From assembly GCA_963815195.1 (NCBI GenBank), contig CAWFGE010000013.1, positions 1,088,001-1,152,000 of the forward strand: DNA of 64,000 nucleotides, given 5' to 3'. Position numbers and translations under genes: made by a program. Under the pieces are notes generated by a model. That model was not told the origin of the DNA. It ran no database searches and was given only the letters and a program-made list of their open reading frames with translations. Position 1 is the first letter of the stretch, and every line of letters starts with the position of its first letter. Shown here one piece after another: positions 1 through 64,000 of this stretch. This DNA comes from an uncultured Planctomycetaceae bacterium (GTDB lineage Bacteria; Planctomycetota; Planctomycetia; Planctomycetales; Planctomycetaceae).

Positions 1-2565
1 CGGGAAGGGGGAGGCGGATTCCCGCGCGGGATTGGGCACCCATTCGCCCAGCCGAAAATTGGCGAGCAGCAACAGCACGCGGACCAGCGGATTGGGCGAG
101 ACGATTGGACTGACCGCCGCCCCGGACACCGCCATGGCATCGGTGAGATTGATCCCGCCGTCAAATTCATCCGTCGGGATAAACCCCGTCCGATGCGAAC
201 CGCAGAACTTGGGCGAGAAAACGAAGAGTTCGCGATCGTGCGGGCTGCCAAATTGGTACAGCGTGGCATTGATGACGTGATAGGGAAACCCGCGGGACAC
301 GGTGTCCACATCGTCCATCCGGGCGTGGCGGCCGGACTTCCCGACAGGATTCACCCACACCGACGCCAGTTGCTCGCGGTAATAGGAGTGAATGGAAATT
401 CCATTCAGCGGCAAAAGGATTCCCAGGAACAGGCAGATCAACCCGAACCCGCCCGCCAACATCAGCCGGAACCTTTGGTCCGCATCCAAGACGACGTAGG
501 AAAAGATGACGTCGTAAGAGCGGAGATCTTTGCCGTAATGCGATAAGAGGAGGTCCCAGTTGTTTTTGCGGATCGCGGATTCCAAGCCAGTCAATTGATT
601 CAATTTGCTTTCCGCAGTCTCGCGTTTCCCGTCGTCCGCGTCGGGATCATCGACCTGTTCCCGAAGGCTTTTAATCTCTTGAACCAAAGCGTCGGCCTGC
701 GTTGTCTTTCCAACAAGGCGCGAGTTGAGTGCCGGATTCTTTTTAAACTCCGACCTGGCGGCCGATTCGAGATCCTTGGCATGTTCGATCAACCCGAGAA
801 ATTTCTCATCTCGCTTTTTCCCGTTGCTGTCTTTGGCCAGGTCAAAGTAGCGGTACATGCCGGGATCGGAGAGGCACACCCGATTGATTCGATCGATAAA
901 GTGCTCTCGCCAGCGGAGCAATCGCCGCCGTTCTTCGACCCGCTCGCCGAACGTGAAAGGATTCCACATCCGCGCGGCGATGACCGGGTTCCATACTCGC
1001 CACATCGTTTGCTCTTTGGTCCGGTTGTCGATGCCTTCGGACAGCAAAATCGAATTCTGAATGGTCTCGGCGTTTGGTTTCTCCGAAGTTTTTTCGTCTC
1101 CTCCCACAACGTCCCAGAGGTGGCGGCTGATTCCGTTGTGAATCGGCGGATTGGCCTTCCATCCCAAGAGCTTTTTCAAGTTCTCCCTCGCGACGACCAA
1201 CGCATTGTCCGGATCTTCGGCTCGATCACCCGCGGCTTCCCGTTCCACCCGCCTCCAAAACTCATGCCATTTGGTCACGGAAGGCTTCGCCATCAAATAC
1301 CGGTCGTCCCGCCTGTCCTGATAGCCCGAGATATTTTCCCGGCAAATCAGACCGAAGATCACAAGCGGGATCCCGAACAGCAACGCGCGGCTGGCGATAT
1401 GGAAAATCCATTTGTCCTTGGCCGTGCTGTGGGGATCGGTCCCGCTGCGAATTAAAGCCGACGGGCGAAAATAAGGAATTAAGGACGCAATCACGCCACC
1501 CACGGCGATCTGGCTGATCAAACTCATCCAGTCCGTCGCTTTTTCCCTGGCGTTGACAATCGACTGGCTGGAGTCCAACAAAGGCATCGACGGATCAGCG
1601 ACCGTCAGCAAACTCGCCACCGCCATGAAGATCGAAGCCACTAAAAGCAGAAACACCGCTCTGTTGATTTGCTGCCAGCGGCCTTCTGTCTTCAGGTCGC
1701 GAATTGTTCGTTCCCGCGAGTTCCAACTCGTGAAAAGCCAAATCGGAAACAACACGGCGGCGGGAAACCACGGCCGGAGAAGATCCCCGGCAAACCCCAA
1801 TTCCGTGAGCACATCCTGAAATTCCACGCTGTCCAGCAACCGGTAGGCGACGGCGAACAACGCGGCGAGGGCGATGATTGCGCTAAACGCCGTGAGGTTG
1901 ATCAGCAGCATCCCCAACACCAACCGATTGAAAAACGCCAACGGCCGGTTGAGGGCTTTCCCCGCCTGCGAGAGCCGTTTGAGATCGTCGGTATGGGCCC
2001 CGGATGTTTGGGGAAGAATCGCTAAGTCGGATTGAAGCCGATCTCGCGACGTCCCATTGGCCGGTTTGGGATTGGCCTCCTGGGCCGATCGCTGTTCAGG
2101 CTCTTTATCATTCCGATCGTCATGTCCCTCGGCCGCCGGTTTTCCGTTCGTGGCGGGCCGAGACGCGTTGGGCTCGGCCGTTTTGTGGGAGGGCGCGACC
2201 TCTTCGGTGGAAGGATCAAGCGTGATGGAACCCTCTTCGCAATCGGCAACCGATGAGGAGAGATAACACCCCACGTAACTCCCGCCAGAGACCGTGGAGA
2301 GATAGTCCACCTGCCGCAAGATGCCGTGGCGATACATGGCCTGCAGAAATCCGAGGCCGAAACTCGCCGAGCGAATGCCGCCGCCGGATAAAGCAATCCC
2401 CGCGCGGGGAAATCCCGAATTCTTATCGTCCTCGTGGCTTGGGCCGTTTTCCTCCGTGGCTGTTTTCGATGGGGCCAACTGCTGATCCACCCCCGCCCGA
2501 GACCGCCGGATGCGGATGGCTTGATTCTCTCCCGTAAACACATCACGAAAATTTTTTGCCGCCAT
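1..2565 (-). CDS. Membrane-associated patatin/cPLA2-like phospholipase (runs off window start)
   Basis: Absent from the ORF track because it has no stop inside the window. My translation from ATG 2565 is open to base 1 and contains GIALSGGGIRSA, DYLSTVSGGSY, several TM segments, PYHVINATL, FSPKFCGS and AMAVSGAAVSP. Confidence 0.85.
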   Translation of the reverse strand, partial: MAAKNFRDVFTGENQAIRIRRSRAGVDQQLAPSKTATEENGPSHEDDKNSGFPRAGIALSGGGIRSASFGLGFLQAMYRHGILRQVDYLSTVSGGSYVGCYLSSSVADCEEGSITLDPSTEEVAPSHKTAEPNASRPATNGKPAAEGHDDRNDKEPEQRSAQEANPKPANGTSRDRLQSDLAILPQTSGAHTDDLKRLSQAGKALNRPLAFFNRLVLGMLLINLTAFSAIIALAALFAVAYRLLDSVEFQDVLTELGFAGDLLRPWFPAAVLFPIWLFTSWNSRERTIRDLKTEGRWQQINRAVFLLLVASIFMAVASLLTVADPSMPLLDSSQSIVNAREKATDWMSLISQIAVGGVIASLIPYFRPSALIRSGTDPHSTAKDKWIFHIASRALLFGIPLVIFGLICRENISGYQDRRDDRYLMAKPSVTKWHEFWRRVEREAAGDRAEDPDNALVVARENLKKLLGWKANPPIHNGISRHLWDVVGGDEKTSEKPNAETIQNSILLSEGIDNRTKEQTMWRVWNPVIAARMWNPFTFGERVEERRRLLRWREHFIDRINRVCLSDPGMYRYFDLAKDSNGKKRDEKFLGLIEHAKDLESAARSEFKKNPALNSRLVGKTTQADALVQEIKSLREQVDDPDADDGKRETAESKLNQLTGLESAIRKNNWDLLLSHYGKDLRSYDVIFSYVVLDADQRFRLMLAGGFGLICLFLGILLPLNGISIHSYYREQLASVWVNPVGKSGRHARMDDVDTVSRGFPYHVINATLYQFGSPHDRELFVFSPKFCGSHRTGFIPTDEFDGGINLTDAMAVSGAAVSPIVSPNPLVRVLLLLANFRLGEWVPNPARESASPFP

Positions 2566-3296
2566 GTTACCCGCTCACATGCTGCCGGAAAATATTGCCA
2601 GGATGTTCTCTCTATCTAAAAATAAGTTGTCAACTTGAGCCGAAGAAGTGTTCCAGGATTTCCTCACTGTCTTGGTGGAACAAGTCCGCGGAGGAAGTTG
2701 GCCTAAGCGCCGCCGCTCGAAAGGAATCCGAGAACCCAGCGGATTTTCACTATGGTGTTCAGACTACAGGTAACAATCCGAGTTCTCTACAACTTTCTTT
2801 GAAGAATCCGCCAATCTTCATATTCATGACACCTTGTGTCATACCGTTGTCGGTATCTCTACCAATTAGAATACGCAAATCTACCTACGTTTTGTCATCT
2901 TTCTGCTCCATTCACCGTTCCGCAGCTCATGTCGATCAATGCCGCAGCAAAGAGGCCGGCGGTCCGGAAACCCGCATCAAGGCGGAGTCCCCAAAAACTT
3001 GTCCCTCTACCCTAGAGGCGGTTGATTGCGCCACAAGAGGTAAGATTGGCGTAAACCCGAGGGGCGGAAACGATTATGGAGACAGAGGCCGTGACCGATC
3101 TGAAGTCGCGGCGGGCCGCTTTCGGGGGCGAACGCTGGGACTGGTGCCGGGCTCCGTTTAGAATAAACTCGCCATTGATTTCCCCGAAACCGGTGGAGAG
3201 CGGGCGGGCTGTGGGGATCCACGCCCGGACGAATCGCCGAGGGTTTGTTTTTGACTTTCTTACTTGTTGTGGCCTTTCGAGGCCCGCGTCGTGGTG

Positions 3297-4019
3297 ATGT
3301 TGGCAAAGAATCCCAAACTCGATGAACTCCCGCTGCCCAATCCGGTCAAGCGAAATTGGTATTGGCTGACGTGCCAGTCCGTTTTGCGGTTTGTGTTTCC
3401 CGTCTTGGTGCGGTTCCGCGTGCGGGGGCTTGAGCATGTTTCCAAAACGGGCGGCGGATTGTTGTTGATCAATCATCAAAGCTCGCTCGATCCCTTGCTC
3501 GCGGGCCTGGCGATTGACCGGCCGATCAGCTTTGTGGCCCGCGAGACGTTGTTTCGGTTGCCCGTTGTGGGATGGCTGCTGCGGCATACCTATGTCATGC
3601 CGATCAATCGCGAGTCTGCCAGCTCCCGGCTGATGAAGGCGATGATTCGCCGGCTGGAGCACGGGTTTCTGGTGGGCCTGTTTCCCGAGGGCACGCGGAG
3701 CGAAGACGGCCGCATGGGAGAGATCAAGCCGGGCTTCATCGCGATGATCCGCCGCTGCGAGGTGCCGATCTATCCCGTGGGGATTGCCGGCTCAAGCGAG
3801 GCGATGCCCCGCGGGGTTTTGCTCCCGCGGTTTCGCCGGGTCCGCGTGGTGTATGGGGAGCCGATTTCGCCGGTGGAGCTTCGCCCCTACCTGGAGCACG
3901 GTCGCGAGGACGAACTCGTCGCGTTGGTCCGGGAACGCATCCTCGCCTGCCAAAAGGCCGCGGAAAGGTGGCGGCAGGAAAGCCAATGGAAGACGGGTGG
4001 GGAAAGGTCCTGTTCCTGA
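3297..4019 (+). CDS. plsC: Lysophospholipid / 1-acyl-sn-glycerol-3-phosphate acyltransferase (PlsC family)
   Basis: NHQSSLD and FPEGTRS acyltransferase motifs. Confidence 0.88.
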   Translation: MLAKNPKLDELPLPNPVKRNWYWLTCQSVLRFVFPVLVRFRVRGLEHVSKTGGGLLLINHQSSLDPLLAGLAIDRPISFVARETLFRLPVVGWLLRHTYVMPINRESASSRLMKAMIRRLEHGFLVGLFPEGTRSEDGRMGEIKPGFIAMIRRCEVPIYPVGIAGSSEAMPRGVLLPRFRRVRVVYGEPISPVELRPYLEHGREDELVALVRERILACQKAAERWRQESQWKTGGERSCS

Positions 4020-4222
4020 TTGAAACGGCGGAACGCCGGGATTCCCGATTCTCCAATTCCCCCAGGTTATTTCGGCTACCAAAATCGTCTTGTTGACTTG
4101 GGCGGAATTGTTATCTTCCGCACACTGTCCGTAGCGGCGGCTTCCAGCCGCCGAGATCGATCGACGGCGGCAAAATGCCGCTGCACCGTTTGGCCGCGGC
4201 TTCGCCGCATGAGGAACTCCGC

Positions 4223-4981
4223 ATGGGACTGAGCCTGCCCCTCGCCCCGGCTTTGGAATGGAACCCGTTCACGGAGGTTTTGCGGAAACTGTACGCGGAG
4301 CAGCTCGCGGAATCGGGGGACGATCCCTATCTCCGCCAGCACTCCGACCAGAACTTCATCGCCGGGCAGGTGCGGGTGTTTCAGTGGTATCGGCCGTTTT
4401 TGCCGCACGCGGGACGCCTGCTCGATTGGGGGTGCCGGCATGCCCCGGATTCCTGCCTGATCCGCACCGACCTGGAGTCCCAGTTTCAGCAGCACGCCTG
4501 CGATCTGCCGCCGGCGGGTCAATACGGCGTCTTCCACCGCTACGCCGGCGTGGAATATCGTCAACTCAGCGATGCCGTCCGGCTGCCTTATGAGGACGGG
4601 CAGTTCAACGCGGTGATCGCCTCCGGCGTCCTGGAGCACGTGGCGATGGATTACGAATCGCTCAAGGAACTCTACCGCGTGATGCAAGTCGGCGGCCGGT
4701 TGGTGCTGGCTTACCTTCCCAACCGCTTGAGCCTGGGCGAATGGCGAATGCGTCGCACTGGGCAATTGGCCCACCGCCGATTGTACAGCCCGCGGCTGAT
4801 CCGCGAACTCTTGTTGCGAACCGGCTTTTATCCCAAGTCGGTCGGGTATCAAACCAAGTTCGACCAACTCCCGCCCACCACGCCGGCGGTCCGCCGCTTG
4901 AAGCCGGCCGTCAAACTGCTCCAAGCCCACCGCGCGGCCTCGTGCTTGTGCATCATCGCCACGAAAGTCGATTGCATGTAA
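4223..4981 (+). CDS. Class I SAM-dependent methyltransferase
   Basis: LLDWGC and LPYEDGQFNAVIASGVLEHV motifs; GAGGA RBS before ATG 4223 (alternative start 4175). Confidence 0.82.
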   Translation: MGLSLPLAPALEWNPFTEVLRKLYAEQLAESGDDPYLRQHSDQNFIAGQVRVFQWYRPFLPHAGRLLDWGCRHAPDSCLIRTDLESQFQQHACDLPPAGQYGVFHRYAGVEYRQLSDAVRLPYEDGQFNAVIASGVLEHVAMDYESLKELYRVMQVGGRLVLAYLPNRLSLGEWRMRRTGQLAHRRLYSPRLIRELLLRTGFYPKSVGYQTKFDQLPPTTPAVRRLKPAVKLLQAHRAASCLCIIATKVDCM

Positions 4982-4995
4982 GCCGACCGTTAACA

Positions 4996-5379
4996 TCACG
5001 CGGGGCTGAAAGTCTGACGGATGTAGTCGTCGACGTCCGCCTGGGAGCCAAATTTCATCGCATCCTTTCTGCTTCCCGACCACATGCTCCCCGTCCAGAA
5101 TTCGACCACTTCATGAACCGCGCCGATCCCCACCGGTTCTATGTCGCGGCCGACGACCATCCATTGATCCCCGGACGCTTCGGCTTCCGGCACCAACGGA
5201 CCCAGGTGATCGTCAATCCGGCGTTGGACTTCCGCGATGGAGTTTCCGGAAACTTCGTAGGTCCCGCCGCTGGTTTGAACACTCGCACTCCAATAGGGGT
5301 GTTGTGGAATACTTCCGAATGTGGATTTTGTCGACTTCGTGATTTGCACCGCGCGATAGGGAAAGGTCTCATCGCTCAT
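4996..5379 (-). CDS. Hypothetical protein (127 aa)
   Basis: GAGGAG RBS upstream of ATG 5379; the longer ORF-track version would cross the element boundary. Confidence 0.6.
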   Translation of the reverse strand: MSDETFPYRAVQITKSTKSTFGSIPQHPYWSASVQTSGGTYEVSGNSIAEVQRRIDDHLGPLVPEAEASGDQWMVVGRDIEPVGIGAVHEVVEFWTGSMWSGSRKDAMKFGSQADVDDYIRQTFSPA

Positions 5380-5534
5380 TTGGAAAATCTCCTCGCAAGT
5401 GCCACGGAAGAAAAGGGCGGGGGCAGTCGATCCACCCCGATCTTTACAATCAGAATACGCGTTCTGCCGCGCAGCGAACATCGGGAAAACCTTGGCAATC
5501 CGCTGCTGAATCGCACGGGCACTCAATCGCGAGA

Positions 5535-5548
5535 CTCCGCATCCAGCG
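5535..5548 (+). repeat. Left att core CTCCGCATCCAGCG
   Basis: Identical to 20878-20891; lies at the transition from host genes to element genes. Confidence 0.85.
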
Positions 5549-5716
5549 ACCGAATCGCCTAACCAGAAACAAGATAAGGGCTTAGGCGATGATGCCTCTC
5601 CGACTGTCGCGCCCACTGCAGCGCGAGACCCCGATTTTGCACGTTTGGCGGCGGCGTGGCCGGGGCTTCCTGAGGCGGTGAAGCGGCGAATCCTGGCCCT
5701 GGTTGACGGGGCTTGA
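5549..5716 (+). other. Start-less 55-codon segment, predicted C-terminus of the integrase in the excised form
   Basis: TESPNQ...DPDFARLAAAWPGLPEAVKRRILALVDGA*. It is in the same frame across the att core (ccg cat cca gcg) as the integrase at 20880-20891. An in-frame TGA at 5507 lies upstream and there is no in-frame ATG. Confidence 0.75.
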
Positions 5717-5779
5717 GATCCTGTCCAAAATTTCGGAAATCTGGTCGATTCTCAACACATCACACAGGAAAGGTAGAGA

Positions 5780-6091
5780 ATGACAGGAATTTCCGATGAG
5801 CAACTCGCCGAAGCACTGGACCTGCGGGCCGACCGTTCGGTCAAGATGCGGTTGTGGCAGTATTTCACCATCCTTTTTTCAATCGTCGCCGGGGCTATAA
5901 CCCTGGGGATTCTCTACGGCACAATGTGCGCCGCGCAGAACGAACAAGCCGCCGCGATGAAGAACATGCAGGAGAAATTCGAGCGGACCCTGGAAAAGCT
6001 CGATGACCTCGATAAGCGGGTGTTGGCCGTGGAAATCCAGATGAAACTTCGGGTTGCGATCCGAACCTACGGATCTCCCGTTTCCGAATGA
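5780..6091 (+). CDS. Small single-TM, coiled-coil protein
   Basis: Hydrophobic FTILFSIVAGAITLGILYG followed by a heptad-like tail; purine-rich RBS. Confidence 0.7.
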   Translation: MTGISDEQLAEALDLRADRSVKMRLWQYFTILFSIVAGAITLGILYGTMCAAQNEQAAAMKNMQEKFERTLEKLDDLDKRVLAVEIQMKLRVAIRTYGSPVSE

Positions 6092-6106
6092 CGAAAGGAT
6101 AACGAG

Positions 6107-6208
6107 ATGCCATCCGAAACCCGCCTGTGGCAATGCCCCGGCTGCGCCAAGACCTATCGCATTCCGTTGGCTCTTCGGGATGGGTTGAGGGAAGCCGTTG
6201 AGGATTGA
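6107..6208 (+). CDS. 33-aa micro-ORF with CPGC (half zinc ribbon)
   Basis: MPSETRLWQCPGCAKTYRIP...; AAAGGA RBS; below ORF-track cutoff. Confidence 0.4.
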   Translation: MPSETRLWQCPGCAKTYRIPLALRDGLREAVED

Positions 6209-6210
6209 CC

Positions 6211-9200
6211 TCAACGGAAGCCCCGGCGGTTCAATTCCTGTTCGAGCGAATCGGCGAATTGCCGGGCCATTTCAGGCGTCGGCGGAAATGCGGAATTCAT
6301 GTGCACGTTGATCGGTGCCTTGCCGTGCCCCGCGTCGGCGCGCCCGCTCAAGCCGGGATCGTACAGCACGCCGGAGAGCGAATTGACTCCGAGCACCGGC
6401 GGGGCCACTGGCGTCAAAAGCTGCCGAAGCTGCGCGACCATTTGCCCGATCTGGTTTTCGATTCCGATTCTCCGCCGGGCGGTATCGACGACGCTCAAGT
6501 CTTGTTGCAAGAGCGCGATATTGCTGCGAATCGTGCCGATGAGTCCTTCCTTGCTGGCGAGAAAACTTGTGATCCGAGACCACGCTTGCCCGGCTTGCTG
6601 CGGGCTGATATTGGACGCCGCCTGGGCGACTCGCTGGCCCACTTTCTGCATGTTGGTCCCGAAGTTCGTCATGTTTTGCTTCAGGCCCTGGAAGCCTTGG
6701 CCAATCGCCGGAATTAGGCCATTCAGCCGAGCGAACTTCTGCCACGCGGTTTCGACCTGTTGCGAGAATTGCGACATCCGGAACGCCGCCAGTTTGTCTT
6801 GAACTGCCTTTTGGATGTCGAGTCCCGCCCCCTTGAAATCGCCTTTCAAGAGTGCTTCGCGTTGCTCCTGCTTTTTCTTTTCGGCCGCGGCTGCTACGGC
6901 TTCATTCGTCGCCTGAGTCAAAGCCTGCATCTCGTTGGAAAACTGCCCGATGGAGAGCGAACCATTTTTTAATTGTTCATGCAGTGCCAACGCTTGCCCG
7001 GAAAAGCCATTGAGCGATTCCTTGCTGAGCTTTCCGGCTTCATCAAGATCGAAAATCTTCTGTGCGAAATCGTGGAGAACCGGCTGACCCTGTTCAATGG
7101 ATTGTTTGAGGGTGTCGGCATCGTTGACCATCTTCGCCAGCGATTGGGCGAGCGCATCGAGTGCCTGAGAGTTCCCTTGGTTCTGACCGAAGATGTTCGC
7201 TGCGCCTGAAGCCATTCCCGGAGTGACGCCCTTTTGCAAGCCGAGCATTTGTTGCACCTGCACTGGAGTGATTCCCTCCATTCCAAAGATGCTCCTGAAG
7301 TTTGACGAACCCGGCGTTTGCCGATTCATCGCGGAAAGTTGCGCATCCCGCATGGCCTGTTGAATGCCGGCTTGATTCGCTCGCTGTGCTTCCGTGGGAG
7401 AAGGATTCGCGAATCTTGGATTTGCTCCAGGCGCTTGCCGGCCCGCCTGGTTGGGCGCGGCGTTGCCAATTGGACCCCTTGTGATCGGTATTGTTTCATC
7501 CACAATTGATGCCGCGTTAGTCGTTGCTTTCGCAGGCGTCCCTGCTCCGCGGCCCAACATGAATTGGCGAAAAGAAAAAGGCGACCCTTCGCCGAATCGG
7601 AAACCTCTGGAGATGCCAGAACCAGTGGTTTCGCCTTTCAGTTTCCAACCGGCAAGCAAACCGGAACCCGTCTTGCCGCTTTCCGTTGCTGTTGCTGTTG
7701 CTGTTGCTGCCGATTTGCCTCCACCCAATCCAAGCAATCCGAGCGGTCCAGATAACCCTTTCATAGCCGAACCTGCGCCGCCAATTGATTTCCCCATGTC
7801 CCCAAAAATGGCGTTGAGAGCCGTTGCACTTTCCTTCAATTGGCCAGCAAACAACTCAACGAGAGGTTTTGCGACTTCCAGCAATAGCCTAATTTCAACG
7901 GATAGATTTGCAATGCTCACTTTCAACAGATCCGAAATCAGCGGAGCCAATTCCTTTACCGCCGGCCCCAGTTCGTCGCGGATTAAGACGGCGAGTTCAA
8001 CGAGCGTCGGCCTGATTTGCTGCCAGGCATCGAGTACCGCAGCCGCAATTTGTTCCCATGCGGATTTTGCGGACTGAAACAGATCGCCGAAAATATCGCT
8101 GTTGGCTTCGATCCACGCTTTCACCTGATCGAAATGGGCGATGAGTAATCCGACGGCGACGATCACCGCGCCGATTCCTGTGGAAATCATGGCGGCACGA
8201 AGGCTTCCGAATGCAATCGGTAGAGTGCTTCCAATGGCTGTGGCGAGACGAATCACGACATCGATCAAACCGAAAAACCCGAATACTTTGAGAGTCACAA
8301 GGGCATTCAAGATTTGCGGATGCTGTGCGACGAAATTCATTGCCTGCCCTAAAAATCTTGCGAAACCACCGGCGAGTCTCAACAGAGTCGGAACGACTTC
8401 ACTGGCCGCAATTGCCAATCGACCGAACACGTCGATTGCCCCGCTGACGGCAGACTCAAGGCCCCCAATAAACACGTCTGGGGTGATGCCCGAGAATGAC
8501 CGCGAAAGCCGCATGACTAACGCCCCGATCTGGTTTGCGATGCGATCGACGGCGACTTGAAACCGCGGGCCGCTCATCGCATCCACGACACCAGAAAACG
8601 CCTCCGTGATGCGGTGGAAAGCCGGCAACATGACCTTTCCCGCAGCCTGGGTCAAAGCGTCTTTGATGTTGCTCAACAGACCCGTGAACTTGTGGGACAG
8701 CTTTTCCATCTGGCCGCCGAAACGGTCGGTCAATCCTTCAAGAATGGCCGGAACCGCTATGCTCGCGGAGATTGCCCCATTTTCCGCTTGTTTCATGGCC
8801 GTCGGGATGTCGGTGCCGATTTTCTTCGCCAAGATTTCCCAGGCCGGGATCCCCGCTTCGGCAAGCTGGTTCATTTCCTGGGCGCTGACTTTTCCCTTCG
8901 CTTTGATCTGCCCGAGGGCCAACGTGATGCGGTCCAGTAGTTCCGGCGAGCCACCCAGACCGGCGGCGGCGTCCCCGACTGCGGTCAACATCGGAAGGAT
9001 TTGTTCCGCGGCGAAGCCGAACGCCAAAAGCTTTTGAGCCGATTTAACAAGCCCCGGCATTTCAAACGGAGTCTTGATGGCGAATGCCTTCAATTCTTCC
9101 ATGAATTTTTTGGCTTTTTCGGCGCTGCCGAGCATCGTCGAAAATGCGACTTCGGCATTCTCTGACATCGCGTCGAAGCTAATCCCGATCTTGGCGACCG

Positions 9201-9393
9201 AGCCGGCGATACCGAGCGCCACCCCGCCGACGACGGTCGTAATCCGCGTGGCTGCCCGGTCGATGGCTTTCGCGGCATCCGCCCATTTTTTCGCCAAGTC
9301 TTGCGTGGCGATGGCGGCTTTTTGCATGTTGCGGGCGAAGCCGCTCATATCGGTTTGCACGATGCCGCGAAGCATGTGGAGAACTGTCGTCAT
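6211..9393 (-). CDS. Phage tail tape measure protein (1060 aa)
   Basis: N-terminal tape-measure domain (AFSTMLGSAEKAK..FAIKTPFE..LGQIKAKGKVSAQEMNQLAEAGIP), Ala/Gly-rich helical body, hydrophobic mid segment. Confidence 0.92.
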   Translation of the reverse strand: MTTVLHMLRGIVQTDMSGFARNMQKAAIATQDLAKKWADAAKAIDRAATRITTVVGGVALGIAGSVAKIGISFDAMSENAEVAFSTMLGSAEKAKKFMEELKAFAIKTPFEMPGLVKSAQKLLAFGFAAEQILPMLTAVGDAAAGLGGSPELLDRITLALGQIKAKGKVSAQEMNQLAEAGIPAWEILAKKIGTDIPTAMKQAENGAISASIAVPAILEGLTDRFGGQMEKLSHKFTGLLSNIKDALTQAAGKVMLPAFHRITEAFSGVVDAMSGPRFQVAVDRIANQIGALVMRLSRSFSGITPDVFIGGLESAVSGAIDVFGRLAIAASEVVPTLLRLAGGFARFLGQAMNFVAQHPQILNALVTLKVFGFFGLIDVVIRLATAIGSTLPIAFGSLRAAMISTGIGAVIVAVGLLIAHFDQVKAWIEANSDIFGDLFQSAKSAWEQIAAAVLDAWQQIRPTLVELAVLIRDELGPAVKELAPLISDLLKVSIANLSVEIRLLLEVAKPLVELFAGQLKESATALNAIFGDMGKSIGGAGSAMKGLSGPLGLLGLGGGKSAATATATATESGKTGSGLLAGWKLKGETTGSGISRGFRFGEGSPFSFRQFMLGRGAGTPAKATTNAASIVDETIPITRGPIGNAAPNQAGRQAPGANPRFANPSPTEAQRANQAGIQQAMRDAQLSAMNRQTPGSSNFRSIFGMEGITPVQVQQMLGLQKGVTPGMASGAANIFGQNQGNSQALDALAQSLAKMVNDADTLKQSIEQGQPVLHDFAQKIFDLDEAGKLSKESLNGFSGQALALHEQLKNGSLSIGQFSNEMQALTQATNEAVAAAAEKKKQEQREALLKGDFKGAGLDIQKAVQDKLAAFRMSQFSQQVETAWQKFARLNGLIPAIGQGFQGLKQNMTNFGTNMQKVGQRVAQAASNISPQQAGQAWSRITSFLASKEGLIGTIRSNIALLQQDLSVVDTARRRIGIENQIGQMVAQLRQLLTPVAPPVLGVNSLSGVLYDPGLSGRADAGHGKAPINVHMNSAFPPTPEMARQFADSLEQELNRRGFR

Positions 9394-9405
9394 AGCAAAA
9401 CTCCG

Positions 9406-9762
9406 TCAGTTGGTTTGGGCAGCGGCGGCGAGGGACTCTTGTCGCGTGGGCAACTCAGTAAGCAAGAAAGCGGCGTTAGACGCCCCGGGCAGCGTGCCGA
9501 TGCGATGCCATGCCTGGGGCAATCCTGTGACCCATATCAAAACATCAGGCAGAGTCACAACGCCTCCGCCGATGCCGCTTCTCCACAACTCGCATCGGGC
9601 GAACGTCTCATCGATGGTGCCACCATGCAGCAAGCGCTGAGCGGCGAACAAAGCGGCGAGCGGATTGCTGTCGGTGTTTTCGAGGACGATATTGATGAAG
9701 CCGGCAAGAAAACTCTCGCCGATTTCTTCGGGGGGGATCCGGACCTTGGAGTCGGTGGGCAT
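9406..9762 (-). CDS. Hypothetical protein directly upstream of TMP (candidate tail assembly chaperone)
   Basis: 118 aa, 12-bp gap to TMP, same strand; function inferred from position only. Confidence 0.55.
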   Translation of the reverse strand: MPTDSKVRIPPEEIGESFLAGFINIVLENTDSNPLAALFAAQRLLHGGTIDETFARCELWRSGIGGGVVTLPDVLIWVTGLPQAWHRIGTLPGASNAAFLLTELPTRQESLAAAAQTN

Positions 9763-9932
9763 GGTCTTGGCCTCTTTCGCTGGCCCAAGTGGAAAGAAAA
9801 ACGCGGCGGTGGCTGGTGGGCCAAATGACCAGCGATCTCCGTCGAGACCCGCCGCGTGTGAGGGGCAGACGATACCGCGGATCGGGTTGCTGGCAACGGG
9901 AAAACTGCCAGAAAGCCGACTCAGGGAACCGC

Positions 9933-9961
9933 TTGAATTTCAGCGGCGGACGGGTAAAAAT
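9933..9961 (+). promoter_or_regulatory. Sigma70-like promoter candidate (TTGAAT ... TAAAAAT)
   Basis: -35/-10-like boxes about 16-17 bp apart in GC-rich intergenic DNA upstream of the rightward operon. Confidence 0.4.
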
Positions 9962-10029
9962 AGGGGTACGCGGCTAGGGATGTGCACCCCCGAATACCGG
10001 CTTTCCTGAACCGGCCGCCGCGCTCCTCT
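9962..10029 (+). ncRNA. Structured RNA candidate (CGGCTAGG-N-CCGAA-hairpin-GCCG), resembling the int-alpA type motif
   Basis: Outer stem CGCGGC/GCCGCG encloses two hairpins (GGG-ATGTGCA-CCC and CCGG-N10-CCGG); family resemblance is from memory. Confidence 0.45.
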
Positions 10030-10057
10030 TTTCAGGATTCGTACAGGAGCGAAGCGA

Positions 10058-10774
10058 ATGGATCACGCCACAACGCCAGCCGAATTGATTGCCAGAGCCG
10101 CACAGGACGCAGAGAAACAGGCTGAGCAGCAAGAAATCGAGGCTGCTAAACAATCGCGACGGGAACGGTTTCGTTCAGCGTGGGATGACGTGAGATATTT
10201 CACACAGGACATGGCCGGACATATCTCGCGAGAGCAATTTTATGAGGCCTGGGGGGATCGGATCATCTCGTTGGGGTCGGTACTGAAGGAACTCGGTTGG
10301 GACCGGCACTTGGATTCGATAGGCGATGGCTCCGATTCGCTCAAATATGCCATAGAGATTTTTCGGTCTGCTATCCGAGGCGACGAAGCGAACGTTGCCA
10401 AGCTGATCTTGGATGCTGCTGAAGTGGAAGGGTTTTGTGGTGCAGTCAATGAAGCCCTTCGCACCTCGATCATGCAACGGGTGTGGGAAGCCCAATGGCC
10501 CGCACAAATCAGGGAAGTGCACACCGAATCGGTCTTTGACTGGCCGGAAGCAGTGGCAACCGAAAACAAGAAAAAGCAAACGGTTGTTGAGCGAATGGCG
10601 GCGATTTACAAAAACGATAGGCGTTGTGTGGATTGGACCGCCGAGGAATGGGCGAAACTCCTCAATTGCTCTGTATCAGCGATCAAGAAGCCCGGGAATT
10701 ATGTGTGGAAAGCGATAAAAAAAGATCGTCAGGCCCGAATGGATGCTTTGAAAAAAGGCGGTTACTTAGGGTGA
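10058..10774 (+). CDS. Hypothetical protein with C-terminal HTH
   Basis: WTAEEWAKLLNCSVSAIKK HTH-like motif; AGGAG RBS. Confidence 0.75.
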   Translation: MDHATTPAELIARAAQDAEKQAEQQEIEAAKQSRRERFRSAWDDVRYFTQDMAGHISREQFYEAWGDRIISLGSVLKELGWDRHLDSIGDGSDSLKYAIEIFRSAIRGDEANVAKLILDAAEVEGFCGAVNEALRTSIMQRVWEAQWPAQIREVHTESVFDWPEAVATENKKKQTVVERMAAIYKNDRRCVDWTAEEWAKLLNCSVSAIKKPGNYVWKAIKKDRQARMDALKKGGYLG

Positions 10775-10812
10775 CCGAGTAACCAAGAAAAAAATCTGAG
10801 AAATCAACCGAG

Positions 10813-10843
10813 GCGGTTTCCCTAGTGGGAAACCGCTTTTTTT
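10813..10843 (+). terminator. Intrinsic terminator
   Basis: GCGGTTTCCC-TAGT-GGGAAACCGC followed by T7. Confidence 0.8.
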
Positions 10844-10920
10844 GTTTTGAAGGGGTAACCGAGCGGGTGACCGTGCCGCGGATGGGTAGAGGCGTCAAAT
10901 TGGTGATTGGAGAACCCATC

Positions 10921-11115
10921 ATGCCGAAAAAAACGGAACCGGCGGATTGCGCTACTGTGTGGTTTGCGATCCTGGAGCGAGCAAAAAATCTAAGGGATTT
11001 CGAGCGGGCCGCCGAAGCCCAGCGAGAACTGCGTCGTCTTGGAGTACATGTGACTTTTGATCCTGAGGGGGAAAAGCATGCCAAGCGACGTAAGCCCGGC
11101 TCTCCCGGTCTCTGA
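10921..11115 (+). CDS. Small hypothetical protein
   Basis: GGAG RBS; MPKKTEPADCATVWFAILERA...; overlaps the alpA start. Confidence 0.65.
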   Translation: MPKKTEPADCATVWFAILERAKNLRDFERAAEAQRELRRLGVHVTFDPEGEKHAKRRKPGSPGL

Positions 11116-11338
11116 TCGGCTGCTGGTCGATTCGCACGGCGTCGCCGATCTGCTCTCGATTTCGGAACGACATGTCCGGCAACGGGATGCGGCCGGCAAT
11201 CTCCCCAAGCCCGTGCGGTTGGGGGGATCGGTCCGCTGGAGTGTCCCCGAACTTCGGGCATGGGTGGCTGCCGGCTGCCCGAATCGCGAGACATGGGACG
11301 TCATTCGGAGCGAAGAATTCCCCCGCAAACCGCGGTGA
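11078..11338 (+). CDS. alpA: AlpA-family regulator / excisionase-like HTH
   Basis: VADLLSISERHV..AGNLPKPVRLGGSVRWSVPELRAW. Confidence 0.88.
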   Translation: MPSDVSPALPVSDRLLVDSHGVADLLSISERHVRQRDAAGNLPKPVRLGGSVRWSVPELRAWVAAGCPNRETWDVIRSEEFPRKPR

Positions 11339-11441
11339 AAATCGGGACCGTTGGGGACGGTCAGGATATAGAAAAACCCCACCGGCCGGGGCGGGCTGGC
11401 GGGGTAATCGTGCTCGGCTTGAGCACATCGGAAAGGTCAAC

Positions 11442-12362
11442 ATGATACTATCGCACCGGCCCCAAAAGGGCAATCTGAGCGGACGTGATGCGCGCCGGGA
11501 AAAACTGCGACAGAAGGAACTGGATTTTCCGACGAAGCGCGGCGAACGCTTAAAACTCCTGCGCCAGTGCCGTGTGGGAGACGCCTTAGAAAAACTACTC
11601 CTGCGAACCCTCGATGACCGGATCGGGGACGGGAAAACGTGGCGAATGGGCATCGCCGAACTTGCGGGGGAAATGGAGGTATCGCCGGCAACCGTCTATC
11701 GAAAGCTGGCGTCTCTCGAAGCGAAGGAACTCTTGGTTGCTGAAGAGCGGGCGTCGGGGCTATATGAGTTCCAAGTCATTTTTTCAAATCTGCCCGAACT
11801 CATCCCGCCCCAGGGCCAACAGCAGCAAGCCGGCCGTCGGCGACGCGAAAAACCTTCTCACTGTGCAAAGGAAGTTTCGCAGAGTGAGAAAGATCTTTCT
11901 CACTGTGCGAAACGCACTACTTATAAGCGCCCCGATAGCGCCCAGAGCGCCCACCCCCCAAGCCCCCCAGAGGGGGGATCGGTTGCCGAGCCGCCGCCCC
12001 CAGGCGGGGAAGCGGTTGGCGAGCCGCCGCGCCGCACCTTCCGGGCCGAAGAGTTTCCGATACCTGTCGGACTCGACACGCCAGCGTTCCGCGACGCCTG
12101 GCGGGAGTGGTGCGAGTTTCGCCGCCACACGAAACGCAAGCCCATCAGCGAAGCGGCTGCCGGAAAGCAGATGGCCGGGCTCGACCGGGCTGGTTCCGCC
12201 GCGGCCGTCGAAGCCATCGAAGAAGCCATCGCGAACGACTGGCAAGGTTTGTTCCCCGACACGAAAAAAGGAAATTCCGATGATCGCATCGAACGAAAAG
12301 CCCGGCGTGCCGAGAGTGAATGGGAAGCCGCCTTCCAGGAAACCGCTAAAAGCGATCGGTGA
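11442..12362 (+). CDS. Phage-type replication initiator (N-terminal wHTH, Pro-rich linker, C-terminal replisome-organizer-like domain)
   Basis: IAELAGEMEVSPATVYRKLASLE HTH; AWREWCEFRR..KP..IEEAIANDWQGLF; internal iterons. Confidence 0.78.
   Translation: MILSHRPQKGNLSGRDARREKLRQKELDFPTKRGERLKLLRQCRVGDALEKLLLRTLDDRIGDGKTWRMGIAELAGEMEVSPATVYRKLASLEAKELLVAEERASGLYEFQVIFSNLPELIPPQGQQQQAGRRRREKPSHCAKEVSQSEKDLSHCAKRTTYKRPDSAQSAHPPSPPEGGSVAEPPPPGGEAVGEPPRRTFRAEEFPIPVGLDTPAFRDAWREWCEFRRHTKRKPISEAAAGKQMAGLDRAGSAAAVEAIEEAIANDWQGLFPDTKKGNSDDRIERKARRAESEWEAAFQETAKSDR
11854..11912. repeat. Three iteron-like repeats, CTTTCTCACTSTGCGAAA consensus (direct-inverted-direct); putative ori
   Basis: 11854-11869, 11875-11892 (inverted) and 11895-11912, about 21-bp spacing, inside rep. 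Confidence 0.65.
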
Positions 12363-12915
12363 AGCCTTGAGGCCGCTTCAGGAATTGTGCCGCGATCCCA
12401 AATCGGCATCGGCCCTGCGGAGCTTTGCCGAGTTGCTGGTTGACCTTCCGCCGGTGGACATCGAGACGGCAGTGAAACGCTATCTCCGCGAAGCTGACGA
12501 ACTGTGGTTTCCCTCTCCGGGGAAGCTGCGCAAACTCGCGATGGAAGCCGCGGAAGGCGAACTCCCCGAATGGCAGCACGCCTGGCATCGGGTCATGGAC
12601 GCCTGCCGAATGTGGGACCAACACGATGCAAAAAAGGCGATCACCGCCCGCCAGCATATCGGCGAAACCCTGTATGAATTTGTGCGAATGCTTGGGGGAT
12701 TCGTCGCTCTGACCTCAGTAGATTCCGATACGCTTTCGGTTTTGCAGTCGAATTTCCGGAACGCATTCACGGCCGAACGAAAGCGGGCGGATCGCAATCG
12801 AGCGCTCCCGGATTCATTGCGGCCCGTCCCAGCGAAACTGCATGGACTCGGAAACCGGAATGACTCCGCCAAACTTATTTCCGCGCCCCAGCCAATCGGC
12901 GAAGTTCTGGAATGA
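12280..12915 (+). CDS. Helicase loader/inhibitor-like protein (SPP1 G39P-like)
   Basis: LVDLPPVDIETAVKRY..WFPSPGKLR..AWHRV pattern; overlaps the 3' end of rep. Confidence 0.6.
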   Translation: MIASNEKPGVPRVNGKPPSRKPLKAIGEALRPLQELCRDPKSASALRSFAELLVDLPPVDIETAVKRYLREADELWFPSPGKLRKLAMEAAEGELPEWQHAWHRVMDACRMWDQHDAKKAITARQHIGETLYEFVRMLGGFVALTSVDSDTLSVLQSNFRNAFTAERKRADRNRALPDSLRPVPAKLHGLGNRNDSAKLISAPQPIGEVLE

Positions 12916-13103
12916 GCAAAAAACGCGAATATGAAACCTGGACCATCAAATTCCGAGCGGAGCATTCCCGCGACGATAACCGACCCATTGCAGTCCGCGT
13001 GCGGCGGCTGCTCAAACATGCCTTGCGGGTTTGCGGGTTGCGATGCGTGGAAATTGCGACCGCGACTGAGCAAGCCGACCCCGAATGCGAAGTGAAACCC
13101 TGA
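12912..13103 (+). CDS. Small hypothetical phage/satellite protein
   Basis: ATGA overlap with the upstream gene; RVRRLLKHALRVCGLRCV. Confidence 0.7.
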   Translation: MSKKREYETWTIKFRAEHSRDDNRPIAVRVRRLLKHALRVCGLRCVEIATATEQADPECEVKP

Positions 13104-13139
13104 CCGGCCCTGGTGGGCCAAAAACGAAAGGAAACCCCG

Positions 13140-13943
13140 ATGACCCAACCGACCCCGACGACAACCGAGGAACCCGCCGGCCGCGCCGCGTGCGATGCGT
13201 GGCTTGCCGAGTTTCGTGAGATCCACGATAGCATTCTCAATGTGATTTCCCGCATCCATCGGCTTTCCGCGTGGACCCCCAGCGACGCCCCGGCCGCGGA
13301 GCAGCTCAGGGCGGCTTGTTCCGCCTTTCACCATGCAATGGCCGGTAGCGATGACATCCAGTTCCGCGCCCGCCGGCTTCGGGATCTGGCACATGAGCTT
13401 GGCGGCGCGGGCGTCGAGATGTTCGCGGCGCGGCTCTCGGATTTGCGGGGCCGGATTTCGATGCTGGCTCGCGAGATCCCGGACCTGCCGGCAGATTTCG
13501 GCATTCTCCCCGCGCGATGGTTCGGTGATCTCGCCCGGATCGATCACAGCGTTTCGGCGGACGGCATTCGGCACGTGCTCGCCGTCGGGAGCGTTGAGCA
13601 TTTCGCCCCGGACCATTGGGTTCGGAGGATTCTTGATGCCGATGACTTTTACCGGCTTGGCGACAGCCCCGCTTTGGTGTTGGGCGAGTTTGACGTGCAC
13701 GGCGTTCCGCGGCCATTCTACAGCGTGCCCAGCGTGCGGAATCTGACATACAGCTATCGATTGGGCCAACGCGAGCGCGAGCAACGGCAGCAACAGGATC
13801 TCGACCGCTGGCGGAGCGACGTGGAGATGCGGGACCGTGCGGCCCGCGGTCCGGTACACGATTTGGGCGCGCAACTATCCCACACACAGGCCGAGCTAGC
13901 CGCGTTGCGGGCTGAGATTAAGGGCTTAAAAAATGAATCGTGA
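13140..13943 (+). CDS. Hypothetical protein with C-terminal coiled coil
   Basis: GAAAGGA RBS; part of the rightward operon. Confidence 0.72.
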   Translation: MTQPTPTTTEEPAGRAACDAWLAEFREIHDSILNVISRIHRLSAWTPSDAPAAEQLRAACSAFHHAMAGSDDIQFRARRLRDLAHELGGAGVEMFAARLSDLRGRISMLAREIPDLPADFGILPARWFGDLARIDHSVSADGIRHVLAVGSVEHFAPDHWVRRILDADDFYRLGDSPALVLGEFDVHGVPRPFYSVPSVRNLTYSYRLGQREREQRQQQDLDRWRSDVEMRDRAARGPVHDLGAQLSHTQAELAALRAEIKGLKNES

Positions 13944-14151
13944 GCGACGCCTCGAGCGCCTGGAGCAATCCGCCCCCGCTCCCTCCACCGGAGATGGCCG
14001 CCGCATCATCACGATTCGCGGGATCTGCGACCACGGCAGACACTGGGCGCTGGTGTTCGGCGTTTCGTCTCTGGATGCCAATGGCCATGTGCTGTGGGCC
14101 GATGTGATTGGGGTTCCTTGTTCGTTTTGTGGGGAGACAGATGAGCCTTGA
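13933..14151 (+). CDS. Small hypothetical protein (N-terminal RRLERLE, CxxC)
   Basis: Overlaps both neighbours. Confidence 0.6.
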   Translation: MNRERRLERLEQSAPAPSTGDGRRIITIRGICDHGRHWALVFGVSSLDANGHVLWADVIGVPCSFCGETDEP

Positions 14152-14470
14152 TCGCCGACTTCAGAGACTGGAACACCGGGCCATCGCGGCCTTCCCCGCC
14201 CCAACCCCCGCGGAGTGGCGGGACTATCGCGGGGTTCACATGGTGATTTCGCACCATCTACGCCACCATGACGACATTGCGGAGCGGCTCCGCGTGGCCG
14301 TCGCTGCCGGCGCGGTGGATCCCGTGGTCGACGATGCGATCGCATCGTTTTTGCGGTGCATTGCCCAGAAAAGGGTTTGCGAAATGTGCCAGCGGGACAT
14401 CATTGGACTGTGGCTCGCCGAGACGGAGCAACACGTGCGAGGGGATCGGCCTAACCTGATTGAGTCCTGA
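14141..14470 (+). CDS. Hypothetical protein (N-terminal RRLQRLE, CxxC)
   Basis: GGGAG RBS; overlaps the upstream gene. Confidence 0.62.
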   Translation: MSLDRRLQRLEHRAIAAFPAPTPAEWRDYRGVHMVISHHLRHHDDIAERLRVAVAAGAVDPVVDDAIASFLRCIAQKRVCEMCQRDIIGLWLAETEQHVRGDRPNLIES

Positions 14471-14471
14471 A

Positions 14472-14867
14472 ATGACCGAAAATGGCAACGAAAAACGCGG
14501 GAATCAAGAATCCCAGGATGAGCAAATGCTCTTGGCGCTCGCCAGCGGTGCGAGCGTCAAACAGGCCGCGGACGCGTGCAATCTATCCGAGCGGACCATT
14601 CGCCGGCGGCTGGATGATGCGAGCTTCGTTGCCCGGCTGCGGGCGATGCGGTCCGATGTGCTTGACGGCGTTTTGGGCCGGCTGACGTTCGCGGCGGCTT
14701 CGGCGGTCGAGGTGCTCAAAACGTTGATGGCGGATGCCGAGAGCGAAACGGTGAAATTGGGAGCGGCCCGGGCCGTCCTTGAGCATGCTGGCAAACTTCG
14801 GGCGGACATCGAATTTGAGAGCCGGCTCGCCGAATTGGAGCGCCGGCTTTCCGGGCCAGAGCGTTAA
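14472..14867 (+). CDS. HTH protein, terminase-small-subunit-like
   Basis: LALASGASVKQAADACNLSERTIRRRL HTH plus helical oligomerisation-type region (AVEVLKTLM..VKLGAARAVL). Confidence 0.68.
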   Translation: MTENGNEKRGNQESQDEQMLLALASGASVKQAADACNLSERTIRRRLDDASFVARLRAMRSDVLDGVLGRLTFAAASAVEVLKTLMADAESETVKLGAARAVLEHAGKLRADIEFESRLAELERRLSGPER

Positions 14868-14871
14868 CAAT

Positions 14872-14897
14872 AAAAAACCGCCGGCGGCAACCGGCGG
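14872..14897 (-). terminator. Intrinsic terminator (minus strand)
   Basis: A6-CCGCCGG-N6-CCGGCGG between convergent genes. Confidence 0.55.
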
Positions 14898-15113
14898 CTC
14901 GGAAAGGTTGGGAGAATGGATAACACGAATCATCAGGCCGGGCAAGCCGATGGCGAAAATCAATCGCCGTGCTTCCGAGGGAATTCCCAGGCTGACGATC
15001 GGCTACCCAGACGACTCGGAGGCCGTCTTTCCGTCTGCGTCGATTCTGGGGCATCCTGGGGCGTCTCAGGGCCAATGGCGATTTTCGCCGTTTATTCGCC
15101 GATTTTCGGCGGT

Positions 15114-15395
15114 TCATTCCTTCGGCTTGGCTTCCTTCGACTTCGGCTTCCGGCGAGGCTCGCGGACATCAGCGGGGAGCTTCGGGATTTTCGCCTTGGT
15201 CAATCGCATGCCGAAGAACTGGCACAGATTGTTGATCGTATCCATTGCCATCGAATCCCTGTCACCGGAATACCATCGCTGCAGGGATGGTCGCGAGATT
15301 CCCGCTTTCTCGGCAATTCGCAGGATCGACCAGCCTTTGGCGACGGCTTCGGTCATCGCATCATAAAGCTGTTCGGAAACGGTCTTTTCGGTCAT
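15114..15395 (-). CDS. XRE-family HTH repressor
   Basis: SILRIAEKAGISRPSLQRWYSG..MDTINNLCQFFG; AGGAG RBS. Confidence 0.85.
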   Translation of the reverse strand: MTEKTVSEQLYDAMTEAVAKGWSILRIAEKAGISRPSLQRWYSGDRDSMAMDTINNLCQFFGMRLTKAKIPKLPADVREPRRKPKSKEAKPKE

Positions 15396-15633
15396 GGGGG
15401 TAAATCTCCTAAAGCCTATTTGTATCGTCTGGCACAAGTATTTTCAAGAAATAGCCGGAATCGCGGCGGTTAAATGTTGAGGAGTAATGTGCCAAGCGGT
15501 ACAATCACGCCATCGGGACAACACAATCAACCCCCCAACCCAGCCGAGTTGCTCTGAGCGCACAAAAAGGGCCGGCGGGTCTCACACACCCGGCCGGCCT
15601 GATTCATCCCATCCCTGACGAAAGGTTTGAAAG

Positions 15634-15930
15634 ATGATGACCGAATCTTATCCGCGCGGCCTTGCCGGGGCAACGCTTCCTGCCCCGCAAATCGAACGCC
15701 TGTGGTGGACTAGCCGCACGATCGAATCCGCTCTTCGGGTTCTGACCATCGATCTCCAAACGGACTCCGAGGAACAACTCGCGGCATCCGCTTTGACCAC
15801 GATCGTCGGCCGCATGACCGCGCAAGAGCGGTCCGCCATCCGCCAGTTGGCCGCGGATTGGCTTTGCTTCTGGAGAATTCGCAACGAGCGCCAACGCCGC
15901 TTGTGGCGGCTGGTACGCGAGCTTACCTGA
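15634..15930 (+). CDS. Hypothetical protein
   Basis: First ORF of the operon divergent from the XRE gene. Confidence 0.55.
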   Translation: MMTESYPRGLAGATLPAPQIERLWWTSRTIESALRVLTIDLQTDSEEQLAASALTTIVGRMTAQERSAIRQLAADWLCFWRIRNERQRRLWRLVRELT

Positions 15931-15991
15931 CCCCTCACCCTCTCGGCCCGGCCCGCCAGATGGGGCCGGGCATTTTCCCGGAGAACCAACT

Positions 15992-16989
15992 ATGCAACCC
16001 GAAGAATGGACCGTCAGACGGCTTTTTGAGGAACACTATTGCCCGCGCCGCAAGAGCGCAACACAAAGGACTCGGCAAAAAATGGGGCACGAGCTTAACC
16101 GGTGGGAGCGATTCATCGGCGCGGACATGCTGGCCACCGAGGTTATGCGCGAGACCTTCGACCGCTTTCGCGAACTGGCGGCCGTCGATGGCCTCTCCCC
16201 CAACACCATCGAAACGACGATTGGCAGCATTTTGACGATACTGCGGTTTGCCGAGCTTTACGATCTCATCGACCGCGCACTGCGCAAAGGCGAACCGCTC
16301 CGCCGGACTCGGAAACGAAAGTATGTGCCATCGATAACCGACGTTGACCATCTTTATCGGCGGGCCAACCAAGCGAAATGGCCGCTGCCGAGTCCATCCG
16401 CTTTCTGGCGGGCGTGGCTGGTTTGCAGCTATTTCACAGGCCTACGGCTGAACGACATGATTGGTTTGCTGTGGAGCAGTTTTCGGGATGATTCGCTCAT
16501 CATCGAAGCCGAAAAAACCGGGAAAATGCATATCTTTCCCGTTTCGCCGATCTTGGAATCGCACCTCGAACCGCTGCGGGTTTTTGGTTCAGACCGGGTT
16601 TTCCCCATCCCCAGGAATTCCGGGAAGTACGTCCGCCGGGAGCTTGAGCGTTTATCCGATGGATTGCCCACCAAGATTGGCCCGCAGGCCCTTCGGCGGC
16701 TGGCGGGAACGCAGTGGCAAAGAGCCCGCTGGGCGCGGGCCAGTTGCTTTTGGGCCATACGCTGGGCGTGTCTGATTTTTATATCGCTCCCGAACTCTTA
16801 AACGACGCAATCGAGAATCTCGAAATCCCGTCCGCTTTCACAGAGCCGAAAAACCAAGCCGGAGATCCGCTTACCGAAGTTGAGCAGCGATTTTCCGGGC
16901 TGGAGGAGGGACATCAGCGGCTCGCCCTCGAAATGATTGAAGAGTTTGCCCAGCGCATCGGCAACGGGAAAGGGGGCGATTCATGCTGA
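15992..16989 (+). pseudogene. Tyrosine recombinase 1, frameshifted near 16727 (possibly a sequencing error)
   Basis: FTGLR, EKTGK and QALRR in ORF 15992-16801; LLGH..SDFY continues in ORF 16714-16989. Confidence 0.75.
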
Positions 16990-17873
16990 CCGTCAGAGAG
17001 ATCTTCACCGACCATTTTTGCCCGTCTCGCGACATCGCGGAATCGACACGCGACAAAATGGGCTACCAGATCCGGCGATTCGAAAAGCACATTGGCCCGA
17101 TGCCGGCGGTTGAGATTGGGGCCGAGACCTTCCATCAGTTCCGGCAAGTTTGCATGTTTCTGGGGCTATCGAAAGTCACCATCGAAATGACGATTGATAG
17201 CGTGCTGAACGTGCTTCGGTGTGCGGAATCGCAGGGCATTGTCCCCAAAGCCCCGGAGAAAGGCGAACCCCTCGACCGGATCGAAAAGCAGGACGGTGAA
17301 TTCAATGCCGAACTCGAAAACTTCCGGGCGCGCGAGGATTTGCCCATCACCGTGCAGGACTTGGAGCGGATTCTCGGGGCGGCTCGCACAATGCCCGAGG
17401 CCCTGGACGGCATCCCCGGCGGCTTGTGGTGGCCTGCGCTGGTGCTTTGCATTCTTGACACCGGGCGGAATGGAATCGACCTCTTGGAATTGCCGGTCGA
17501 GGCTTACGACCGGGATTCGGGAGCGCTCCGCATCGGCCGCAAGAAATTCAGACTGCACGCCCACACCGCGAACGCCCTCGATGCCGTCCGGACCTACGAC
17601 CGGGAACGGCTGTTTCCCTGGCCGAAGGACGGGCGCGAGCGGCCCTATTGCATGTTCTATCACGATTATCAGGATCTCTTGCACCGGGCCGGCCTGCCCC
17701 CGATGCAGAAGCGGCCATTGGCGAGGCTGCGAAAACTCGGCGAACGCTATCCGCAAATCCTGGACGCCATCGACTCGCACCGGCCCTTCCAGCCGATCCA
17801 AGGAAAGCCGGACCGCGGCCGGAAGCGAAAGCCGAAGCGCCGAAAGCCGCGCGCCGCCACGGCGTTTATGTGA
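16983..17873 (+). CDS. Tyrosine recombinase-like protein 2, catalytic motifs degenerate
   Basis: N-terminus paralogous to recombinase 1; WWPALVLCILDTG; no HxxR, LGH or Tyr box recognised. Confidence 0.7.
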   Translation: MLTVREIFTDHFCPSRDIAESTRDKMGYQIRRFEKHIGPMPAVEIGAETFHQFRQVCMFLGLSKVTIEMTIDSVLNVLRCAESQGIVPKAPEKGEPLDRIEKQDGEFNAELENFRAREDLPITVQDLERILGAARTMPEALDGIPGGLWWPALVLCILDTGRNGIDLLELPVEAYDRDSGALRIGRKKFRLHAHTANALDAVRTYDRERLFPWPKDGRERPYCMFYHDYQDLLHRAGLPPMQKRPLARLRKLGERYPQILDAIDSHRPFQPIQGKPDRGRKRKPKRRKPRAATAFM

Positions 17874-18784
17874 TCGGCGACGATTCGCCCAACACCTTGC
17901 GGAACTACTTCACTTCGACTTATCGGCCGCTAAAGCTGATTGGCTGCTCGCACCGGACCGTTAATTCCTATATCACGGTCATCAATGGCTTTTCGACGTT
18001 CCTGGCGTGCGAAGCGAACCTGCATCACCTGACGGATGATTTCTTAGGCCGCTATTCAGCGTGGATGTCTGAAAAGGAGTATGAGCCGACCACGATCAAC
18101 GGCCATCTGCGGCATCTTCTTGCCCTGTGGCGGCACGCGTGGAAGAAACGCCGCGTGGAGGAGCGCCCCCGCGATGTCGATTTCCTGCCGACCTACAAGC
18201 GCAATCCCACTGCCTGGACGGTCGAGGAAATGGGCCGAATCCTCACATCGGCTCGCCAAGCGGAAGGCGACTTCAAAGGCATACCGGCAAACCTGTTTTG
18301 GCCGGCTCTCATTTTGACGATGTATGACACCGGCCTGCGATTGGGGGCGATGATGCAACTCAAAGCCACAGATCTGAACCTGGAAACCGGCATTCTGATT
18401 GCCCGGGCCGAGACGCAAAAGCAGAAGGCCGATCAGGTGTTTCGGCTTCGGCGGCAAACCGTGGAATCGCTTGAGGCCATCGACCCGCCGGCCCGGGAAT
18501 TCCTCTTCGGCTATCCAGAATATGAAACCAACAAGCGGAGGATTTACCGGACGCTCAATGAGATTCTGGAGCGGGCCGGATTGCCCGCAACCGACCGCGA
18601 CAAGTTCCACAAGATTCGGCGAACCAGCGCGACCCTTTTGGCCGATGCGATGGGCGAGGAAGCGGCGAAAGAACACTTAGGGCATAGCAGCATCAACATC
18701 ACGCGAGGGTATTTGGATCTCACGAAGATTCGCCCCCGCGTGAACTCGGCCGAGGCGATCCCCAACCCGGAGAACCGACCATGA
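17870..18784 (+). CDS. Tyrosine recombinase 3 (intact)
   Basis: YDTGLR, TQKQK, FHKIRR, LGHSS, TRGY; GTGA overlap with the upstream stop. Confidence 0.88.
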   Translation: MIGDDSPNTLRNYFTSTYRPLKLIGCSHRTVNSYITVINGFSTFLACEANLHHLTDDFLGRYSAWMSEKEYEPTTINGHLRHLLALWRHAWKKRRVEERPRDVDFLPTYKRNPTAWTVEEMGRILTSARQAEGDFKGIPANLFWPALILTMYDTGLRLGAMMQLKATDLNLETGILIARAETQKQKADQVFRLRRQTVESLEAIDPPAREFLFGYPEYETNKRRIYRTLNEILERAGLPATDRDKFHKIRRTSATLLADAMGEEAAKEHLGHSSINITRGYLDLTKIRPRVNSAEAIPNPENRP

Positions 18785-19032
18785 TTCCCAAAAAATTGAG
18801 ACGCGAGCTATTCGCCGAGTGGGACGGACGTTGCACCTATTGTTCACGATCGCTTCCGATGCGCAAGATCACGATCGATCACATCATCCCGGAGAGCCGG
18901 GACGGGCGGACCGCACTGGAAAACCTCGTGATCTGCTGCGCCCATTGCAACCAATCCAAGCGCGACCGAACGCCGGAAGAATGGGCCGCGGATATTCTCG
19001 CTGCGTGCGGGGCGGCCGTGCCGACGCATTGA
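18781..19032 (+). CDS. HNH endonuclease
   Basis: CTYC..TIDHIIP..G..NLVICCAHCNQSK. Confidence 0.9.
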   Translation: MIPKKLRRELFAEWDGRCTYCSRSLPMRKITIDHIIPESRDGRTALENLVICCAHCNQSKRDRTPEEWAADILAACGAAVPTH

Positions 19033-19093
19033 ACCGAAAGCCCGTAGCGTGTGCTGCGGATGAATCCTTTTCCCTCAGATTGGAGAACCGACA

Positions 19094-19276
19094 ATGTTTG
19101 ACCGAATGTTCCAATTCATCCGCCGGGGCGTTCGTGACGCCATTCTCGGCGGCATCGACGATGCCCAAGCCGAGATTGCGGGCCGGTTCGAAGCCCGCGA
19201 ACCCATCACCATCGAAGCCAAGCCCACCGACGGAAACGGCAAGCCAAAGGCCCGGCAAAAAGCCGGCAGCCGATAA
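19094..19276 (+). CDS. Small hypothetical protein
   Basis: GGAG RBS; 60 aa. Confidence 0.55.
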   Translation: MFDRMFQFIRRGVRDAILGGIDDAQAEIAGRFEAREPITIEAKPTDGNGKPKARQKAGSR

Positions 19277-19313
19277 CCGGACCCCGCAAACCCTCAATAG
19301 GAGCAACCCCGAC

Positions 19314-20957
19314 ATGGCAAGCGTATTCAAACGCAAATACAAGGATTCCCGCACCGGGAAGATGAAAACCACATCCAGATGGCAGGTGGCGTTCAAGGAC
19401 CACAACCGAATCCGCCGGACGTTGCCCGGATTCACCGATAAAACGCTGACCAAGGATCTCGGCCGGAAGCTGGAGCGGCTGGCGGAACGCCGCCGGCTGA
19501 ACCGCGATCCTGATGAAGAACTGGCGGCATGGTTGGAAACGTCCGATGCGAAACTCAAGGCGAAACTCGCGGAATGGGGGATGCTCGATTCCCGATCCGT
19601 GGCCGGGGCAAAGCCTCTCGCGGAACACATCGGCGACTACCGGAAGCATCTGGAAGCGAAGAATAACACCCCCGACCACATCAACCCGACGATCAGCCGG
19701 ATTGAAGCGATTGCCAACGGTTGTGGGTTCCTGTTCATTTCCGACGTTTCCGGCTCCCATGTGGCCGCGTGGTTGAAGGATCAACGGGAAGCCGATGCCT
19801 TCGGCATCTCGACCAGCAACGCCTATCTGACCGCCCTGAAGGGCTTCTGTAATTGGCTGGTGAAGGATCGGCGGGCGAATGAAAACCCCGTCTCGTATCT
19901 GGCCCGGTTGAATGCTGAGACTGACATCCGACGGCAACGGCGTTCGCTCTCGCAAGAAGACTTCGGGCTGCTGATCGAAGCGACCCGCACCGGGGCGGAA
20001 GTCTGCGGGCTCACCAGCCGGGAACGGCAGATGCTCTACCATGTGGCCGCTTACACCGGCCTCCGGGCTTCGGAATTGGCGAGCCTGACGGAACGGTCGT
20101 TTGACCTGGAAGCCGAGCATCCCACGGTCACCGTGGCGGCCGGCTATTCCAAGCACCGGCGGAAAGACACGTTGCCCCTCAATGCGGATTTGGTGGTTTC
20201 GCTGTGGGAGTGGTTCGCCGAGCGGCGGCAAGAAGTGGCCGAAGTTTCCGACATCATCCCCATCGGCAAGCCTTCAGCGGACAAGTTGTGGCCCGGAAAG
20301 TGGGCGAAGAACCGGCATGCGGCCGAGATGCTACGGCACGATCTCAAAGCAGCCCGCACCGCATGGATCGAAGCCAAGGGTATTACCGAAGAGGAACGCC
20401 GGCTGCGGGAGGAATCCGACCGGCTGAAATACCTCGACTTTGATGAACGGCAGTTTGACTTCCACGCGCTCCGCGGGCAATTCGTCACCGAGTTGGGCAG
20501 GGCCGGCGTCAATCTGCAAGACGCCCAAAAGCTGGCCCGGCATTCCGACCCGCGGCTGACCGCGAACCATTACACGCACCTATCGGTTTCCGACCTGTCG
20601 CGTTCTGTGTGCAAACTGCCCGCACTGCCGAAGCCGAAGGAAGCCGCCCAAGCGACCGGGACCGACGGCAAGCCGGCGACCGCTCCGGAAAACTGCAGCG
20701 CCTATGCGCGCCGCCCTGGTGCCGAACAATGCCGCCCTGTGCCGGAATCTGGCAATTCTGGCAATTTGGAGGATTCCGCCCCGGAAAAGCAAAAACCCCC
20801 GAAACCCTCTAAAACAGGGGCTTCGGTGGAATACCCGAGGGGGGACTCGAACCCACACGAGGTTTACCCTCACTGGTCTCCGCATCCAGCGCGGATATCG
20901 GACTCTTCCGGCGAATGGGGGGGGACGCGGATGATTTGTTCGTGTGATGATCAATGA
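19314..20957 (+). CDS. int: Main tyrosine integrase; ORF reads through the right att site
   Basis: N-terminal arm-binding-like domain; YTGLRASEL, SKHRR, FHALR, LARHSD, NHY; AGGAG RBS; last 21 codons lie outside the element. Confidence 0.93.
   Translation: MASVFKRKYKDSRTGKMKTTSRWQVAFKDHNRIRRTLPGFTDKTLTKDLGRKLERLAERRRLNRDPDEELAAWLETSDAKLKAKLAEWGMLDSRSVAGAKPLAEHIGDYRKHLEAKNNTPDHINPTISRIEAIANGCGFLFISDVSGSHVAAWLKDQREADAFGISTSNAYLTALKGFCNWLVKDRRANENPVSYLARLNAETDIRRQRRSLSQEDFGLLIEATRTGAEVCGLTSRERQMLYHVAAYTGLRASELASLTERSFDLEAEHPTVTVAAGYSKHRRKDTLPLNADLVVSLWEWFAERRQEVAEVSDIIPIGKPSADKLWPGKWAKNRHAAEMLRHDLKAARTAWIEAKGITEEERRLREESDRLKYLDFDERQFDFHALRGQFVTELGRAGVNLQDAQKLARHSDPRLTANHYTHLSVSDLSRSVCKLPALPKPKEAAQATGTDGKPATAPENCSAYARRPGAEQCRPVPESGNSGNLEDSAPEKQKPPKPSKTGASVEYPRGDSNPHEVYPHWSPHPARISDSSGEWGGTRMICSCDDQ
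20832..20876 (-). tRNA. 3' half of a tRNA-Leu gene (attP-borne fragment, not a full tRNA)
   Basis: Reverse complement reads CCAG-T-GAGG GTAAA CCTC (long variable arm)-GT-GTGGG TTCGAGT CCCCC-CTCGGGT-A (discriminator A); no D-arm or 5' acceptor strand upstream. Confidence 0.8.
20878..20891 (+). repeat. Right att core CTCCGCATCCAGCG
   Basis: Identical to 5535-5548; abuts the tRNA fragment. Confidence 0.85.
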
Positions 20958-21049
20958 TGGGATTTACCTCCCCACGGGAAGGTGAAAGAGCGCGGACAAG
21001 GTAATTCTTTATCACCGTCGTCGTCGCCCCCTGATTATCCGGAGGAACC
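20901..21049. repeat. ~150-bp MITE-like dispersed repeat, copy 1
   Basis: Similar to 24132-24288; imperfect terminal inverted repeats and a central hairpin. Confidence 0.7.
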
Positions 21050-21050
21050 A

Positions 21051-22464
21051 TTATTCGGTGAGAAACACCGCTTGGACCACGCCGTCGCGGCCGACATTGG
21101 TGACGGGGTTGGCGGAAATTCGCGAGAGCACGCCCCGCGACTGGCCGGCGATCATCGCCAGGCCGACGGTGAGATGGTGATCCATCACGTGGAAACCCTC
21201 GCCATTGGTGACGCGGACGACCGGCAAGCGGGCGGGTTCGGCGTATTCCTGCACCACGGAGGGCAAGTCGGGCCGCACTTCGCAAGCGGCGTTCCATTCG
21301 CCCTCGGTCGCGAACTTGCCCACGACGACGCCGAAGCCTCGGCCTTCGTTGGCGGGCTTGATCACAAACTGCTCGCGGTTGGCCCGCACGTAGGGCAGCA
21401 AGTCCACCGTGCGGCCGTGCCAATCGACTTCGCGATCCGTCAGCCGGGCCGTCCACAGCACATATTCGCGGATGAAGTCTCGCTGCTCGGGCGAGACTTC
21501 CGCGAGGAACGCCGGCGCGGAGCACCTCCAACAAGCCCTTGTCTTCGGCGATGGTGAGCGCGCCCAGGTTGTTCACCGCGACCGCGGAATCCTGGCGGAT
21601 CGCCTCGAGAAATCCCGCATACCGGCTTTCAAAGCCCGGGCTCCAATGGTGCTTCGGGCTGTTCGCTGTGCTGATGCGGATTTTGTTGTACATCAGCGAC
21701 ACCGCCCGGCCGCGCCACACGGCCTCGCTGTTTTCGTGCCGAATGTCGGCGGCATCGATGATCGCGGCGTCCCGCCCGCGCTGGGCAAAGGCCTGGGCGA
21801 TCAATTCCAGTTCGTTCTTCAGGCCGTTCTCATCATTGATTAACCCCACGAGCGCCGGCGAAACATGGGCCCGGGCTTCCATCGCCAGCAGGTCGTCAAT
21901 CAAGGCGGCGGCGGGGATCGTGCCGAATTCTTCGGATTCGAGATTCAAATCCATTCCCGCCGCCCCGCTTGCCCGCAGTTCGGCGAGGGCTTCTTGCGTG
22001 ACGCGGGAAAAATTCTCGGCGTGCAGAAAACCCGCGGGGCAGCCGGTATTGAGTTCCAGAATCCGCACGCTGCCGTCGGCCCGGATCACCGCATCGTAGC
22101 GGCTCACGCCCTGCCAATGGTTCGAGCCCTTGGTCTTTCGCAGCCAAGGCAGCATCCGCAGGTGATCGGGAAAATAGGCCGCGACCCGCTCGGGCGAGTC
22201 GAGCACCCAATCCATGGCCCGTTCGATGATGCCGTGGAGCGTCTCCCCCACCCCGCGCAGCGCCGCCCGCGAATCGGAATCGAGGCAGAGCGCCGAGACG
22301 GCAAACGCCATCACCGTGTCGCCCTCGAACTTCATGCCTTGCTCGGCCAAAGCGTGGGCCGCCGAACGGCTGATGTCGCGGTAGGCCGCCTCGTCCCGGT
22401 GCGCGAACCTCATTAACTCTTTGTGGAGTTGGTGGGTGGCGTCCAAGTTGATGCGGTGAGGCAC
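21051..22464 (-). CDS. ATP-grasp amide ligase (glutathionylspermidine-synthase / circularly permuted ATP-grasp-like), frameshift near 21518
   Basis: SRYD..RILELNTGCPAG, AEDKG; second frame FVIKPANEGRGFGVVVG..VVQEY..TNVGR. Confidence 0.72.
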
Positions 22465-22702
22465 CCGGCACCTGCCTTTGTCTGGTGGGCTTCCGTCTCC
22501 GTGATCGTTTGCCCCCGCCAAACTCCCTCGCGGTGCCGATTGCCTCGAAAAGAGGCTTGGCGAATCGGCAAGGCCGGCCGGGGGCGCAATTTCAGGTATG
22601 GAAAATCGGCTCATATCCAGGGTAATGGCCGATTCCCGCGCCGCCCCGACATACCGTGGACGAAAAAAAATAAAATTCTCAAATTCCGTTCCAAAGAGGC
22701 CT

Positions 22703-22860
22703 GAGCCGCGCACGCAGTAAGCGGTTTTGGGTTCTCTGTATCCCTCAAAACCGCTTACTTCGTGGCGGCTCTCTAAAGCCAAATCAGTTTTCTGAGCCGC
22801 ACGCAGTAAGCGGTTTTGGGTTGTCGAATTCCTCAAAACCGCTTACTTCGTGCGCGGCTC
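22703..22860. repeat. Two tandem REP-like palindromes (GAGCCGC..GTAAGCGGTTTTG / CAAAACCGCTTAC..GCGGCTC)
   Basis: Two ~68-bp hairpins at 22703-22771 and 22794-22860. Confidence 0.8.
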
Positions 22861-22897
22861 TTGAAAACCAATCCAATTCAGCGGACGCAGCGTTGGC

Positions 22898-23899
22898 TCA
22901 CTCGGCAAAGGCGGAATCGAATCGCTGTCCGGACGGCTTGAAGTCCACGTTCTTGCAGAACTGGGCGGCTTCCGCGGCCCCGTGTTCGCGGTCCATGCCC
23001 GTGTCTTCCCACTCGACGGACAGCGGGCTGGTTTGGGGATAGCCGATGGTGTTGAGGGCCCGAATGATCTCTCCAAACTTCACACCGCCCCGCCCGACGC
23101 TGCGAAAATCCCAACCCCGGCGGGGATCGCCCCAGGGCAGATGGCTGGCGAGAATTCCCGTGCGGCCGTTGAGCGTGGTCTTGGCGTCCTTCATGTGGAC
23201 GTGGTAGATGCGGTCCGGGAAATAGTAGATGAACTCGACCGGATCGATGCCTTGCCACAACAAATGGCTGGGATCGAAGTTGAAACCGAACTCTTCGCGG
23301 TGGTCTAACGCCTTGAGGGCCCGTTCCGCGCTGTAGATGTCGAAGGCGATTTCGGTGGGATGGACTTCCAGCGCGAATTTGACGCCGCATTCCTGGAACA
23401 CGTCCAGAATCGGATTCCAGCGCTCCGCGAGGAGTTGAAAGCCGGCTTCGATCATCTCCGGCGGCGTGGGCGGGAAATCGTAAAGCAAATGCCAGATGCT
23501 GGAGCCGGTGAAACCATTCACCACATCGACGCCGAGCTTTTGAGCGGCCCGGGCGGTGTTTTTCATTTCTTCGATGGCCCGGTCATTGACGCCCGCGGGA
23601 TCGCCGTCGCCCCAGACGTATTCGGGCAAGATGCCCTGGTGGCGGGCGTCGATGTTGTCGAGCACCCCCTGGCCGACGAGATGGTTCGAGATCGCGAACA
23701 GTTTCAGCCCGTGCCGATCCAGGAGGTCGCGTTTCTTCGCGCAGTAGGTGTCGTCCGAAAGGGCCTTGTCCACTTCGAAGTGGTCGCCCCAGCATGCGAG
23801 TTCCAGGCCGTCGTAGCCGAACTCGACGGCTTTTTTGCAGAGGTCTTCCAGCTTGAGGTTGGCCCATTGGCCGGTAAACAGGGTGACGGGGCGTCCCAT
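22898..23899 (-). CDS. Sugar phosphate isomerase/epimerase (xylose-isomerase-like TIM barrel)
   Basis: [41 protein letters not shown]. Confidence 0.9.
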
Positions 23900-24131
23900 C
23901 GCACGGTCCTTTCACGTCATGTGGATGTCAGAACAAGGTGCCAGTCGATCGACGATACACGGAAATGAGCCGGAACGTGCTCGCGCCCGGTGGTCTCTGG
24001 GAACCGGGGCTATCGCCCGGCGGCTGATCGATTCTCGGAAAATTTACAGGTTCTTAACCTAGAGCAGCAAATCGCGAAAGTCAACACTGCGGTTTGTTGC
24101 CCTGCGTCCGCGCGGCGGACAAAATAAAATA

Positions 24132-24288
24132 GGCTCTTCCAGCGAATCGGGGGGTGGGCGCGGATGATCTTGTTGTGTGATGACCAATGAATGATGGATT
24201 TCACCTCCCCCTTTTGGGGAGGTGAAAGAGCGCGGACAGGATATGCTTTAACGCCGTCGTCGTTGCTCCCTGATTATCCGGAAGAACC
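24132..24288. repeat. ~155-bp MITE-like dispersed repeat, copy 2
   Basis: GGCTCTTCC...GGAAGAACC ends; TTCACCTCCCC-TTTT-GGGGAGGTGAA hairpin. Confidence 0.7.
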
Positions 24289-24379
24289 ATCAAACACATT
24301 CGACTCGAAGCCCAGAGCGTGCTAACTTGGGGAGAATTGCTATCTGCACGTTGAGCCATGCCGATTTCGGGAGTCTTCT

Positions 24380-27300
24380 ATGGGCCGCATTCTGTTTCTC
24401 GTTGCCTTGGCCGCGAACCTCTTGGCAAATGGTCATGGCGCCCTAGCTCAAGAACCTCCCAAGCCGGACGAGTTTTCTCGGCGGGTGGCGGAACGGGTGC
24501 TGCGTTTGGGCGGACAAGTCGGCGTGATCGCCGAGGACAAAAAGACCGTCATCGCCCGGCGGGTTCAAGATTTGCCGGAAATGAGTTTCGCGGTCACGCG
24601 GATCGACCTGTCAGGCCGCAGCCGAATTACGAACGCCGACCTCGCCGAAATCGCCAAGCTCCCCGAACTCGCGGAACTCAATCTGAGTTACACGCGGATC
24701 ACCGATCAGGGACTGGAAGCGCTCGCTCCGTTGTCTTCGTTAAATCGGCTGTATCTGTCCGAAACGCAAATCACCGACGCCGGTTTACAGCACCTCGCCG
24801 GGCACGCGAAACTGGCAAGCCTGGATCTGTCGGGCACAAACATCACCAAGGCCCCATTGGACGAGTTGGCCAAACTGCCTGGGCTTTCGCGGTTGTTTTT
24901 GAGCCGGACAAAGATCACCGCAGGCGCTGCGGAGTCTCTCGCGAAGTTTCCCAAGCTGTCGGTGCTGCATTTGACGGGCATCCCGTTCGAGGAGGCGAAT
25001 CTGAAGACTCTGAGCGGGCTTTCGGAGCTTAAAGAACTTGCAATCACCGCCGACAACAAGGCTCTCTCCCGTCTGGCGGAGCTGCCGCAGCTCAAGATCC
25101 TCACGGTCCACGGCAGCGGAATTTCGGACGCGGGGCTCGACGCCCTCGCGAAATTGTCGGAACTGGAGCAGTTGAGGCTCAGCCAGACGGCGGTCTCCGA
25201 GCGCGGCGTCCAAGATTTGAAGCGTTCCCTGAAAAACTGCCGGCTCACGGCCCATCCCGTCTCCCGGCAGTCGGCGTTTTTGAATTCCCGGGGACAAGAC
25301 CGCCCCGTCCTCCGCTGGCAGCCGGGCGATGCGAAGTCGGCCTGGAGCGGGATCATTCCGCGTCCCGCCGCGCTCCCCGGCCTTCGCCGTTGGCAGGTGG
25401 AAACGGTGGAGCCGCGCAGCGAAATCTATTCGGTCGATTTCAGCCCCAACGGGCAACGGGTCGCCTGCGGAACCGCGGCCGGGCATGTCCGGATTTATGA
25501 TGCCAACAACCTCGCGCTGTTGAAGTTGATCCCCGCACATCCCGGCGGCGTCAACGCGGTCGCGTGGAGTCCCGACGGCACGCAATTGGCCTCGGCGGGG
25601 GCCGACCGCCTCATTCGCATTTGGAACAGCAGCGGCCGGGAAGAGCGGGTTCTCCGCGGCCATCGGAACATTGTGATGACCGTGGCGTGGAGTCCCAACG
25701 GCGAGTCGCTCGCCTCCGGGAGTTGGGACAACACGGTCCGGCTCTGGAAAGCCGACGGCTCCGCTTCAGAGGAATTCAAGGGACACACGCGGGCCGTGCT
25801 CTCGGTCGCCTGGAACGCCCAGGGAACGCAGATCGCCTCCGGCAGCGAAGACAAAACGATTCGGCTCTGGGATCTTGCGGGCAAAGAACTCCACGTGATG
25901 AAGGGACACACCGAGAGCGTCACGGCCGTCGCGTGGAGTCCCCGCGGATCGCGAATCGCCTCGGGAAGTTGGGACAAGACGATCCGCTTTTGGAACCCCC
26001 GCACGGGCCGCAGCGGCGGACCGGTGCTCGAAGGCCACACTTATCGCATCTTCGGCCTGGAATGGCATCCCGAAGGCACGATGCTCGCCTCCGTCGGCGA
26101 CCGCACGCTCCGGCTGTGGACGCTCGACGGAACGCCCGTCAAAACCGCGAAGACCGAAACCAACGACATTTTCGCGCTGTCGTGGAAACACGACGGCAGC
26201 GAAATCGCCACCGGAACCCGCTTTAGCAGCGTCCTGCGGATCGTCAATGTCAACAGCAACGCGGACCGGGCCATTGGCGAAAACACGAACGGCGGCCCGA
26301 CGGAGCTGGCTTGGAATCCCGACGGCGACCGCATCGCCGCCGGCTGTTGGGATCATACGATTCGCCTCATCTCGGCGGACGGGCGCGCGGGGGCGGTGCT
26401 CAGCGGTCCGACGAACAACGTCCGCACGCTGGCATGGAGCCCCAGCGGCGAGCGGCTCGTCTCCGGCGGCGATGCTCTTTTGCGAATCTGGAACCGCCAG
26501 GGCATCCCCATCGCGGCCGTGAAGGAACATGAAAGAGGCATTCACTCCGTCGCGTGGAGTCCCGACGGCGCGTCCATCGCTTCGGTCAGCGAAGACAGCA
26601 CCGCGCGGATCTGGTCGGCCGACGCCAAGGTGAAAACCGTCATCAAGCTGGACCCGCGCGCAAACTGGTGGCCTGGAGTCCGGACAGTCAACACATCGTC
26701 ACGGCGTCGGAAAACGCCGGGCAGATTTGGAATCGCGACGGCAGCCCCGGTCCCGTGCTCGCGAACCCGCCGAAAGGTCTGGTGTGTCTCGCCTGGAACC
26801 GGAAGCAAAACCAGATCGCCGCCGGCGGCTGGAGCCACGACTTGCAACTTTGGGACGCCGACGGATCGCCAACCGTCACGGAGAAACAGCCGCAAGGGGT
26901 TTTGGATGTGGATTTTTCCTCCGACGGCTCGCGGGTGGCGATGGGCCTGTTTCGCGGAAAACTCGCTCTGGCCGATGCGGAGGGAACCAACAGCCGAATC
27001 GTCGATGTCCACGCGTGTCCGGTGTTTGCCGTGGCCTGGTCGCCCTCGGGACACGAACTCGTTTCGGGCTCTTATGACAACACCCTCCGGTTTTGGGATG
27101 CGAAAACGGTGGAGCCGCGGCGGGTGGTGGTTCTCTTCACCAACGGCAACGCCGCCACGTTCACCCCGGCGGGGCAGTTGGAGCACGGCCAGGTTTCCTC
27201 GCTGGATACGGATTTGATTTACCTCGCCGAGACCGAAGCCAAACCCGGCGAGGTTCAAATGCTCCCGCCCTCGGACTTCGAACGCCTCATCAGCCGCTAG
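24380..27300 (+). CDS. Secreted leucine-rich-repeat plus WD40-repeat protein, frameshift near 26655
   Basis: Signal peptide; LxLSxTxITDxGL repeats; many VAWSPDG..ASGSxDxTIRLW repeats continuing in ORF 26554-27300. Confidence 0.85.
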
Positions 27301-27321
27301 ATCAGCCGGCAAGAAAGAGGT

Positions 27322-28412
27322 TCAATCCGCCGGTCTGGCGGCTTGGAAGGAACCGAGTTCCGCGAACGTGGCGAAGTCGCAAATCCGGACGATTCCATCG
27401 TATCCCGCCGTGTAGAGCCAGTTTTCGTCCGCGCTGAATCGCTGCACCGAGACCGCATGGGACCGGGCAGGCAACTCGGCGACTTTCTCCATTGTCTCCA
27501 GAGAATACACCGAAACGTTCTTGCTCCAGTCGCTCAAGACCACAAACCGCTCATCGGGTGAAACCTCCATGTGGATCAGTTGCAGTTCGCACAGAGACTC
27601 GCTCCAGCGAACCTTCCCCGTCGCCAGGTCGTGGATCGTGACTTCTCCCAGGATGTCCCCGGAAATCACCTCCCGGCCATGCGCGAGGAACGCGGCGGCG
27701 ACGATGAACGTCGCGCGTTTCTCCAATTCCCTTTCCAATTCCAGATCCGGCACGCGGTAGATCTTGAGGGTCCCCTGTTCGCCAGCGATGAGCAGTCGCG
27801 TCTCGTCGGGCGAGAACCGGAGCACACTCGGGCCCCACCCGTGCATGGGGATTTGCCGAATCATCTCGAACCGGTTGAGATCCCACAGGCAAACCCGGTC
27901 GTCGCTTCCCGTGACCGCCGTCTTGCCGTCGCGGGAAACCGCGGTGGACCGGATATTCCATTGGTGGGCCTTGGATGCAAACAACACCGTATCGGGATCG
28001 CGGGCGTCCAGAATCCTTAGGGAACCGTCCCGGCAGCCGGCCAGAAACCGATCAGAACCCGGCAGCCAGCGGACGCAGTCGGCAAACTCGGCCAAATGGG
28101 GAAACTCGCGGATCAAGAGTCCCGTCCGCGCATCGCGGACGGACACGGTTTTCCGCGACCGAACGAGAATCGCGTTTGCGCGGCCGTTGAGGTGGATATC
28201 GTAAATCGGTTCGGCCAATTGCCGATTTGCGGCTGCGGCGAAGTCTTCCTCTTCGGCGGCGTCCCACGAAAGCGGCGGGAACACGGCACAAACAGCGCCA
28301 TCAACGCGACAGACAATCCGCCCAGCATGCATAGGGCGTGAATCAGTTTTTCGAGCAGTTTCAGCGGAAAGGATTTCGCGTGCCGCCAATCCGGAGAAGT
28401 CGCGGAGACCAT
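27322..28412 (-). CDS. WD40-repeat protein, probable N-terminal TM anchor in another frame (frameshift near 28285)
   Basis: WD repeats (VTGSDDRVCLWD, YTAGYDGIVRICD); TM stretch in ORF 28113-28412; start uncertain. Confidence 0.7.
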
Positions 28413-29252
28413 AAGTTTTCGCCTCTCTAAGTTTCGCCCGATGCCGGGGCGAGGAAATCCTTGGGGGTGTTTCGAACGAAGTTCCGTGTTCTCGTTTCCC
28501 GGCCGGTTTCTTGCCTGACGAAGAAGCCGCTTCTCGGCACGTCCGAGAACACTCGCGACGAAGGAACGTTACGTTTTGAATGTCAAGTTTTTGTGTCCCG
28601 GATGTCAAAATTCGGTGACTTCCGATGGCTCGGAGATTGATCCGCCGCCGGGCGCTATCGAAGCCGGAGGCGAGCGCCTGACCGCTCAGATTTTCAAACA
28701 CAATCATTGCGCGTTCCGCGTGATAGACGCACTTCGATTTGGTTTAGTTTCGTAACAGTTCCGTAACGGCGCTGGGTGACGGCCTCCGCCGCGCACGTTC
28801 AGCCGGGGGAATTGCGGCGGGCTTTGGTCTTGCGGTTCAGTCGGGGGAGAGCGCGGGCGGAGGGCGGCGGCCGGGGCGGGAGGATTTTGACCTATTGACC
28901 AAGCTCTATTCCTTGCTAAGTTGGCGGGATTCCAAGCGCTCGACTGAGAGGTCGATGAAACCGCACTCAGGCAAACTCCGTGCCAAAATTGATCGCGAGC
29001 GGTTTCCCGCACGACAACAGAGAAGGCTCGCCCCCAAACGCCGGGTTTTGCAAGCCTATATTTCAAGGAGTGAGAGAACTTGAGAGCCGATTTACCGCAA
29101 CGTCATCAACCGAGGGCGGCCGGTGCGGTTTCCTTGGGCAGACTCGCAAGGGGGTTGGGCATTTGGCGCCGATTTCGAATGGGAGGCCGCGAGGCGGGAG
29201 ATTGTGTTTTTCCGCCACTGCCTGAAAACCGGCCCTCGAGAGGAACCCGGCG

Positions 29253-30286
29253 TTGAATGTCCACAAAAAAACCATCGCGAAGATCGTGGTCACGCTCATC
29301 GGCATCGCGCTGGTCGCCGGATTCGTGTGGTGGTCCGGCGTCAAGGAGTTGAAAGAAGCCTTCGCAAAAGCCGGTTGGAACTTGGGCTGGGTGGTCCTGT
29401 TTCACTTCGTGCCGGTGACCGTGGAGATGGTCGGCTGGTGGAGTCTGTTTCCGCCGCGGGAACGGCCTCACCTGATCTGGATGTTTTTGTGCCGATGGGT
29501 GGGCGAATCGGTCAACAACACCTTGCCGGTGGCGCAAGTCGGAGGGGACGTGGTCCGCGCCCGGCTCGCGATGGCGCGGGAGCGTCCGCCTCGGAGAGCG
29601 GAGCGGCGACGATCATCGATTACACGTTCGGACTGCTCACGCTGCTCATCGTCGGGCTGGTGGCGCTGGAAATGCTCGTCACCCGCCAGGGCTGGGGCGG
29701 ATGGATGGGCTGGGTGCTCTTGGGCGTGTTCGTGCTGGGAATCCTGCTCATCGGGTTTCTGATCGCGCAGGCGACGGGAAAGATGTTCGGCCGGCTCCGC
29801 GAACTCGTCAAGAAAGTTTTGGAGAAGATTTCCAGCCGAGCGCTCCAGGCCCTGCCCGGCGGGGCGCACCGATTCGACGAACGGCTCGTGGCCCTTTACC
29901 GCGACCATTGGGGCCGATTGGCGGTCGACGCGTTTTGCCGAAGCGCATCCTGGATCGTAGGCTCCGTGGAGATTCTGTTGGCCCTCATGTTTCTGGACGC
30001 ATCGGCGACGAGCCTCGAAGACGCCTTCATCCTGCATGCGATGTCGATGCTCGTCCGCAGCGTGGCCTTTTTCCTGCCGGGCGGGTTGGGCGCTCAGGAA
30101 GGGAGCTTTGTGCTCGTGGGTGAAGTTTTGGGCATGTCGCAATCGACGGCCTTGGCGCTCGGCCTCATTCGCCGGGCGCGAGAAATCCTGCTGGGACTGC
30201 CCGGCCTCGCCGTGTGGTGGTTCATGGAACGCCGCCAAAACACGAAGGCCGATTCGGACGCCGAATCAACGCCATCGGCCCGATGA
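29253..30286 (+). CDS. Lysylphosphatidylglycerol-synthase TM / HpnL-like membrane protein, frameshift near 29580
   Basis: GESVNNTLPVAQVGGDVVRA; AFFLPGGLGAQEG; LIRRAREI. Confidence 0.78.
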
Positions 30287-31042
30287 TGGCAATCGAACGT
30301 GCGATGGAAACGCGATGCGTTATACTGGCACGCAGGTTATTATCTCAAACTGTAAGCCTTTGGGTGTAAGCGTTTGGGTGGCAGGGGCGCAAATTCCCCT
30401 TGGAGTAAGGCTTGAACTGTGAATGCTGGGGCTATGGCCGAGCGAGAAAAATTTCCCACGGCCCCAGACCTCAAATCTGCTTTTTCCTTGGAACATTCCA
30501 TTGCGCCCAGCCACCCCCTGCCGAATCAACGCCATCGGCCCGATGATGGCAATCGAACGTGCGATGGAAACGCGATGCGTTATACTGGCACGCAGGTTAT
30601 TATCTCAAACTGTAAGCCTTTGGGTGTAAGCCTTTGGGTGGCAGGGCGCAAATTCCCCTTGGAGTAAGGCTTGAACTGTGAATGCTGGGGCTATGGCCGA
30701 GCGAGAAAAATTTCCCACGGCCCCAGACCTCAAATCTGCTTTTTCCTTGGAACATTCCATTGCGCCCCAGCCACCCCCTGCCGAATCAACGCCATCGGCC
30801 CGATGATGGCAATCGAACGTGCGATGGAAACGCGATGCGTTATACTGGCACGCAGGTTATTATCTCAAACTGTAAGCCTTTGGGTGTAAGCGTTTGGGTG
30901 GCAGGGGCGCAAATTCCCCTTGGAGTAAGGCTTGAACTGTGAATGCTGGGGCTATGGCCGAGCGAGAAAAATTTCCCACGGCCCCAGACCTCAAATCTGC
31001 TTTTTCCTTGGAACATTCCATTGCGCCCTAGCCACCCCCTGC
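30260..31042 (+). repeat. Three head-to-tail copies of a 260-bp unit
   Basis: GCCGAATCAACGCCATCGG starts at 30260, 30520 and 30780; copies differ by single-base changes and indels. Confidence 0.95.
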
Positions 31043-31112
31043 ACTTTCGACTCACAGTCTGAATTATTAACATGCGGGTCGGTTCGCCAAAACTCACACT
31101 GTCGACGGAAAG

Positions 31113-32135
31113 ATGGCATCGGCCATGAAAAAGATTCGTTGGGGGATTTTGAGCACGGCGAAGATCGGGACCGAGAAAGTCATTCCCGCGATGCAGGAGT
31201 GCCGGTTCGGCGAAGTCGTCGCGATTTCTTCGCGGTCGGAAGACGCCGCGAAAGCCGCCGCCAAACGCCTGGGCATTCCGCAGGCCTACGGGTCTTATGA
31301 GGCGCTCCTGGAAGATGACGAGGTGGATGCGATCTACAATCCGCTGCCCAACCATCTCCACGTGCCCTGGTCGATCAAGGCCCTCGAAGCCGGCAAGCAC
31401 GTGCTCTGCGAAAAGCCGATCGGCCTCTCCGCCGCCCAGGGCCGGGAACTCGTCGAGGCGGGGAAGATGCGCCCGAGCCTCAAGCTGATGGAAGCCTTCA
31501 TGTACCGCCATCATCCGCAATGGCAAAAGGCCAAGGCCTTGGTGAACGAGGGAGAGATCGGCGACTTGCGGAGCATCCAGTCGTTCTTCTCCTACTATAA
31601 CGACAACCCGGACGACATCCGCAACCAGGCGGACATCGGCGGCGGCGGGCTGATGGACATCGGCTGTTATCCCATCTCGCTGTCGAGGTTTATCTTCAAC
31701 GCCGAGCCGACGCGCGTCCTGGGCCGTGTGGAATACGATCCCGCGCTCAACACGGATCGGCTGGCGTCCGCGATTCTGGACTTCGGCCGCGGCACATCCA
31801 CGTTCACCTGCTCGACGCAGTTGGTTCCTTATCAGCGGGTCAATATCTTCGGCACCCTAGGCCGGGTGGAGATCGAGATTCCCTTCAACGCCCCGCCCGA
31901 CCGCCCCTGCCGGATTTGGCATCAGCGGGGCCGGGACGACATCGAAGAAATCGCCTTCGAGACCTGCAATCAATACACCATCCAAGGCGATCTGTTTGCC
32001 GAGGCGATTCTGAACGACACGCCGGTGCCCACGCCCATCGAAGATGCGGTCGCGAACATGGAAGTCATCGAAGCCGTCGTGAAAAGCGCCGAGCGGGAGT
32101 CGTGGATCATCCCGGGCAAATCGGGCCGCGATTGA
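31113..32135 (+). CDS. Gfo/Idh/MocA family oxidoreductase
   Basis: WGILSTAKIG, YNPLPNHLH, KHVLCEKP, MDIGCY. Confidence 0.92.
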   Translation: MASAMKKIRWGILSTAKIGTEKVIPAMQECRFGEVVAISSRSEDAAKAAAKRLGIPQAYGSYEALLEDDEVDAIYNPLPNHLHVPWSIKALEAGKHVLCEKPIGLSAAQGRELVEAGKMRPSLKLMEAFMYRHHPQWQKAKALVNEGEIGDLRSIQSFFSYYNDNPDDIRNQADIGGGGLMDIGCYPISLSRFIFNAEPTRVLGRVEYDPALNTDRLASAILDFGRGTSTFTCSTQLVPYQRVNIFGTLGRVEIEIPFNAPPDRPCRIWHQRGRDDIEEIAFETCNQYTIQGDLFAEAILNDTPVPTPIEDAVANMEVIEAVVKSAERESWIIPGKSGRD

Positions 32136-32164
32136 CAATTCGTCTCGGCGGGTTATGATCGGCG

Positions 32165-32358
32165 TTCGACATGGGTGTTCCGTCGCACTCGGCGTGCCAC
32201 GGAAAGAATAGGGAAGACGGTGCGAATCCGTCGCGGTCCCGCCGCTGTAATCGGGGACGAACACTGCAAGAAACCACTGCGGACAATCAAAACAAAAACT
32301 CCGCGGGAAGGTGCAGCTACTAGATCGATCCGAGAGCCAGAAGACCTGCCCAATCGTC
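32165..32358 (+). ncRNA. Cobalamin riboswitch
   Basis: AATAGGGAA-GACGGTGCGAATCCGTCGCGGTCCCGCCGCTGTAA...CCACTG...GGGAAGG...AGCCAGAAGACCTGCC (B12 box). Confidence 0.93.
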
Positions 32359-32534
32359 GGTTTTGTCAACGAATCTTTCGAGGATCAAAGTCGTTGCGGC
32401 TGTTTGCGCCGGCGGTTGCGCGAAAACGCTCTTCTGCTGCGCCCCTCTCCCTGCAAGGCTTATTCCCGAGCGATTCGCGGGCGGAAATGCGCATTCCGCT
32501 TTGGATGATGCGAAAAAGACAACGGGAGATTGTC

Positions 32535-33410
32535 ATGCCACACGCTTTTAAGGAACGGTCGGCTTCAGAAACCCAAAACCCATCCAGAGGATTCACGCTG
32601 ATCGAATTGCTGGTGGTGATTGCCATCATCGCCCTATTGATGGGCCTGTTGCTTCCCGCGGTTCAGCAGGCCCGGGAAGCCGCTCGGCGAACGCAATGCC
32701 GGAGCCGATTGAAGCAAATCATCCTCGCCACGCACAACTATGCCGAGACCTTCGGCACCCTGCTTCCCTATAAGATCGACGACCGAACCGAAATCCAGTA
32801 TCAGACGGCGGGCGGCGGGACGCGGGGCAAAATCCATTACTGGTTCGGCGTCGTCAACCACGCGGAGCCCGATCCCCTCAAACAATTGGACTTCGCGAAG
32901 GGCTATCTTTCCCCCTATATGGAAACCAACCGCCAGGCGTTTCAATGCCCGGACTTCGGGCCCAATCAGGTCGATCGCGTGCGGTTTGGGGAGATGGCTT
33001 CCGGCTATGCCTATAATGGCCACTATCTCGGCCCGGGCATCAACTATGATTATTCCAACTGGCCGAACATCGGCGTGTCGTCCGAGCCGATCGTGTACCG
33101 GTTTCGCGACGTTCGGCAGACGACGCAAACCATCGCCTTCGCCGATAGCGCCATCTACAACACCTGGAGCTATTCGCCGGGCCAACTCGTCGAAAACTGG
33201 CTCCTGGAACCGCCGAGCAAAACCCAGCCCACCGTCCACTTTCGGCACAATCAGACCGCGAACGTGGCCTATGTCGACGGCCATGTGGAAACGAAAACGC
33301 CGAGCTTTATCACCTTGCCGTTCTGGTTTACGCCGGCGGACATTAAAGCCAACCGGGACCATGACCTCGGCTTTGTCGGCAAAGACGACGCCGATTATGA
33401 TCGCAACTAG
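32535..33410 (+). CDS. DUF1559 prepilin-type N-terminal cleavage/methylation protein
   Basis: [29 protein letters not shown]-terminal [12 protein letters not shown]. Confidence 0.92.
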
Positions 33411-33539
33411 TGCATTTTCAATGCTAGGAATTCGGATCAGCCGGAACGCGCTAGCGTCCGGTTCGCCGGCGAAAACCGGAGGCGAGCGCCCTGCGGCTAA
33501 TCTTTTCAACCCGAAATTCATGCTCTGACGGAGCACTAG
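33407..33539. repeat. CTAG-bounded MITE/REP composite (CTAGTGC...GCACTAG)
   Basis: Starts at the TAG stop of the DUF1559 gene; internal REP palindrome; inverted partial copy at 33930-34010. Confidence 0.65.
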
Positions 33540-33588
33540 TCTAGTATTCATAACTTCTTGGACTTAAACACCGACGAGGAGCGGATCC

Positions 33589-33933
33589 ATGCAATCATTG
33601 AAATACATCCTGCTATTAGCAACCGTCGGCGTGGCGGCTTACTGGATCTTGCCGTCGCGTTCCTCCAGAGGAAACGTCTCGCGGGACACCACTGAGGATG
33701 TGATGTATCTCTGCCGGGAGACGAAACAACGGATGCAAGCGCCTCCACAACAGGTGCCGGCGATGAATCCTCAGACCGGCCGGGCGACGCTTTATCGAGC
33801 GCTCTATTGTGCCGAGTGCAAAGGTTGGCGCGCCGTTCCTCCGCCGGAACTTTATCCGGGAAACCCGCTGACCTATCGTTGCCCGAAACATCACCGCCAA
33901 ATGACCTCCAGCGGACTTTTGGAAAACAACTAG
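33589..33933 (+). CDS. Membrane-anchored small Cys-rich protein
   Basis: N-terminal TM; YLC, CAEC, CPKH; GAGGAG RBS. Confidence 0.8.
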   Translation: MQSLKYILLLATVGVAAYWILPSRSSRGNVSRDTTEDVMYLCRETKQRMQAPPQQVPAMNPQTGRATLYRALYCAECKGWRAVPPPELYPGNPLTYRCPKHHRQMTSSGLLENN

Positions 33934-34010
33934 TGCTCCGTCAAAGCATGAATTTCGGGTTGAAAAAGTTAACCACAGGGCGCTCGCCCCGGTTCTCGCC
34001 GGGTGAACCG
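33930..34010. repeat. Partial inverted copy of the 33407-33539 element
   Basis: CTAGTGCTCCGTCAAAGCATGAATTTCGGGTTG matches the reverse complement of the right end of the first copy. Confidence 0.7.
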
Positions 34011-34064
34011 CATTGGCACACAACATCTCAATCGAAAATTGATTGTCTCGCTGAGGAGCTATCC

Positions 34065-34766
34065 ATGTCGCCGCCGGAACCGATTGCCCTGTGTTGGAGC
34101 GGAGGAAAGGACAGCAGCCTCGCCCTCGATCGGCTGCGCGCCGGCAATCGGTTTCGCGTGGTGGCCCTCGTGACAACGTTTACGGAAGACTATCGCCGCG
34201 TGAGTATGCACGGCGTCCGCCGCGAGCTTTTGCTCGCGCAAGCCCAGGCCGTCGGTTTGCCCTTGGAAGAAGTCTGGATCCCGCGCGAGGCGAGCAATGT
34301 CATCTATGAGTCACGGATGGCCGAAGCGCTTTCCAACCTACGTGATGCCGGGGGCCTTCGCGCCGTTGCTTTCGGAGATATATTCCTTGAAGACCTCAAA
34401 ATTTACCGCGAGAAACAGCTTGCGGCTTTGAAGATGAACGGCCTGTTCCCGCTGTGGAAACGCGATACCCGCGAACTCGCCCGCGAGTTTGTCGACGCGG
34501 GATTCCGCGGCGTGACGACTTGCATCGATCCCCGCCGGCTGGACGCTTCGTTTGCCGGTCGCGAGCTCGATGCCCGGTTCTTTGCGGAATTGCCCGCCGG
34601 CTGCGACCCGTGCGGCGAGAACGGCGAGTATCATTCCTTCGTGTACGCCGGCCCGGATTGGGCGAACACGGTTGCGATGACTCGCGGCGAAATTGTCGAG
34701 AGAGATTCCTTTTTGTTCTGCGATTTGTTACCACTGGAGCAGACGACCCCGATCCCTAGCAAGTGA
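34065..34766 (+). CDS. Adenine-nucleotide alpha-hydrolase / Dph6-like PP-loop ATPase
   Basis: WSGGKDS PP-loop; FGDIFLED; DPCGENGEYHSFV. Confidence 0.88.
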   Translation: MSPPEPIALCWSGGKDSSLALDRLRAGNRFRVVALVTTFTEDYRRVSMHGVRRELLLAQAQAVGLPLEEVWIPREASNVIYESRMAEALSNLRDAGGLRAVAFGDIFLEDLKIYREKQLAALKMNGLFPLWKRDTRELAREFVDAGFRGVTTCIDPRRLDASFAGRELDARFFAELPAGCDPCGENGEYHSFVYAGPDWANTVAMTRGEIVERDSFLFCDLLPLEQTTPIPSK

Positions 34767-35383
34767 GTGAAGTTATGACTCGTCCCAATGTCTTTTTTAT
34801 CGTCGGCCTGGCCGTTTATACGCTTTCGATGCGGTTGATGCCCTATGCGCTCAATCATTTGGGCGTGGCGATTGATCCGGAAAACACGTTTTATCCTTGG
34901 AACTTCTCGCCGATGTCGGCGTTTTGCCTGTTCGGCGCCGCCTACTGCGGCAGAAGATACCTGGCATTCTTCCTGCCCGTCCTTATCCTGCTGGAAGGGG
35001 ATCTCGGCATCTGGGCCCTGACGGGAAAAGTCGAATGGGCTTTTCATCAGAATATGGTCACCGTTTATAGCGGTTACCTATTGATCGCCGCACTCGGCAT
35101 GTGGTTGCGCGGCAAGCGCTCGTTGCCCGCCGTGTGGTGCACGGGGCTTATGGGCGAAATCCTCTTCTTTCTTCTGACGAACCTGGGCGTGTGGTATTTT
35201 TATGCGACCTATTCTAAAGATGCCGCGGGATTGTTGGCGTGTTATACGGCCGGCTTGCCCTACTTTGGGAAGTCGGTGGCGAGCACGCTGTTCTTTACAA
35301 CGCTGATCTTCCGCCCCTATATCCTCAAGGAACGCAAACTGCCGGCCGTTGTTTCGGAACCATCGCGCATTGCGGCCTCATAG
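34763..35383 (+). CDS. DUF6580-like putative transport membrane protein
   Basis: WNFSPMSAFCLFGAA, FFLLTNLGVW, GLLACYTAGLPYF; multi-TM. Confidence 0.75.
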   Translation: MSEVMTRPNVFFIVGLAVYTLSMRLMPYALNHLGVAIDPENTFYPWNFSPMSAFCLFGAAYCGRRYLAFFLPVLILLEGDLGIWALTGKVEWAFHQNMVTVYSGYLLIAALGMWLRGKRSLPAVWCTGLMGEILFFLLTNLGVWYFYATYSKDAAGLLACYTAGLPYFGKSVASTLFFTTLIFRPYILKERKLPAVVSEPSRIAAS

Positions 35384-35512
35384 GCCATGATTCTGTAACC
35401 AATGATTTTGTGCCCATGATGGCCCCGCTCTATCGCGCTAAAGAAAGTCACAAAATCATGGGGCACAGAATCATATCTCTGCTTTCAATCCCTCTGCCAT
35501 TCCGCATCCCGT

Positions 35513-36448
35513 ATGACCGAGCATCGCATTGTATCGCTGATTGCAAGCGCGACGGAAATTGTCGCGGCGCTCGGGCTCGCGGATCGGCTCGTGGGCCGGT
35601 CGCATGAATGCGACTATCCGTCTTCGGTGAAACGGCTGCCTCCTTGTTCCGAAGCCAAAATCGACGTCAATGCAACAAGCCGGGAAATCGACAACCGGGT
35701 CAAGGCGATCCTCCAGGATGCGGTTTCAGTGTATCGCGTGTTCCCGGATATTCTCGAGCGGCTGGCTCCCACGGTGATCATCACGCAAACCCAATGCGAA
35801 GTCTGCGCGGTGAGTCTGAAGGATGTGGAAGCCGCCGTCTGCAAATTGGTGACGTCCCGCCCGCAGATTGTGGCCCTCGAACCGATGTCGCTTGCGGATC
35901 TTTGGCAAGATATCCACGCCGTCGCCAAGGCGGTGGATGCCTGGGATCGGGCGGAGGTTTTGGTCGCGGACTTAAAGTCGCGGCTTGCGGTTCTTCAAGA
36001 GCGGGTTGCTCAAATTTCCGATCGGCCGCGGATCGCGTGTTTGGAATGGATCGATCCCTTGATGGCGGCGGGGAATTGGGTGCCGGAGTTGGTGGAGATT
36101 GCGGGCGGCGTGAATCTTTTCGGCGAAGCGGGCCGGCATTCGCCTTGGATGCGTTGGGAGGATCTCGTTGCGTCCGATCCCGATGTGGTCGCGATCATGC
36201 CCTGCGGTTTTGACATTCCGCGCACGCTGGCGGAGCTCGATCCGCTGACGAGCCGGCCGGAATGGGCAAAGCTCAAAGCGGTTCGGACCGGCCGAGTCTT
36301 TGTGACCGACGGCAATCAATACTTCAACCGCCCGGGGCCGCGGTTGGTGGATTCGGCCGAGATTCTCGCGGAACTTTTGCATCCCGAAACGTTCCATTTT
36401 GGACATGCGGGCGCGAGGCGACTTTCGTCATTCGGGAGGACACTGTGA
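35513..36448 (+). CDS. Cobalamin-binding (BtuF-like) substrate-binding protein
   Basis: RIVSLIASATEIV..VGRSHECDYP; CLEWIDP; MPCGF; YFNRPGPRL. Confidence 0.88.
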   Translation: MTEHRIVSLIASATEIVAALGLADRLVGRSHECDYPSSVKRLPPCSEAKIDVNATSREIDNRVKAILQDAVSVYRVFPDILERLAPTVIITQTQCEVCAVSLKDVEAAVCKLVTSRPQIVALEPMSLADLWQDIHAVAKAVDAWDRAEVLVADLKSRLAVLQERVAQISDRPRIACLEWIDPLMAAGNWVPELVEIAGGVNLFGEAGRHSPWMRWEDLVASDPDVVAIMPCGFDIPRTLAELDPLTSRPEWAKLKAVRTGRVFVTDGNQYFNRPGPRLVDSAEILAELLHPETFHFGHAGARRLSSFGRTL

Positions 36449-36615
36449 GCGGCACGGCGCTAGCCGCCGGCGTTAAGAACGGCACGGCGCTAGCCGCCGG
36501 CGTTAAGAGCGGCACGGCGCTAGCCGCCGGCGTTAAGAGCGGCACGGCGCTAGCCGCCGGCGTTGATATTGTGAGTCTGCTTTCATCGAAGCCGGAGGCG
36601 AGCGCCTACCGCTCA
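36446..36615. repeat. REP-like element with the left arm amplified four times (30-bp unit GGCACGGCGCTAGCCGCCGGCGTTAAGAGC)
   Basis: Units at 36451, 36481, 36511 and 36541; inverted arm at ~36590-36615. Confidence 0.85.
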
Positions 36616-36662
36616 GATTTTCAAACGCGTTGAGCTAAGACAAAGCAACGAGGCAACCGAAC

Positions 36663-37574
36663 TCAGTAGGCTCCAACGGCCTCGCCGCCGTTCCGTGTGC
36701 CGAGGGCTTCAAAGATGGAGAGCTGGATGTTCTCGCTGATGAATACGACGTGGCCGTCGGCCATTACGAAGTGCGCGCCGCCGACGTGGGAGCTTCCGAA
36801 ATCCTCGATATCGTTGGCGATGTTGGGAACATCTCCCGCGTGCCCCATAAATCGGCCCGGCGCATCGTCCACGCCGGGGAGCGCCCCGGCCCAGGTTCCG
36901 TAGAAGGGGCCGTTCGTGGGATCCTGAAACGTCGTGCGTTCCCCGACGATCAGGGTGTTGCTCGCTCCGTCGGTGATGTCCCGGATCTTGACCGCGCTAT
37001 TGTGATAGAACATGCCGTCGCTTAAGCACTGCCCCTCTGGCGAGACGGGCGGCGTTCCCGCGGGCGATGTGTAACAGTCGTCGAGTTCCACCGTTCCAAA
37101 CACGCCCGCATAGTTGGCGGTCGCCATTTGGACGGGATTGCCGGTGCGGTCCGCCGTTTGGAACGTCTCCGGTTTGGGATCGCTGGGGCATTGGTAGACC
37201 GTCAAATGCTGGGCGAGCAAGGCCCGGTTCGGCGATGCATCCAGGGGACTGCTGAAATTGAACTGTCGATAAAGCGGGGCCTGATCGAGATAGGGCAGAA
37301 TCATCGTGCCCCAGGCGAAACCGCTTTCGCCCAAGACGCTGGCTCGGCCGTTCGTCACGCCGATCCATCCGGAAGGGAACGCGGCAGAGACATCGTGGTA
37401 ATTGTGGAGGGCCAGGCCGATCTGCTTCAAGTTATTCTTGCAGTTCGCCCGCCGGGCCGCTTCCCGGGCCTGCTGGACGGCGGGCAACAAGAGGGCGATT
37501 AAAATGGCGATGATCGCAATCACCACCAACAGTTCAATCAAAGTAAACCCGCGGCGGGCGCGTGGATGAGACAT
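36663..37574 (-). CDS. DUF1559 prepilin-type protein
   Basis: [38 protein letters not shown]. Confidence 0.92.
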   Translation of the reverse strand: MSHPRARRGFTLIELLVVIAIIAILIALLLPAVQQAREAARRANCKNNLKQIGLALHNYHDVSAAFPSGWIGVTNGRASVLGESGFAWGTMILPYLDQAPLYRQFNFSSPLDASPNRALLAQHLTVYQCPSDPKPETFQTADRTGNPVQMATANYAGVFGTVELDDCYTSPAGTPPVSPEGQCLSDGMFYHNSAVKIRDITDGASNTLIVGERTTFQDPTNGPFYGTWAGALPGVDDAPGRFMGHAGDVPNIANDIEDFGSSHVGGAHFVMADGHVVFISENIQLSIFEALGTRNGGEAVGAY

Positions 37575-37779
37575 GATGTTTCTCCCAATATTCGAAGCGC
37601 CGGGAATAAAGCAGCGGCGCAATGGAGGACTCAAAATCGAAAAATGCAGATCGCAAGGCGCGCAGCCGCGAGTTTCTTTTGAAAACCGGCGCGCGGAGTC
37701 GTTCGCTGCATCAACCGTAGCGGTGCCGAGCAAATCGGCGGCACGATGCCGCCGCTACGAGGATTGCGGCTCGACGCCT

Positions 37780-38193
37780 TTAAGCCGAAGGCGGGCCGCG
37801 GGAGTCGTAGACGGCCGGGAGAAAATTCGCCGTCACCGGGCAAGAAAGCAGGACCGGTTCCCGCACCGGCTCGGTTCCTTCCGCGAGCTCGATCGCGGGC
37901 GTCTCCAAAGGCGGATGGGCCAACGTCTGGCAGACGGGGCAGTCGTCATCGTGCCCAGGCGCCGGGCAAGGCGGATGGGGATGCGAGCCTTCCGCGCTGG
38001 ATTCCGGATGAGTCTCACCGCTGTGGCAATGGTGATGATGGGGACCATGCGGCGCGGCGGCGTGTTGATGCTCGACCGCCTGCGCAGGACAAGGCCCGTG
38101 GTGATGATCGTGCCACGCCGGTCCCCAGGTGACGACTAACAAATAGCCGACAACCGTCGCATAGGAGGCCAACTGGCGAAACAACCGGCTCAT
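37780..38193 (-). CDS. His-rich DUF2946-like protein with CxxC and C-terminal RGPP
   Basis: TM segment, HDHHHG..HHHHCH, HDDDCPVCQ, ends SRGPPSA. Confidence 0.78.
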   Translation of the reverse strand: MSRLFRQLASYATVVGYLLVVTWGPAWHDHHHGPCPAQAVEHQHAAAPHGPHHHHCHSGETHPESSAEGSHPHPPCPAPGHDDDCPVCQTLAHPPLETPAIELAEGTEPVREPVLLSCPVTANFLPAVYDSRGPPSA

Positions 38194-38304
38194 CACGGAC
38201 TCGAAATGGAATAAGAATTCAGGCCAACGGATTTGATTATCGTTATTCGGTTTGTTTTTGCAATGCTTGTGCATTAAATAATTCTGAAAATTCACATTCC
38301 GAGC

Positions 38305-39480
38305 TCAGCGAAGGCGGGCGATGTAGCGGAGGAACTCTTGATCCAACTGTTTCAAGTCGTCTCCGAAGGCGGCCTGGAATTCCGCGAGGCGTTCTTTGGG
38401 GTTGTTCCACACGAGCGGTTTTTTTTGGGAGAGAGCATCGAGGTAGTTCTCGTATTGCCGCCGGTGTTTGTGGATCAGAAAGTACGTGAGGGCCCAGGCC
38501 TCCGCGTAGGCGTCGCCGGCGGTCTCGGCGTTTGTGAGGCGCGTGTCGCTGGAGATCAAGGTCGCCAGGGACTCCGGCGATTTGCGGCGGGCGAGGGTCT
38601 TTTTGAATTGACCCAGCCGCAGGCGGTTGACCTGGCCGATCGTCCGCCAACCGGTGCGGTTTTTGAGGTCGGGCGTCTCGAAATACATCGCCATGCCTTC
38701 GGTGAGCCACACCGGATTGTCGGCATAGCGGGTGTGCAGGCCGCAGTTGAAGGCGATCTGATGCGTCGCCTCGTGCACGACGGTCGCCACGTTGAACGGC
38801 GAGGCGGCCACCTTGCGGGCGACGTCCAACGGCGTTTGGGCCGGGGCGGAATTGGGGCCGGCCGTCAGATCGTAAAGCACGATGCGGTTCGTCCGCACCG
38901 AATAATAGCCCTTCGATTTGGCAGTCGCGGGGCTGGCATCCTTCGCGGCGAACTTCGCAAACTCGTCGGCCGAGGCAAACACGACCGCCGGCAGCGGGGC
39001 CTGGGGCTCTTCGAGCGACAGCGGCTTTCCGCGCCAATGCGTGAGAAACCCCGAGAGCAGCCGCTCGAACAAATTCCCGCACCACTCGGCGTAGGGCTTG
39101 CCGGCGTTGGTGCAGATGACGTAATGATCGGTCCGCACAATTTCGAACCCCTGGCCGAACTCGGCCAATAACTGCCGGCCCAATTCGTCCGCGGAGTCGG
39201 CGCGGTATTCGGCGTTGGTCGTCTTCACCGCCGGGCGCTGTTCGGCGGTGATCGTCCAAAGCTGTCCGGCCCGGTCTTCGAGCAAGACGCCGCCGTCGGC
39301 GGCTTCCACGAGCACCCGCCCCTCGCGAGTTTGGGGTTTTCCGTCTTTGCCGGTGTAGACGACTTCCACCAGCGGATCCCGGCCCCAAACCGGCCGGCCA
39401 TTCGCGCCAAGCACGATCGCCAATCCGATCATCAGCCATTGGAGTCGCAGGGAGACAAATAAGGACATCGGCCAACCCAT
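38305..39480 (-). CDS. DUF1570 domain zincin-like protein
   Basis: HEATHQIAFNCGLH, PVWLTEGMAMYFE, YAEAWALTYFL. Confidence 0.85.
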   Translation of the reverse strand: MGWPMSLFVSLRLQWLMIGLAIVLGANGRPVWGRDPLVEVVYTGKDGKPQTREGRVLVEAADGGVLLEDRAGQLWTITAEQRPAVKTTNAEYRADSADELGRQLLAEFGQGFEIVRTDHYVICTNAGKPYAEWCGNLFERLLSGFLTHWRGKPLSLEEPQAPLPAVVFASADEFAKFAAKDASPATAKSKGYYSVRTNRIVLYDLTAGPNSAPAQTPLDVARKVAASPFNVATVVHEATHQIAFNCGLHTRYADNPVWLTEGMAMYFETPDLKNRTGWRTIGQVNRLRLGQFKKTLARRKSPESLATLISSDTRLTNAETAGDAYAEAWALTYFLIHKHRRQYENYLDALSQKKPLVWNNPKERLAEFQAAFGDDLKQLDQEFLRYIARLR

Positions 39481-39514
39481 TGTTTCGTTTCGTTCAATTT
39501 GTTTCGGCCGACCC

Positions 39515-41965
39515 TCACGAGCGCATCATCGTTTCGTGCAGGTTGAGCAGCACGCGCGCGACGGAAGTCCAGGCGGAAAGCTCCGCGGGATCGCCGGCTG
39601 CGCTCATCGGTTTTAAGCCGACGGTTTGGAGTTTCTTCGCGGCGTCGGCTTCGGATTTGTATTGGGCTTCGTGTTTGTGGAGTAACGTGATTAACACATC
39701 GCGCTCGGCATCCCTGGGCTTGCGGGAGAGCACGAGCCGATAGGCGAACTCCAACCGGGACGTTTCCGTGTCGCCGCCTTCCCGCAGGATTCGCTCGGCG
39801 AGCGCACGCGCGGCTTCGACATAGGTGGGATCGTTTAGTAGCACCAAGGCCTGGAGCGGCGTGTTGGAGCGCGGCCGCTCGACCGTGCATTCCTCCCGCG
39901 TGGGGGCGTCGAAGGCCAACAGGCTCGGGTGCAAAAACGTCCGGCACCAATAGGTGTAAAGGCCCCGGCGATATTGGCTCTCGCCCGCATCGTGCTGCCA
40001 GGTCCGCTTGGGAAAGTTGAGGTGCTTCCAATAGCCTGCGGGCTGGTAAGGCTTCACGCTGGGACCGCCCACGGTCTCCACCAACAGCCCGCTGACCGCG
40101 AGGGCGTTGTCGCGGATCATCTCCGCATCCAGCCGGAACCGCGATTGCCGGGCCAGCCATTTGTTGTACGGATCGGCCTGCCGAAGCTCCGCGGAGACCT
40201 CGGACATTTGCCGGTAGGTTTCGGAAGTCACCATCAGCCGCACGAGGTGTTTGACGTTCCAACCGCTGTCCCTGAACTCGACCGCGAGCCAATCCAAGAG
40301 CCGCGGATGCGTCGGCCATTGCCCCTGGGAGCCGAAGTCGTCGAGCGTCGCCACCAGGCCTTTGCCGTGGAACAATTTCCAGAGCCGATTCGCGAAGACC
40401 CGCGCGGTAAGCGGGTTTTCCGGCCGAACCAGCCATTCCGCAAGATCTTTCCGCGTGGCCCGTTGCTGTTTGGTTTCGAGTGGCGGAAGGAACTCCGGCA
40501 CCGCGGGCGTCACAACTTTGCCAGAGTCGTCCAGCCAATTGCCCCGCGGCAGCACCCGCATCGTGCGCGGGCTTCCGGACATGGAAACCAGCGTGGTGGG
40601 AATCGCCTCGTTCAAGGTTTTCAGCGCGGCTTCGGCTTTCGCAACTTTCTGGCGAAGCGGATTGAGCCGGGGCGTGTAAGCCTTGATGACGTCTTCCGGT
40701 TTCACGGGCTTGGCTTTTTGAGCCACGGCCACTTGCGGCGTTTTTTGTTCGAGTTCTTTTTTCAGATCGGCGATCTCGGCGGCGAGTCGTTTTTGCTCGG
40801 CAGCTTGTGGGGCGGAAGCGAACGGCGTGGGCGGCTGCTGGCCGACGGCCGTCTCTTGGATGTCCGCAAAGAACGCCTCGAAGCTATAAAAGTCTTTGGT
40901 GAGGTACGGATCGAACTTGTGATCATGGCATTCCGCGCAGCCGAGCGTCGCGCCCATCCAAACCGTGGAGACATTCCGCACGCGGTCCGCGGCATACTTC
41001 GCCAGGTATTCCTTCGCCTGCGCCCCGCCTTCGCGGGTCGTCATGAGCAGCCGGTTGTAACCGGAGGCAATCCGCGTCTCGCGAGTCGGCTCATCCAGCA
41101 AATCGCCCGCCAACTGCTCTTTGGTAAATTCGTCGAAAGGTTTGTTGCCGGCAAACGCCTGGATCACATAATCCCGGTACAGGGACACATCGCGGTGGTT
41201 GTCGCCGTGGATGCCGTTGGTGTCGGCATAGCGAACCAGATCGAGCCAATACACCGCCATCCGCTCGCCGTAATGCATGGAACCCCGATCCTGGCTGCCA
41301 AAGTCGGTGGAACCCAATAAACGATCCACCAGGCGGTCATAAGCATCGGGGCGTTTGTCGCTCAAGAACTCTTCGACCTCCGCCGGCGTGGGCGGGAGTC
41401 CCAACAGATCGAAATACAGCCGGCGGATCAAAGTCACCTTGTCCGCCCGCGGAGACGGCGAAAGTTTTCTCGCCGCCAGTTGGGCGCGGATAAACGCATC
41501 GATCGGATGGGCCGGTTGTTGGCCCGCGAGTTTGGGAACCTCCGGGCGGACCGGGGGAATGTACGCCCAATGGCCTTTCCACTCGGCTCCCTGGGCGATC
41601 CATTTCTTGATGAGATCTTTCTGTGACTCCGAGAGTTTGCCTCCCGACTTCGGCGGCGGCATTTGCATGTCGGGATCGGTAGAGAAAACGCGCGAGACGA
41701 GTTCGCTCTTCGCCGGCTGGCCGGGTTCGATCAAGCGATACCCGCCGCGGTCGGCATACAGGTCGTCTTTCCGATCGAGCCGGAGTTCCGCTTCGCGGGT
41801 GTTCTTGTCGGGGCCGTGGCATTGAAAACAGTGCTCGGAAAAAATCGGCCGAATGTCGCGGTTGAAATCCACGGCCTCATCCGCCGTCGTCGGCATTCCG
41901 AACAGGAGGAGCAAGCCGACGGTGAAAGTGCACCGAAATGTTAGACGATCTATCTGCCTCATCAT
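39515..41965 (-). CDS. Planctomycete cytochrome c plus DUF1549/DUF1553 (PSD1) protein
   Basis: CFQCHGPD, WLDLVRYADT, CAECHDHKFDP, PTHPRLLDWLA, NTPLQAL. Confidence 0.92.
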   Translation of the reverse strand: MMRQIDRLTFRCTFTVGLLLLFGMPTTADEAVDFNRDIRPIFSEHCFQCHGPDKNTREAELRLDRKDDLYADRGGYRLIEPGQPAKSELVSRVFSTDPDMQMPPPKSGGKLSESQKDLIKKWIAQGAEWKGHWAYIPPVRPEVPKLAGQQPAHPIDAFIRAQLAARKLSPSPRADKVTLIRRLYFDLLGLPPTPAEVEEFLSDKRPDAYDRLVDRLLGSTDFGSQDRGSMHYGERMAVYWLDLVRYADTNGIHGDNHRDVSLYRDYVIQAFAGNKPFDEFTKEQLAGDLLDEPTRETRIASGYNRLLMTTREGGAQAKEYLAKYAADRVRNVSTVWMGATLGCAECHDHKFDPYLTKDFYSFEAFFADIQETAVGQQPPTPFASAPQAAEQKRLAAEIADLKKELEQKTPQVAVAQKAKPVKPEDVIKAYTPRLNPLRQKVAKAEAALKTLNEAIPTTLVSMSGSPRTMRVLPRGNWLDDSGKVVTPAVPEFLPPLETKQQRATRKDLAEWLVRPENPLTARVFANRLWKLFHGKGLVATLDDFGSQGQWPTHPRLLDWLAVEFRDSGWNVKHLVRLMVTSETYRQMSEVSAELRQADPYNKWLARQSRFRLDAEMIRDNALAVSGLLVETVGGPSVKPYQPAGYWKHLNFPKRTWQHDAGESQYRRGLYTYWCRTFLHPSLLAFDAPTREECTVERPRSNTPLQALVLLNDPTYVEAARALAERILREGGDTETSRLEFAYRLVLSRKPRDAERDVLITLLHKHEAQYKSEADAAKKLQTVGLKPMSAAGDPAELSAWTSVARVLLNLHETMMRS

Positions 41966-42108
41966 GGCGACTCCCGCGGGTCATTCTGCGTTTAGGTTTC
42001 AAAGAACCGGGGCGGACCACCCTGCGGGCGGTGCCCCCTGCGGCTAATGAATGGAACAACAATTCATCACGTGATCCTAATCCATGATGACTTGTCGCGC
42101 CGGGTTTT

Positions 42109-42639
42109 TCAAAGCTGGGGCTGAATGAGGGCGGCGAGGTTGCAGTCTTCGCGGACCGTCAGGCCCGATTGCGCGAGATCGAAGCCCGCGGCAATCTCGG
42201 CGAGCGTCTGCCCGGTTTTTGGGTGAACAAACTCCGGAAACAACTCCGCGAGCGGAACCGCGACGAACGCCCGCGTGAGCATGTCCGCATCGAACGCCTC
42301 GGATTTCAGCGGCGTGATGAAAATCGAGAGATCCACATCGATCGTCCGCGGGCCATTGATGTTCTCCGGATCGCGCACGCGGTGCAGGTGGAGTTCGACT
42401 CGGCGGAGGACGTTGTGCTTGAGTTCGGCCGCGGAAAACGGCGTCTCCAAAAGCACGGCGGCGTTCAGGAAGTTGGGCTGATCGAGAAACCCGGCCGGCG
42501 GCGATTCCCAGACCCGCGAGGCTTGTTTGACGTTGCCGCCGCTTTGAAGCTCGCGAACGGCCGCCTGCAGGTTAGAAACGGGATCGATGTTCGATCCCAG
42601 CGAAATCAGCGCCCGGTTGGGCGAAAACCAGTCACGCAT
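42109..42639 (-). CDS. folK: 2-amino-4-hydroxy-6-hydroxymethyldihydropteridine diphosphokinase
   Basis: ISLGSNI, QPNFLNAAV, GPRTIDVD, RAFVAVPL. Confidence 0.9.
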   Translation of the reverse strand: MRDWFSPNRALISLGSNIDPVSNLQAAVRELQSGGNVKQASRVWESPPAGFLDQPNFLNAAVLLETPFSAAELKHNVLRRVELHLHRVRDPENINGPRTIDVDLSIFITPLKSEAFDADMLTRAFVAVPLAELFPEFVHPKTGQTLAEIAAGFDLAQSGLTVREDCNLAALIQPQL

Positions 42640-42994
42640 CGTCCTGGCTCCGCTCGATCTCGACGCCCACGGACCGCGCGAACCGCAGGGCCTGGGGCTT
42701 TTCCACGGTGACTTTCACCCGCTCGATGCGGGCATCGGCGAGGCAGACGCGGGCGATCTCCTCGGCCAGCCGCTCCACCAACAGGAACCGCGACGTCTCC
42801 ACAAGCTGGATGATCTGCTTGGTCAGCGTGCGGTAGTTGACGGCGTCGGCGATTTCGTCCGATCGGCCCGCGGCTCGCGTGTCGGTGTCCACGACAAGGT
42901 TCACGAGCACATCCTGCCGTTCGGTGCGCTCGTCCTCGTTGATGCCGATGATGGTTCGCAGCAAGAGATCCTTGATGAGGATGCGGTCGGTCAT
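42632..42994 (-). CDS. folB: Dihydroneopterin aldolase
   Basis: DRILIKDL..IIGI..ER..Q, VNYRT, LVERLAE, VEKPQA. Confidence 0.9.
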   Translation of the reverse strand: MTDRILIKDLLLRTIIGINEDERTERQDVLVNLVVDTDTRAAGRSDEIADAVNYRTLTKQIIQLVETSRFLLVERLAEEIARVCLADARIERVKVTVEKPQALRFARSVGVEIERSQDDA

Positions 42995-43041
42995 GGGGCG
43001 GCTTCTCGGCGGGAAAGGGACATCAAAACATCCTGTTTTAA

Positions 43042-43809
43042 TCAAGCCGAGAGATGCTCGCCACCGTTGACGTGCAGAATTTCTCCGGTGACGAACTCGG
43101 CCTGGAGCAAATACAGCGCGGCCTGCACGATGTCCTCCGGCGATCCCACGCGGTGCAGTGGATTGTTCTGGGCGAGCGAGTTCAAATAGTCGCCGCCTTG
43201 GCCGGGCGGCGGCAAAATCGCGCCGGGGGCGATGGCGTTGACGCGGATGTTCGACGGTCCCAACTCGGCGGCCAGCGCTTTCGTCAGCGCCGCGAGGCCG
43301 CTTTTGGCGATGGTGTAAGCGAGATGGCTGGTCCCCGCCGCCGGGTGGGTCGTGCGCCAATCGAGGATGTTCAAGATCTGGGCCGTTGCCCGCGGCGAAT
43401 CTTCACGTTTTGCAAACTGGAAGGCAAACTCTTTGGCGAGAAAACACGGGGCTTTGAGGTTGATCGCGAAATGGCGGTCCCAGATTTCGCCGGTGGTTTC
43501 GGCGAGTGTCGCCGGCTCGAAAATGGCCGCGCTGTTGATGAGCAGGTCCGCGCCGCCGAACGCGGCCGCGGCGATTTCCATCACCTGCCGGGCGGCTTTC
43601 TCCGGTTCTTCAAAATCCGCGCGGATCAACCGCACCTCGCCGCCGAGGTGTTCGATTTCGTTCGCGGTTTCGCGGGCGGCTTTTTCGGAGGCGTTGTAAT
43701 GCAGGACGATCTTCGCCCCCGCGCCGGCGAGAGCCAACGCCAGCGCCCGCCCCAACCGCACGGCTCCGCCCGTCACAATCACCGATTTGTTCCGAAGTCC
43801 CATCGCCAC
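43042..43809 (-). CDS. SDR oxidoreductase, pteridine reductase/FolM-like
   Basis: VTGGAVRLG, INSAAIF, YTIAK, VNAIAPG; clustered with folB and folK. Confidence 0.85.
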   Translation of the reverse strand: MAMGLRNKSVIVTGGAVRLGRALALALAGAGAKIVLHYNASEKAARETANEIEHLGGEVRLIRADFEEPEKAARQVMEIAAAAFGGADLLINSAAIFEPATLAETTGEIWDRHFAINLKAPCFLAKEFAFQFAKREDSPRATAQILNILDWRTTHPAAGTSHLAYTIAKSGLAALTKALAAELGPSNIRVNAIAPGAILPPPGQGGDYLNSLAQNNPLHRVGSPEDIVQAALYLLQAEFVTGEILHVNGGEHLSA

Positions 43810-43856
43810 GGAATCCCGAAGTCAAAAGCTTTACGAAGCCACGGATGAAAAAAACC

Positions 43857-46047
43857 TCAGCGGGGCAATGGGGGCAGGATCGGGCCGCTTTTGGGGTCTT
43901 CTGTTTTGCCTTGTTTTTCTGGGGCCGATTCCGTTTGCGGCCGCGGCGCGGGCAAAGCCGGAATGTTTTCGCGTTGTTGGGGGAGCGGCGACGATGGACG
44001 ACTTTGCGGATACGTCTGCGAGGGGACACCGCGGTTGTCGTGGTACAGGGGGACGGCCACGTCGGGGTCGGGAATTGGCGGACCGAAGAATTGGGCCGCG
44101 CCACGGTTCCACCGCGAGGCCGCTTCCGCAAACACGTTGAAGTGCTCCCCCGACCGCAGGTAAAGGCCGGGCGGAAGGCTGAACACGCCCAGGCTCACGT
44201 TGTTCTTCAAGTCAAAATCGGGCAGCACGCTGATGTGCTTGGGGTCAATGTATTTATAGGTCACGCGCTTGGCCCACACGACCAGCGTGGGGCCGGGCTG
44301 CGGCGGGATGGGAAGGCTCAAGACTTGCGGAACCCAACTGCCCGCCGGCCCGGGCACGAGATGGACTTCGTTCAATGTTCCGCCGCCGCTGCGACTGATC
44401 TGGCGCGGCACGCTGCCGCCGGCGGGGATGTTGAACTGCTGCGGAGGCACCGGGGCGAACGGATAAACCATCTGCACGACAAGTTCATCCTGGCTGGGAT
44501 TGTCGAAATAAATCGTGGCCGGGGTCAATGCGGTGTTGAGAGCCACCTGCCTTTGCACCAAAGGCGAGGCATAACCGACGCCGGGCTGGAGCAAATACGG
44601 ATGCCAATCGCCGTTCCAATAGCCGTCGGCGATCAATCGCCCGGTGGCATCGACGCCGAAGGCCGTTTGCGAAAACGGATCGGCCGCGACGGGGGCCCCG
44701 GTGAAAAAGCCCTGGGTGAGCGTGGTCTGATTCCATCCGCCCGCCGTGTTGGTCCAGGCGTTCCAGGCTCCGCCCTGGCCGAACCCGACCAGCGACAGGT
44801 TGGCTCCCGATTGGGAAAACGCGACCGGGCTTCCCGGCGGCAGCGTGGCTCCCCGCACCGGGATTGCCTGCCAACGTCCTTGGGCTTGCTCCAAAGTTTG
44901 CACCTGCCCGCGGGCGTCGACGCCGGCCAACCACACCTGGGATGTTCCCGCCGCCGTTTGCACCGTCGCCGAGATGGGGGCATCGGGCGGAAAGCCCGCG
45001 GCCACGGCTTCCGGGCCGTTCCATCGGCCTCGGGTGCTCTGGTAATTCAGCAGCTGCCCCTGCCGGTCCACAAGGTACAGATTCTCCCCGGAACCTAAGC
45101 GGGTCGAATGCGACACGACGGAAATCGGGGCGCCGGAAGTGAAGCGGCCGGCTTGCCCGTCGATCAATTGATGCCGGCCGCCCGACAAGTCGAGATTCCA
45201 CAAACGCCCCTGTTTGTCCACTGCGAAGCCTTCCGCTCCGCCATCGTCCGAGCGGGTGCGGACATGCGAGGCGGGGGCGAATTGCAAATCGTCCGCGACC
45301 GGCCGGATTTGATGTCCGTTCGAGATCTCCACCAACTTCCCGCCGGAGTTGACGGTGTAGGCCAGCGGGGCTTGTTCGCCGCGGCGGGAAACGAGCGACA
45401 GCGGCGCGCCGGGAATCAACCCCGATTGATTGGCCACGCCCTGATTGGCAACAGGATAGGGCTGCCATTGATCCCGCCAACCGTGATACGCCTGCAGCCG
45501 GCCTTTCTGATCGATGAAGCCGACGTCGAGCCTTTGGTTTCCCGCGGGCGTGTAGGCGACTTCCATCGGTCCCGCGGAACGTTGCCCGCCGGCAATGGGC
45601 GCGCGGCGCGGGCGTTTCATTTCCGCGCGGCGAAACGGCGGCCGGTCGCCGGGCGGTGACCGTGTTGGGCATCGGCGGTGCCGCTTGCATGGCCTGAATC
45701 TGCTGCTGGCTCGCCCGCCAGTTCTGGCCGTTCGCGGTGCCGATCTGCATCGAGCCGGCATCCTTCACCGGCCAACGCAACGCCTGACCGGCGGCCGGCG
45801 AAAAATAGCCCAGATACCGTCCATCCGGCGAATCGAACAGCCGCTGCCTTTGATACACGAACGTCTGGTTCTGCCGATCGGTGATCGTCAACTGCTCCGG
45901 GCTTTGAACGGCAGTGGACGTGAGGTCGTTCCGTCCGGGCACCTGGAGCACAAAACGCTCCTGGGCCAGAGCCGCTTGCGCGAATCCGGCCAGGCAGCCC
46001 AAGATTGCCAGGAACAGCCAACGGCGAGTTCGGAGAGGGAAATCCAT
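43857..46047 (-). CDS. Large secreted hypothetical protein (beta-propeller-like repeats), frameshift near 45605
   Basis: Signal peptide in ORF starting 46047; repeated VDxxGxL / PGAP(I/V) units in ORF 43857-45761. Confidence 0.65.
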
Positions 46048-46301
46048 GAGCGTCTCCTCAATGGGGAATCATTCGTCTTTCTTCCATTTCCATTATAGAA
46101 AGTTCGTGCCGGGAATGTCGCGATTTTTCACAGGGCCGGGGTTTTCCGGGTTTTTGTCAGAACCGGCGGAATCCGGAGAACCCTTTTCATCGGACTTCAA
46201 AATCCGCGACCGGTCCCGGGAAATGTCCTCGTCCCATAAAACCTGAGGTAAACTTGGGACGAACCATTTCCGCGCGACTTGCCTGACACGGGATATCGGC
46301 A

Positions 46302-46757
46302 ATGTTGAATTTTGACTTTTTCACCGAACGGTCGGATGTCTACCGGGCCCTGTCGAGCCGGCTGAATGACCAATGTATGGACGGGCTGCGCTATCAGGAC
46401 CGAAAAGTCCAGCGCAGCGAATTCTGCGAAGTCATCTGGCTCGTTTCCAAAAAAGGCAAAGGCTTCGACTATTCCCAAGCAGTCCCGGCGATCAGCCGAG
46501 ATCTCAGCATCCGGGGATTGTCGCTGGTTCACACGGCCCCCATTGCCGGCGGCGAGCTGGTCGTGGCGATCCCCGGAAAGCACGGCTTTAGCTTCTTGCA
46601 CTGCAACGTGCAGCATTGCTCCGACCTGGGATACGGGTTTTTCCAGATCGGATTGTACGCCGCGAAAGTCGTCACGCCGAACATGGCCGACATGACCATT
46701 TGGGAAAAACGCAAAGCCCAATTCCGCCAGGAAGCGCCCGCCGAACCCATCGTCTGA
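46302..46757 (+). CDS. PilZ-like domain hypothetical protein
   Basis: DRKVQR..SRDLSIRGLS resembles the PilZ RxxxR and DxSxxG motifs. Confidence 0.6.
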   Translation: MLNFDFFTERSDVYRALSSRLNDQCMDGLRYQDRKVQRSEFCEVIWLVSKKGKGFDYSQAVPAISRDLSIRGLSLVHTAPIAGGELVVAIPGKHGFSFLHCNVQHCSDLGYGFFQIGLYAAKVVTPNMADMTIWEKRKAQFRQEAPAEPIV

Positions 46758-47065
46758 CGGTTCCGACTTAAAGCCTCGAAGAATTCAATCCGTCCGCGAT
46801 TGAGCCCTGGGGAAATCCATAATTTCCCAGGGCTTCGTTCATTGGCATCCGCTCGCGGGCCGGCAATCGTGCAGAATTACAAATAACTCAAGCCCGGCAA
46901 ATATCCCTCAAAACAAGTTGCCACGCCACATTATCCGTGGTTCAATGTTTTGGAGCGCCACTCTTGTTCGCGAGTTTAATACGAGCGGTCGCTGCGCGCT
47001 CCGTTGGGTTGAGCGCGATGCCGGTTTCGCCCGTGCTCAAGATCGTTGTGTAGGAACATAGGACC

Positions 47066-47800
47066 ATGGACACCGCCGTCACATTCGGCCTGTTGATCGT
47101 CGCCTTCGCCGGGGTGGCTTGGTTTTTTGCGCGGCGTTACGAGCAAAAACGCACGCGGGAGTTCGCAGCCGTCGCCGAGGTGTGGGGCATGGAGTTTTTT
47201 CCCAAGGGCGACTCTTCGCTCAAGGACAAGGACGGCGAATATGCCGGGACGCTCGGGGATTTTTCGCTTTTGAAGGAGGGGCATGGGCAGAAGCTCAAGA
47301 ACCTGATTCGCGGCCGGACCCAGAGCGTCGATGTGTCGGTTTTCGATTACACCTACACCGTCGGCGGCGGGGATTCTTCCTCCACGCACCGGCAGACCGT
47401 GGTGCACTTCGAATGTGACCGGCTCGCGTTGCCCAAGTTCGAGCTTCGCCCCGAGCACCTGGGCCATCGCCTGGCGAAACTGTTCGGCTACCAGGACATC
47501 AACTTTCCCGAGTCCCCCAAGTTCTCCAAGAAGTATCTGCTCCGCGGCGAAGACGAGCCGGCGATTCGCGATGCATTTACGGCCGACGTGCTCGAACATC
47601 TGGAATCGCTGGACGGATTGCACGTTGCCGGGGACCGATCGAAACTGATCGTGTATCGGCACGACAAACGCGTCCGCCCCGCGGAGCTGGACGGGTTTTT
47701 GAGAGAGGCGTTCGGGATCTACTCGCAATTCAAAGCCGCGTGCGATGCATCGCTCGGCACCGGCGAGCGATCTGAAGTGACGATGGAGGAGGGCAGTTAG
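47066..47800 (+). CDS. Membrane-anchored hypothetical protein
   Basis: N-terminal TM; FDYTY, DINFPESPKFS. Confidence 0.8.
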   Translation: MDTAVTFGLLIVAFAGVAWFFARRYEQKRTREFAAVAEVWGMEFFPKGDSSLKDKDGEYAGTLGDFSLLKEGHGQKLKNLIRGRTQSVDVSVFDYTYTVGGGDSSSTHRQTVVHFECDRLALPKFELRPEHLGHRLAKLFGYQDINFPESPKFSKKYLLRGEDEPAIRDAFTADVLEHLESLDGLHVAGDRSKLIVYRHDKRVRPAELDGFLREAFGIYSQFKAACDASLGTGERSEVTMEEGS

Positions 47801-47856
47801 AAGTTACGATTGCCCTTTCAATTTTTTGATTGCCTTTGGATGATTCGAGAAATAAC

Positions 47857-47924
47857 TGAGCGGAATGGCGCTAGCCACCGGTTGGTGCAACGTGAAAAGC
47901 CGGCGGCTAGCGCCCAGCCGCTCA
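47857..47924. repeat. REP-like palindrome (GCGCTAGCC family)
   Basis: TGAGCGG..GCGCTAGCC..CCGG / CCGG..GGCTAGCGC..CCGCTCA. Confidence 0.75.
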
Positions 47925-48049
47925 AAGAATAGAGGACACTTATTTCTCGAACCATCCTTTGCCAAACTCCATCCTCTATCCTCCATCCTCATTTACAACG
48001 GAGTGGATGACATGCTCCCCACCTCGCGCTTTGACATCGCGGCCGACGC

Positions 48050-48784
48050 ATGAAATGGTTCAAGGCCCGGATTTTTGGCGTCGCGTTCTTTGTGATGGGG
48101 CTGCTCTTGGCGATCCATGCGGTGCGGCGGGGCGGTTGGTGGTGGGGGCTGTTGTGGCCCGCGGTTTCGTTGTGGGCGGCGGGGATCGCCTATTTGTGGC
48201 TGGGGCCGGGCGTGTTCGGCAAAACGCCCCTGGGCACGCGGCGGCTTCATTCCCGGCTGATCTTGATGCCTTACTGCGGGGCGAACTGGCTGGGCTGGCG
48301 GCTGTTGCGGTTTGTGGTGCGGGAGGACTGCTGGAACGAGGCGGCCCCGAAGCTCTACATCGGCCGCCGGGCTTACGGCCACGAACTTCCGCCGGACGCG
48401 GGACTGATCGTGGACTTGACGGCGGAGTTCATCGAACCGATCGCCGTCCGCACGGGCCGGCGTTATGTGAGCTTTCCCATCCTGGACGCCTACATTCCCC
48501 ACAGCGATGAGGAGGTGCTCATTCTCATCGAGGAACTGGGCAACTCGACGGAGTCCATATACATCCACTGTGCCGAGGGCCACGGCCGGGCCGCGATGAT
48601 TGCAGCGCTCGTCTTGGTGCACCGAGGCGTCGCGACGGACGGGGAGTCGGCGTTGGCCCATCTGCAAAAAATCCGCCCCCGCATCAAACTCCGCCCCCAC
48701 CAGCGCGAGGCTTTGGAACGCTGGATCAAACTCTTATTCGCGGCGGCCGTCACTCCGCGGCAAACAGATGAAAATGCGAGTTGA
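48050..48784 (+). CDS. Membrane dual-specificity protein phosphatase
   Basis: N-terminal TMs; IHCAEGHGR (CX5R). Confidence 0.85.
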   Translation: MKWFKARIFGVAFFVMGLLLAIHAVRRGGWWWGLLWPAVSLWAAGIAYLWLGPGVFGKTPLGTRRLHSRLILMPYCGANWLGWRLLRFVVREDCWNEAAPKLYIGRRAYGHELPPDAGLIVDLTAEFIEPIAVRTGRRYVSFPILDAYIPHSDEEVLILIEELGNSTESIYIHCAEGHGRAAMIAALVLVHRGVATDGESALAHLQKIRPRIKLRPHQREALERWIKLLFAAAVTPRQTDENAS

Positions 48785-49397
48785 GCGTAAGAAGCTCGGA
48801 CTTTCCATCCTTGTGGCGGATGATGTTGATGCAGCAGTTCGCCTGGTGGATGTCCTTGGCCCGCTTGAGATCGAGGCCCAAAACATCGGCGAGATAAGCC
48901 CGGTTGACGACGTTATGAGCCACGGCCACGATCGATTCGCCGCGGTGCTTTTCGAGCAGCCCTTCGAGAGCCGGCTTCGCGCGGCCGAGCACATCGCGGT
49001 AAGATTCGCCCCCCAGGTAAGGCGTGTCGCCGGGGTCTTCCATGAAGGCCCGGTACGCGGTTTCGTTCTCTTCCATAATCATGCTCCACGACTTGCCTTC
49101 CCACTCGCCGACGTTGACTTCGTGAATGCCTTCCAAAGATCGCGGCTCGAGATAAAGCAGCCGGGCGATCTCGCCGGCGGTTTCGCGGGCGCGGAGCAGC
49201 GTGCTCGAATAGACAGCGTGGATCGAAATCTTCGCCAGGAACTTCGCCACCGCCCGGGCCTGGGCGCGGCCGTTTTCGCTCAGCGGGAAATTGATGCCAT
49301 GCCCCTGGAGCACATAAGGCCTCCGTTCGTTGGCTTCCGTCGCTCCGTGGCGAACCAAAAACAAATGCGTGGTCTGGTCATCCGAATCCGGCCACAT
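48750..49397 (-). CDS. Histidine phosphatase family protein
   Basis: LVRHGAT, SSTLLRARETA, GGES, VAH. Confidence 0.88.
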   Translation of the reverse strand: MWPDSDDQTTHLFLVRHGATEANERRPYVLQGHGINFPLSENGRAQARAVAKFLAKISIHAVYSSTLLRARETAGEIARLLYLEPRSLEGIHEVNVGEWEGKSWSMIMEENETAYRAFMEDPGDTPYLGGESYRDVLGRAKPALEGLLEKHRGESIVAVAHNVVNRAYLADVLGLDLKRAKDIHQANCCINIIRHKDGKSELLTLNSHFHLFAAE

Positions 49398-49441
49398 GTT
49401 TCAAAATCCATTCTGTTCTATTCATGGTTTGGAAAGAAAAC

Positions 49442-49470
49442 AAAAAGCCGCCTCCCGTTGGGAAAGCGGC
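49442..49470 (-). terminator. Intrinsic terminator
   Basis: Reverse complement GAGCCGCTTTCCC-AAC-GGGAGGCGGC-TTTTT. Confidence 0.55.
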
Positions 49471-49491
49471 TCTGTGCGAAGGCGGGGAGCC

Positions 49492-49656
49492 TCAGGATTC
49501 CCGCAGGCGGGCGCCGATGGTGAAGAGGATAATCCCCAACAGCAAAAGGCTCGGCATGTAAATCAGCGGGAACCCGAACTCCAACTGCCAGATGATGAGC
49601 ATCGGCAGAAAGATCAGCACCAGAAACTGAAGTCCCATTCCCAGGCGGTGGCGCAT
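49492..49656 (-). CDS. 54-aa two-TM small membrane protein
   Basis: My translation: MRHRLGMGLQFLVLIFLPMLIIWQLEFGFPLIYMPSLLLLGIILFTIGARLRES; 4 bp after the upstream stop. Confidence 0.65.
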   Translation of the reverse strand: MRHRLGMGLQFLVLIFLPMLIIWQLEFGFPLIYMPSLLLLGIILFTIGARLRES

Positions 49657-49660
49657 CGGA

Positions 49661-50419
49661 TCAGTCGAGCTTGAATTTGGAAACGGGGACTTTGATCGGA
49701 TCGAGCTTCTCGGTTTCGCCGGCGAAGATGTCGACCTTCATCGCGCGGTCGATGTAGCCCACCCGCTCGTGCCAGACGGTGAACGTATATTCGCCCTCGG
49801 GCAGGTTGTCGATTTTGAACTTGCCTTCGGAATCCGTCACCGCCACGTAAGGATGATCGACCACCACCCAGTAGGCCTTCATGTGGGGATGCAAATCGCA
49901 GTTCACGGGCATCGGCAGGAGCTCGCGCTCGCCGTATTTTATCGGAAAGCCTTCCCGGTCCTTGGGCTTGACGATGAAGTTCAACTCTTCGTTGATGAAC
50001 GGGTGCGTGTGCGTGTTGTGGTTGATCGGATCGTCCGATTTCACCAGCACTTCCTGATCCGTGCGGACGACGAGGATGTGCGGCTCGAACCGGCAGTTCT
50101 TCTGGTCGAAGACGACCTGTTTTTCCTTGGAGTCTTTGACCTTCGCGGGGATGTTCTCGGGGGCTTTTTTCAAATACACCACGACGTTCGCGATGCCCTT
50201 GGTTTTGGGATCGACGATCAACGTGTTCTCGGGCAGCTTTTTCGCGGCACAGACCGCGGCATCTTTGGTGATCGTGGGCGGCTTGATATCGGGAATCGCC
50301 CCGTCCAGCACGAATTGCCCGGAAAAGCCCCCGGTGTCCGCCGCCAAGGCTTCACCGGCGGGGACGGCCAAAACGACGCCGGCACCGAAGAGGGCCAGGC
50401 ACGATAACATCTTTCTCAT
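49661..50419 (-). CDS. Secreted cupredoxin-like / carboxypeptidase-regulatory-like domain protein
   Basis: Signal peptide; DQKNCRFEPH, HNTH, CDLHPHM, VWHE. Confidence 0.8.
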   Translation of the reverse strand: MRKMLSCLALFGAGVVLAVPAGEALAADTGGFSGQFVLDGAIPDIKPPTITKDAAVCAAKKLPENTLIVDPKTKGIANVVVYLKKAPENIPAKVKDSKEKQVVFDQKNCRFEPHILVVRTDQEVLVKSDDPINHNTHTHPFINEELNFIVKPKDREGFPIKYGERELLPMPVNCDLHPHMKAYWVVVDHPYVAVTDSEGKFKIDNLPEGEYTFTVWHERVGYIDRAMKVDIFAGETEKLDPIKVPVSKFKLD

Positions 50420-50712
50420 CAACACACCTCGAAAGGATTTGAGTGCGAGTTTTCGGATTGGATTCCGAAAACGGCGGGATACCAACAGGACGGACCTCGC
50501 ACGGACCGCCCGTTCGACAAACTTTTAGACTAGCAAGACCAATCCGGAAAATCGACCCGCACACGCCAAAAAATCGGCCCATCCGAGATTCCCACCGGCC
50601 TCAAAAGGGCTTTCTCGGCCCGGTGGCTTGCAAGCCGCGGGCGGGGATTCAAGAATGGGACTGCGTCTTGGAGGATTCATCTTTGAGAACATTAAAGCCG
50701 GGGAAACAGCCA

Positions 50713-51753
50713 ATGGCCACAGACAATTCCGCACGGGTCATCATCAGCGCATTCGCCGATGAAGCGGCCAACCACAAGACGGCGATCGAGCAACTCGCCG
50801 CGCTCGCCGCGATTGGATTGAGCTATTACAGCCCGCGGTTCGTCGATGTCACCGGCAGCGGGCAGGTCAAGCACGTCGTCGAGTTGAGCGATCATGAATA
50901 TGCCGCCCTGAAAACCCTCCACGCCGAGTACGGCATGCACGTCACCAGCATCGGCTCGCGGGTGGGCAAGGTGAAGCTGCTCGATCAGGACGACGGCTCG
51001 CACAACAAGTTCGTGCCCTTCGACAAATACCTGGAAACCGAAGTCGCCGCGACCATCCGCGCTGCATTGGCTTTGGACACCAAATTGATCCGCGGGTTTT
51101 CGTTTTATCATCCCCAAGGCACGGCTCCGGAAAAACACATCCCGCAGGCGGTCGATCAACTCGGAAAGATCGTCGATCTCTGCGCAAAAGAAGGTTTGGT
51201 TTATGGCCTGGAGATCGAACCCAATCTCGTGGGAGAAACGGGGCCGTTGCTCGCGGAACTTCACAAGCAAGTCGGCCGGGACAACATGGTGCTGATCTTC
51301 GACGGCGGCAACGTCGCGGCCCAGAACAAAAACCCGCTGATCTGCTACCAGGAATACACCACGATGCGCCCCGGCCTGGGTTGGATGCATATCAAAGATT
51401 ACGCCCGCCAGCCGGGCATCACCTGGACCGGCGACCGCGATTCCGCCGTCATCGATGAAGACAAGCTGAAGAACTTCGTGCCCGCGAACATCGGCGACGC
51501 CGGGCACGAACACGTCCTCCGGGACTTGAAACTCCACCTGCCGGCCCTCACCGAAAAGATGCAGAAGATGGGCGTGCCGGGCTTCTTTCTGGAAGTCGAG
51601 CCGCACCTCAAAGGGGGCGGGCAGTTCGGGGGCTTCAGCGGTCCCGACGGGATGGGCGTCGCCGTGCGTGCGTTGTGCCGGGTGCTGGATTACGTCGGCA
51701 TCGGTTATCATATTCGTGACTTCGGCGACATCCGCGAAGCCCGCGGCTTTTAA
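50713..51753 (+). CDS. Xylose-isomerase-like TIM barrel protein
   Basis: ISAFADE, IRGFSFY, GLEIE, WMHIKD, LEVEPHL. Confidence 0.85.
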
Positions 51754-51770
51754 TTCCAGGAACTCCCGCC

Positions 51771-52028
51771 ATGCCCGCCTTCGATTACGACAACCTCAAA
51801 GACATCTTGCGCTGCCCCAATTCCTTATCGCCGCTGGTGCACGACGGCGATTCGCTCATCTGCATCGATCCCGAATGCCGATTGCAATACTCGATCATGG
51901 ACGGCATTCCCAACATGCTCGTCGATGATGCCAAAGAGTTGCCGGCCGATGAATGGCACGATTTGATGTCCCGCCACAACCTGTCCCCCACAACCGACAC
52001 CAGCGAAAACCACCTCGCGGACGATTGA
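51771..52028 (+). CDS. Trm112-like protein
   Basis: ILRCP..L..LIC..YSIMDGIPNML. Confidence 0.82.
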   Translation: MPAFDYDNLKDILRCPNSLSPLVHDGDSLICIDPECRLQYSIMDGIPNMLVDDAKELPADEWHDLMSRHNLSPTTDTSENHLADD

Positions 52029-52109
52029 GGACTTTCGGCGGGAGCGTTTCGCGAATCCAGCAAAACATCTATAATGATGGATGTTATTTGGATTCGCATG
52101 ATCGAGGAA

Positions 52110-54719
52110 ATGATGCTCAGAGTTTTTGCATTCAGCCTGGTTTCGGGGTTGTGTCTGGTGGCTTCGGTGCGGGCGGAAGCTCCAGAGGCTCCGCTGACGT
52201 TCGAAAAAGACGTGCAGCCGCTACTCAAAACGCATTGCCTGCATTGCCACGGCGAGGAAGAGGAACTGAAGGGCGGTTTGGATCTCCGGCTCAAGCGGCT
52301 GATGCTCAAGGGCGGGGATTCGAGCCCGGCGATTGTTCCCAAAAACGCGGCCGAGAGTTATCTGATCGAGCGGCTCCGCGCGGGCGAGATGCCGCCGGCC
52401 GATGCGGGCAAACCGCTTTCCAAAACAGAGATCGACCGCATCGCCCGCTGGATCGATGAAGGAGCCGCCACGCTGGCCCCGGAACCGGAGGACATCGGCC
52501 GCGGAATGTTGATCACTCCCGCCGACCGCCAGTTTTGGGCGTTCCAACCGATCCGCCGCCCGCCGGTGCCGAAAGTGAAACATCCCGAAGAGCCCGCCAA
52601 TCCGATCGACGCCTTCATCTTGAGCAAGCTCGAATCGCACGACTTGAGATTTTCGCCGGCCGCGGACCGGCGGACGTTGATCCGCCGGCTGTGTTTTGAT
52701 CTGTGGGGCCTGCCGCCCGAACCCGCTGCGGTCGAGGAGTTCCTCAATGACCCATCGCCGTTGGCTTGGGAAAATCTGATCGACCGGATGCTCGCCTCCC
52801 CGCGGTTTGGCGAGCGATGGGCCAGGCATTGGCTGGACGTCGCGGGCTACGCGGATTCGGAAGGCGCGACCAATGATGACGCCGAACGCCAATGGGCCTG
52901 GAAGTACCGCGATTATGTGATCCGCTCGTTCAACGAAGACAAGCCGTTTAACGAGTTCATCATCGAGCAGCTCGCCGGCGATGAGTTGGTGGAACTGCCC
53001 TCGAAGAATTTGACGCCCGATGAGATCGAAAAGCTGACCGCGACGGGGTTTTTGCGGATGGCTCCCGACGGCACGGCCTCTGCGGGCATTGACAAAGCCC
53101 TCGCTCAGAACCAGGTGATCGCCGACACGTTGGAGATCGTCACGGGGACGCTGTTGGGGCTGACGGTCAAATGTGCCCAATGCCACGAGCATCGTTACGA
53201 TCCCATCTCGCAAGCCGACTATTACGAGTTGCGGGCGGTGTTCGAGCCGGCCTGGAATTGGAAACAGTGGCGCACGCCGCCCAATCGGTTGATCTCGCTG
53301 ACGACCGACGCCGACCGCAAACGATCCACCGAGTTGGAAGCCGAGGCGAAACAGATCGACGAAGAGCGCCGGAAACGCCAAGACGAACTGATCGAAGCCG
53401 TGTTCGAGCGGGAGCTGAAGAAAGTCCCCGACGCCGACCGCGAAGCGATCGTCGAAGCGAGAAAGATTCCCGAAAAGAAACGCACGAAAGAGCAATCGGC
53501 CCTCTTGCGGAAATATCCGAACGTGAATGTCTCGGCGGGCTCGTTGTATCTTTACGACAAGAAAGCCGCCGATGAACTCAAGGACCTCGCGGCGAAGGCG
53601 AAAGCCGTCCGCGATCAGAAACCACAGTCCGAGTTCGTGCGGGCGCTCACGGAAACACCGGGGCAGGTGCCGGCGACGTTTTTGTTCCACCGGGGCGACC
53701 ACGAACAGCCGAAGCAACAACTCGCGCCCGCGGCCCTCACGATCCTCGCGCCTTACGCCCAGGACCATCCGCTGCCGGCGAACGACCCGGCCCGCAAAAC
53801 CACGGGCCGGCGGCTGGCGTATGCCCACTGGCTGACCTCGGGCGAGCATCCGCTGGTGTCGCGCGTGCTGGTCAACCGCATGTGGCGGCATCTCTTGGGG
53901 CGGGGCATCGTCGATACCCCCAGCGATTTCGGCCGGCTCGGCGATCGGCCCACGCACCCCGAGCTTCTGGATTGGCTCGCGACGGAGTTCGTCGATCGCG
54001 GCTGGAGTCAAAAGGAGTTGCTGCGGTTGATTCTCACGTCCCGCACCTATCGGCAAGCGCTGCGCACGGACCAGAAACATCAGGAACTCGATCCCGACAA
54101 CCGGCTGTTCGGCGGCGCGCGACTCCGGCGGGTGGAAGCGGAGGTCCTCCGGGACAGCATCCTCGCGGTCAGCGGGAAGCTCAACTCCAAGCCCTTCGGG
54201 CCCCCGGTGCCGGTGATGGCAGACCTGGTCGGGCAATGGGTCATCGGCATCGAAAACCTCAACGCCGGCCGCCCGGGTGCGGTGATTGATATGAACGGCG
54301 AGGAGTTCCGCCGCAGCATTTACGTGCAAGTTCGCCGCAGCCGCCCGCTCGCGGTTTTGGACACCTTCGACGCCCCGCGGATGGAGCCCCACTGCGAAGC
54401 CCGCAGCACCTCGACGGTCGCCCCGCAATCGCTGATGCTGATGAACGGCCCCTTCCCGCTCGAAGAGGCGAACCATTTCGCCGACCGCATCGTCCAAGAA
54501 GCCGGCGATGTTCCCGCCGCCCAGATCGAACTCGCCTGGAAACTCGTCTATTGCCGGGACCCCAATCCCACGGAGCAAGCCGATGCGATCGAGTTCCTCA
54601 CCGAGCAAACCGGGAAACTGAAAAACCGGGCCGACAAGAAAACCGATCCCGCGAAACTCGCCCTCGCGAGTCTGTGCCAGGTGCTCTTCGGCTCGAATGA
54701 GTTTCTTTATGTGGATTGA
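52110..54719 (+). CDS. Planctomycete cytochrome c plus DUF1549/DUF1553 (PSD1) protein
   Basis: CLHCHG, WARHWLDVAGYADS, CAQCHEH, PTHPELLDWLA. Confidence 0.92.
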   Translation: MMLRVFAFSLVSGLCLVASVRAEAPEAPLTFEKDVQPLLKTHCLHCHGEEEELKGGLDLRLKRLMLKGGDSSPAIVPKNAAESYLIERLRAGEMPPADAGKPLSKTEIDRIARWIDEGAATLAPEPEDIGRGMLITPADRQFWAFQPIRRPPVPKVKHPEEPANPIDAFILSKLESHDLRFSPAADRRTLIRRLCFDLWGLPPEPAAVEEFLNDPSPLAWENLIDRMLASPRFGERWARHWLDVAGYADSEGATNDDAERQWAWKYRDYVIRSFNEDKPFNEFIIEQLAGDELVELPSKNLTPDEIEKLTATGFLRMAPDGTASAGIDKALAQNQVIADTLEIVTGTLLGLTVKCAQCHEHRYDPISQADYYELRAVFEPAWNWKQWRTPPNRLISLTTDADRKRSTELEAEAKQIDEERRKRQDELIEAVFERELKKVPDADREAIVEARKIPEKKRTKEQSALLRKYPNVNVSAGSLYLYDKKAADELKDLAAKAKAVRDQKPQSEFVRALTETPGQVPATFLFHRGDHEQPKQQLAPAALTILAPYAQDHPLPANDPARKTTGRRLAYAHWLTSGEHPLVSRVLVNRMWRHLLGRGIVDTPSDFGRLGDRPTHPELLDWLATEFVDRGWSQKELLRLILTSRTYRQALRTDQKHQELDPDNRLFGGARLRRVEAEVLRDSILAVSGKLNSKPFGPPVPVMADLVGQWVIGIENLNAGRPGAVIDMNGEEFRRSIYVQVRRSRPLAVLDTFDAPRMEPHCEARSTSTVAPQSLMLMNGPFPLEEANHFADRIVQEAGDVPAAQIELAWKLVYCRDPNPTEQADAIEFLTEQTGKLKNRADKKTDPAKLALASLCQVLFGSNEFLYVD

Positions 54720-54798
54720 TTCCGCCAGGCGAGCGCAGGGCGTAAGCCCTATGATTCTTTCCGAAGTCAAAAAAGCAGTGTAAGAGGTCAACGCGATC

Positions 54799-56268
54799 AT
54801 GCAGGACATGAATTCCAGCCGCCGGCATTTTCTATCGAGCAGTTCTCTGGGTCTCGGCAGCGTCGCTCTCACTTGGATGCTGCATCGGGACGGTTTGCTC
54901 GCGGCCCCGAAGAAGCCGCCGTTGGAACCGGTCGTTTATGACACCTTGCCCAAGGAACCGCATCACGCGCCTGAGGCCAAGGCGATGATTTCGCTGTGGA
55001 TGCAGGGCGGGCCGAGCCATCTGGATCTGTTCGACCCGAAGCCCGGCATGGCGAAGTACGACGGCCAGCCGTTCCCCGGCCAGATCAAATATGACAACGC
55101 GGCCCAGGCGAGTTCCAAGGTCCTCGCGTCGCCTTGGAAGTTTTCGCCGCGAGGCGAGTCGGGCATCGAGATGTCGGAACTGATCCCCTACATCGCGGAC
55201 ATCGCGGACGAGATGACGTTGATCCGCTCGACCTACACCAGCGTCAACAACCACGGGCAATCGATCCGGGCTTTGAACACCGGCCGGATTCTCGCGGGCC
55301 GGCCGGCTCTGGGAAGCTGGCTTACCTACGGATTGGGGGCCGAGACCCAGAACCTGCCCGCATACGTCGCGCTCATCGATCCCGGCCAACTGCCGGTGTT
55401 GGGCGTCGAAAACTGGTCCAACGGCTGGCTGCCTTCGATTTATCAAGGCACGGTAGTCCGGCCGCAAGAGCCGCGGATCATGAATCTCGATCCGCCTGCG
55501 CACCTGCAAGGCGAACCGCAAGCAGAGGCACTCAACTTCCTCCAGAAATTGAACGAACGCCATCGCGAGCATCGCCCGGGACAGAATGATCTGGATGCGC
55601 GGATCGCCTCTTATGAACTCGCCGCGCGGATGCAACTCGCGGCGAAAGAGGCGCTCGATATTTCCAAAGAGTCCAAAGCCACGCAGAAACTCTACGGCAT
55701 GGACGACCCCGCCACGAAAGATTACGGTGCCCGCTGCCTGATCGCCCGGCGGCTGATCGAGCGGGGCGTGCGGTTCGTGCAGGTCTTTACGCAGAACCAG
55801 TTCTGGGATCATCACGGTTCGATTCTCAGCCGGTTGCCCGCGGCGTGCAAGAAGGTGGATCAGCCCTCGGCCGCTTTGGTCAAGGATCTCAAGAGCCGGG
55901 GACTTTTGGATTCCACCGTCGTCCATTGGGGCGGCGAGATGGGGCGGCTGCCCGTGATTCAAAACGACGCCGGCCGCCAGAAAATCGGCCGCGATCACAA
56001 CACCTACGGGTTTTCGATGTGGGTCGCGGGTGGCGGCTTCAAGCGGGGCTACGTCCACGGAGAGACCGACGACTTCGGCCATCACGCCGTGGAGAACAAG
56101 GTCAGCCACACCGATTACCACGCGACGCTGCTGCATCTCTTTGGCGTCGATCACGAAAAGCTCGCCTACCGCCGCAACAACCGCGAGCAAACGCTGACCG
56201 ACGGCGAAACTTGCCACATCGTTGCCGAGCTTTTAGAAAAGCCGCCCGCCGGGAGAAATCTGGCGTAG
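54799..56268 (+). CDS. DUF1501 protein (Tat signal)
   Basis: SRRHFL, MQGGPSHLDLFDPKP, GEMGR, GRDH. Confidence 0.92.
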   Translation: MQDMNSSRRHFLSSSSLGLGSVALTWMLHRDGLLAAPKKPPLEPVVYDTLPKEPHHAPEAKAMISLWMQGGPSHLDLFDPKPGMAKYDGQPFPGQIKYDNAAQASSKVLASPWKFSPRGESGIEMSELIPYIADIADEMTLIRSTYTSVNNHGQSIRALNTGRILAGRPALGSWLTYGLGAETQNLPAYVALIDPGQLPVLGVENWSNGWLPSIYQGTVVRPQEPRIMNLDPPAHLQGEPQAEALNFLQKLNERHREHRPGQNDLDARIASYELAARMQLAAKEALDISKESKATQKLYGMDDPATKDYGARCLIARRLIERGVRFVQVFTQNQFWDHHGSILSRLPAACKKVDQPSAALVKDLKSRGLLDSTVVHWGGEMGRLPVIQNDAGRQKIGRDHNTYGFSMWVAGGGFKRGYVHGETDDFGHHAVENKVSHTDYHATLLHLFGVDHEKLAYRRNNREQTLTDGETCHIVAELLEKPPAGRNLA

Positions 56269-56283
56269 CGCTGATTCAAGATC

Positions 56284-56368
56284 TTGGGTGGCACGCCCTG
56301 AGCGCAGCGAAGGGCGTGGTCTTTGCGATCGCCACGCCCTTCGCTGCGCTCAGAGTCTCGCCACCCAA
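56284..56368. repeat. Long intergenic palindrome (REP-like) between convergent genes
   Basis: CTGAGCGCAGCGAAGGGCGTGG / CCACGCCCTTCGCTGCGCTCAG. Confidence 0.75.
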
Positions 56369-56373
56369 AGTGG

Positions 56374-57660
56374 CTATCCCCAGAGGCCTTTGAGTTTCTG
56401 TTCGTCTTTGACCTTGAACGGAAACTTTTCACTGTGGGGATGCTTCTCGATGCCTGCCAGTTGGCGGAGGGCGATGTGGATGTGCTCGGGGCGGACGCGC
56501 ATGCCCTGGTCTTTATTTTGCGTGAGCGTTTTGGGATCGATGGGAATTGTGAACTGGCCTTCGTCCGTGCCGCCGATGACGCGGTTGCCCTTCACGCCCG
56601 GCCCCAAAAACATCACCGAGCCGATCGACCAGTGGTCCTTGCCGTCGCCTTTGTTGTAGTTCGGCGTGCGGCCCATCTCGCTTTGGAGCACCAAGACCAG
56701 CTTCTCGCGAATTTTGAGATCCTCGGCCCGGCGGAGCAGATAGTCGATGCTCGATAAGAACCGGGGCAGGAGTTTCATCTGATCCTCATCGTTTTTTTGA
56801 TGGCTGTCGAACTGGCCGATCGTCAAATTCGCCGACACGCACACGCCCGCCTTGAACGAGGCCAAGGCGATCTCCGCCTGCTGCGAAAGCGGATCCTTGG
56901 GGATGTCTTTCGGGATATGAGGCGTCACCCGCGCGAGGGCTTGCGAGTTCCACTGGGCGGCATAGAGCATGTTCTCCGCCCGCTCGCGGCGGGGCAACAG
57001 CGGCAAGGGTTCCCGGCGATCGTTTTGCTCGGCGAGGGCCTGCTCGATGCGGTCAGTCACAAACGGATCGTGATAGGGACTTCGGGCATTCCCGTGGACT
57101 CCATCGGCGTTCGCCAGAAGCTTGAGCGAAGGGATATAAGGCACGCGGGCCATTGCCACGAGATTCCCCGTCGCCGAGTAGTTGCCGAAGGTCAAAAACG
57201 CCAGCGGGCAGTTCTTGCCCCGGCACGCCGCGACCAAGGCGGCAAACGTGGGATAGGCGAGGCTGTCGAGATTGCCCGTGGCCATGTACCGGCTGCACGG
57301 CGAGTGGTTGTTGACGGAATAATCGAGGCCATTGAGCACCAGAAGTTCCTTCGCGTACTTGGCGAAGAAATCCTCGTTGCTCATGCCTTCGGAAACATGC
57401 TTCGCGGTGGGGGCGAAGCGGATCTCGCCTTCGGTGAGGATGTCGCCTTCTTGATACAGCCGATTGATCCCGCCCACGCCTTTGGGATCCATGAGGTAGG
57501 TCGTATCCCAGCCGCCGGACGCGTTGCAGACGATATAGTAAGGGCCTTCGTAAACCGGCAGGTCTTTATCCTCTTCGGCCCGGCCGATCTTCGGAAAACT
57601 TCCGGGCACGGCCAAACCGAGCCCGGCGGCTGCACACCACTTCAGAAAATCTCGCCGCAT
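56374..57660 (-). CDS. DUF1501-like protein (Tat signal)
   Basis: MRRDFLK, ASGGWD, FDSH, SEMGRTP, GKDHW. Confidence 0.85.
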   Translation of the reverse strand: MRRDFLKWCAAAGLGLAVPGSFPKIGRAEEDKDLPVYEGPYYIVCNASGGWDTTYLMDPKGVGGINRLYQEGDILTEGEIRFAPTAKHVSEGMSNEDFFAKYAKELLVLNGLDYSVNNHSPCSRYMATGNLDSLAYPTFAALVAACRGKNCPLAFLTFGNYSATGNLVAMARVPYIPSLKLLANADGVHGNARSPYHDPFVTDRIEQALAEQNDRREPLPLLPRRERAENMLYAAQWNSQALARVTPHIPKDIPKDPLSQQAEIALASFKAGVCVSANLTIGQFDSHQKNDEDQMKLLPRFLSSIDYLLRRAEDLKIREKLVLVLQSEMGRTPNYNKGDGKDHWSIGSVMFLGPGVKGNRVIGGTDEGQFTIPIDPKTLTQNKDQGMRVRPEHIHIALRQLAGIEKHPHSEKFPFKVKDEQKLKGLWG

Positions 57661-57671
57661 CGCGCGGTCCT

Positions 57672-59999
57672 TTATTCGTAGAGGAAATCTTGCTGACGCA
57701 GTAAATAAGTCACCACCGCCCGCCAGGCCCGGATGGTGTAATGCGGATCGGGATCGCGCGGGCCTTCCTGCGGGCTGCTTTTGCAGTAGTAGCTTTCGGT
57801 TTGCTCGAACTTCCCGCGGTCGTGGGCTTCTTTCACGATTCCCGCGAACAAGCCGTAGGTCTGGTCGACGTCGGGGCCGTCGGGTTTGTCCTCCCGGCCC
57901 AAAATGTGCCGGTGCAGATGCACGATCGCCGCCCGGATGTTTTGCTCCGCCTGTTTGTGGTCGCCGGGGACCACGCCCGGTTCGATGCCGGGGAACAATT
58001 GGCGGTCCTTCGCCGGCAGGGCGAAGTCGGCGGCGACGTTTTTGCACGCGACATCGTTCGCCATGATCCGCTGAAGCGCCCCGATGGCTCCGCTGGGTTC
58101 GGTCAAACGTTCGGTGACTTCCTGCGAGTCGATGCCTCCGTACAAGATGGCGTAGCTGTCGTTCAATCGGCCCCAAGGCTTGCCGAAGACCGCGACGATC
58201 TTTCGCTCGATCTGCTCGGGGCTGAGCATCCGCACGACGCCGATGTCTTCGAGTTCCGCGAGACGCTCCGGGTCATTGGCGGCGATCTTCAAACCGTCGG
58301 CCCGGTAAAACGGCGAGTCGGTCAGCTCCTGAAAGACGACTTTCAAATTAAAATTCTCCCGCGCGAACCGTTCGGCCGCGCGCTCGATGACTTCCCGCTG
58401 TGCCCGGTACGCCCGCCGTTTGGCCGCGAAGTGCGGATCGTCGATGTCCTCCGGCGGCAGCAGAACATTTCGGCCCATGAGGATGTAATACACGTGTTCG
58501 GTCATCGCAATCGCGAACCGCGGATCGGAAACCGTTTTCTTGCCCAACCATTGTAGCGCCCGCCGGCGTTCGGATTCGGGCAGATCAATCCCTTCACGGC
58601 CGGGGCCGAACATGTCGGTAAACCAGCCGTCCTTTCGCGGGCCGTAGTGTCCCTGGTCGTTGTAATAGTCTTGAAAGAGACCCGCGATGGGGTCGATGAC
58701 TTTATGGCAGACCACGCACTCGGCGGCCTGCATGGTGGGGATTTCGTACTTGGCATCGATCGCGGCCGCGTCGCCGACGCGCGGGGCGAGGCTCATGATG
58801 TCCACGCCCAGGAAATGCTGGTAATACATCCGGGCCCTGAGGCGGTTGCGGTTGGTTTCGGTCGTGGGATACCGGCGGAGGTACTGAAACATCGTCAGCA
58901 ATCCCGCGTGCGGGTAGTTGCCATCCTCGGTCGGTTGCACTTTGCCGTTCCGGCTCTTGAGGGCTTTGACCTTGGCGGGGATGTATTCGAACGGAGCCTC
59001 CGGGTCTTGGAATTGATCTTTCAAATCGTCGTAAAGCCCGTAGCCCCGCGCGGTATAGGGAGAGATCATTGTGTAGTCGGCGGTGAGGATTTCCGTGAAG
59101 GGCCGGTCGTTCTTGACGATATACCTGATGAGTTCCAAGGGCTCCCGGCGGAGGGCATCGCGGTATTCCCTGGCCAGTTTGTAGCGGGCCTGCTGGCGTT
59201 CTTTTTCGGGGAGATGGTCGAGGCTGTGCTTCTGATACCAATGCCGGGTTTTCTCGAAGTGGTCGTAGGAGAGAGCATCATCGCCCAAGCCGTTGTAGCC
59301 CAGCGTGAGGAAGATGTCGTTAAAGCCTTCCATCAGGCGTTCTTCAAAGGCCTCTTCCCGCATGATGGCATCGAGGAGTTTGGGAAACGCCTTGAGTCCT
59401 TGATTTTCCATCGCCTTTTGTTCTTCTTCGGTGGGCAGCCGGGCCGCGAGCGAAAGCGTCACCCGCCGCAAGAGCCGCTGGTCGGAAATCATCTCCACGC
59501 CGTCGAAGAAGGATTCCGTGTCGTCGGCGAACAAGGCACCCGCCGCCGGCTTCGCGGAGTTGTCTTCCAGGCTGCGGACGAAATCCTCGAGCACGCGGAA
59601 CTCCGTGGAGTCGGCTTTCACCACTTCGCCGCCGCCGTGGTCCAAGCCGCCGGTGGCTTTGACCAAAATGCGAGCCCGGCCGTCTTTCTCTTTGGTGCGG
59701 GCCATCTTGGTGAAGGCGGCACAGTTTTGGATCATCGCCCCGGCCCGCTCGGCTGCCGGCACTCGGGAGATGTCATTCAACAGAAACTCGCTGCCCGACG
59801 CATCGCCCTCGGCCACGTGGCATTTGATGCAGGTTCGCTCGGCGACTTTGATCCAGGCCTCGTGAAATCGGCTTGCTCCGAAACACGCGGGAGCCTCCTT
59901 GGCCGGGGCTTTCTCGGCACGAGCGGCGGAACTCTCCGCCGCCGGCAGGTTGCCCCATGCCAGACTGCAGAGCAAAAACGAAAGACATGTTCGAGTCAT
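57672..59999 (-). CDS. Secreted c-type cytochrome, DUF1588/DUF1592-like
   Basis: CIKCH and CVVCH heme motifs; HAGLLT..RYPTTETNRNRLRA. Confidence 0.8.
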   Translation of the reverse strand: MTRTCLSFLLCSLAWGNLPAAESSAARAEKAPAKEAPACFGASRFHEAWIKVAERTCIKCHVAEGDASGSEFLLNDISRVPAAERAGAMIQNCAAFTKMARTKEKDGRARILVKATGGLDHGGGEVVKADSTEFRVLEDFVRSLEDNSAKPAAGALFADDTESFFDGVEMISDQRLLRRVTLSLAARLPTEEEQKAMENQGLKAFPKLLDAIMREEAFEERLMEGFNDIFLTLGYNGLGDDALSYDHFEKTRHWYQKHSLDHLPEKERQQARYKLAREYRDALRREPLELIRYIVKNDRPFTEILTADYTMISPYTARGYGLYDDLKDQFQDPEAPFEYIPAKVKALKSRNGKVQPTEDGNYPHAGLLTMFQYLRRYPTTETNRNRLRARMYYQHFLGVDIMSLAPRVGDAAAIDAKYEIPTMQAAECVVCHKVIDPIAGLFQDYYNDQGHYGPRKDGWFTDMFGPGREGIDLPESERRRALQWLGKKTVSDPRFAIAMTEHVYYILMGRNVLLPPEDIDDPHFAAKRRAYRAQREVIERAAERFARENFNLKVVFQELTDSPFYRADGLKIAANDPERLAELEDIGVVRMLSPEQIERKIVAVFGKPWGRLNDSYAILYGGIDSQEVTERLTEPSGAIGALQRIMANDVACKNVAADFALPAKDRQLFPGIEPGVVPGDHKQAEQNIRAAIVHLHRHILGREDKPDGPDVDQTYGLFAGIVKEAHDRGKFEQTESYYCKSSPQEGPRDPDPHYTIRAWRAVVTYLLRQQDFLYE

Positions 60000-60159
60000 G
60001 GAACATCCTCGTGCGAGTTTGGAACCTAAACCCTAGTTTACCCAGCCGCTCGGCAACGCAAAAGGGATGTCCGATCTGAGATTTCATTGCGAAGCCGCGG
60101 GCCTTGGGGCAAAATGATCGGAATGGTTTGGCTTCCTTGAAAATTTGGGAGGACGTTCG

Positions 60160-61341
60160 ATGACAAAGCTGCGTTGTTTTCTGCTGCTGGTGTCCGTCTT
60201 GTTGATTCCACCAGTTCCAACGGAGGCCCAAAAGCCGGAGCCCAAGGCTTCGAAGGAAACACAACAAACATCGGAAAAGATCGACTTCGACCGCGCCCGC
60301 GGGCTCTTGCGCAAAAAGCGAGACGGCGGAAAACTGACGGAGGCGGAAGAGGCCTACCTCAAGCGGGCCCAGGAAGAACGCCGCCGAAAGGGGGGTGGCA
60401 ATCCCGGTCGGGGCGGCGACCCGCGCACGCTGCCGGCGGGTGAAAAGACCGGGCTGAAACCGCTCACGGAAATGTCCGCCGAGGATCGCTACCTGGGCGA
60501 GGACGGGGGGTTGTATGGCGGAGGACGGAACGAGCCGCCCAAAGAACATCGCCAGGCGGCCGAGCGGGAGTTGGCGAAGATTCAGCCGCTGGATGCCGCG
60601 GGCGAACCCGCGGCGGGCGGCCGAATTGTGCTGGTTTCGATCAGCATGTCGAACGCCACACAGGAGTTCTCTCGGTTCAAGCAAATCGCCGATGCCGACC
60701 CGCAAAAGTCACCGAAGTTGACGATCGTGGACTGTGCGCAAGGCGGGCAGGCGATGGCGGAGTGGGTCGATCCCAATGCCCGCCCTTGGGCCGAGGCCGA
60801 GCGGCGGCTGGAACGCGCGGGCGTCACGCCGGCTCAGGTACAGGTCGCCTGGGTCAAACTCGCCAACAAAGGCCCGCGCGGCGACCTCGAAACTCACGGC
60901 CGTAAGTTGCAGCGGGACACGCTGGCCGTCATCCAGAACGCCAAGGCCAAGTTCCCCAACCTGCGGATCGCGTATTTATCCGGCCGGATCTACGGTGGCT
61001 ATTCGAGAGGGCCGCTGAATCCCGAACCGTTCGCGTACGAGTCCGCGTTTCCCGTGCGGTGGTTGATCCAAGATCAGATCGCAGGCAATGCCAAGCGGAA
61101 TGACAACGCCGAGGGCGGCGCGAAAGCGGTCAAAGCGCCGCTGTTGTTGTGGGGGCCGTATTTGTGGGCCGACGGCGTGACGCCGCGGAAAAGCGACGGG
61201 CTCGTCTGGAAGCGGGAAGACCTGGGTCCCGACGGCACGCATCCGTCCCAATCCGGCCGCAATAAAGTCGCCGGGATGCTTCTCAAATTCTTCAAAGAAG
61301 ACCCGCTCGCCAAAAGCTGGTTCGTCGGGTCGGGGAAATGA
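60160..61341 (+). CDS. Secreted SGNH/GDSL-like hypothetical protein
   Basis: Signal peptide; SISMSN, DGTHPS. Confidence 0.7.
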   Translation: MTKLRCFLLLVSVLLIPPVPTEAQKPEPKASKETQQTSEKIDFDRARGLLRKKRDGGKLTEAEEAYLKRAQEERRRKGGGNPGRGGDPRTLPAGEKTGLKPLTEMSAEDRYLGEDGGLYGGGRNEPPKEHRQAAERELAKIQPLDAAGEPAAGGRIVLVSISMSNATQEFSRFKQIADADPQKSPKLTIVDCAQGGQAMAEWVDPNARPWAEAERRLERAGVTPAQVQVAWVKLANKGPRGDLETHGRKLQRDTLAVIQNAKAKFPNLRIAYLSGRIYGGYSRGPLNPEPFAYESAFPVRWLIQDQIAGNAKRNDNAEGGAKAVKAPLLLWGPYLWADGVTPRKSDGLVWKREDLGPDGTHPSQSGRNKVAGMLLKFFKEDPLAKSWFVGSGK

Positions 61342-62049
61342 TTATTTCCGCCGCAGGACGAGATACCACATCGGCGAGAGGCCCCGCATCACCGCCAGGC
61401 GGGAGACGACTTCCAGGCCGGCCCGGTCCGCCTCTTCTTGAATCGAGCGGAGGGGGATGGGGATCCGGTCCGTGGGCGTGGTGCCGCGCCACATGTGTTT
61501 GAGCCGGAATTTCACCGCATCGACGGCGAAGGAGTTGAAGAACGAAACGATCGCCGCGCCCCGGCAAATCCGCCGCAGTTCGCAAAAGGCCGCGAACCGG
61601 GTTTCGGGTTCGTTGAAGTGATGGAACAGCCGGTTGCAGATCACGCCGTCGAACTGCCCATCGTCGTAGCTTGTCGCGAGGACTTGCTCGACGTGGAACT
61701 GCACCGGGACCGATGCGGGCGTTGCGCCTTCCGATTGATCGTTCCAACGGCGCTCCGCCAAGGCGAGCATGTGCGGCGAAGCGTCGGCGGCGGTCACTTG
61801 AAACCCCGCACCGACGAGAAGGGAGGTCAAACGCCCCGTCCCGCAAGGCAGGTCCAGCAGCGTGCCGCCGGGCTTCACAAACCTGAGCGACTTTTGAATG
61901 CAGCGGACTTCCCGCCGTTCCCGGAAGGAGTTCCCGTAAGCCGGCGGATAATCGCTGGCGACGTCTGCCTGGTCGAAGCGGGCGATGGTGCGTTCATAGG
62001 AAGCCCCCGGTTCGAGGGTTGGATCTTCCGCGGTGTGCAGTTTGGTCAC
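61342..62049 (-). CDS. Class I SAM-dependent methyltransferase
   Basis: LLDLPCGTGR, ADASPHML, FDGVICNRLFHH. Confidence 0.88.
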   Translation of the reverse strand: MTKLHTAEDPTLEPGASYERTIARFDQADVASDYPPAYGNSFRERREVRCIQKSLRFVKPGGTLLDLPCGTGRLTSLLVGAGFQVTAADASPHMLALAERRWNDQSEGATPASVPVQFHVEQVLATSYDDGQFDGVICNRLFHHFNEPETRFAAFCELRRICRGAAIVSFFNSFAVDAVKFRLKHMWRGTTPTDRIPIPLRSIQEEADRAGLEVVSRLAVMRGLSPMWYLVLRRK

Positions 62050-62070
62050 ATTGAACTCCGTTTCAAAAGA

Positions 62071-63213
62071 TTAAGGCGAGCCGGTTTGTTTCTGCGGCCG
62101 GCTCTTGTGTTGGGCCTCGTCTTCCAGGACTTCGTGGGCCTGGAAGCGGCGGTCGTAAACATCGTAATCGCGGGCATTCACGCCCACCGAATGAAGGACC
62201 TGCGCGGTCCAGGTCGGCCAAGGCGACCAGCGGGCGCGGGGGGATTTGGTGAGGTCGATCGGCGTCCAGACGAACCACGCCAATCCCACCGCCAGGACGA
62301 TCTCCGCGAGGAGGACCGGCCAACCGGAATCCGAAGAGGCTTGCGACAGGCCGTTTCGCGCCATCGTCACCAGCCGCGTGGCCCGGCGGGCGATCATGTG
62401 CTGTCCGCGGCCGAACGCGAGTTCGACGGATTGCGAATCCGCCTCTTCCTCGGCCCGTTCCACAATTTTTAAGAGGGACCGCAAATAATGGGCGATGTCG
62501 CTTTTGGAGGTCACTGCGGCTTCGTCGCAGGCCAGTTCCCGGCTGAGTGCCGACCGCCCCGACGACCACCACACGAGCGGATGAAACCAAAACAGCATTT
62601 CCACCAGCCGCTGCACGAACAGCGTCAGCGGATGCCCCGTCCGCAGGTGCTCCGATTCGTGCCGAACGATCAGGCGGATTTCTTCCGGTTCGAACTCCGT
62701 CAAGAACTCCGGCAGCACGATCAACGGCCGATGCACCTGCCAGCAAAAGGGGCTGCTCAGCCGGCGGCTCGTCAGGAATTCCACGTCCGGCAGCGCGTCC
62801 CGGCCATTCGCCGATTCCCCGCGGAGAATCGTCAACAACTCCGGATCCTGAACCGGCCGGCAGGACTTGAGAAAGCTATGCACCCGCCACCAATGGATGA
62901 GGAACAACATCAGCGAACACACGGCCCCCGCGGCCCAGACCACGAACAGCACAAGACCCAGCCGATCTTGCCAAAGCGTGATTTCGAGGTTCAGGGACGA
63001 ATCCACCGTCAACCACGCATGCAGCGGCCGAAAGCGGGGCAGCAAAACGGCCCGGAGCGCGAGGGCCAGGATCAGGAAATGGCAGCCGGCCCAGACGCGG
63101 CTCTTGACGGCTTCGCGGTTCACGAACCGGGCCAGGCCGTGGGCCAAGATCACCAGGAGCGCCACCTGGATCGACAACGAAACGAAGATCTCCAGAAACT
63201 CCGGCCTGCTCAT
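62071..63213 (-). CDS. BlaR1/MecR1-type M56 metallopeptidase
   Basis: TMs; RHESEH (HExxH), FWFHPLVW, RELACD; ATGA overlap with the BlaI gene. Confidence 0.88.
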   Translation of the reverse strand: MSRPEFLEIFVSLSIQVALLVILAHGLARFVNREAVKSRVWAGCHFLILALALRAVLLPRFRPLHAWLTVDSSLNLEITLWQDRLGLVLFVVWAAGAVCSLMLFLIHWWRVHSFLKSCRPVQDPELLTILRGESANGRDALPDVEFLTSRRLSSPFCWQVHRPLIVLPEFLTEFEPEEIRLIVRHESEHLRTGHPLTLFVQRLVEMLFWFHPLVWWSSGRSALSRELACDEAAVTSKSDIAHYLRSLLKIVERAEEEADSQSVELAFGRGQHMIARRATRLVTMARNGLSQASSDSGWPVLLAEIVLAVGLAWFVWTPIDLTKSPRARWSPWPTWTAQVLHSVGVNARDYDVYDRRFQAHEVLEDEAQHKSRPQKQTGSP

Positions 63214-63584
63214 TCGTCGGCCTCCAGTTCGTCGATGGCCTGCTTGAGTTCCTCGATGTCTTCTTTGGTGAGACGTTCCCCTTGGAGCAGGTTCAGCACC
63301 AGCGACTTCGCCGACCCGCCGAAGAGCCGCTCTTTGAGTTCCAGGGACATGCTTCGCGAGACGTCCTCGCGCGAGACGGTCGGTTCGTAGACGTAAGCCC
63401 GGCCGCGTTTTTCCGCCCGGACGACGCCTCGCTTCGATCGCAGAATGCGGAGGGTGGTCATTACGGTCGTGTAAGCCAGGGGGCGCTCGAGGCCGTCCAC
63501 CACGTCCTGGACCGTCGCCCGGCCGAGCTGCCAGACCACGTCCATGACCTCCATTTCGCATTTTGTCAGATGGTATTCCGTCAT
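63210..63584 (-). CDS. BlaI/MecI/CopY transcriptional repressor
   Basis: LTKCEMEVMDVVW..LAYTTVMT..RAYVY. Confidence 0.92.
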   Translation of the reverse strand: MTEYHLTKCEMEVMDVVWQLGRATVQDVVDGLERPLAYTTVMTTLRILRSKRGVVRAEKRGRAYVYEPTVSREDVSRSMSLELKERLFGGSAKSLVLNLLQGERLTKEDIEELKQAIDELEADE

Positions 63585-63634
63585 TGTGCAAGTTCTCTCA
63601 ATCCAAGCGTCTCGCCGGCAAAAGGAAACTCTTT

Positions 63635-63704
63635 CTGAGCGGCACGGCGCTAGCCGCCGGTTGGTGGAACACGGGAAACCGGCGGCTAGCGCCGTGCCGC
63701 TCAG
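63635..63704. repeat. REP-like palindrome (GCGCTAGCC family)
   Basis: CTGAGCGGCACGGCGCTAGCCGCCGG / CCGGCGGCTAGCGCCGTGCCGCTCAG. Confidence 0.85.
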
Positions 63705-63722
63705 TAATTGTTGGAACGATCC

Positions 63723-64000
63723 TTACCGGCTCTGCCGCCGAGCCAGCGTCTGGTACTCCAAGGAACCGATGGTTTCAGAGATCAGGCTGACGCGGCCGTC
63801 GCCCCACAGAAAATTCGCCCCGCCGGGATGCCGGCTGCTGAATTCGCACTCGTCGCACCAGCCGCAATTCGGACCGGTGAAAGCATTGCCCACGACTCGG
63901 CACAGGGCATCTTCGCCCCGGCGATCGACCCCCAGCCATGTGGACGGAACGCGGGCCATCGTGCGCTCGCCGACGAACAGGCTGTTGCTGAGCCCGCGGG
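63723..64000 (-). CDS. DUF1559 protein, C-terminal part (runs off window end)
   Basis: FVGER..FSSRHPGGANFLWGDGRV (H-X9-DG motif). Confidence 0.85.
   Translation of the reverse strand, partial: RGLSNSLFVGERTMARVPSTWLGVDRRGEDALCRVVGNAFTGPNCGWCDECEFSSRHPGGANFLWGDGRVSLISETIGSLEYQTLARRQSR

Follow-up and report, generated by a model that had tools for sequence, protein, structure and literature searches.

A 15.3-kb integrative element in a soil planctomycete chromosome carries its own tape-measure gene and is most likely a phage satellite

The 15.3-kb element at positions 5535-20891 of the window (the whole 64,000-nucleotide stretch that was analysed) is an intact integrative element in the chromosome of a soil planctomycete, with both ends kept (Table 1). 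It encodes a full-length tape-measure protein (TMP) and no recognisable head, tube or lysis gene, and is therefore likely to be a satellite that would borrow a helper particle. Of the readings weighed for the element, a satellite ranks first; that the element is specifically a PICI-like satellite, packaged in a helper siphovirus particle built around its own TMP, is a proposition to which we give about an even chance. The sequence-only reading had proposed a phage satellite family. The intact, PICI-like and capsid-less nature of the element is supported, but no family sharing its synteny came to light: 301-401 phylum genomes, IMG/VR and JGI metagenomes gave no second element with this gene order.

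Table 1. Features of the element and its att sites, in window coordinates
Feature	Position	Strand	Basis or remark
Left att core, 14-bp direct repeat	5535..5548	.	5535-5541 is a 7-nt spacer in place of the tRNA-Leu anticodon loop
Element att arm	5549..5716	+	encodes 55-aa integrase C-terminal tail gained if circularised; frame open to 581 aa
103-aa protein, one predicted membrane helix and coiled tail	5780..6091	+	no significant family match
TMP, 1060 aa, full length	6211..9393	-	PF20155 E 4e-29; phrog_12798 E 4e-57; TIGR02675
118-aa orphan, position and size range of tail assembly chaperone	9406..9762	-	low-confidence model, pLDDT 45
int-alpA RNA motif RF02996	9967..10037	+	full length, 35.3 bits vs gathering score 35.8
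238-aa protein, possible C-terminal helix-turn-helix (by eye)	10058..10774	+	no significant family match
64-aa ORF	10921..11115	+	weak codon score
AlpA/excisionase-like regulator	11078..11338	+	PF05930 E 0.007 (below Pfam cut-off); phrog_66 E 1e-6
Replication initiator, lambda O-like	11442..12362	+	phrog_678 E 5e-19
Rep partner, 211 aa, likely helicase loader	12280..12915	+	phrog_9804; start overlaps rep end, as in C8 paralogue
63-aa ORF	12912..13103	+	short homologous stretch in G851 island
267-aa protein, unnamed family	13140..13943	+	17 relatives; confident model, pLDDT 88
72-aa ORF, N-terminal RL.RLE coiled motif	13933..14151	+	type found after TerS-like genes in related islands
109-aa ORF, N-terminal RL.RLE coiled motif	14141..14470	+	
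Likely terminase small subunit (TerS), HTH and helical oligomerisation part	14472..14867	+	phrog_2538 E 3e-5
XRE/Cro-C1 repressor	15114..15395	-	PF13443 E 9e-7; divergent from recombinase-HNH-integrase unit
98-aa ORF	15634..15930	+	ORF call
Accessory tyrosine recombinase 1	15992..16989	+	phrog_1 E 2e-17; 332 aa if X1 base at 16730 right; split in window
Accessory tyrosine recombinase 2	16983..18784	+	600 aa if X1 base at 17854 right; Pfam and PHROGs
HNH endonuclease, 83 aa	18781..19032	+	PF14279 E 1.5e-14
60-aa ORF	19094..19276	+	ORF call
Tyrosine integrase, tRNA-targeting lineage	19314..20957	+	PF00589 E 6.5e-17; reads through right att site
tRNA-Leu(CAA) 3' half, the element's att arm	20832..20877	-	
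Right att core, 14-bp direct repeat	20878..20891	.	

The perfect terminal direct repeats noted earlier are 14 bp long and are the only two copies of that sequence in the 8.87-Mb genome. Taken alone, the repeat says little, for the two stretches compared also share matches of 12 bp, the next-best. What fixes the ends is that same-genus genomes have an empty site, that the integrase frame crosses the predicted circle junction and that the ends align with tRNA-Leu junctions. The locus is empty in G001, the check that had been suggested, and the element is absent from it in G002 and G003 (3/3 same-genus genomes). The integrase has 547 aa in the integrated state and would have 581 aa on the predicted circle, its frame staying open across the junction as it does at the C1 junction; the att arm is 78% identical at the nucleotide level to C1:6175-6345. 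The integrase protein is 85% identical to the copy adjoining tRNA-Leu(CAA) on C12. In the alignment with tRNA-Leu junctions, the 7-nt spacer at both element ends is that of the host, not an anticodon loop, and ARAGORN detects no tRNA gene in the whole window, with just the 3' half at the site. Both att arms are in register and the insertion is site-specific. The element lies at a secondary, non-tRNA site, though its integrase lineage targets tRNA-Leu.

In integrases with attP inside int, such as that of Myxococcus phage Mx8, integration swaps the integrase C-terminus. The C-terminus would likewise be swapped here, but the native target is a tRNA-Leu anticodon loop and the copy sits at a secondary site. 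With attP inside int and a spacer taken from the host at each end, this att anatomy offers a clean case in which integrase retargeting can be tested. X1-X3 show neither a circle joint nor an empty-site joint, which is uninformative given their low-depth contigs; parts of TMP and rep are thinly covered there, and X2 and X3 contain almost none of the element. X1 may be the source sample and so gives no independent support for the element's spread. No RNA holder is listed.

The element has 20 genes, is about 90% coding and has no gap larger than 295 bp. It carries an int-alpA-like RNA; the int-alpA RNA occurs in 26 of 101 family genomes. Among 19 fetched stretches around this RNA, none has a head-plus-tail module in view; most adjoin an integrase or primase, and some include single virion genes. 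The main text of PMC5737381 does not mention int-alpA. An operon of alpA, rep, loader, small ORFs and a TerS-like gene had been read from the sequence, and profiles agree for the AlpA-like regulator, the O-type initiator and the TerS-like protein. The rep partner is a likely loader, judging from its position and from phrog_9804, a family whose function is not assigned; it may resemble G39P-type loaders. Homologues of the TerS-like protein directly precede TerL at three loci (L035, L037 and L070). The XRE repressor is also confirmed by its Pfam match. The count of relatives for the 267-aa protein leaves out P0145 as a low-complexity artefact. A fold search with its model returned no BFVD or PDB match at E<=0.001, which excludes no family; the best VIA hit (Z 5.7, rmsd 3.9 over 68 aligned) was to helical parts of a generic kind. 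ESM Atlas yielded nothing usable for this protein or the 118-aa orphan. A promoter scan performed at chance level (4 found vs 4.6 expected).

The one structural gene that had been recognised is a TMP by all three of its family matches. The protein aligns end to end, through both termini, with its closest relative, P0020 (40% overall), whose 34.8-kb source contig may be a full phage. It has two hydrophobic segments by hydropathy (361-388 and 398-424) and a short branch in the TMP tree (0.29 vs a median of 0.45). Many related phage TMPs are preceded on the same strand by tube- and chaperone-type genes (by eye). The element's TMP belongs to a two-gene unit at the element end, on the strand opposite TerS. 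The 118-aa orphan has no homologue and does not match the chaperones upstream of related phage TMPs; its model is too poor for a useful fold search. PADLOC has no match for the orphans neighbouring TMP.

The TMP may not enter the element's own particles at all. In a PICI-like island it could act as a decoy that poisons the tail assembly of infecting phages, or be recent cargo. It lies between att and the regulators, the usual accessory position as described in PMC10085698, in its own divergent transcription unit and with no chaperone match beside it, and defence systems are known to attack tail assembly (Rta, PMC12987554). However, the protein is full length and keeps the termini and hydrophobic segments that a working ruler would need, and the neighbouring orphans have no PADLOC match. 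We regard a decoy or cargo role as rather unlikely.

Capsid, portal, TerL, tube and lysis genes find no family match among the element's scanned ORFs in Pfam, PHROGs and NCBIfam, in agreement with the absences first read from the sequence. The same holds for a capsid-morphogenesis gene and for a head-tail adaptor, stopper or scaffold, with several orphans remaining. ORFs other than TMP and the recombinases have at most 306 aa, and the gaps between them, of 295 bp at most, are too small to conceal any of these genes (capsid, portal, TerL, tube or lysis). Measured against a complete temperate phage, the element falls short in its head, tube, tip and lysis modules.

Four tyrosine recombinase genes had been read from the window, and we now count three. 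Near-identical X1 contigs add a single base at 16730 (one contig, depth 5) and another at 17854 (one contig, depth 3.5), and the G901 homologue is a single 743-aa protein that matches both halves of recombinase 2; together these indicate three genes with four recombinase-type domains. The two frameshifts in the window's recombinase genes are likely assembly errors, and the corrected lengths in Table 1 are frame arithmetic with the X1 bases. Recombinase 2 joins a degenerate N-terminal recombinase domain to a C-terminal domain with catalytic motifs. The HNH gene was correctly recognised. RIT elements consist of three recombinase genes in tandem between terminal inverted repeats; a RIT trio is ruled out here, where two tandem genes are left after the likely corrections and the longest flanking inverted repeat is 10 bp. 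Fused or tandem recombinases recur in the G851, G901, G033 and G733 islands, which lack this TMP, and HNH occurs in two of them. This recurrence would fit a composite in which a minimal int-alpA-rep island took up a mobile recombinase-recombinase-HNH cassette and, in a separate event, a TMP cassette, and in which the whole does not act as one unit. We consider such a history very improbable: no inverted repeat above 10 bp surrounds the recombinase cassette, which shows translational coupling to HNH and forms a single run with int.

Neither the integrase (in IMG/VR), the 267-aa protein (in JGI) nor the rep-partner alignment (in JGI and IMG/VR) has a close relative, and a GTDB-wide TMP scan gave 4 loci, all distant. 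Nine non-self TMP loci were fetched from the phylum search. Five are ordinary prophage tail modules, one (G093 C3) is a remnant of only chaperone and TMP, and three are small islands. An 11-kb element in G008 has 48-bp ends, a capsid and a TMP, with a sister in G326; G004 holds a primase island carrying a TMP. That the four island TMPs form one clade is rejected (p-AU 6e-5), which implies repeated capture. In the rep-partner lineage, a protease-capsid gene is found in the C8 island, and TerS with a head protease in G901. The G420 island has a 563-aa gene that resembles a TMP by eye; it has no Pfam or PHROG match and was left uncounted. The G004, G851 and G420 islands showed no right att repeat. 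The pattern that recurs in the host family is a small int/alpA/rep island carrying a virion gene or two, whereas this particular gene set does not recur.

A helper prophage elsewhere in the genome had been suggested as a check, and none is evident: the host assembly (94.6% complete) has no sheath, tube, HK97 capsid or HK97 portal match. The phage-type genes left in it are, on C12, a TerL with a portal piece flanked by IS elements and, on C10, a solitary GpA-type TerL. The genome also has sub-cutoff TIGR03009 matches (E 6e-19), supportive of a planctomycete host and no proof of one.

The element could instead be what is left of a streamlined temperate siphovirus, which lost its head, tube, tip and lysis genes through internal deletions, along with an inversion, and was left with both att arms, the early genes, TerS and TMP; it would perhaps still excise and no longer be packaged. 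The lambdoid O-type rep and its partner occur also in G875, apparently a full prophage (by eye), the TerS-like homologues precede TerL at the three loci above, and the chaperone-plus-TMP remnant sets a precedent. Short fragments in G901 look TMP-like (by eye), several islands in the host genome are decayed, and no second syntenic copy was found. Yet the TMP is unbroken. Its strand opposite TerS, its two-gene end unit and the small gaps mean that no debris of head or tail genes, as pseudogenes or otherwise, is visible. Both apparent frameshifts probably stem from assembly errors, the fetched stretches show the int-alpA RNA as a marker of small islands, and islands have acquired TMPs on more than one occasion. 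Decay of this kind has, in our view, a minor though real chance.

The element can be set beside known systems. PICIs correspond to SatelliteFinder type B, a model in which tail and holin genes are forbidden (de Sousa et al. 2023, PMC10085698). The element shares with PICIs an integrase with att sites, an AlpA-type regulator alongside XRE, a replication module, a likely TerS, a satellite-size chromosomal island and no recognised lysis gene. It differs in its O-type initiator, with no primase match, in its two extra recombinases, in having no recognised capsid-morphogenesis gene, a component that PICIs often lack, and in the TMP, a tail gene for which SatelliteFinder would reject it as a PICI. 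Its host phylum, too, is outside the reported range, given as more than 99.9% Proteobacteria or Firmicutes (PMC10085698).

TMP-carrying satellites are already published. PLEs of Vibrio cholerae form chimeric tails with satellite TMP, TAC and BhuB (Mathur et al. 2026, PMC12987554). The element is likewise capsid-less and integrated, and it too encodes a TMP of its own immediately preceded by a small gene; however, PLEs pair TMP with a chaperone, and no chaperone or baseplate hub match is found here. Relatives of its PF20155-type TMP sit in tube-and-chaperone (siphovirus-like) modules; ICP1, by contrast, is contractile. The general family scans showed no likeness to PLE genes. EPIPs of Mycolicibacterium aichiense carry TMPs as well (Qian et al. 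2025, PMC12822802). Both they and the element are small, with TerS, TMP and HTH genes and neither tube nor holin, but EPIPs have a serine integrase, against all-tyrosine recombinases here, and encode the head-tail adaptor, stopper and scaffold that are not recognised in the element. Some cf-PICIs have putative tmp genes (PMC12987554, Extended Data Fig. 10 legend); they share the PICI-type chassis and TMP with the element, which has no capsid, portal or TerL match in three libraries. Manipulation of tails by a satellite was first shown in 2025-26, for PLE (PMC12987554). The strategy of an own tail ruler has so far been shown only in Vibrio, and is suggested for EPIPs.

As a satellite, the element would be held quiet by the XRE repressor acting on the recombinase-integrase unit, while the int-alpA RNA and AlpA would gate the replication operon. 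Upon helper infection it would excise, the integrase gaining its 55-aa tail on circularisation. The O-like Rep and likely loader would copy the circle using the host helicase, and the likely TerS would turn the TerL and portal of the helper towards element DNA. Tail length follows a rule of 0.15 nm per TMP residue. The element TMP would replace that of the helper and give chimeric tails of about 160 nm, with the 118-aa orphan possibly acting as chaperone. The likely benefit would be a way around exclusion or defence aimed at TMP, or else an advantage when tails are assembled; TMP is the target of Ltp exclusion (PMC3952083). Counting against a satellite are the missing syntenic copy, the lack of an evident helper, the weak TerS HMM (E 3e-5), the absence of a chaperone match and a replication module that is lambdoid, not primase-based.

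Our literature search found no paper joining 'Planctomycet', 'phage satellite' and 'prophage'. If the satellite reading is true, tail manipulation extends to a distant phylum with few known phages, where independently captured TMPs in other islands of the host family accompany that of the element, and satellite finders that forbid tail genes miss such elements by design. More tentatively, and as a possibility we hold to be doubtful, Planctomycetes may harbour a whole class of satellites that are gated by int-alpA RNA and pick up virion genes singly. The element would then be a tail-only siphovirus parasite that swaps in its own TMP for entry into cells where a resident prophage blocks that of the helper, and its integrase would retarget through the 7-nt spacer of each new site, among tRNA-Leu isoacceptors and non-tRNA sites.

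The element is real and intact. Perfect terminal direct repeats had been claimed from the sequence, and the perfect 14-bp repeat that we find at its two ends has no other copy in the 8.87-Mb genome assembly (94.6% complete), in which the window is C13:1088001-1152000. The host is probably a planctomycete, as judged by TIGR03009 hits below the cut-off. The insertion site is vacant in G001, a genome of the same genus, where window positions 5480 (end of the left flank) and 21051 (start of the right flank) come to lie 85 bp apart and the alignment is interrupted at the repeat. In two further same-genus genomes, G002 and G003, the flanking host genes are joined without the element. Element GC is 59%, similar to that of the host. 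Directly outside lies a 127-aa orphan that is 74% identical in G001 and absent from the site in G002 and G003. Two families of intergenic repeats, one of about 150 bp and one palindromic, occur genome-wide in many copies, and one copy adjoins the insertion site.

Gene calling with a codon model, combined with Pfam, PHROGs, NCBIfam and PADLOC scans, yields 20 genes. Their arrangement is tabulated with the other features. An int-alpA RNA (RF02996) precedes the first rightward run at 35.3 bits, slightly below the 35.8 cut-off. Coding density is about 90%, with gaps of at most 295 bp; the element ORFs match no head, tube or lysis family in Pfam, PHROGs or NCBIfam, which agrees with the sequence-only reading that no capsid, tube or lysis gene is recognisable. 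The 267-aa protein belongs to an unnamed family of ~250 aa with 17 relatives, found in none of 400 other phylum genomes searched; its confident structural model comprises a helical bundle, a small beta domain and a long C-terminal helix. In X1, a soil sequencing run with contigs near-identical to the window, extra diverged contigs of low depth cover parts of the region of the rep partner and the 267-aa gene and of the integrase, a hint of a second related element in that sample.

Features of the element, its host genome and related islands (window positions unless a contig is named)
Feature	Location	Strand or direction	Content or setting
14-bp direct repeats	5535-5548; 20878-20891
Membrane protein gene	5780-6091	plus
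TMP and 118-aa orphan		minus	two genes
First rightward run		rightward	238 aa, 64 aa, AlpA, O-like rep, rep partner, 63, 267, 72, 109 aa, TerS-like
267-aa protein	13140-13943
XRE		leftward	single gene
Second rightward run		rightward	98 aa, two accessory recombinases, HNH, 60 aa, int
Accessory recombinases and HNH	15992-19032
Integrase tail on predicted circle	5549-5716		55 aa
tRNA-Leu(CAA) 3' half	20832-20877	minus	element right end
127-aa orphan	4996-5379	minus	outside element
Intergenic repeats	20900-21050; 24130-24290; 22680-22880
Diverged X1 contigs	12564-13390; about 20250-20440
Sister-element remnants	C12:785292-786890; C20:373120-373482; C1:6175-6399		at tRNA-Leu(CAA) / tRNA-Leu(TAG)
TerS-like/TerL/portal cluster	C12:1106500-1112200		isolated, IS-broken
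GpA-type TerL	C10:467500-469500		lone
tRNA arrays	C12:573209-575422; C8:349717-351119; C5:30370-31947		21, 11 and 9 genes
G008 island (L197/L025)	tRNA-Gln		11 kb, 48-bp ends; Ogr/Delta-like gene, protease-capsid fusion, TMP
G326 island (L024)			protease-capsid, TMP
G004 island	tRNA-Val		primase, AlpA-like genes, TMP, HNH

Four tyrosine recombinase genes had been proposed; we count three. X1 contigs carry one additional base at 16730 and another at 17854 (one contig per site, depths 5 and 3.5), and by frame arithmetic the split ORFs become proteins of 332 and 600 aa. The second accessory recombinase is a single 743-aa protein in G901. To the right of the element a host gene is broken at 21514; X1 has two more bases there, so that scattered indel errors in the assembly are likely. 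Tandem or fused accessory tyrosine recombinases besides the main integrase recur in planctomycete islands (L190, L185, L221, L157), and HNH follows them in the source genome, G851 and G901.

A sister integrase on contig C12 (85% aa identity over the first 337 residues; frameshifted) adjoins an intact tRNA-Leu(CAA). On C20, an integrase stub, 88% identical, adjoins tRNA-Leu(TAG), and the counterpart junction, which carries the element arm, lies on C1. The same arm comes after the TAG copy of the sister element, which suggests target switching. At these tRNA-Leu sites the anticodon loop sits between the core arms; both window junctions have a different 7-mer, identical to the G001 chromosome at 6/7 bases. 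The window copy therefore occupies a secondary site, and its spacer is of host origin. That both ends share the spacer would imply either an exchange that tolerates mismatches and is then repaired, or an earlier round of excision followed by reinsertion. The integrase frame crosses the right att site, giving 547 aa when integrated and 581 aa on the circle as predicted, and the frame of the added tail is conserved at the C1 junction; the two ends are therefore in register. The Mx8 integrase is similar in running through att.

The TMP matches PF20155, TIGR02675 and PHROG TMP families, has two hydrophobic segments and is the only PF20155 gene in its genome. Its nearest relative among 351 matches, P0020, aligns from first to last residue. 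In IMG/VR, tube- and chaperone-type genes precede many relatives (judged by eye); the 118-aa orphan upstream of the TMP has no homologue that we could find and no similarity to those chaperones. The TMP N-terminus occurs in 8 of 301 phylum genomes, the source genome included. Five of the nine loci elsewhere are prophage tail modules, one is a chaperone-plus-TMP remnant and three are small islands (G008, G326 and G004). No portal or terminase was recognised in the G008 and G326 islands. A tree of 34 TMP domains, with several long branches, rejects the grouping of the four island TMPs in a single clade (p-AU 6e-5).

The search for the same synteny in other Planctomycetota came back empty: the element's gene order is repeated at no locus in the genomes and contigs searched. 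Its parts are found separately. The TerS-like profile has matches in 19 of 401 genomes and in four viral contigs; across 13 fetched stretches and these contigs, the gene lies before TerL in three loci and after a primase/helicase without TerL in four (PHROG-confirmed). The rep partner occurs in 12 of 201 family genomes, in islands and one apparent prophage, and its two paralogues in the source genome both belong to small islands, one of which carries a protease-capsid gene. The int-alpA RNA is present in 26 of 101 family genomes. None of 19 stretches fetched around it (some on short contigs, one apparently chromosomal; 42 selected ORFs scanned) showed head and tail modules together; the virion genes seen near it are single ones, in G548 (TerS, capsid), G505 and G420 (proteases). 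The motif (L198-L228) is a handy marker of many small tRNA-linked islands in the host family.

A helper prophage elsewhere in the genome was also sought and not found. The assembly has no match to Terminase_6N or to HK97 capsid, HK97 portal, sheath or tube families, and a tblastn search with 1303 ORFs taken from 90 phage loci detected no tail module. Only the TerL/portal piece on C12 and the TerL on C10 were recovered, neither with head or tail genes nearby; capsid genes occur in other small islands of this genome. Any helper would be either external or encoded in unassembled DNA. The genome also has large tRNA arrays.

Satellites with tail genes have been described. According to PMC12987554, PLEs assemble chimeric tails that include a TMP and a chaperone of their own, and other satellites too have putative tmp genes; EPIPs are described as having a TMP and tails longer than the helper's (PMC12822802). 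TMP is also given as the target of Ltp exclusion (PMC3952083). The PICI model of SatelliteFinder is described as having five core genes and forbidding tail genes (PMC10085698). By titles and abstract openings, we found nothing on planctomycete satellites; we also found no paper joining Planctomycet, phage satellite and prophage. In its working the element comes closest to a PICI that has a TMP of the PLE/EPIP type, but formally it belongs to none of these families. That it is a deleted prophage we consider possible if doubtful, a decoy or passenger role for its TMP unlikely, and a composite very improbable; we hold with about even confidence that it is a satellite carrying its own tail ruler.

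What the first reader, a model, noticed from the sequence alone, without database searches (positions are those of the whole stretch)
6211..9762. Stand-alone tape-measure module (118-aa ORF plus full-length TMP) on the strand opposite the other element operons: tail hijacking or tail sabotage?
Seen: an intact 1060-aa TMP preceded 12 bp upstream by a 118-aa ORF. The pair is divergent from the replication operon and has no other tail genes around it. Established: tail assembly chaperones sit directly upstream of TMP; TMP sets tail length (about 0.15 nm per residue, so about 160 nm here) and assists DNA ejection; Vibrio PLE satellites have been reported to supply their own TMP to helper tails. 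Inference: the element may substitute its TMP into helper tails, or use it as a dominant-negative anti-phage decoy.
Basis: partly seen in the sequence, partly recalled or inferred. Interest (0 to 1): 0.8.

Follow-up and report, generated by a model that had tools for sequence, protein, structure and literature searches.

The report
Satellite-like island carrying tail-length gene
A small mobile DNA element in a soil bacterium carries a virus tail-length gene but no other recognisable virus-particle genes, so it most likely borrows a passing virus's particles and inserts its own tail ruler, a strategy only recently described in other bacteria.

Summary
Observation confirmed: an intact 1060-aa tape measure protein (TMP) lies 12 bp behind a 118-aa ORF, divergent from a replication operon. 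Both sit in a 15.36-kb integrative element (14-bp direct repeats, empty site in a congener). It encodes integrase, AlpA-like, Rep, loader and a weak TerS-like gene, with no head or other tail gene recognised.

The TMP keeps both ends of a siphophage TMP lineage whose full tail operons occur in the host's family. The 118-aa ORF is a real small helical protein, but nothing supports it as a chaperone.

Class survey: of 43 TMP_3 loci in 401 genomes, 20 lack tail-tube and connector genes, 19 lie in full tail operons, 4 are undetermined. Island pairs show dN/dS 0.11-0.39.

Best reading (0.6): a PICI-like satellite supplying its own TMP to helper tails, as shown for PLE. Rivals: relic or cargo (0.22), decoy (0.12). 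Against: sister islands lack TMP, no helper found in this genome, TMP residues 541-700 look non-coding, and the mechanism rests on analogy. The scan noted this theme before on other DNA, planctomycetes included.

The parts
5535..5548 (.). left attachment repeat (14-bp direct repeat)
   Evidence: only two copies in the window, at 5535 and 20878; flanks join across 85 bp in congener G001
5780..6091 (+). 103-aa ORF with a hydrophobic stretch and a helical tail, convergent on the TMP; function not assigned
   Evidence: positive coding score; no family over cut-off
6211..9393 (-). full-length tape measure protein, 1060 aa; lineage-type ends, hydrophobic segments near 361 and 398, unmatched low-complexity middle (541-700)
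9406..9762 (-). 118-aa all-helical protein of a three-member family; not shown to be a chaperone
   Evidence: homologues P0122, P0123; AlphaFold2 pLDDT 65; no chaperone match
10058..10774 (+). 238-aa ORF, possible regulator (inference), followed by an intrinsic-terminator-like hairpin at 10810-10839
11078..11338 (+). AlpA/excisionase-like protein
   Evidence: phrog_66 E 1e-6; Phage_AlpA E 0.005, below cut-off
11442..12362 (+). O-like replication initiator with internal repeats and a 20-bp hairpin (11855-11913), probable origin
   Evidence: phrog_678 E 2e-19
12280..12915 (+). Rep-coupled protein, loader-like by position (inference)
   Evidence: phrog_9804 E 9e-12, unknown function; relatives next to Rep in two sister islands
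14472..14867 (+). HTH protein, weak terminase-small-subunit match, followed by a hairpin at 14875-14900
   Evidence: phrog_2538 E 3e-5
15114..15395 (-). Cro/C1-type HTH repressor candidate
   Evidence: HTH_26 over cut-off
15992..18784 (+). extra tyrosine-recombinase-like genes; the two apparent frame breaks are probably assembly errors
   Evidence: PHROG integrase hits; one-base differences in run X1 give 332 aa and 600 aa
18781..19032 (+). small HNH endonuclease
   Evidence: phrog_2118 E 7e-23
19314..20957 (+). tyrosine integrase, about 85% identical to a sister integrase at this genome's tRNA-Leu(CAA)
20832..20876 (-). 3' half of a tRNA-Leu(CAA) carried by the element; the present site is a secondary one
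   Evidence: comparison with the C12 tRNA-Leu(CAA); no tRNA gene in the window
20878..20891 (.). right attachment repeat

Best explanation
The TMP is cargo of a 15.4-kb PICI-like phage satellite with no recognisable capsid gene. Shown: att-bounded insertion, integrase, AlpA-like, Rep and loader-position genes, a weak TerS-like gene, and an intact TMP of a siphophage lineage found in the host's family. Inferred: when a phage of that lineage infects or is induced, the element excises, replicates and steers helper packaging with its TerS-like protein. Its TMP is then built into tails made from helper tube, connector, Dit and hub proteins, probably with the helper's chaperones. The conserved ends would keep it compatible, and tails would be about 12-22 nm shorter than those of the three lineage phages seen (1060 vs 1141-1204 aa, at 0.15 nm per residue). 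The gain would be preferential tails for satellite heads, control of DNA ejection, or escape from TMP-targeting defences. The 118-aa protein is a probably co-transcribed accessory whose role (selectivity factor or Rta-like inhibitor) is unsupported.
For: Element boundaries and empty site. PICI-type core without recognisable head genes. TMP ends match phage TMPs in complete operons L169, L163 and L250/G237. That lineage's Dit-like gene is found in 3 of 401 class genomes, all in the host's family. Gene order is not a prophage's: the TMP is inverted, upstream of the early operon and far from TerS. 20 of 43 over-cut-off TMP_3 loci lack tube and connector genes, in 14 genomes; 15 of the 20 TMPs are unbroken ORFs of 583 aa or more. 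dN/dS is 0.11 for the G008/G088 island pair and 0.23-0.39 among G389 copies. Precedent: PLE TMP is incorporated into virions and needed for transduction; EPIP tails differ in length from the helper's.
Against: No experiment, and no dN/dS for this gene itself (no close DNA relative). The element has no recognisable chaperone or baseplate gene, unlike PLE. No helper found in this 94.6%-complete assembly: no tail tube, portal or second full TMP. Sister islands sharing the integrase or Rep carry no TMP. TMP residues 541-700 match no lineage member and score as non-coding. Island TMPs are polyphyletic: 11 changes, at least 7 forced, 64 of 500 shuffles as low, which also fits repeated decay. 5 of 20 island TMPs are broken or truncated. 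The TerS call is weak (E 3e-5). Six of the 20 island loci come from one genome (G389).
Confidence: 0.6

Rival explanations
1. Non-functional cargo or prophage relic: the element picked up or kept a TMP gene by chance and has not yet lost it.
For: Sister islands lack TMP. A true TMP relic lies in this genome near C13:761.5 kb. L042 looks like a decayed copy of the same phage lineage (Dit-like gene plus a 581-aa TMP). The adaptor-to-tube block is only 2.1-2.8 kb and contiguous in 8 operons, so one deletion can remove it. Polyphyly. Non-coding-like middle of the TMP. The element sits at a secondary site.
Against: A 3.2-kb ORF is intact with both functional ends kept while every other structural gene is absent. 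The gene order is not prophage-like. Island pairs that share the same layout show dN/dS 0.11-0.39. 15 of 20 island TMPs are unbroken.
Confidence: 0.22
2. Tail sabotage: the TMP acts as a dominant-negative decoy, titrating helper chaperones or baseplates or making dead tails, possibly with the 118-aa protein as an Rta/Tai-like inhibitor, protecting the host population.
For: No own chaperone, so it would compete for the helper's (inference). Only 26-56% identity by region to lineage phage TMPs, with an unmatched middle. Separate divergent unit. Small tail-targeting inhibitors exist on satellites (Rta, 80 aa).
Against: The tail inhibitor whose size I read (Rta) is a small protein, not a full TMP. 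The element has replication and packaging-type genes and would need tails itself. TMP expression is described as intrinsically toxic and can trigger Avs18. No PADLOC match for the 118-aa family.
Confidence: 0.12
3. The TMP serves mainly as an ejection (pilot) protein or superinfection-exclusion escape factor for the element's DNA, with tail length incidental.
For: Two hydrophobic segments at similar positions in lineage TMPs. TMP roles in genome injection are known (reference title seen; otherwise recalled).
Against: It still needs incorporation into the tail, so it is a sub-case of the best explanation; no direct evidence.
Confidence: 0.06

Closest known systems
PLE satellites of Vibrio cholerae (PLE1/4/11; PMC12987554, passages and section 8 read)
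   Same: Integrated satellite that encodes its own TMP without tube genes; a small unknown-family protein (Rta) is nearby in concept.
   Different: PLE also encodes TAC and BhuB and parasitises a lytic contractile-tailed phage. Here no TAC or hub gene was recognised, the TMP comes from a siphophage-type lineage and the backbone is PICI-like. I did not test for PLE gene homologues.
EPIPs of Mycolicibacterium aichiense (PMC12822802, abstract and main text read; references and supplement not seen)
   Same: About 11-kb satellite with TerS and TMP and no tail tube; no chaperone listed among core genes.
   Different: EPIPs have a serine integrase, head-tail adaptor, stopper and a major capsid gene, and induce their helper. 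None of these genes was recognised here.
PICI as modelled in SatelliteFinder (PMC10085698, passages read)
   Same: Integrase, AlpA-like regulator, replication module, TerS-like gene; 15 kb against a 9.5-kb median.
   Different: No capsid-morphogenesis gene recognised. It carries a tail gene, and tail components are 'forbidden' in that PICI model, so such elements may be rejected.
cf-PICIs with putative tmp (figure legend of Extended Data Fig. 10, PMC12987554)
   Same: Satellite with a tmp gene; 10 of the 19 other island loci seen here carry capsid plus TMP.
   Different: The window's element has no capsid, portal or TerL recognised.

Membership tests
Tape measure protein | TMP domain, long mostly helical ORF, lineage-type termini | tested here: met
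   PF20155 and TIGR02675 over cut-off; ends match TMPs of complete operons
Tail assembly chaperone (118-aa ORF) | sequence or profile similarity to TAC or TAC2 families | tested here: not met
   no Pfam, PHROG or NCBIfam hit for 3 of 3 family members; negative scores against class TAC HMMs; hhalign probability at most 0.5% against the lineage's positional TAC and TAC2
Tail assembly chaperone (118-aa ORF) | TAC fold (HK97 2OB9 or PLE 5IR0 type) | tested here: inconclusive
   pLDDT-65 all-helical model; best VIA Z 5.5, rmsd 3.1, 51 residues, to an unrelated chain; residues beyond 69 barely tested
Tail assembly chaperone (118-aa ORF) | directly upstream of TMP on the same strand | tested here: met
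   12-bp gap; but in the TMP's phage lineage that slot holds a Dit-like gene
Tail assembly chaperone (118-aa ORF) | binds TMP | not tested
PICI | integrase and att sites | tested here: met
PICI | AlpA/Stl-type regulator and replication module | tested here: met
   phrog_66, HTH_26, phrog_678; Rep is O-like rather than a primase
PICI | small terminase | tested here: inconclusive
   phrog_2538 E 3e-5 only; no NCBIfam hit
PICI | no tail genes (forbidden component of the SatelliteFinder model) | tested here: not met
   TMP present; model rule read
PICI | helper-induced excision, replication and packaging | not testable with these tools
   needs induction experiments
PLE | tmp together with tac and bhuB | tested here: not met
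   no chaperone or hub gene recognised among the element's ORFs
PLE | satellite TMP incorporated into chimeric tails | not testable with these tools
   needs virion proteomics or EM
EPIP | serine integrase, adaptor, stopper, major capsid protein | tested here: not met
   tyrosine integrase; no capsid, adaptor or head-closure hit in the element
cf-PICI | own capsid, portal and terminase | tested here: not met

The most novel reading that the evidence does not exclude
Planctomycetes harbour a large, so far undescribed set of satellites that repeatedly captured TMPs from their helpers (at least seven forced changes of island versus operon state on the tree), making up close to half of the TMP_3 loci in the class. 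This element is the minimal capsid-less, chaperone-less form, in which a new-family 118-aa helical protein selects the satellite TMP over the helper's or blocks the helper's TMP. That would supply the selectivity step that is unexplained for PLE.
Probability: 0.2. Interest if true: 0.8.

Novelty: new variant of a known kind. Interest (0 to 1): 0.5.

Why it matters
Satellite-encoded TMPs were first shown in Vibrio PLE, where how the satellite TMP is selected remains unknown. A capsid-less element with only a TMP and one unknown small protein is a minimal system for that question. It comes with a named candidate helper lineage (prophage in genome G237) and a measurable prediction: tails 12-22 nm shorter. 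The class survey suggests tail manipulation by satellites is common in this group. My searches listed no paper describing such satellites there, and the PICI model of SatelliteFinder forbids tail genes. If the gene is a relic, the value falls to an annotation caveat: a lone TMP does not mark a prophage.

Tried and rejected
118-aa ORF as chaperone: the word-index search found only itself. The full HMMER search found 2 homologues of unknown context. It was not found in 400 other phylum genomes, in the GTDB scan or convincingly in 3902 ORFs of fetched loci (best E 0.014). Atlas gave no usable hit for two members. Fold searches gave nothing at E<=0.001 and list no chaperone (best Z 5.5); this does not exclude the fold. 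A short motif resemblance to the 113-133-aa gene between tube and chaperone in the lineage phages was rejected (hhalign 0.2-1.1%).

Complex prediction of the 118-aa protein with the TMP was not available.

Compensating frameshifts in the TMP middle: no homologue matches another frame and no frame scores clearly as coding; not supported.

Context of the nearest TMPs P0003, P0004, P0005, P0015, P0019, P0022, P0035, P0046 could not be seen: scans found no close locus. The 80 viral loci hold no member with the lineage C-terminus.

Reads: no RNA holder listed. Three DNA runs were laid as contigs and show no joint at the att repeats; this is not evidence of absence.

Operon dN/dS controls were saturated (0.39, 0.47, one undefined) and give no clean baseline. 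Promoter scan was at chance level (4 found, 4.3 expected). A RIT-type trio for the extra recombinases (recalled idea) was dropped, since run X1 suggests two genes.
Full report
OBSERVATION. The TMP at 6211-9393(-) is an unbroken 1060-codon ORF. It matches TMP_3, TIGR02675 and PHROG TMP families. The 118-aa ORF ends 12 bp upstream, and 295 bp separate it from the first plus-strand gene. Contigs of run X1 are identical over 8798-9562; X1 may be the source sample. No call names the host; I infer a planctomycete from recalled gene-content hallmarks.

THE ELEMENT. A 14-bp direct repeat at 5535 and 20878 bounds 15.36 kb. In congener G001 the two flanks are 85 bp apart, and none of 3 congeners has a TMP match. 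The element carries the 3' half of tRNA-Leu(CAA) beside its integrase, whose 85%-identical sister sits at the real tRNA, so this is a secondary-site insertion. Content: AlpA-like, O-like Rep with internal repeats, a Rep-coupled protein, a weak TerS-like HTH (E 3e-5), a Cro/C1 HTH, extra recombinases, HNH and the integrase. No capsid, portal, TerL, connector, tube, tip or lysis gene was recognised. Two apparent frame breaks in the extra recombinases differ by one base in X1, which gives 332- and 600-aa ORFs, so they are weak evidence of decay.

ORIGIN OF THE TMP. The nearest proteins (P0003 sister in the tree, 97/92) have unseen context. Three relatives with context (L169, L163 and L250 in genome G237) lie in complete siphophage-type operons; tube, chaperone, Dit and hub labels there rest partly on position. 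G005 has the same operon to a contig end. The window TMP shares their N-terminus, the 271-400 segment and the C-terminus (26-56% by region; L163 mainly the middle segment). Residues 401-540 match weakly, and 541-700 match nothing and score as non-coding. The lineage's Dit-like gene was found in 3 of 401 class genomes, all in the host's family, so a candidate helper lineage exists. This genome itself shows no tube, portal or second whole TMP, only a lone TerL/TerS pair, protease-capsid pieces and a TMP fragment.

THE 118-AA PROTEIN. It is a real gene with two homologues among 1.84 billion representatives. The model is all-helical at pLDDT 65. It matches no chaperone by family scan, local HMM or profile comparison, and fold searches are inconclusive. 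Position alone does not make it a chaperone, since the lineage phages put a Dit-like gene there.

IS THE PATTERN GENERAL? PF20155 scored over cut-off at 43 places in 36 of 401 class genomes. I fetched all 43 neighbourhoods (up to 20 kb) and called genes with my own script. All called ORFs were scanned with HMMs built from these loci, and a chosen part went to PHROGs (107 and 112 proteins; the second set included other loci). Result: 19 full tail operons, 20 without tube, terminator or neck genes (14 genomes, window included; 6 loci from G389), and 4 undetermined at contig ends. Of the 19 other tail-less loci, 10 carry a capsid gene, 4 a chaperone, and 14 an integrase or fragment within the fetched stretch (two transposases in that cluster were not counted). 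15 of 20 TMPs are unbroken; L020, L056, L058, L064 and L042 are broken or truncated. The ratio is biased: G237 and G005 operons were missed by PF20155, so operons are undercounted. Island TMPs are polyphyletic (11 changes, at least 7 forced; shuffles as low in 64 of 500; 57 rows, none left out). Island pairs give dN/dS 0.11 (G008/G088, one of which has a stop) and 0.23-0.39 (G389 copies). One similar island appeared in a Chloroflexia-labelled genome (L167). Against necessity: sister islands with the same integrase or Rep lack a TMP.

MECHANISM. Best (0.6): satellite TMP substitution. Boundaries, gene content and TMP lineage are shown; induction, packaging and incorporation are inferred from PLE, where the satellite TMP is in virions and its deletion cuts transduction by 96-99.9%, and from EPIP tail lengths. 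Relic or cargo (0.22) is supported by real relics, polyphyly and the odd TMP middle. It is opposed by the intact 3.2-kb ORF, the non-prophage gene order and dN/dS in sister cases. Decoy (0.12) has no positive evidence.

COMPARISON AND NOVELTY. It works like PLE/EPIP on a PICI-like backbone but fails a membership feature of each (see table). Papers seen: PMC12987554 passages and section 8; PMC12822802 abstract and main text, not references or supplement; PMC10085698, PMC13581612 and PMC11364771 passages; others as search listings only. Unseen supplements, such as the element list behind PLE Extended Data Fig. 10, might include planctomycete cases. Earlier scan notes report the same theme in other genomes; I did not check their loci, and none matched this sequence or place. 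Verdict: new variant of a known kind, interest 0.5.

Noticed in passing
window 15992-18784: Extra tyrosine-recombinase-like genes inside the element besides the main integrase. Run X1 suggests a 332-aa gene and a 600-aa double-domain gene; role unexplained.
   Followed up: partly
window 5535-5548 and 20832-20891: A tRNA-Leu(CAA)-type element at a non-tRNA secondary site; both ends now share the same 14-bp core, so it could still excise.
   Followed up: partly
L150:9170-10004 (G000 C13, next to tRNA-Gln): Relic of another island: an integrase N-terminal fragment plus a TMP N-terminal fragment of a different TMP type.
   Followed up: partly
L151:5163-13077 (G000 C8): Island with Rep-coupled genes and a protease-capsid gene in pieces, no tail genes recognised.
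   Followed up: partly
L153:9870-11754 (G000 C12): Lone TerL plus TerS-like pair without portal or capsid nearby.
   Followed up: no
L054, L055, L056, L064 (G389): A chaperone-plus-TMP cassette in several copies in one genome (L064 has TMP fragments only), TMP 977-1012 aa when whole, dN/dS 0.23-0.39.
   Followed up: partly
L036:5620-13498 (G071): Element with TerL, capsid, TMP, portal and head-morphogenesis genes in an unusual order and no tail tube recognised, flanked by two integrases.
   Followed up: partly
L250/L251 (G237), L169, L163: A siphophage-type lineage with a Dit-like gene upstream of the TMP and a large hub gene after it; L169 lies in a MAG labelled Gammaproteobacteria, possibly misbinned.
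   Followed up: partly
L167:5465-19184: Chloroflexia-labelled island: integrase, excisionase, 132-aa gene, 613-aa TMP, primase, protease; no tail tube recognised.
   Followed up: partly
G000 C5, C8, C12: Three large tRNA arrays (9, about 12 and about 21 genes) in this genome.
   Followed up: no
window 4128-4190 and 20900-21050: Dispersed intergenic repeats with many copies across the genome.
   Followed up: no
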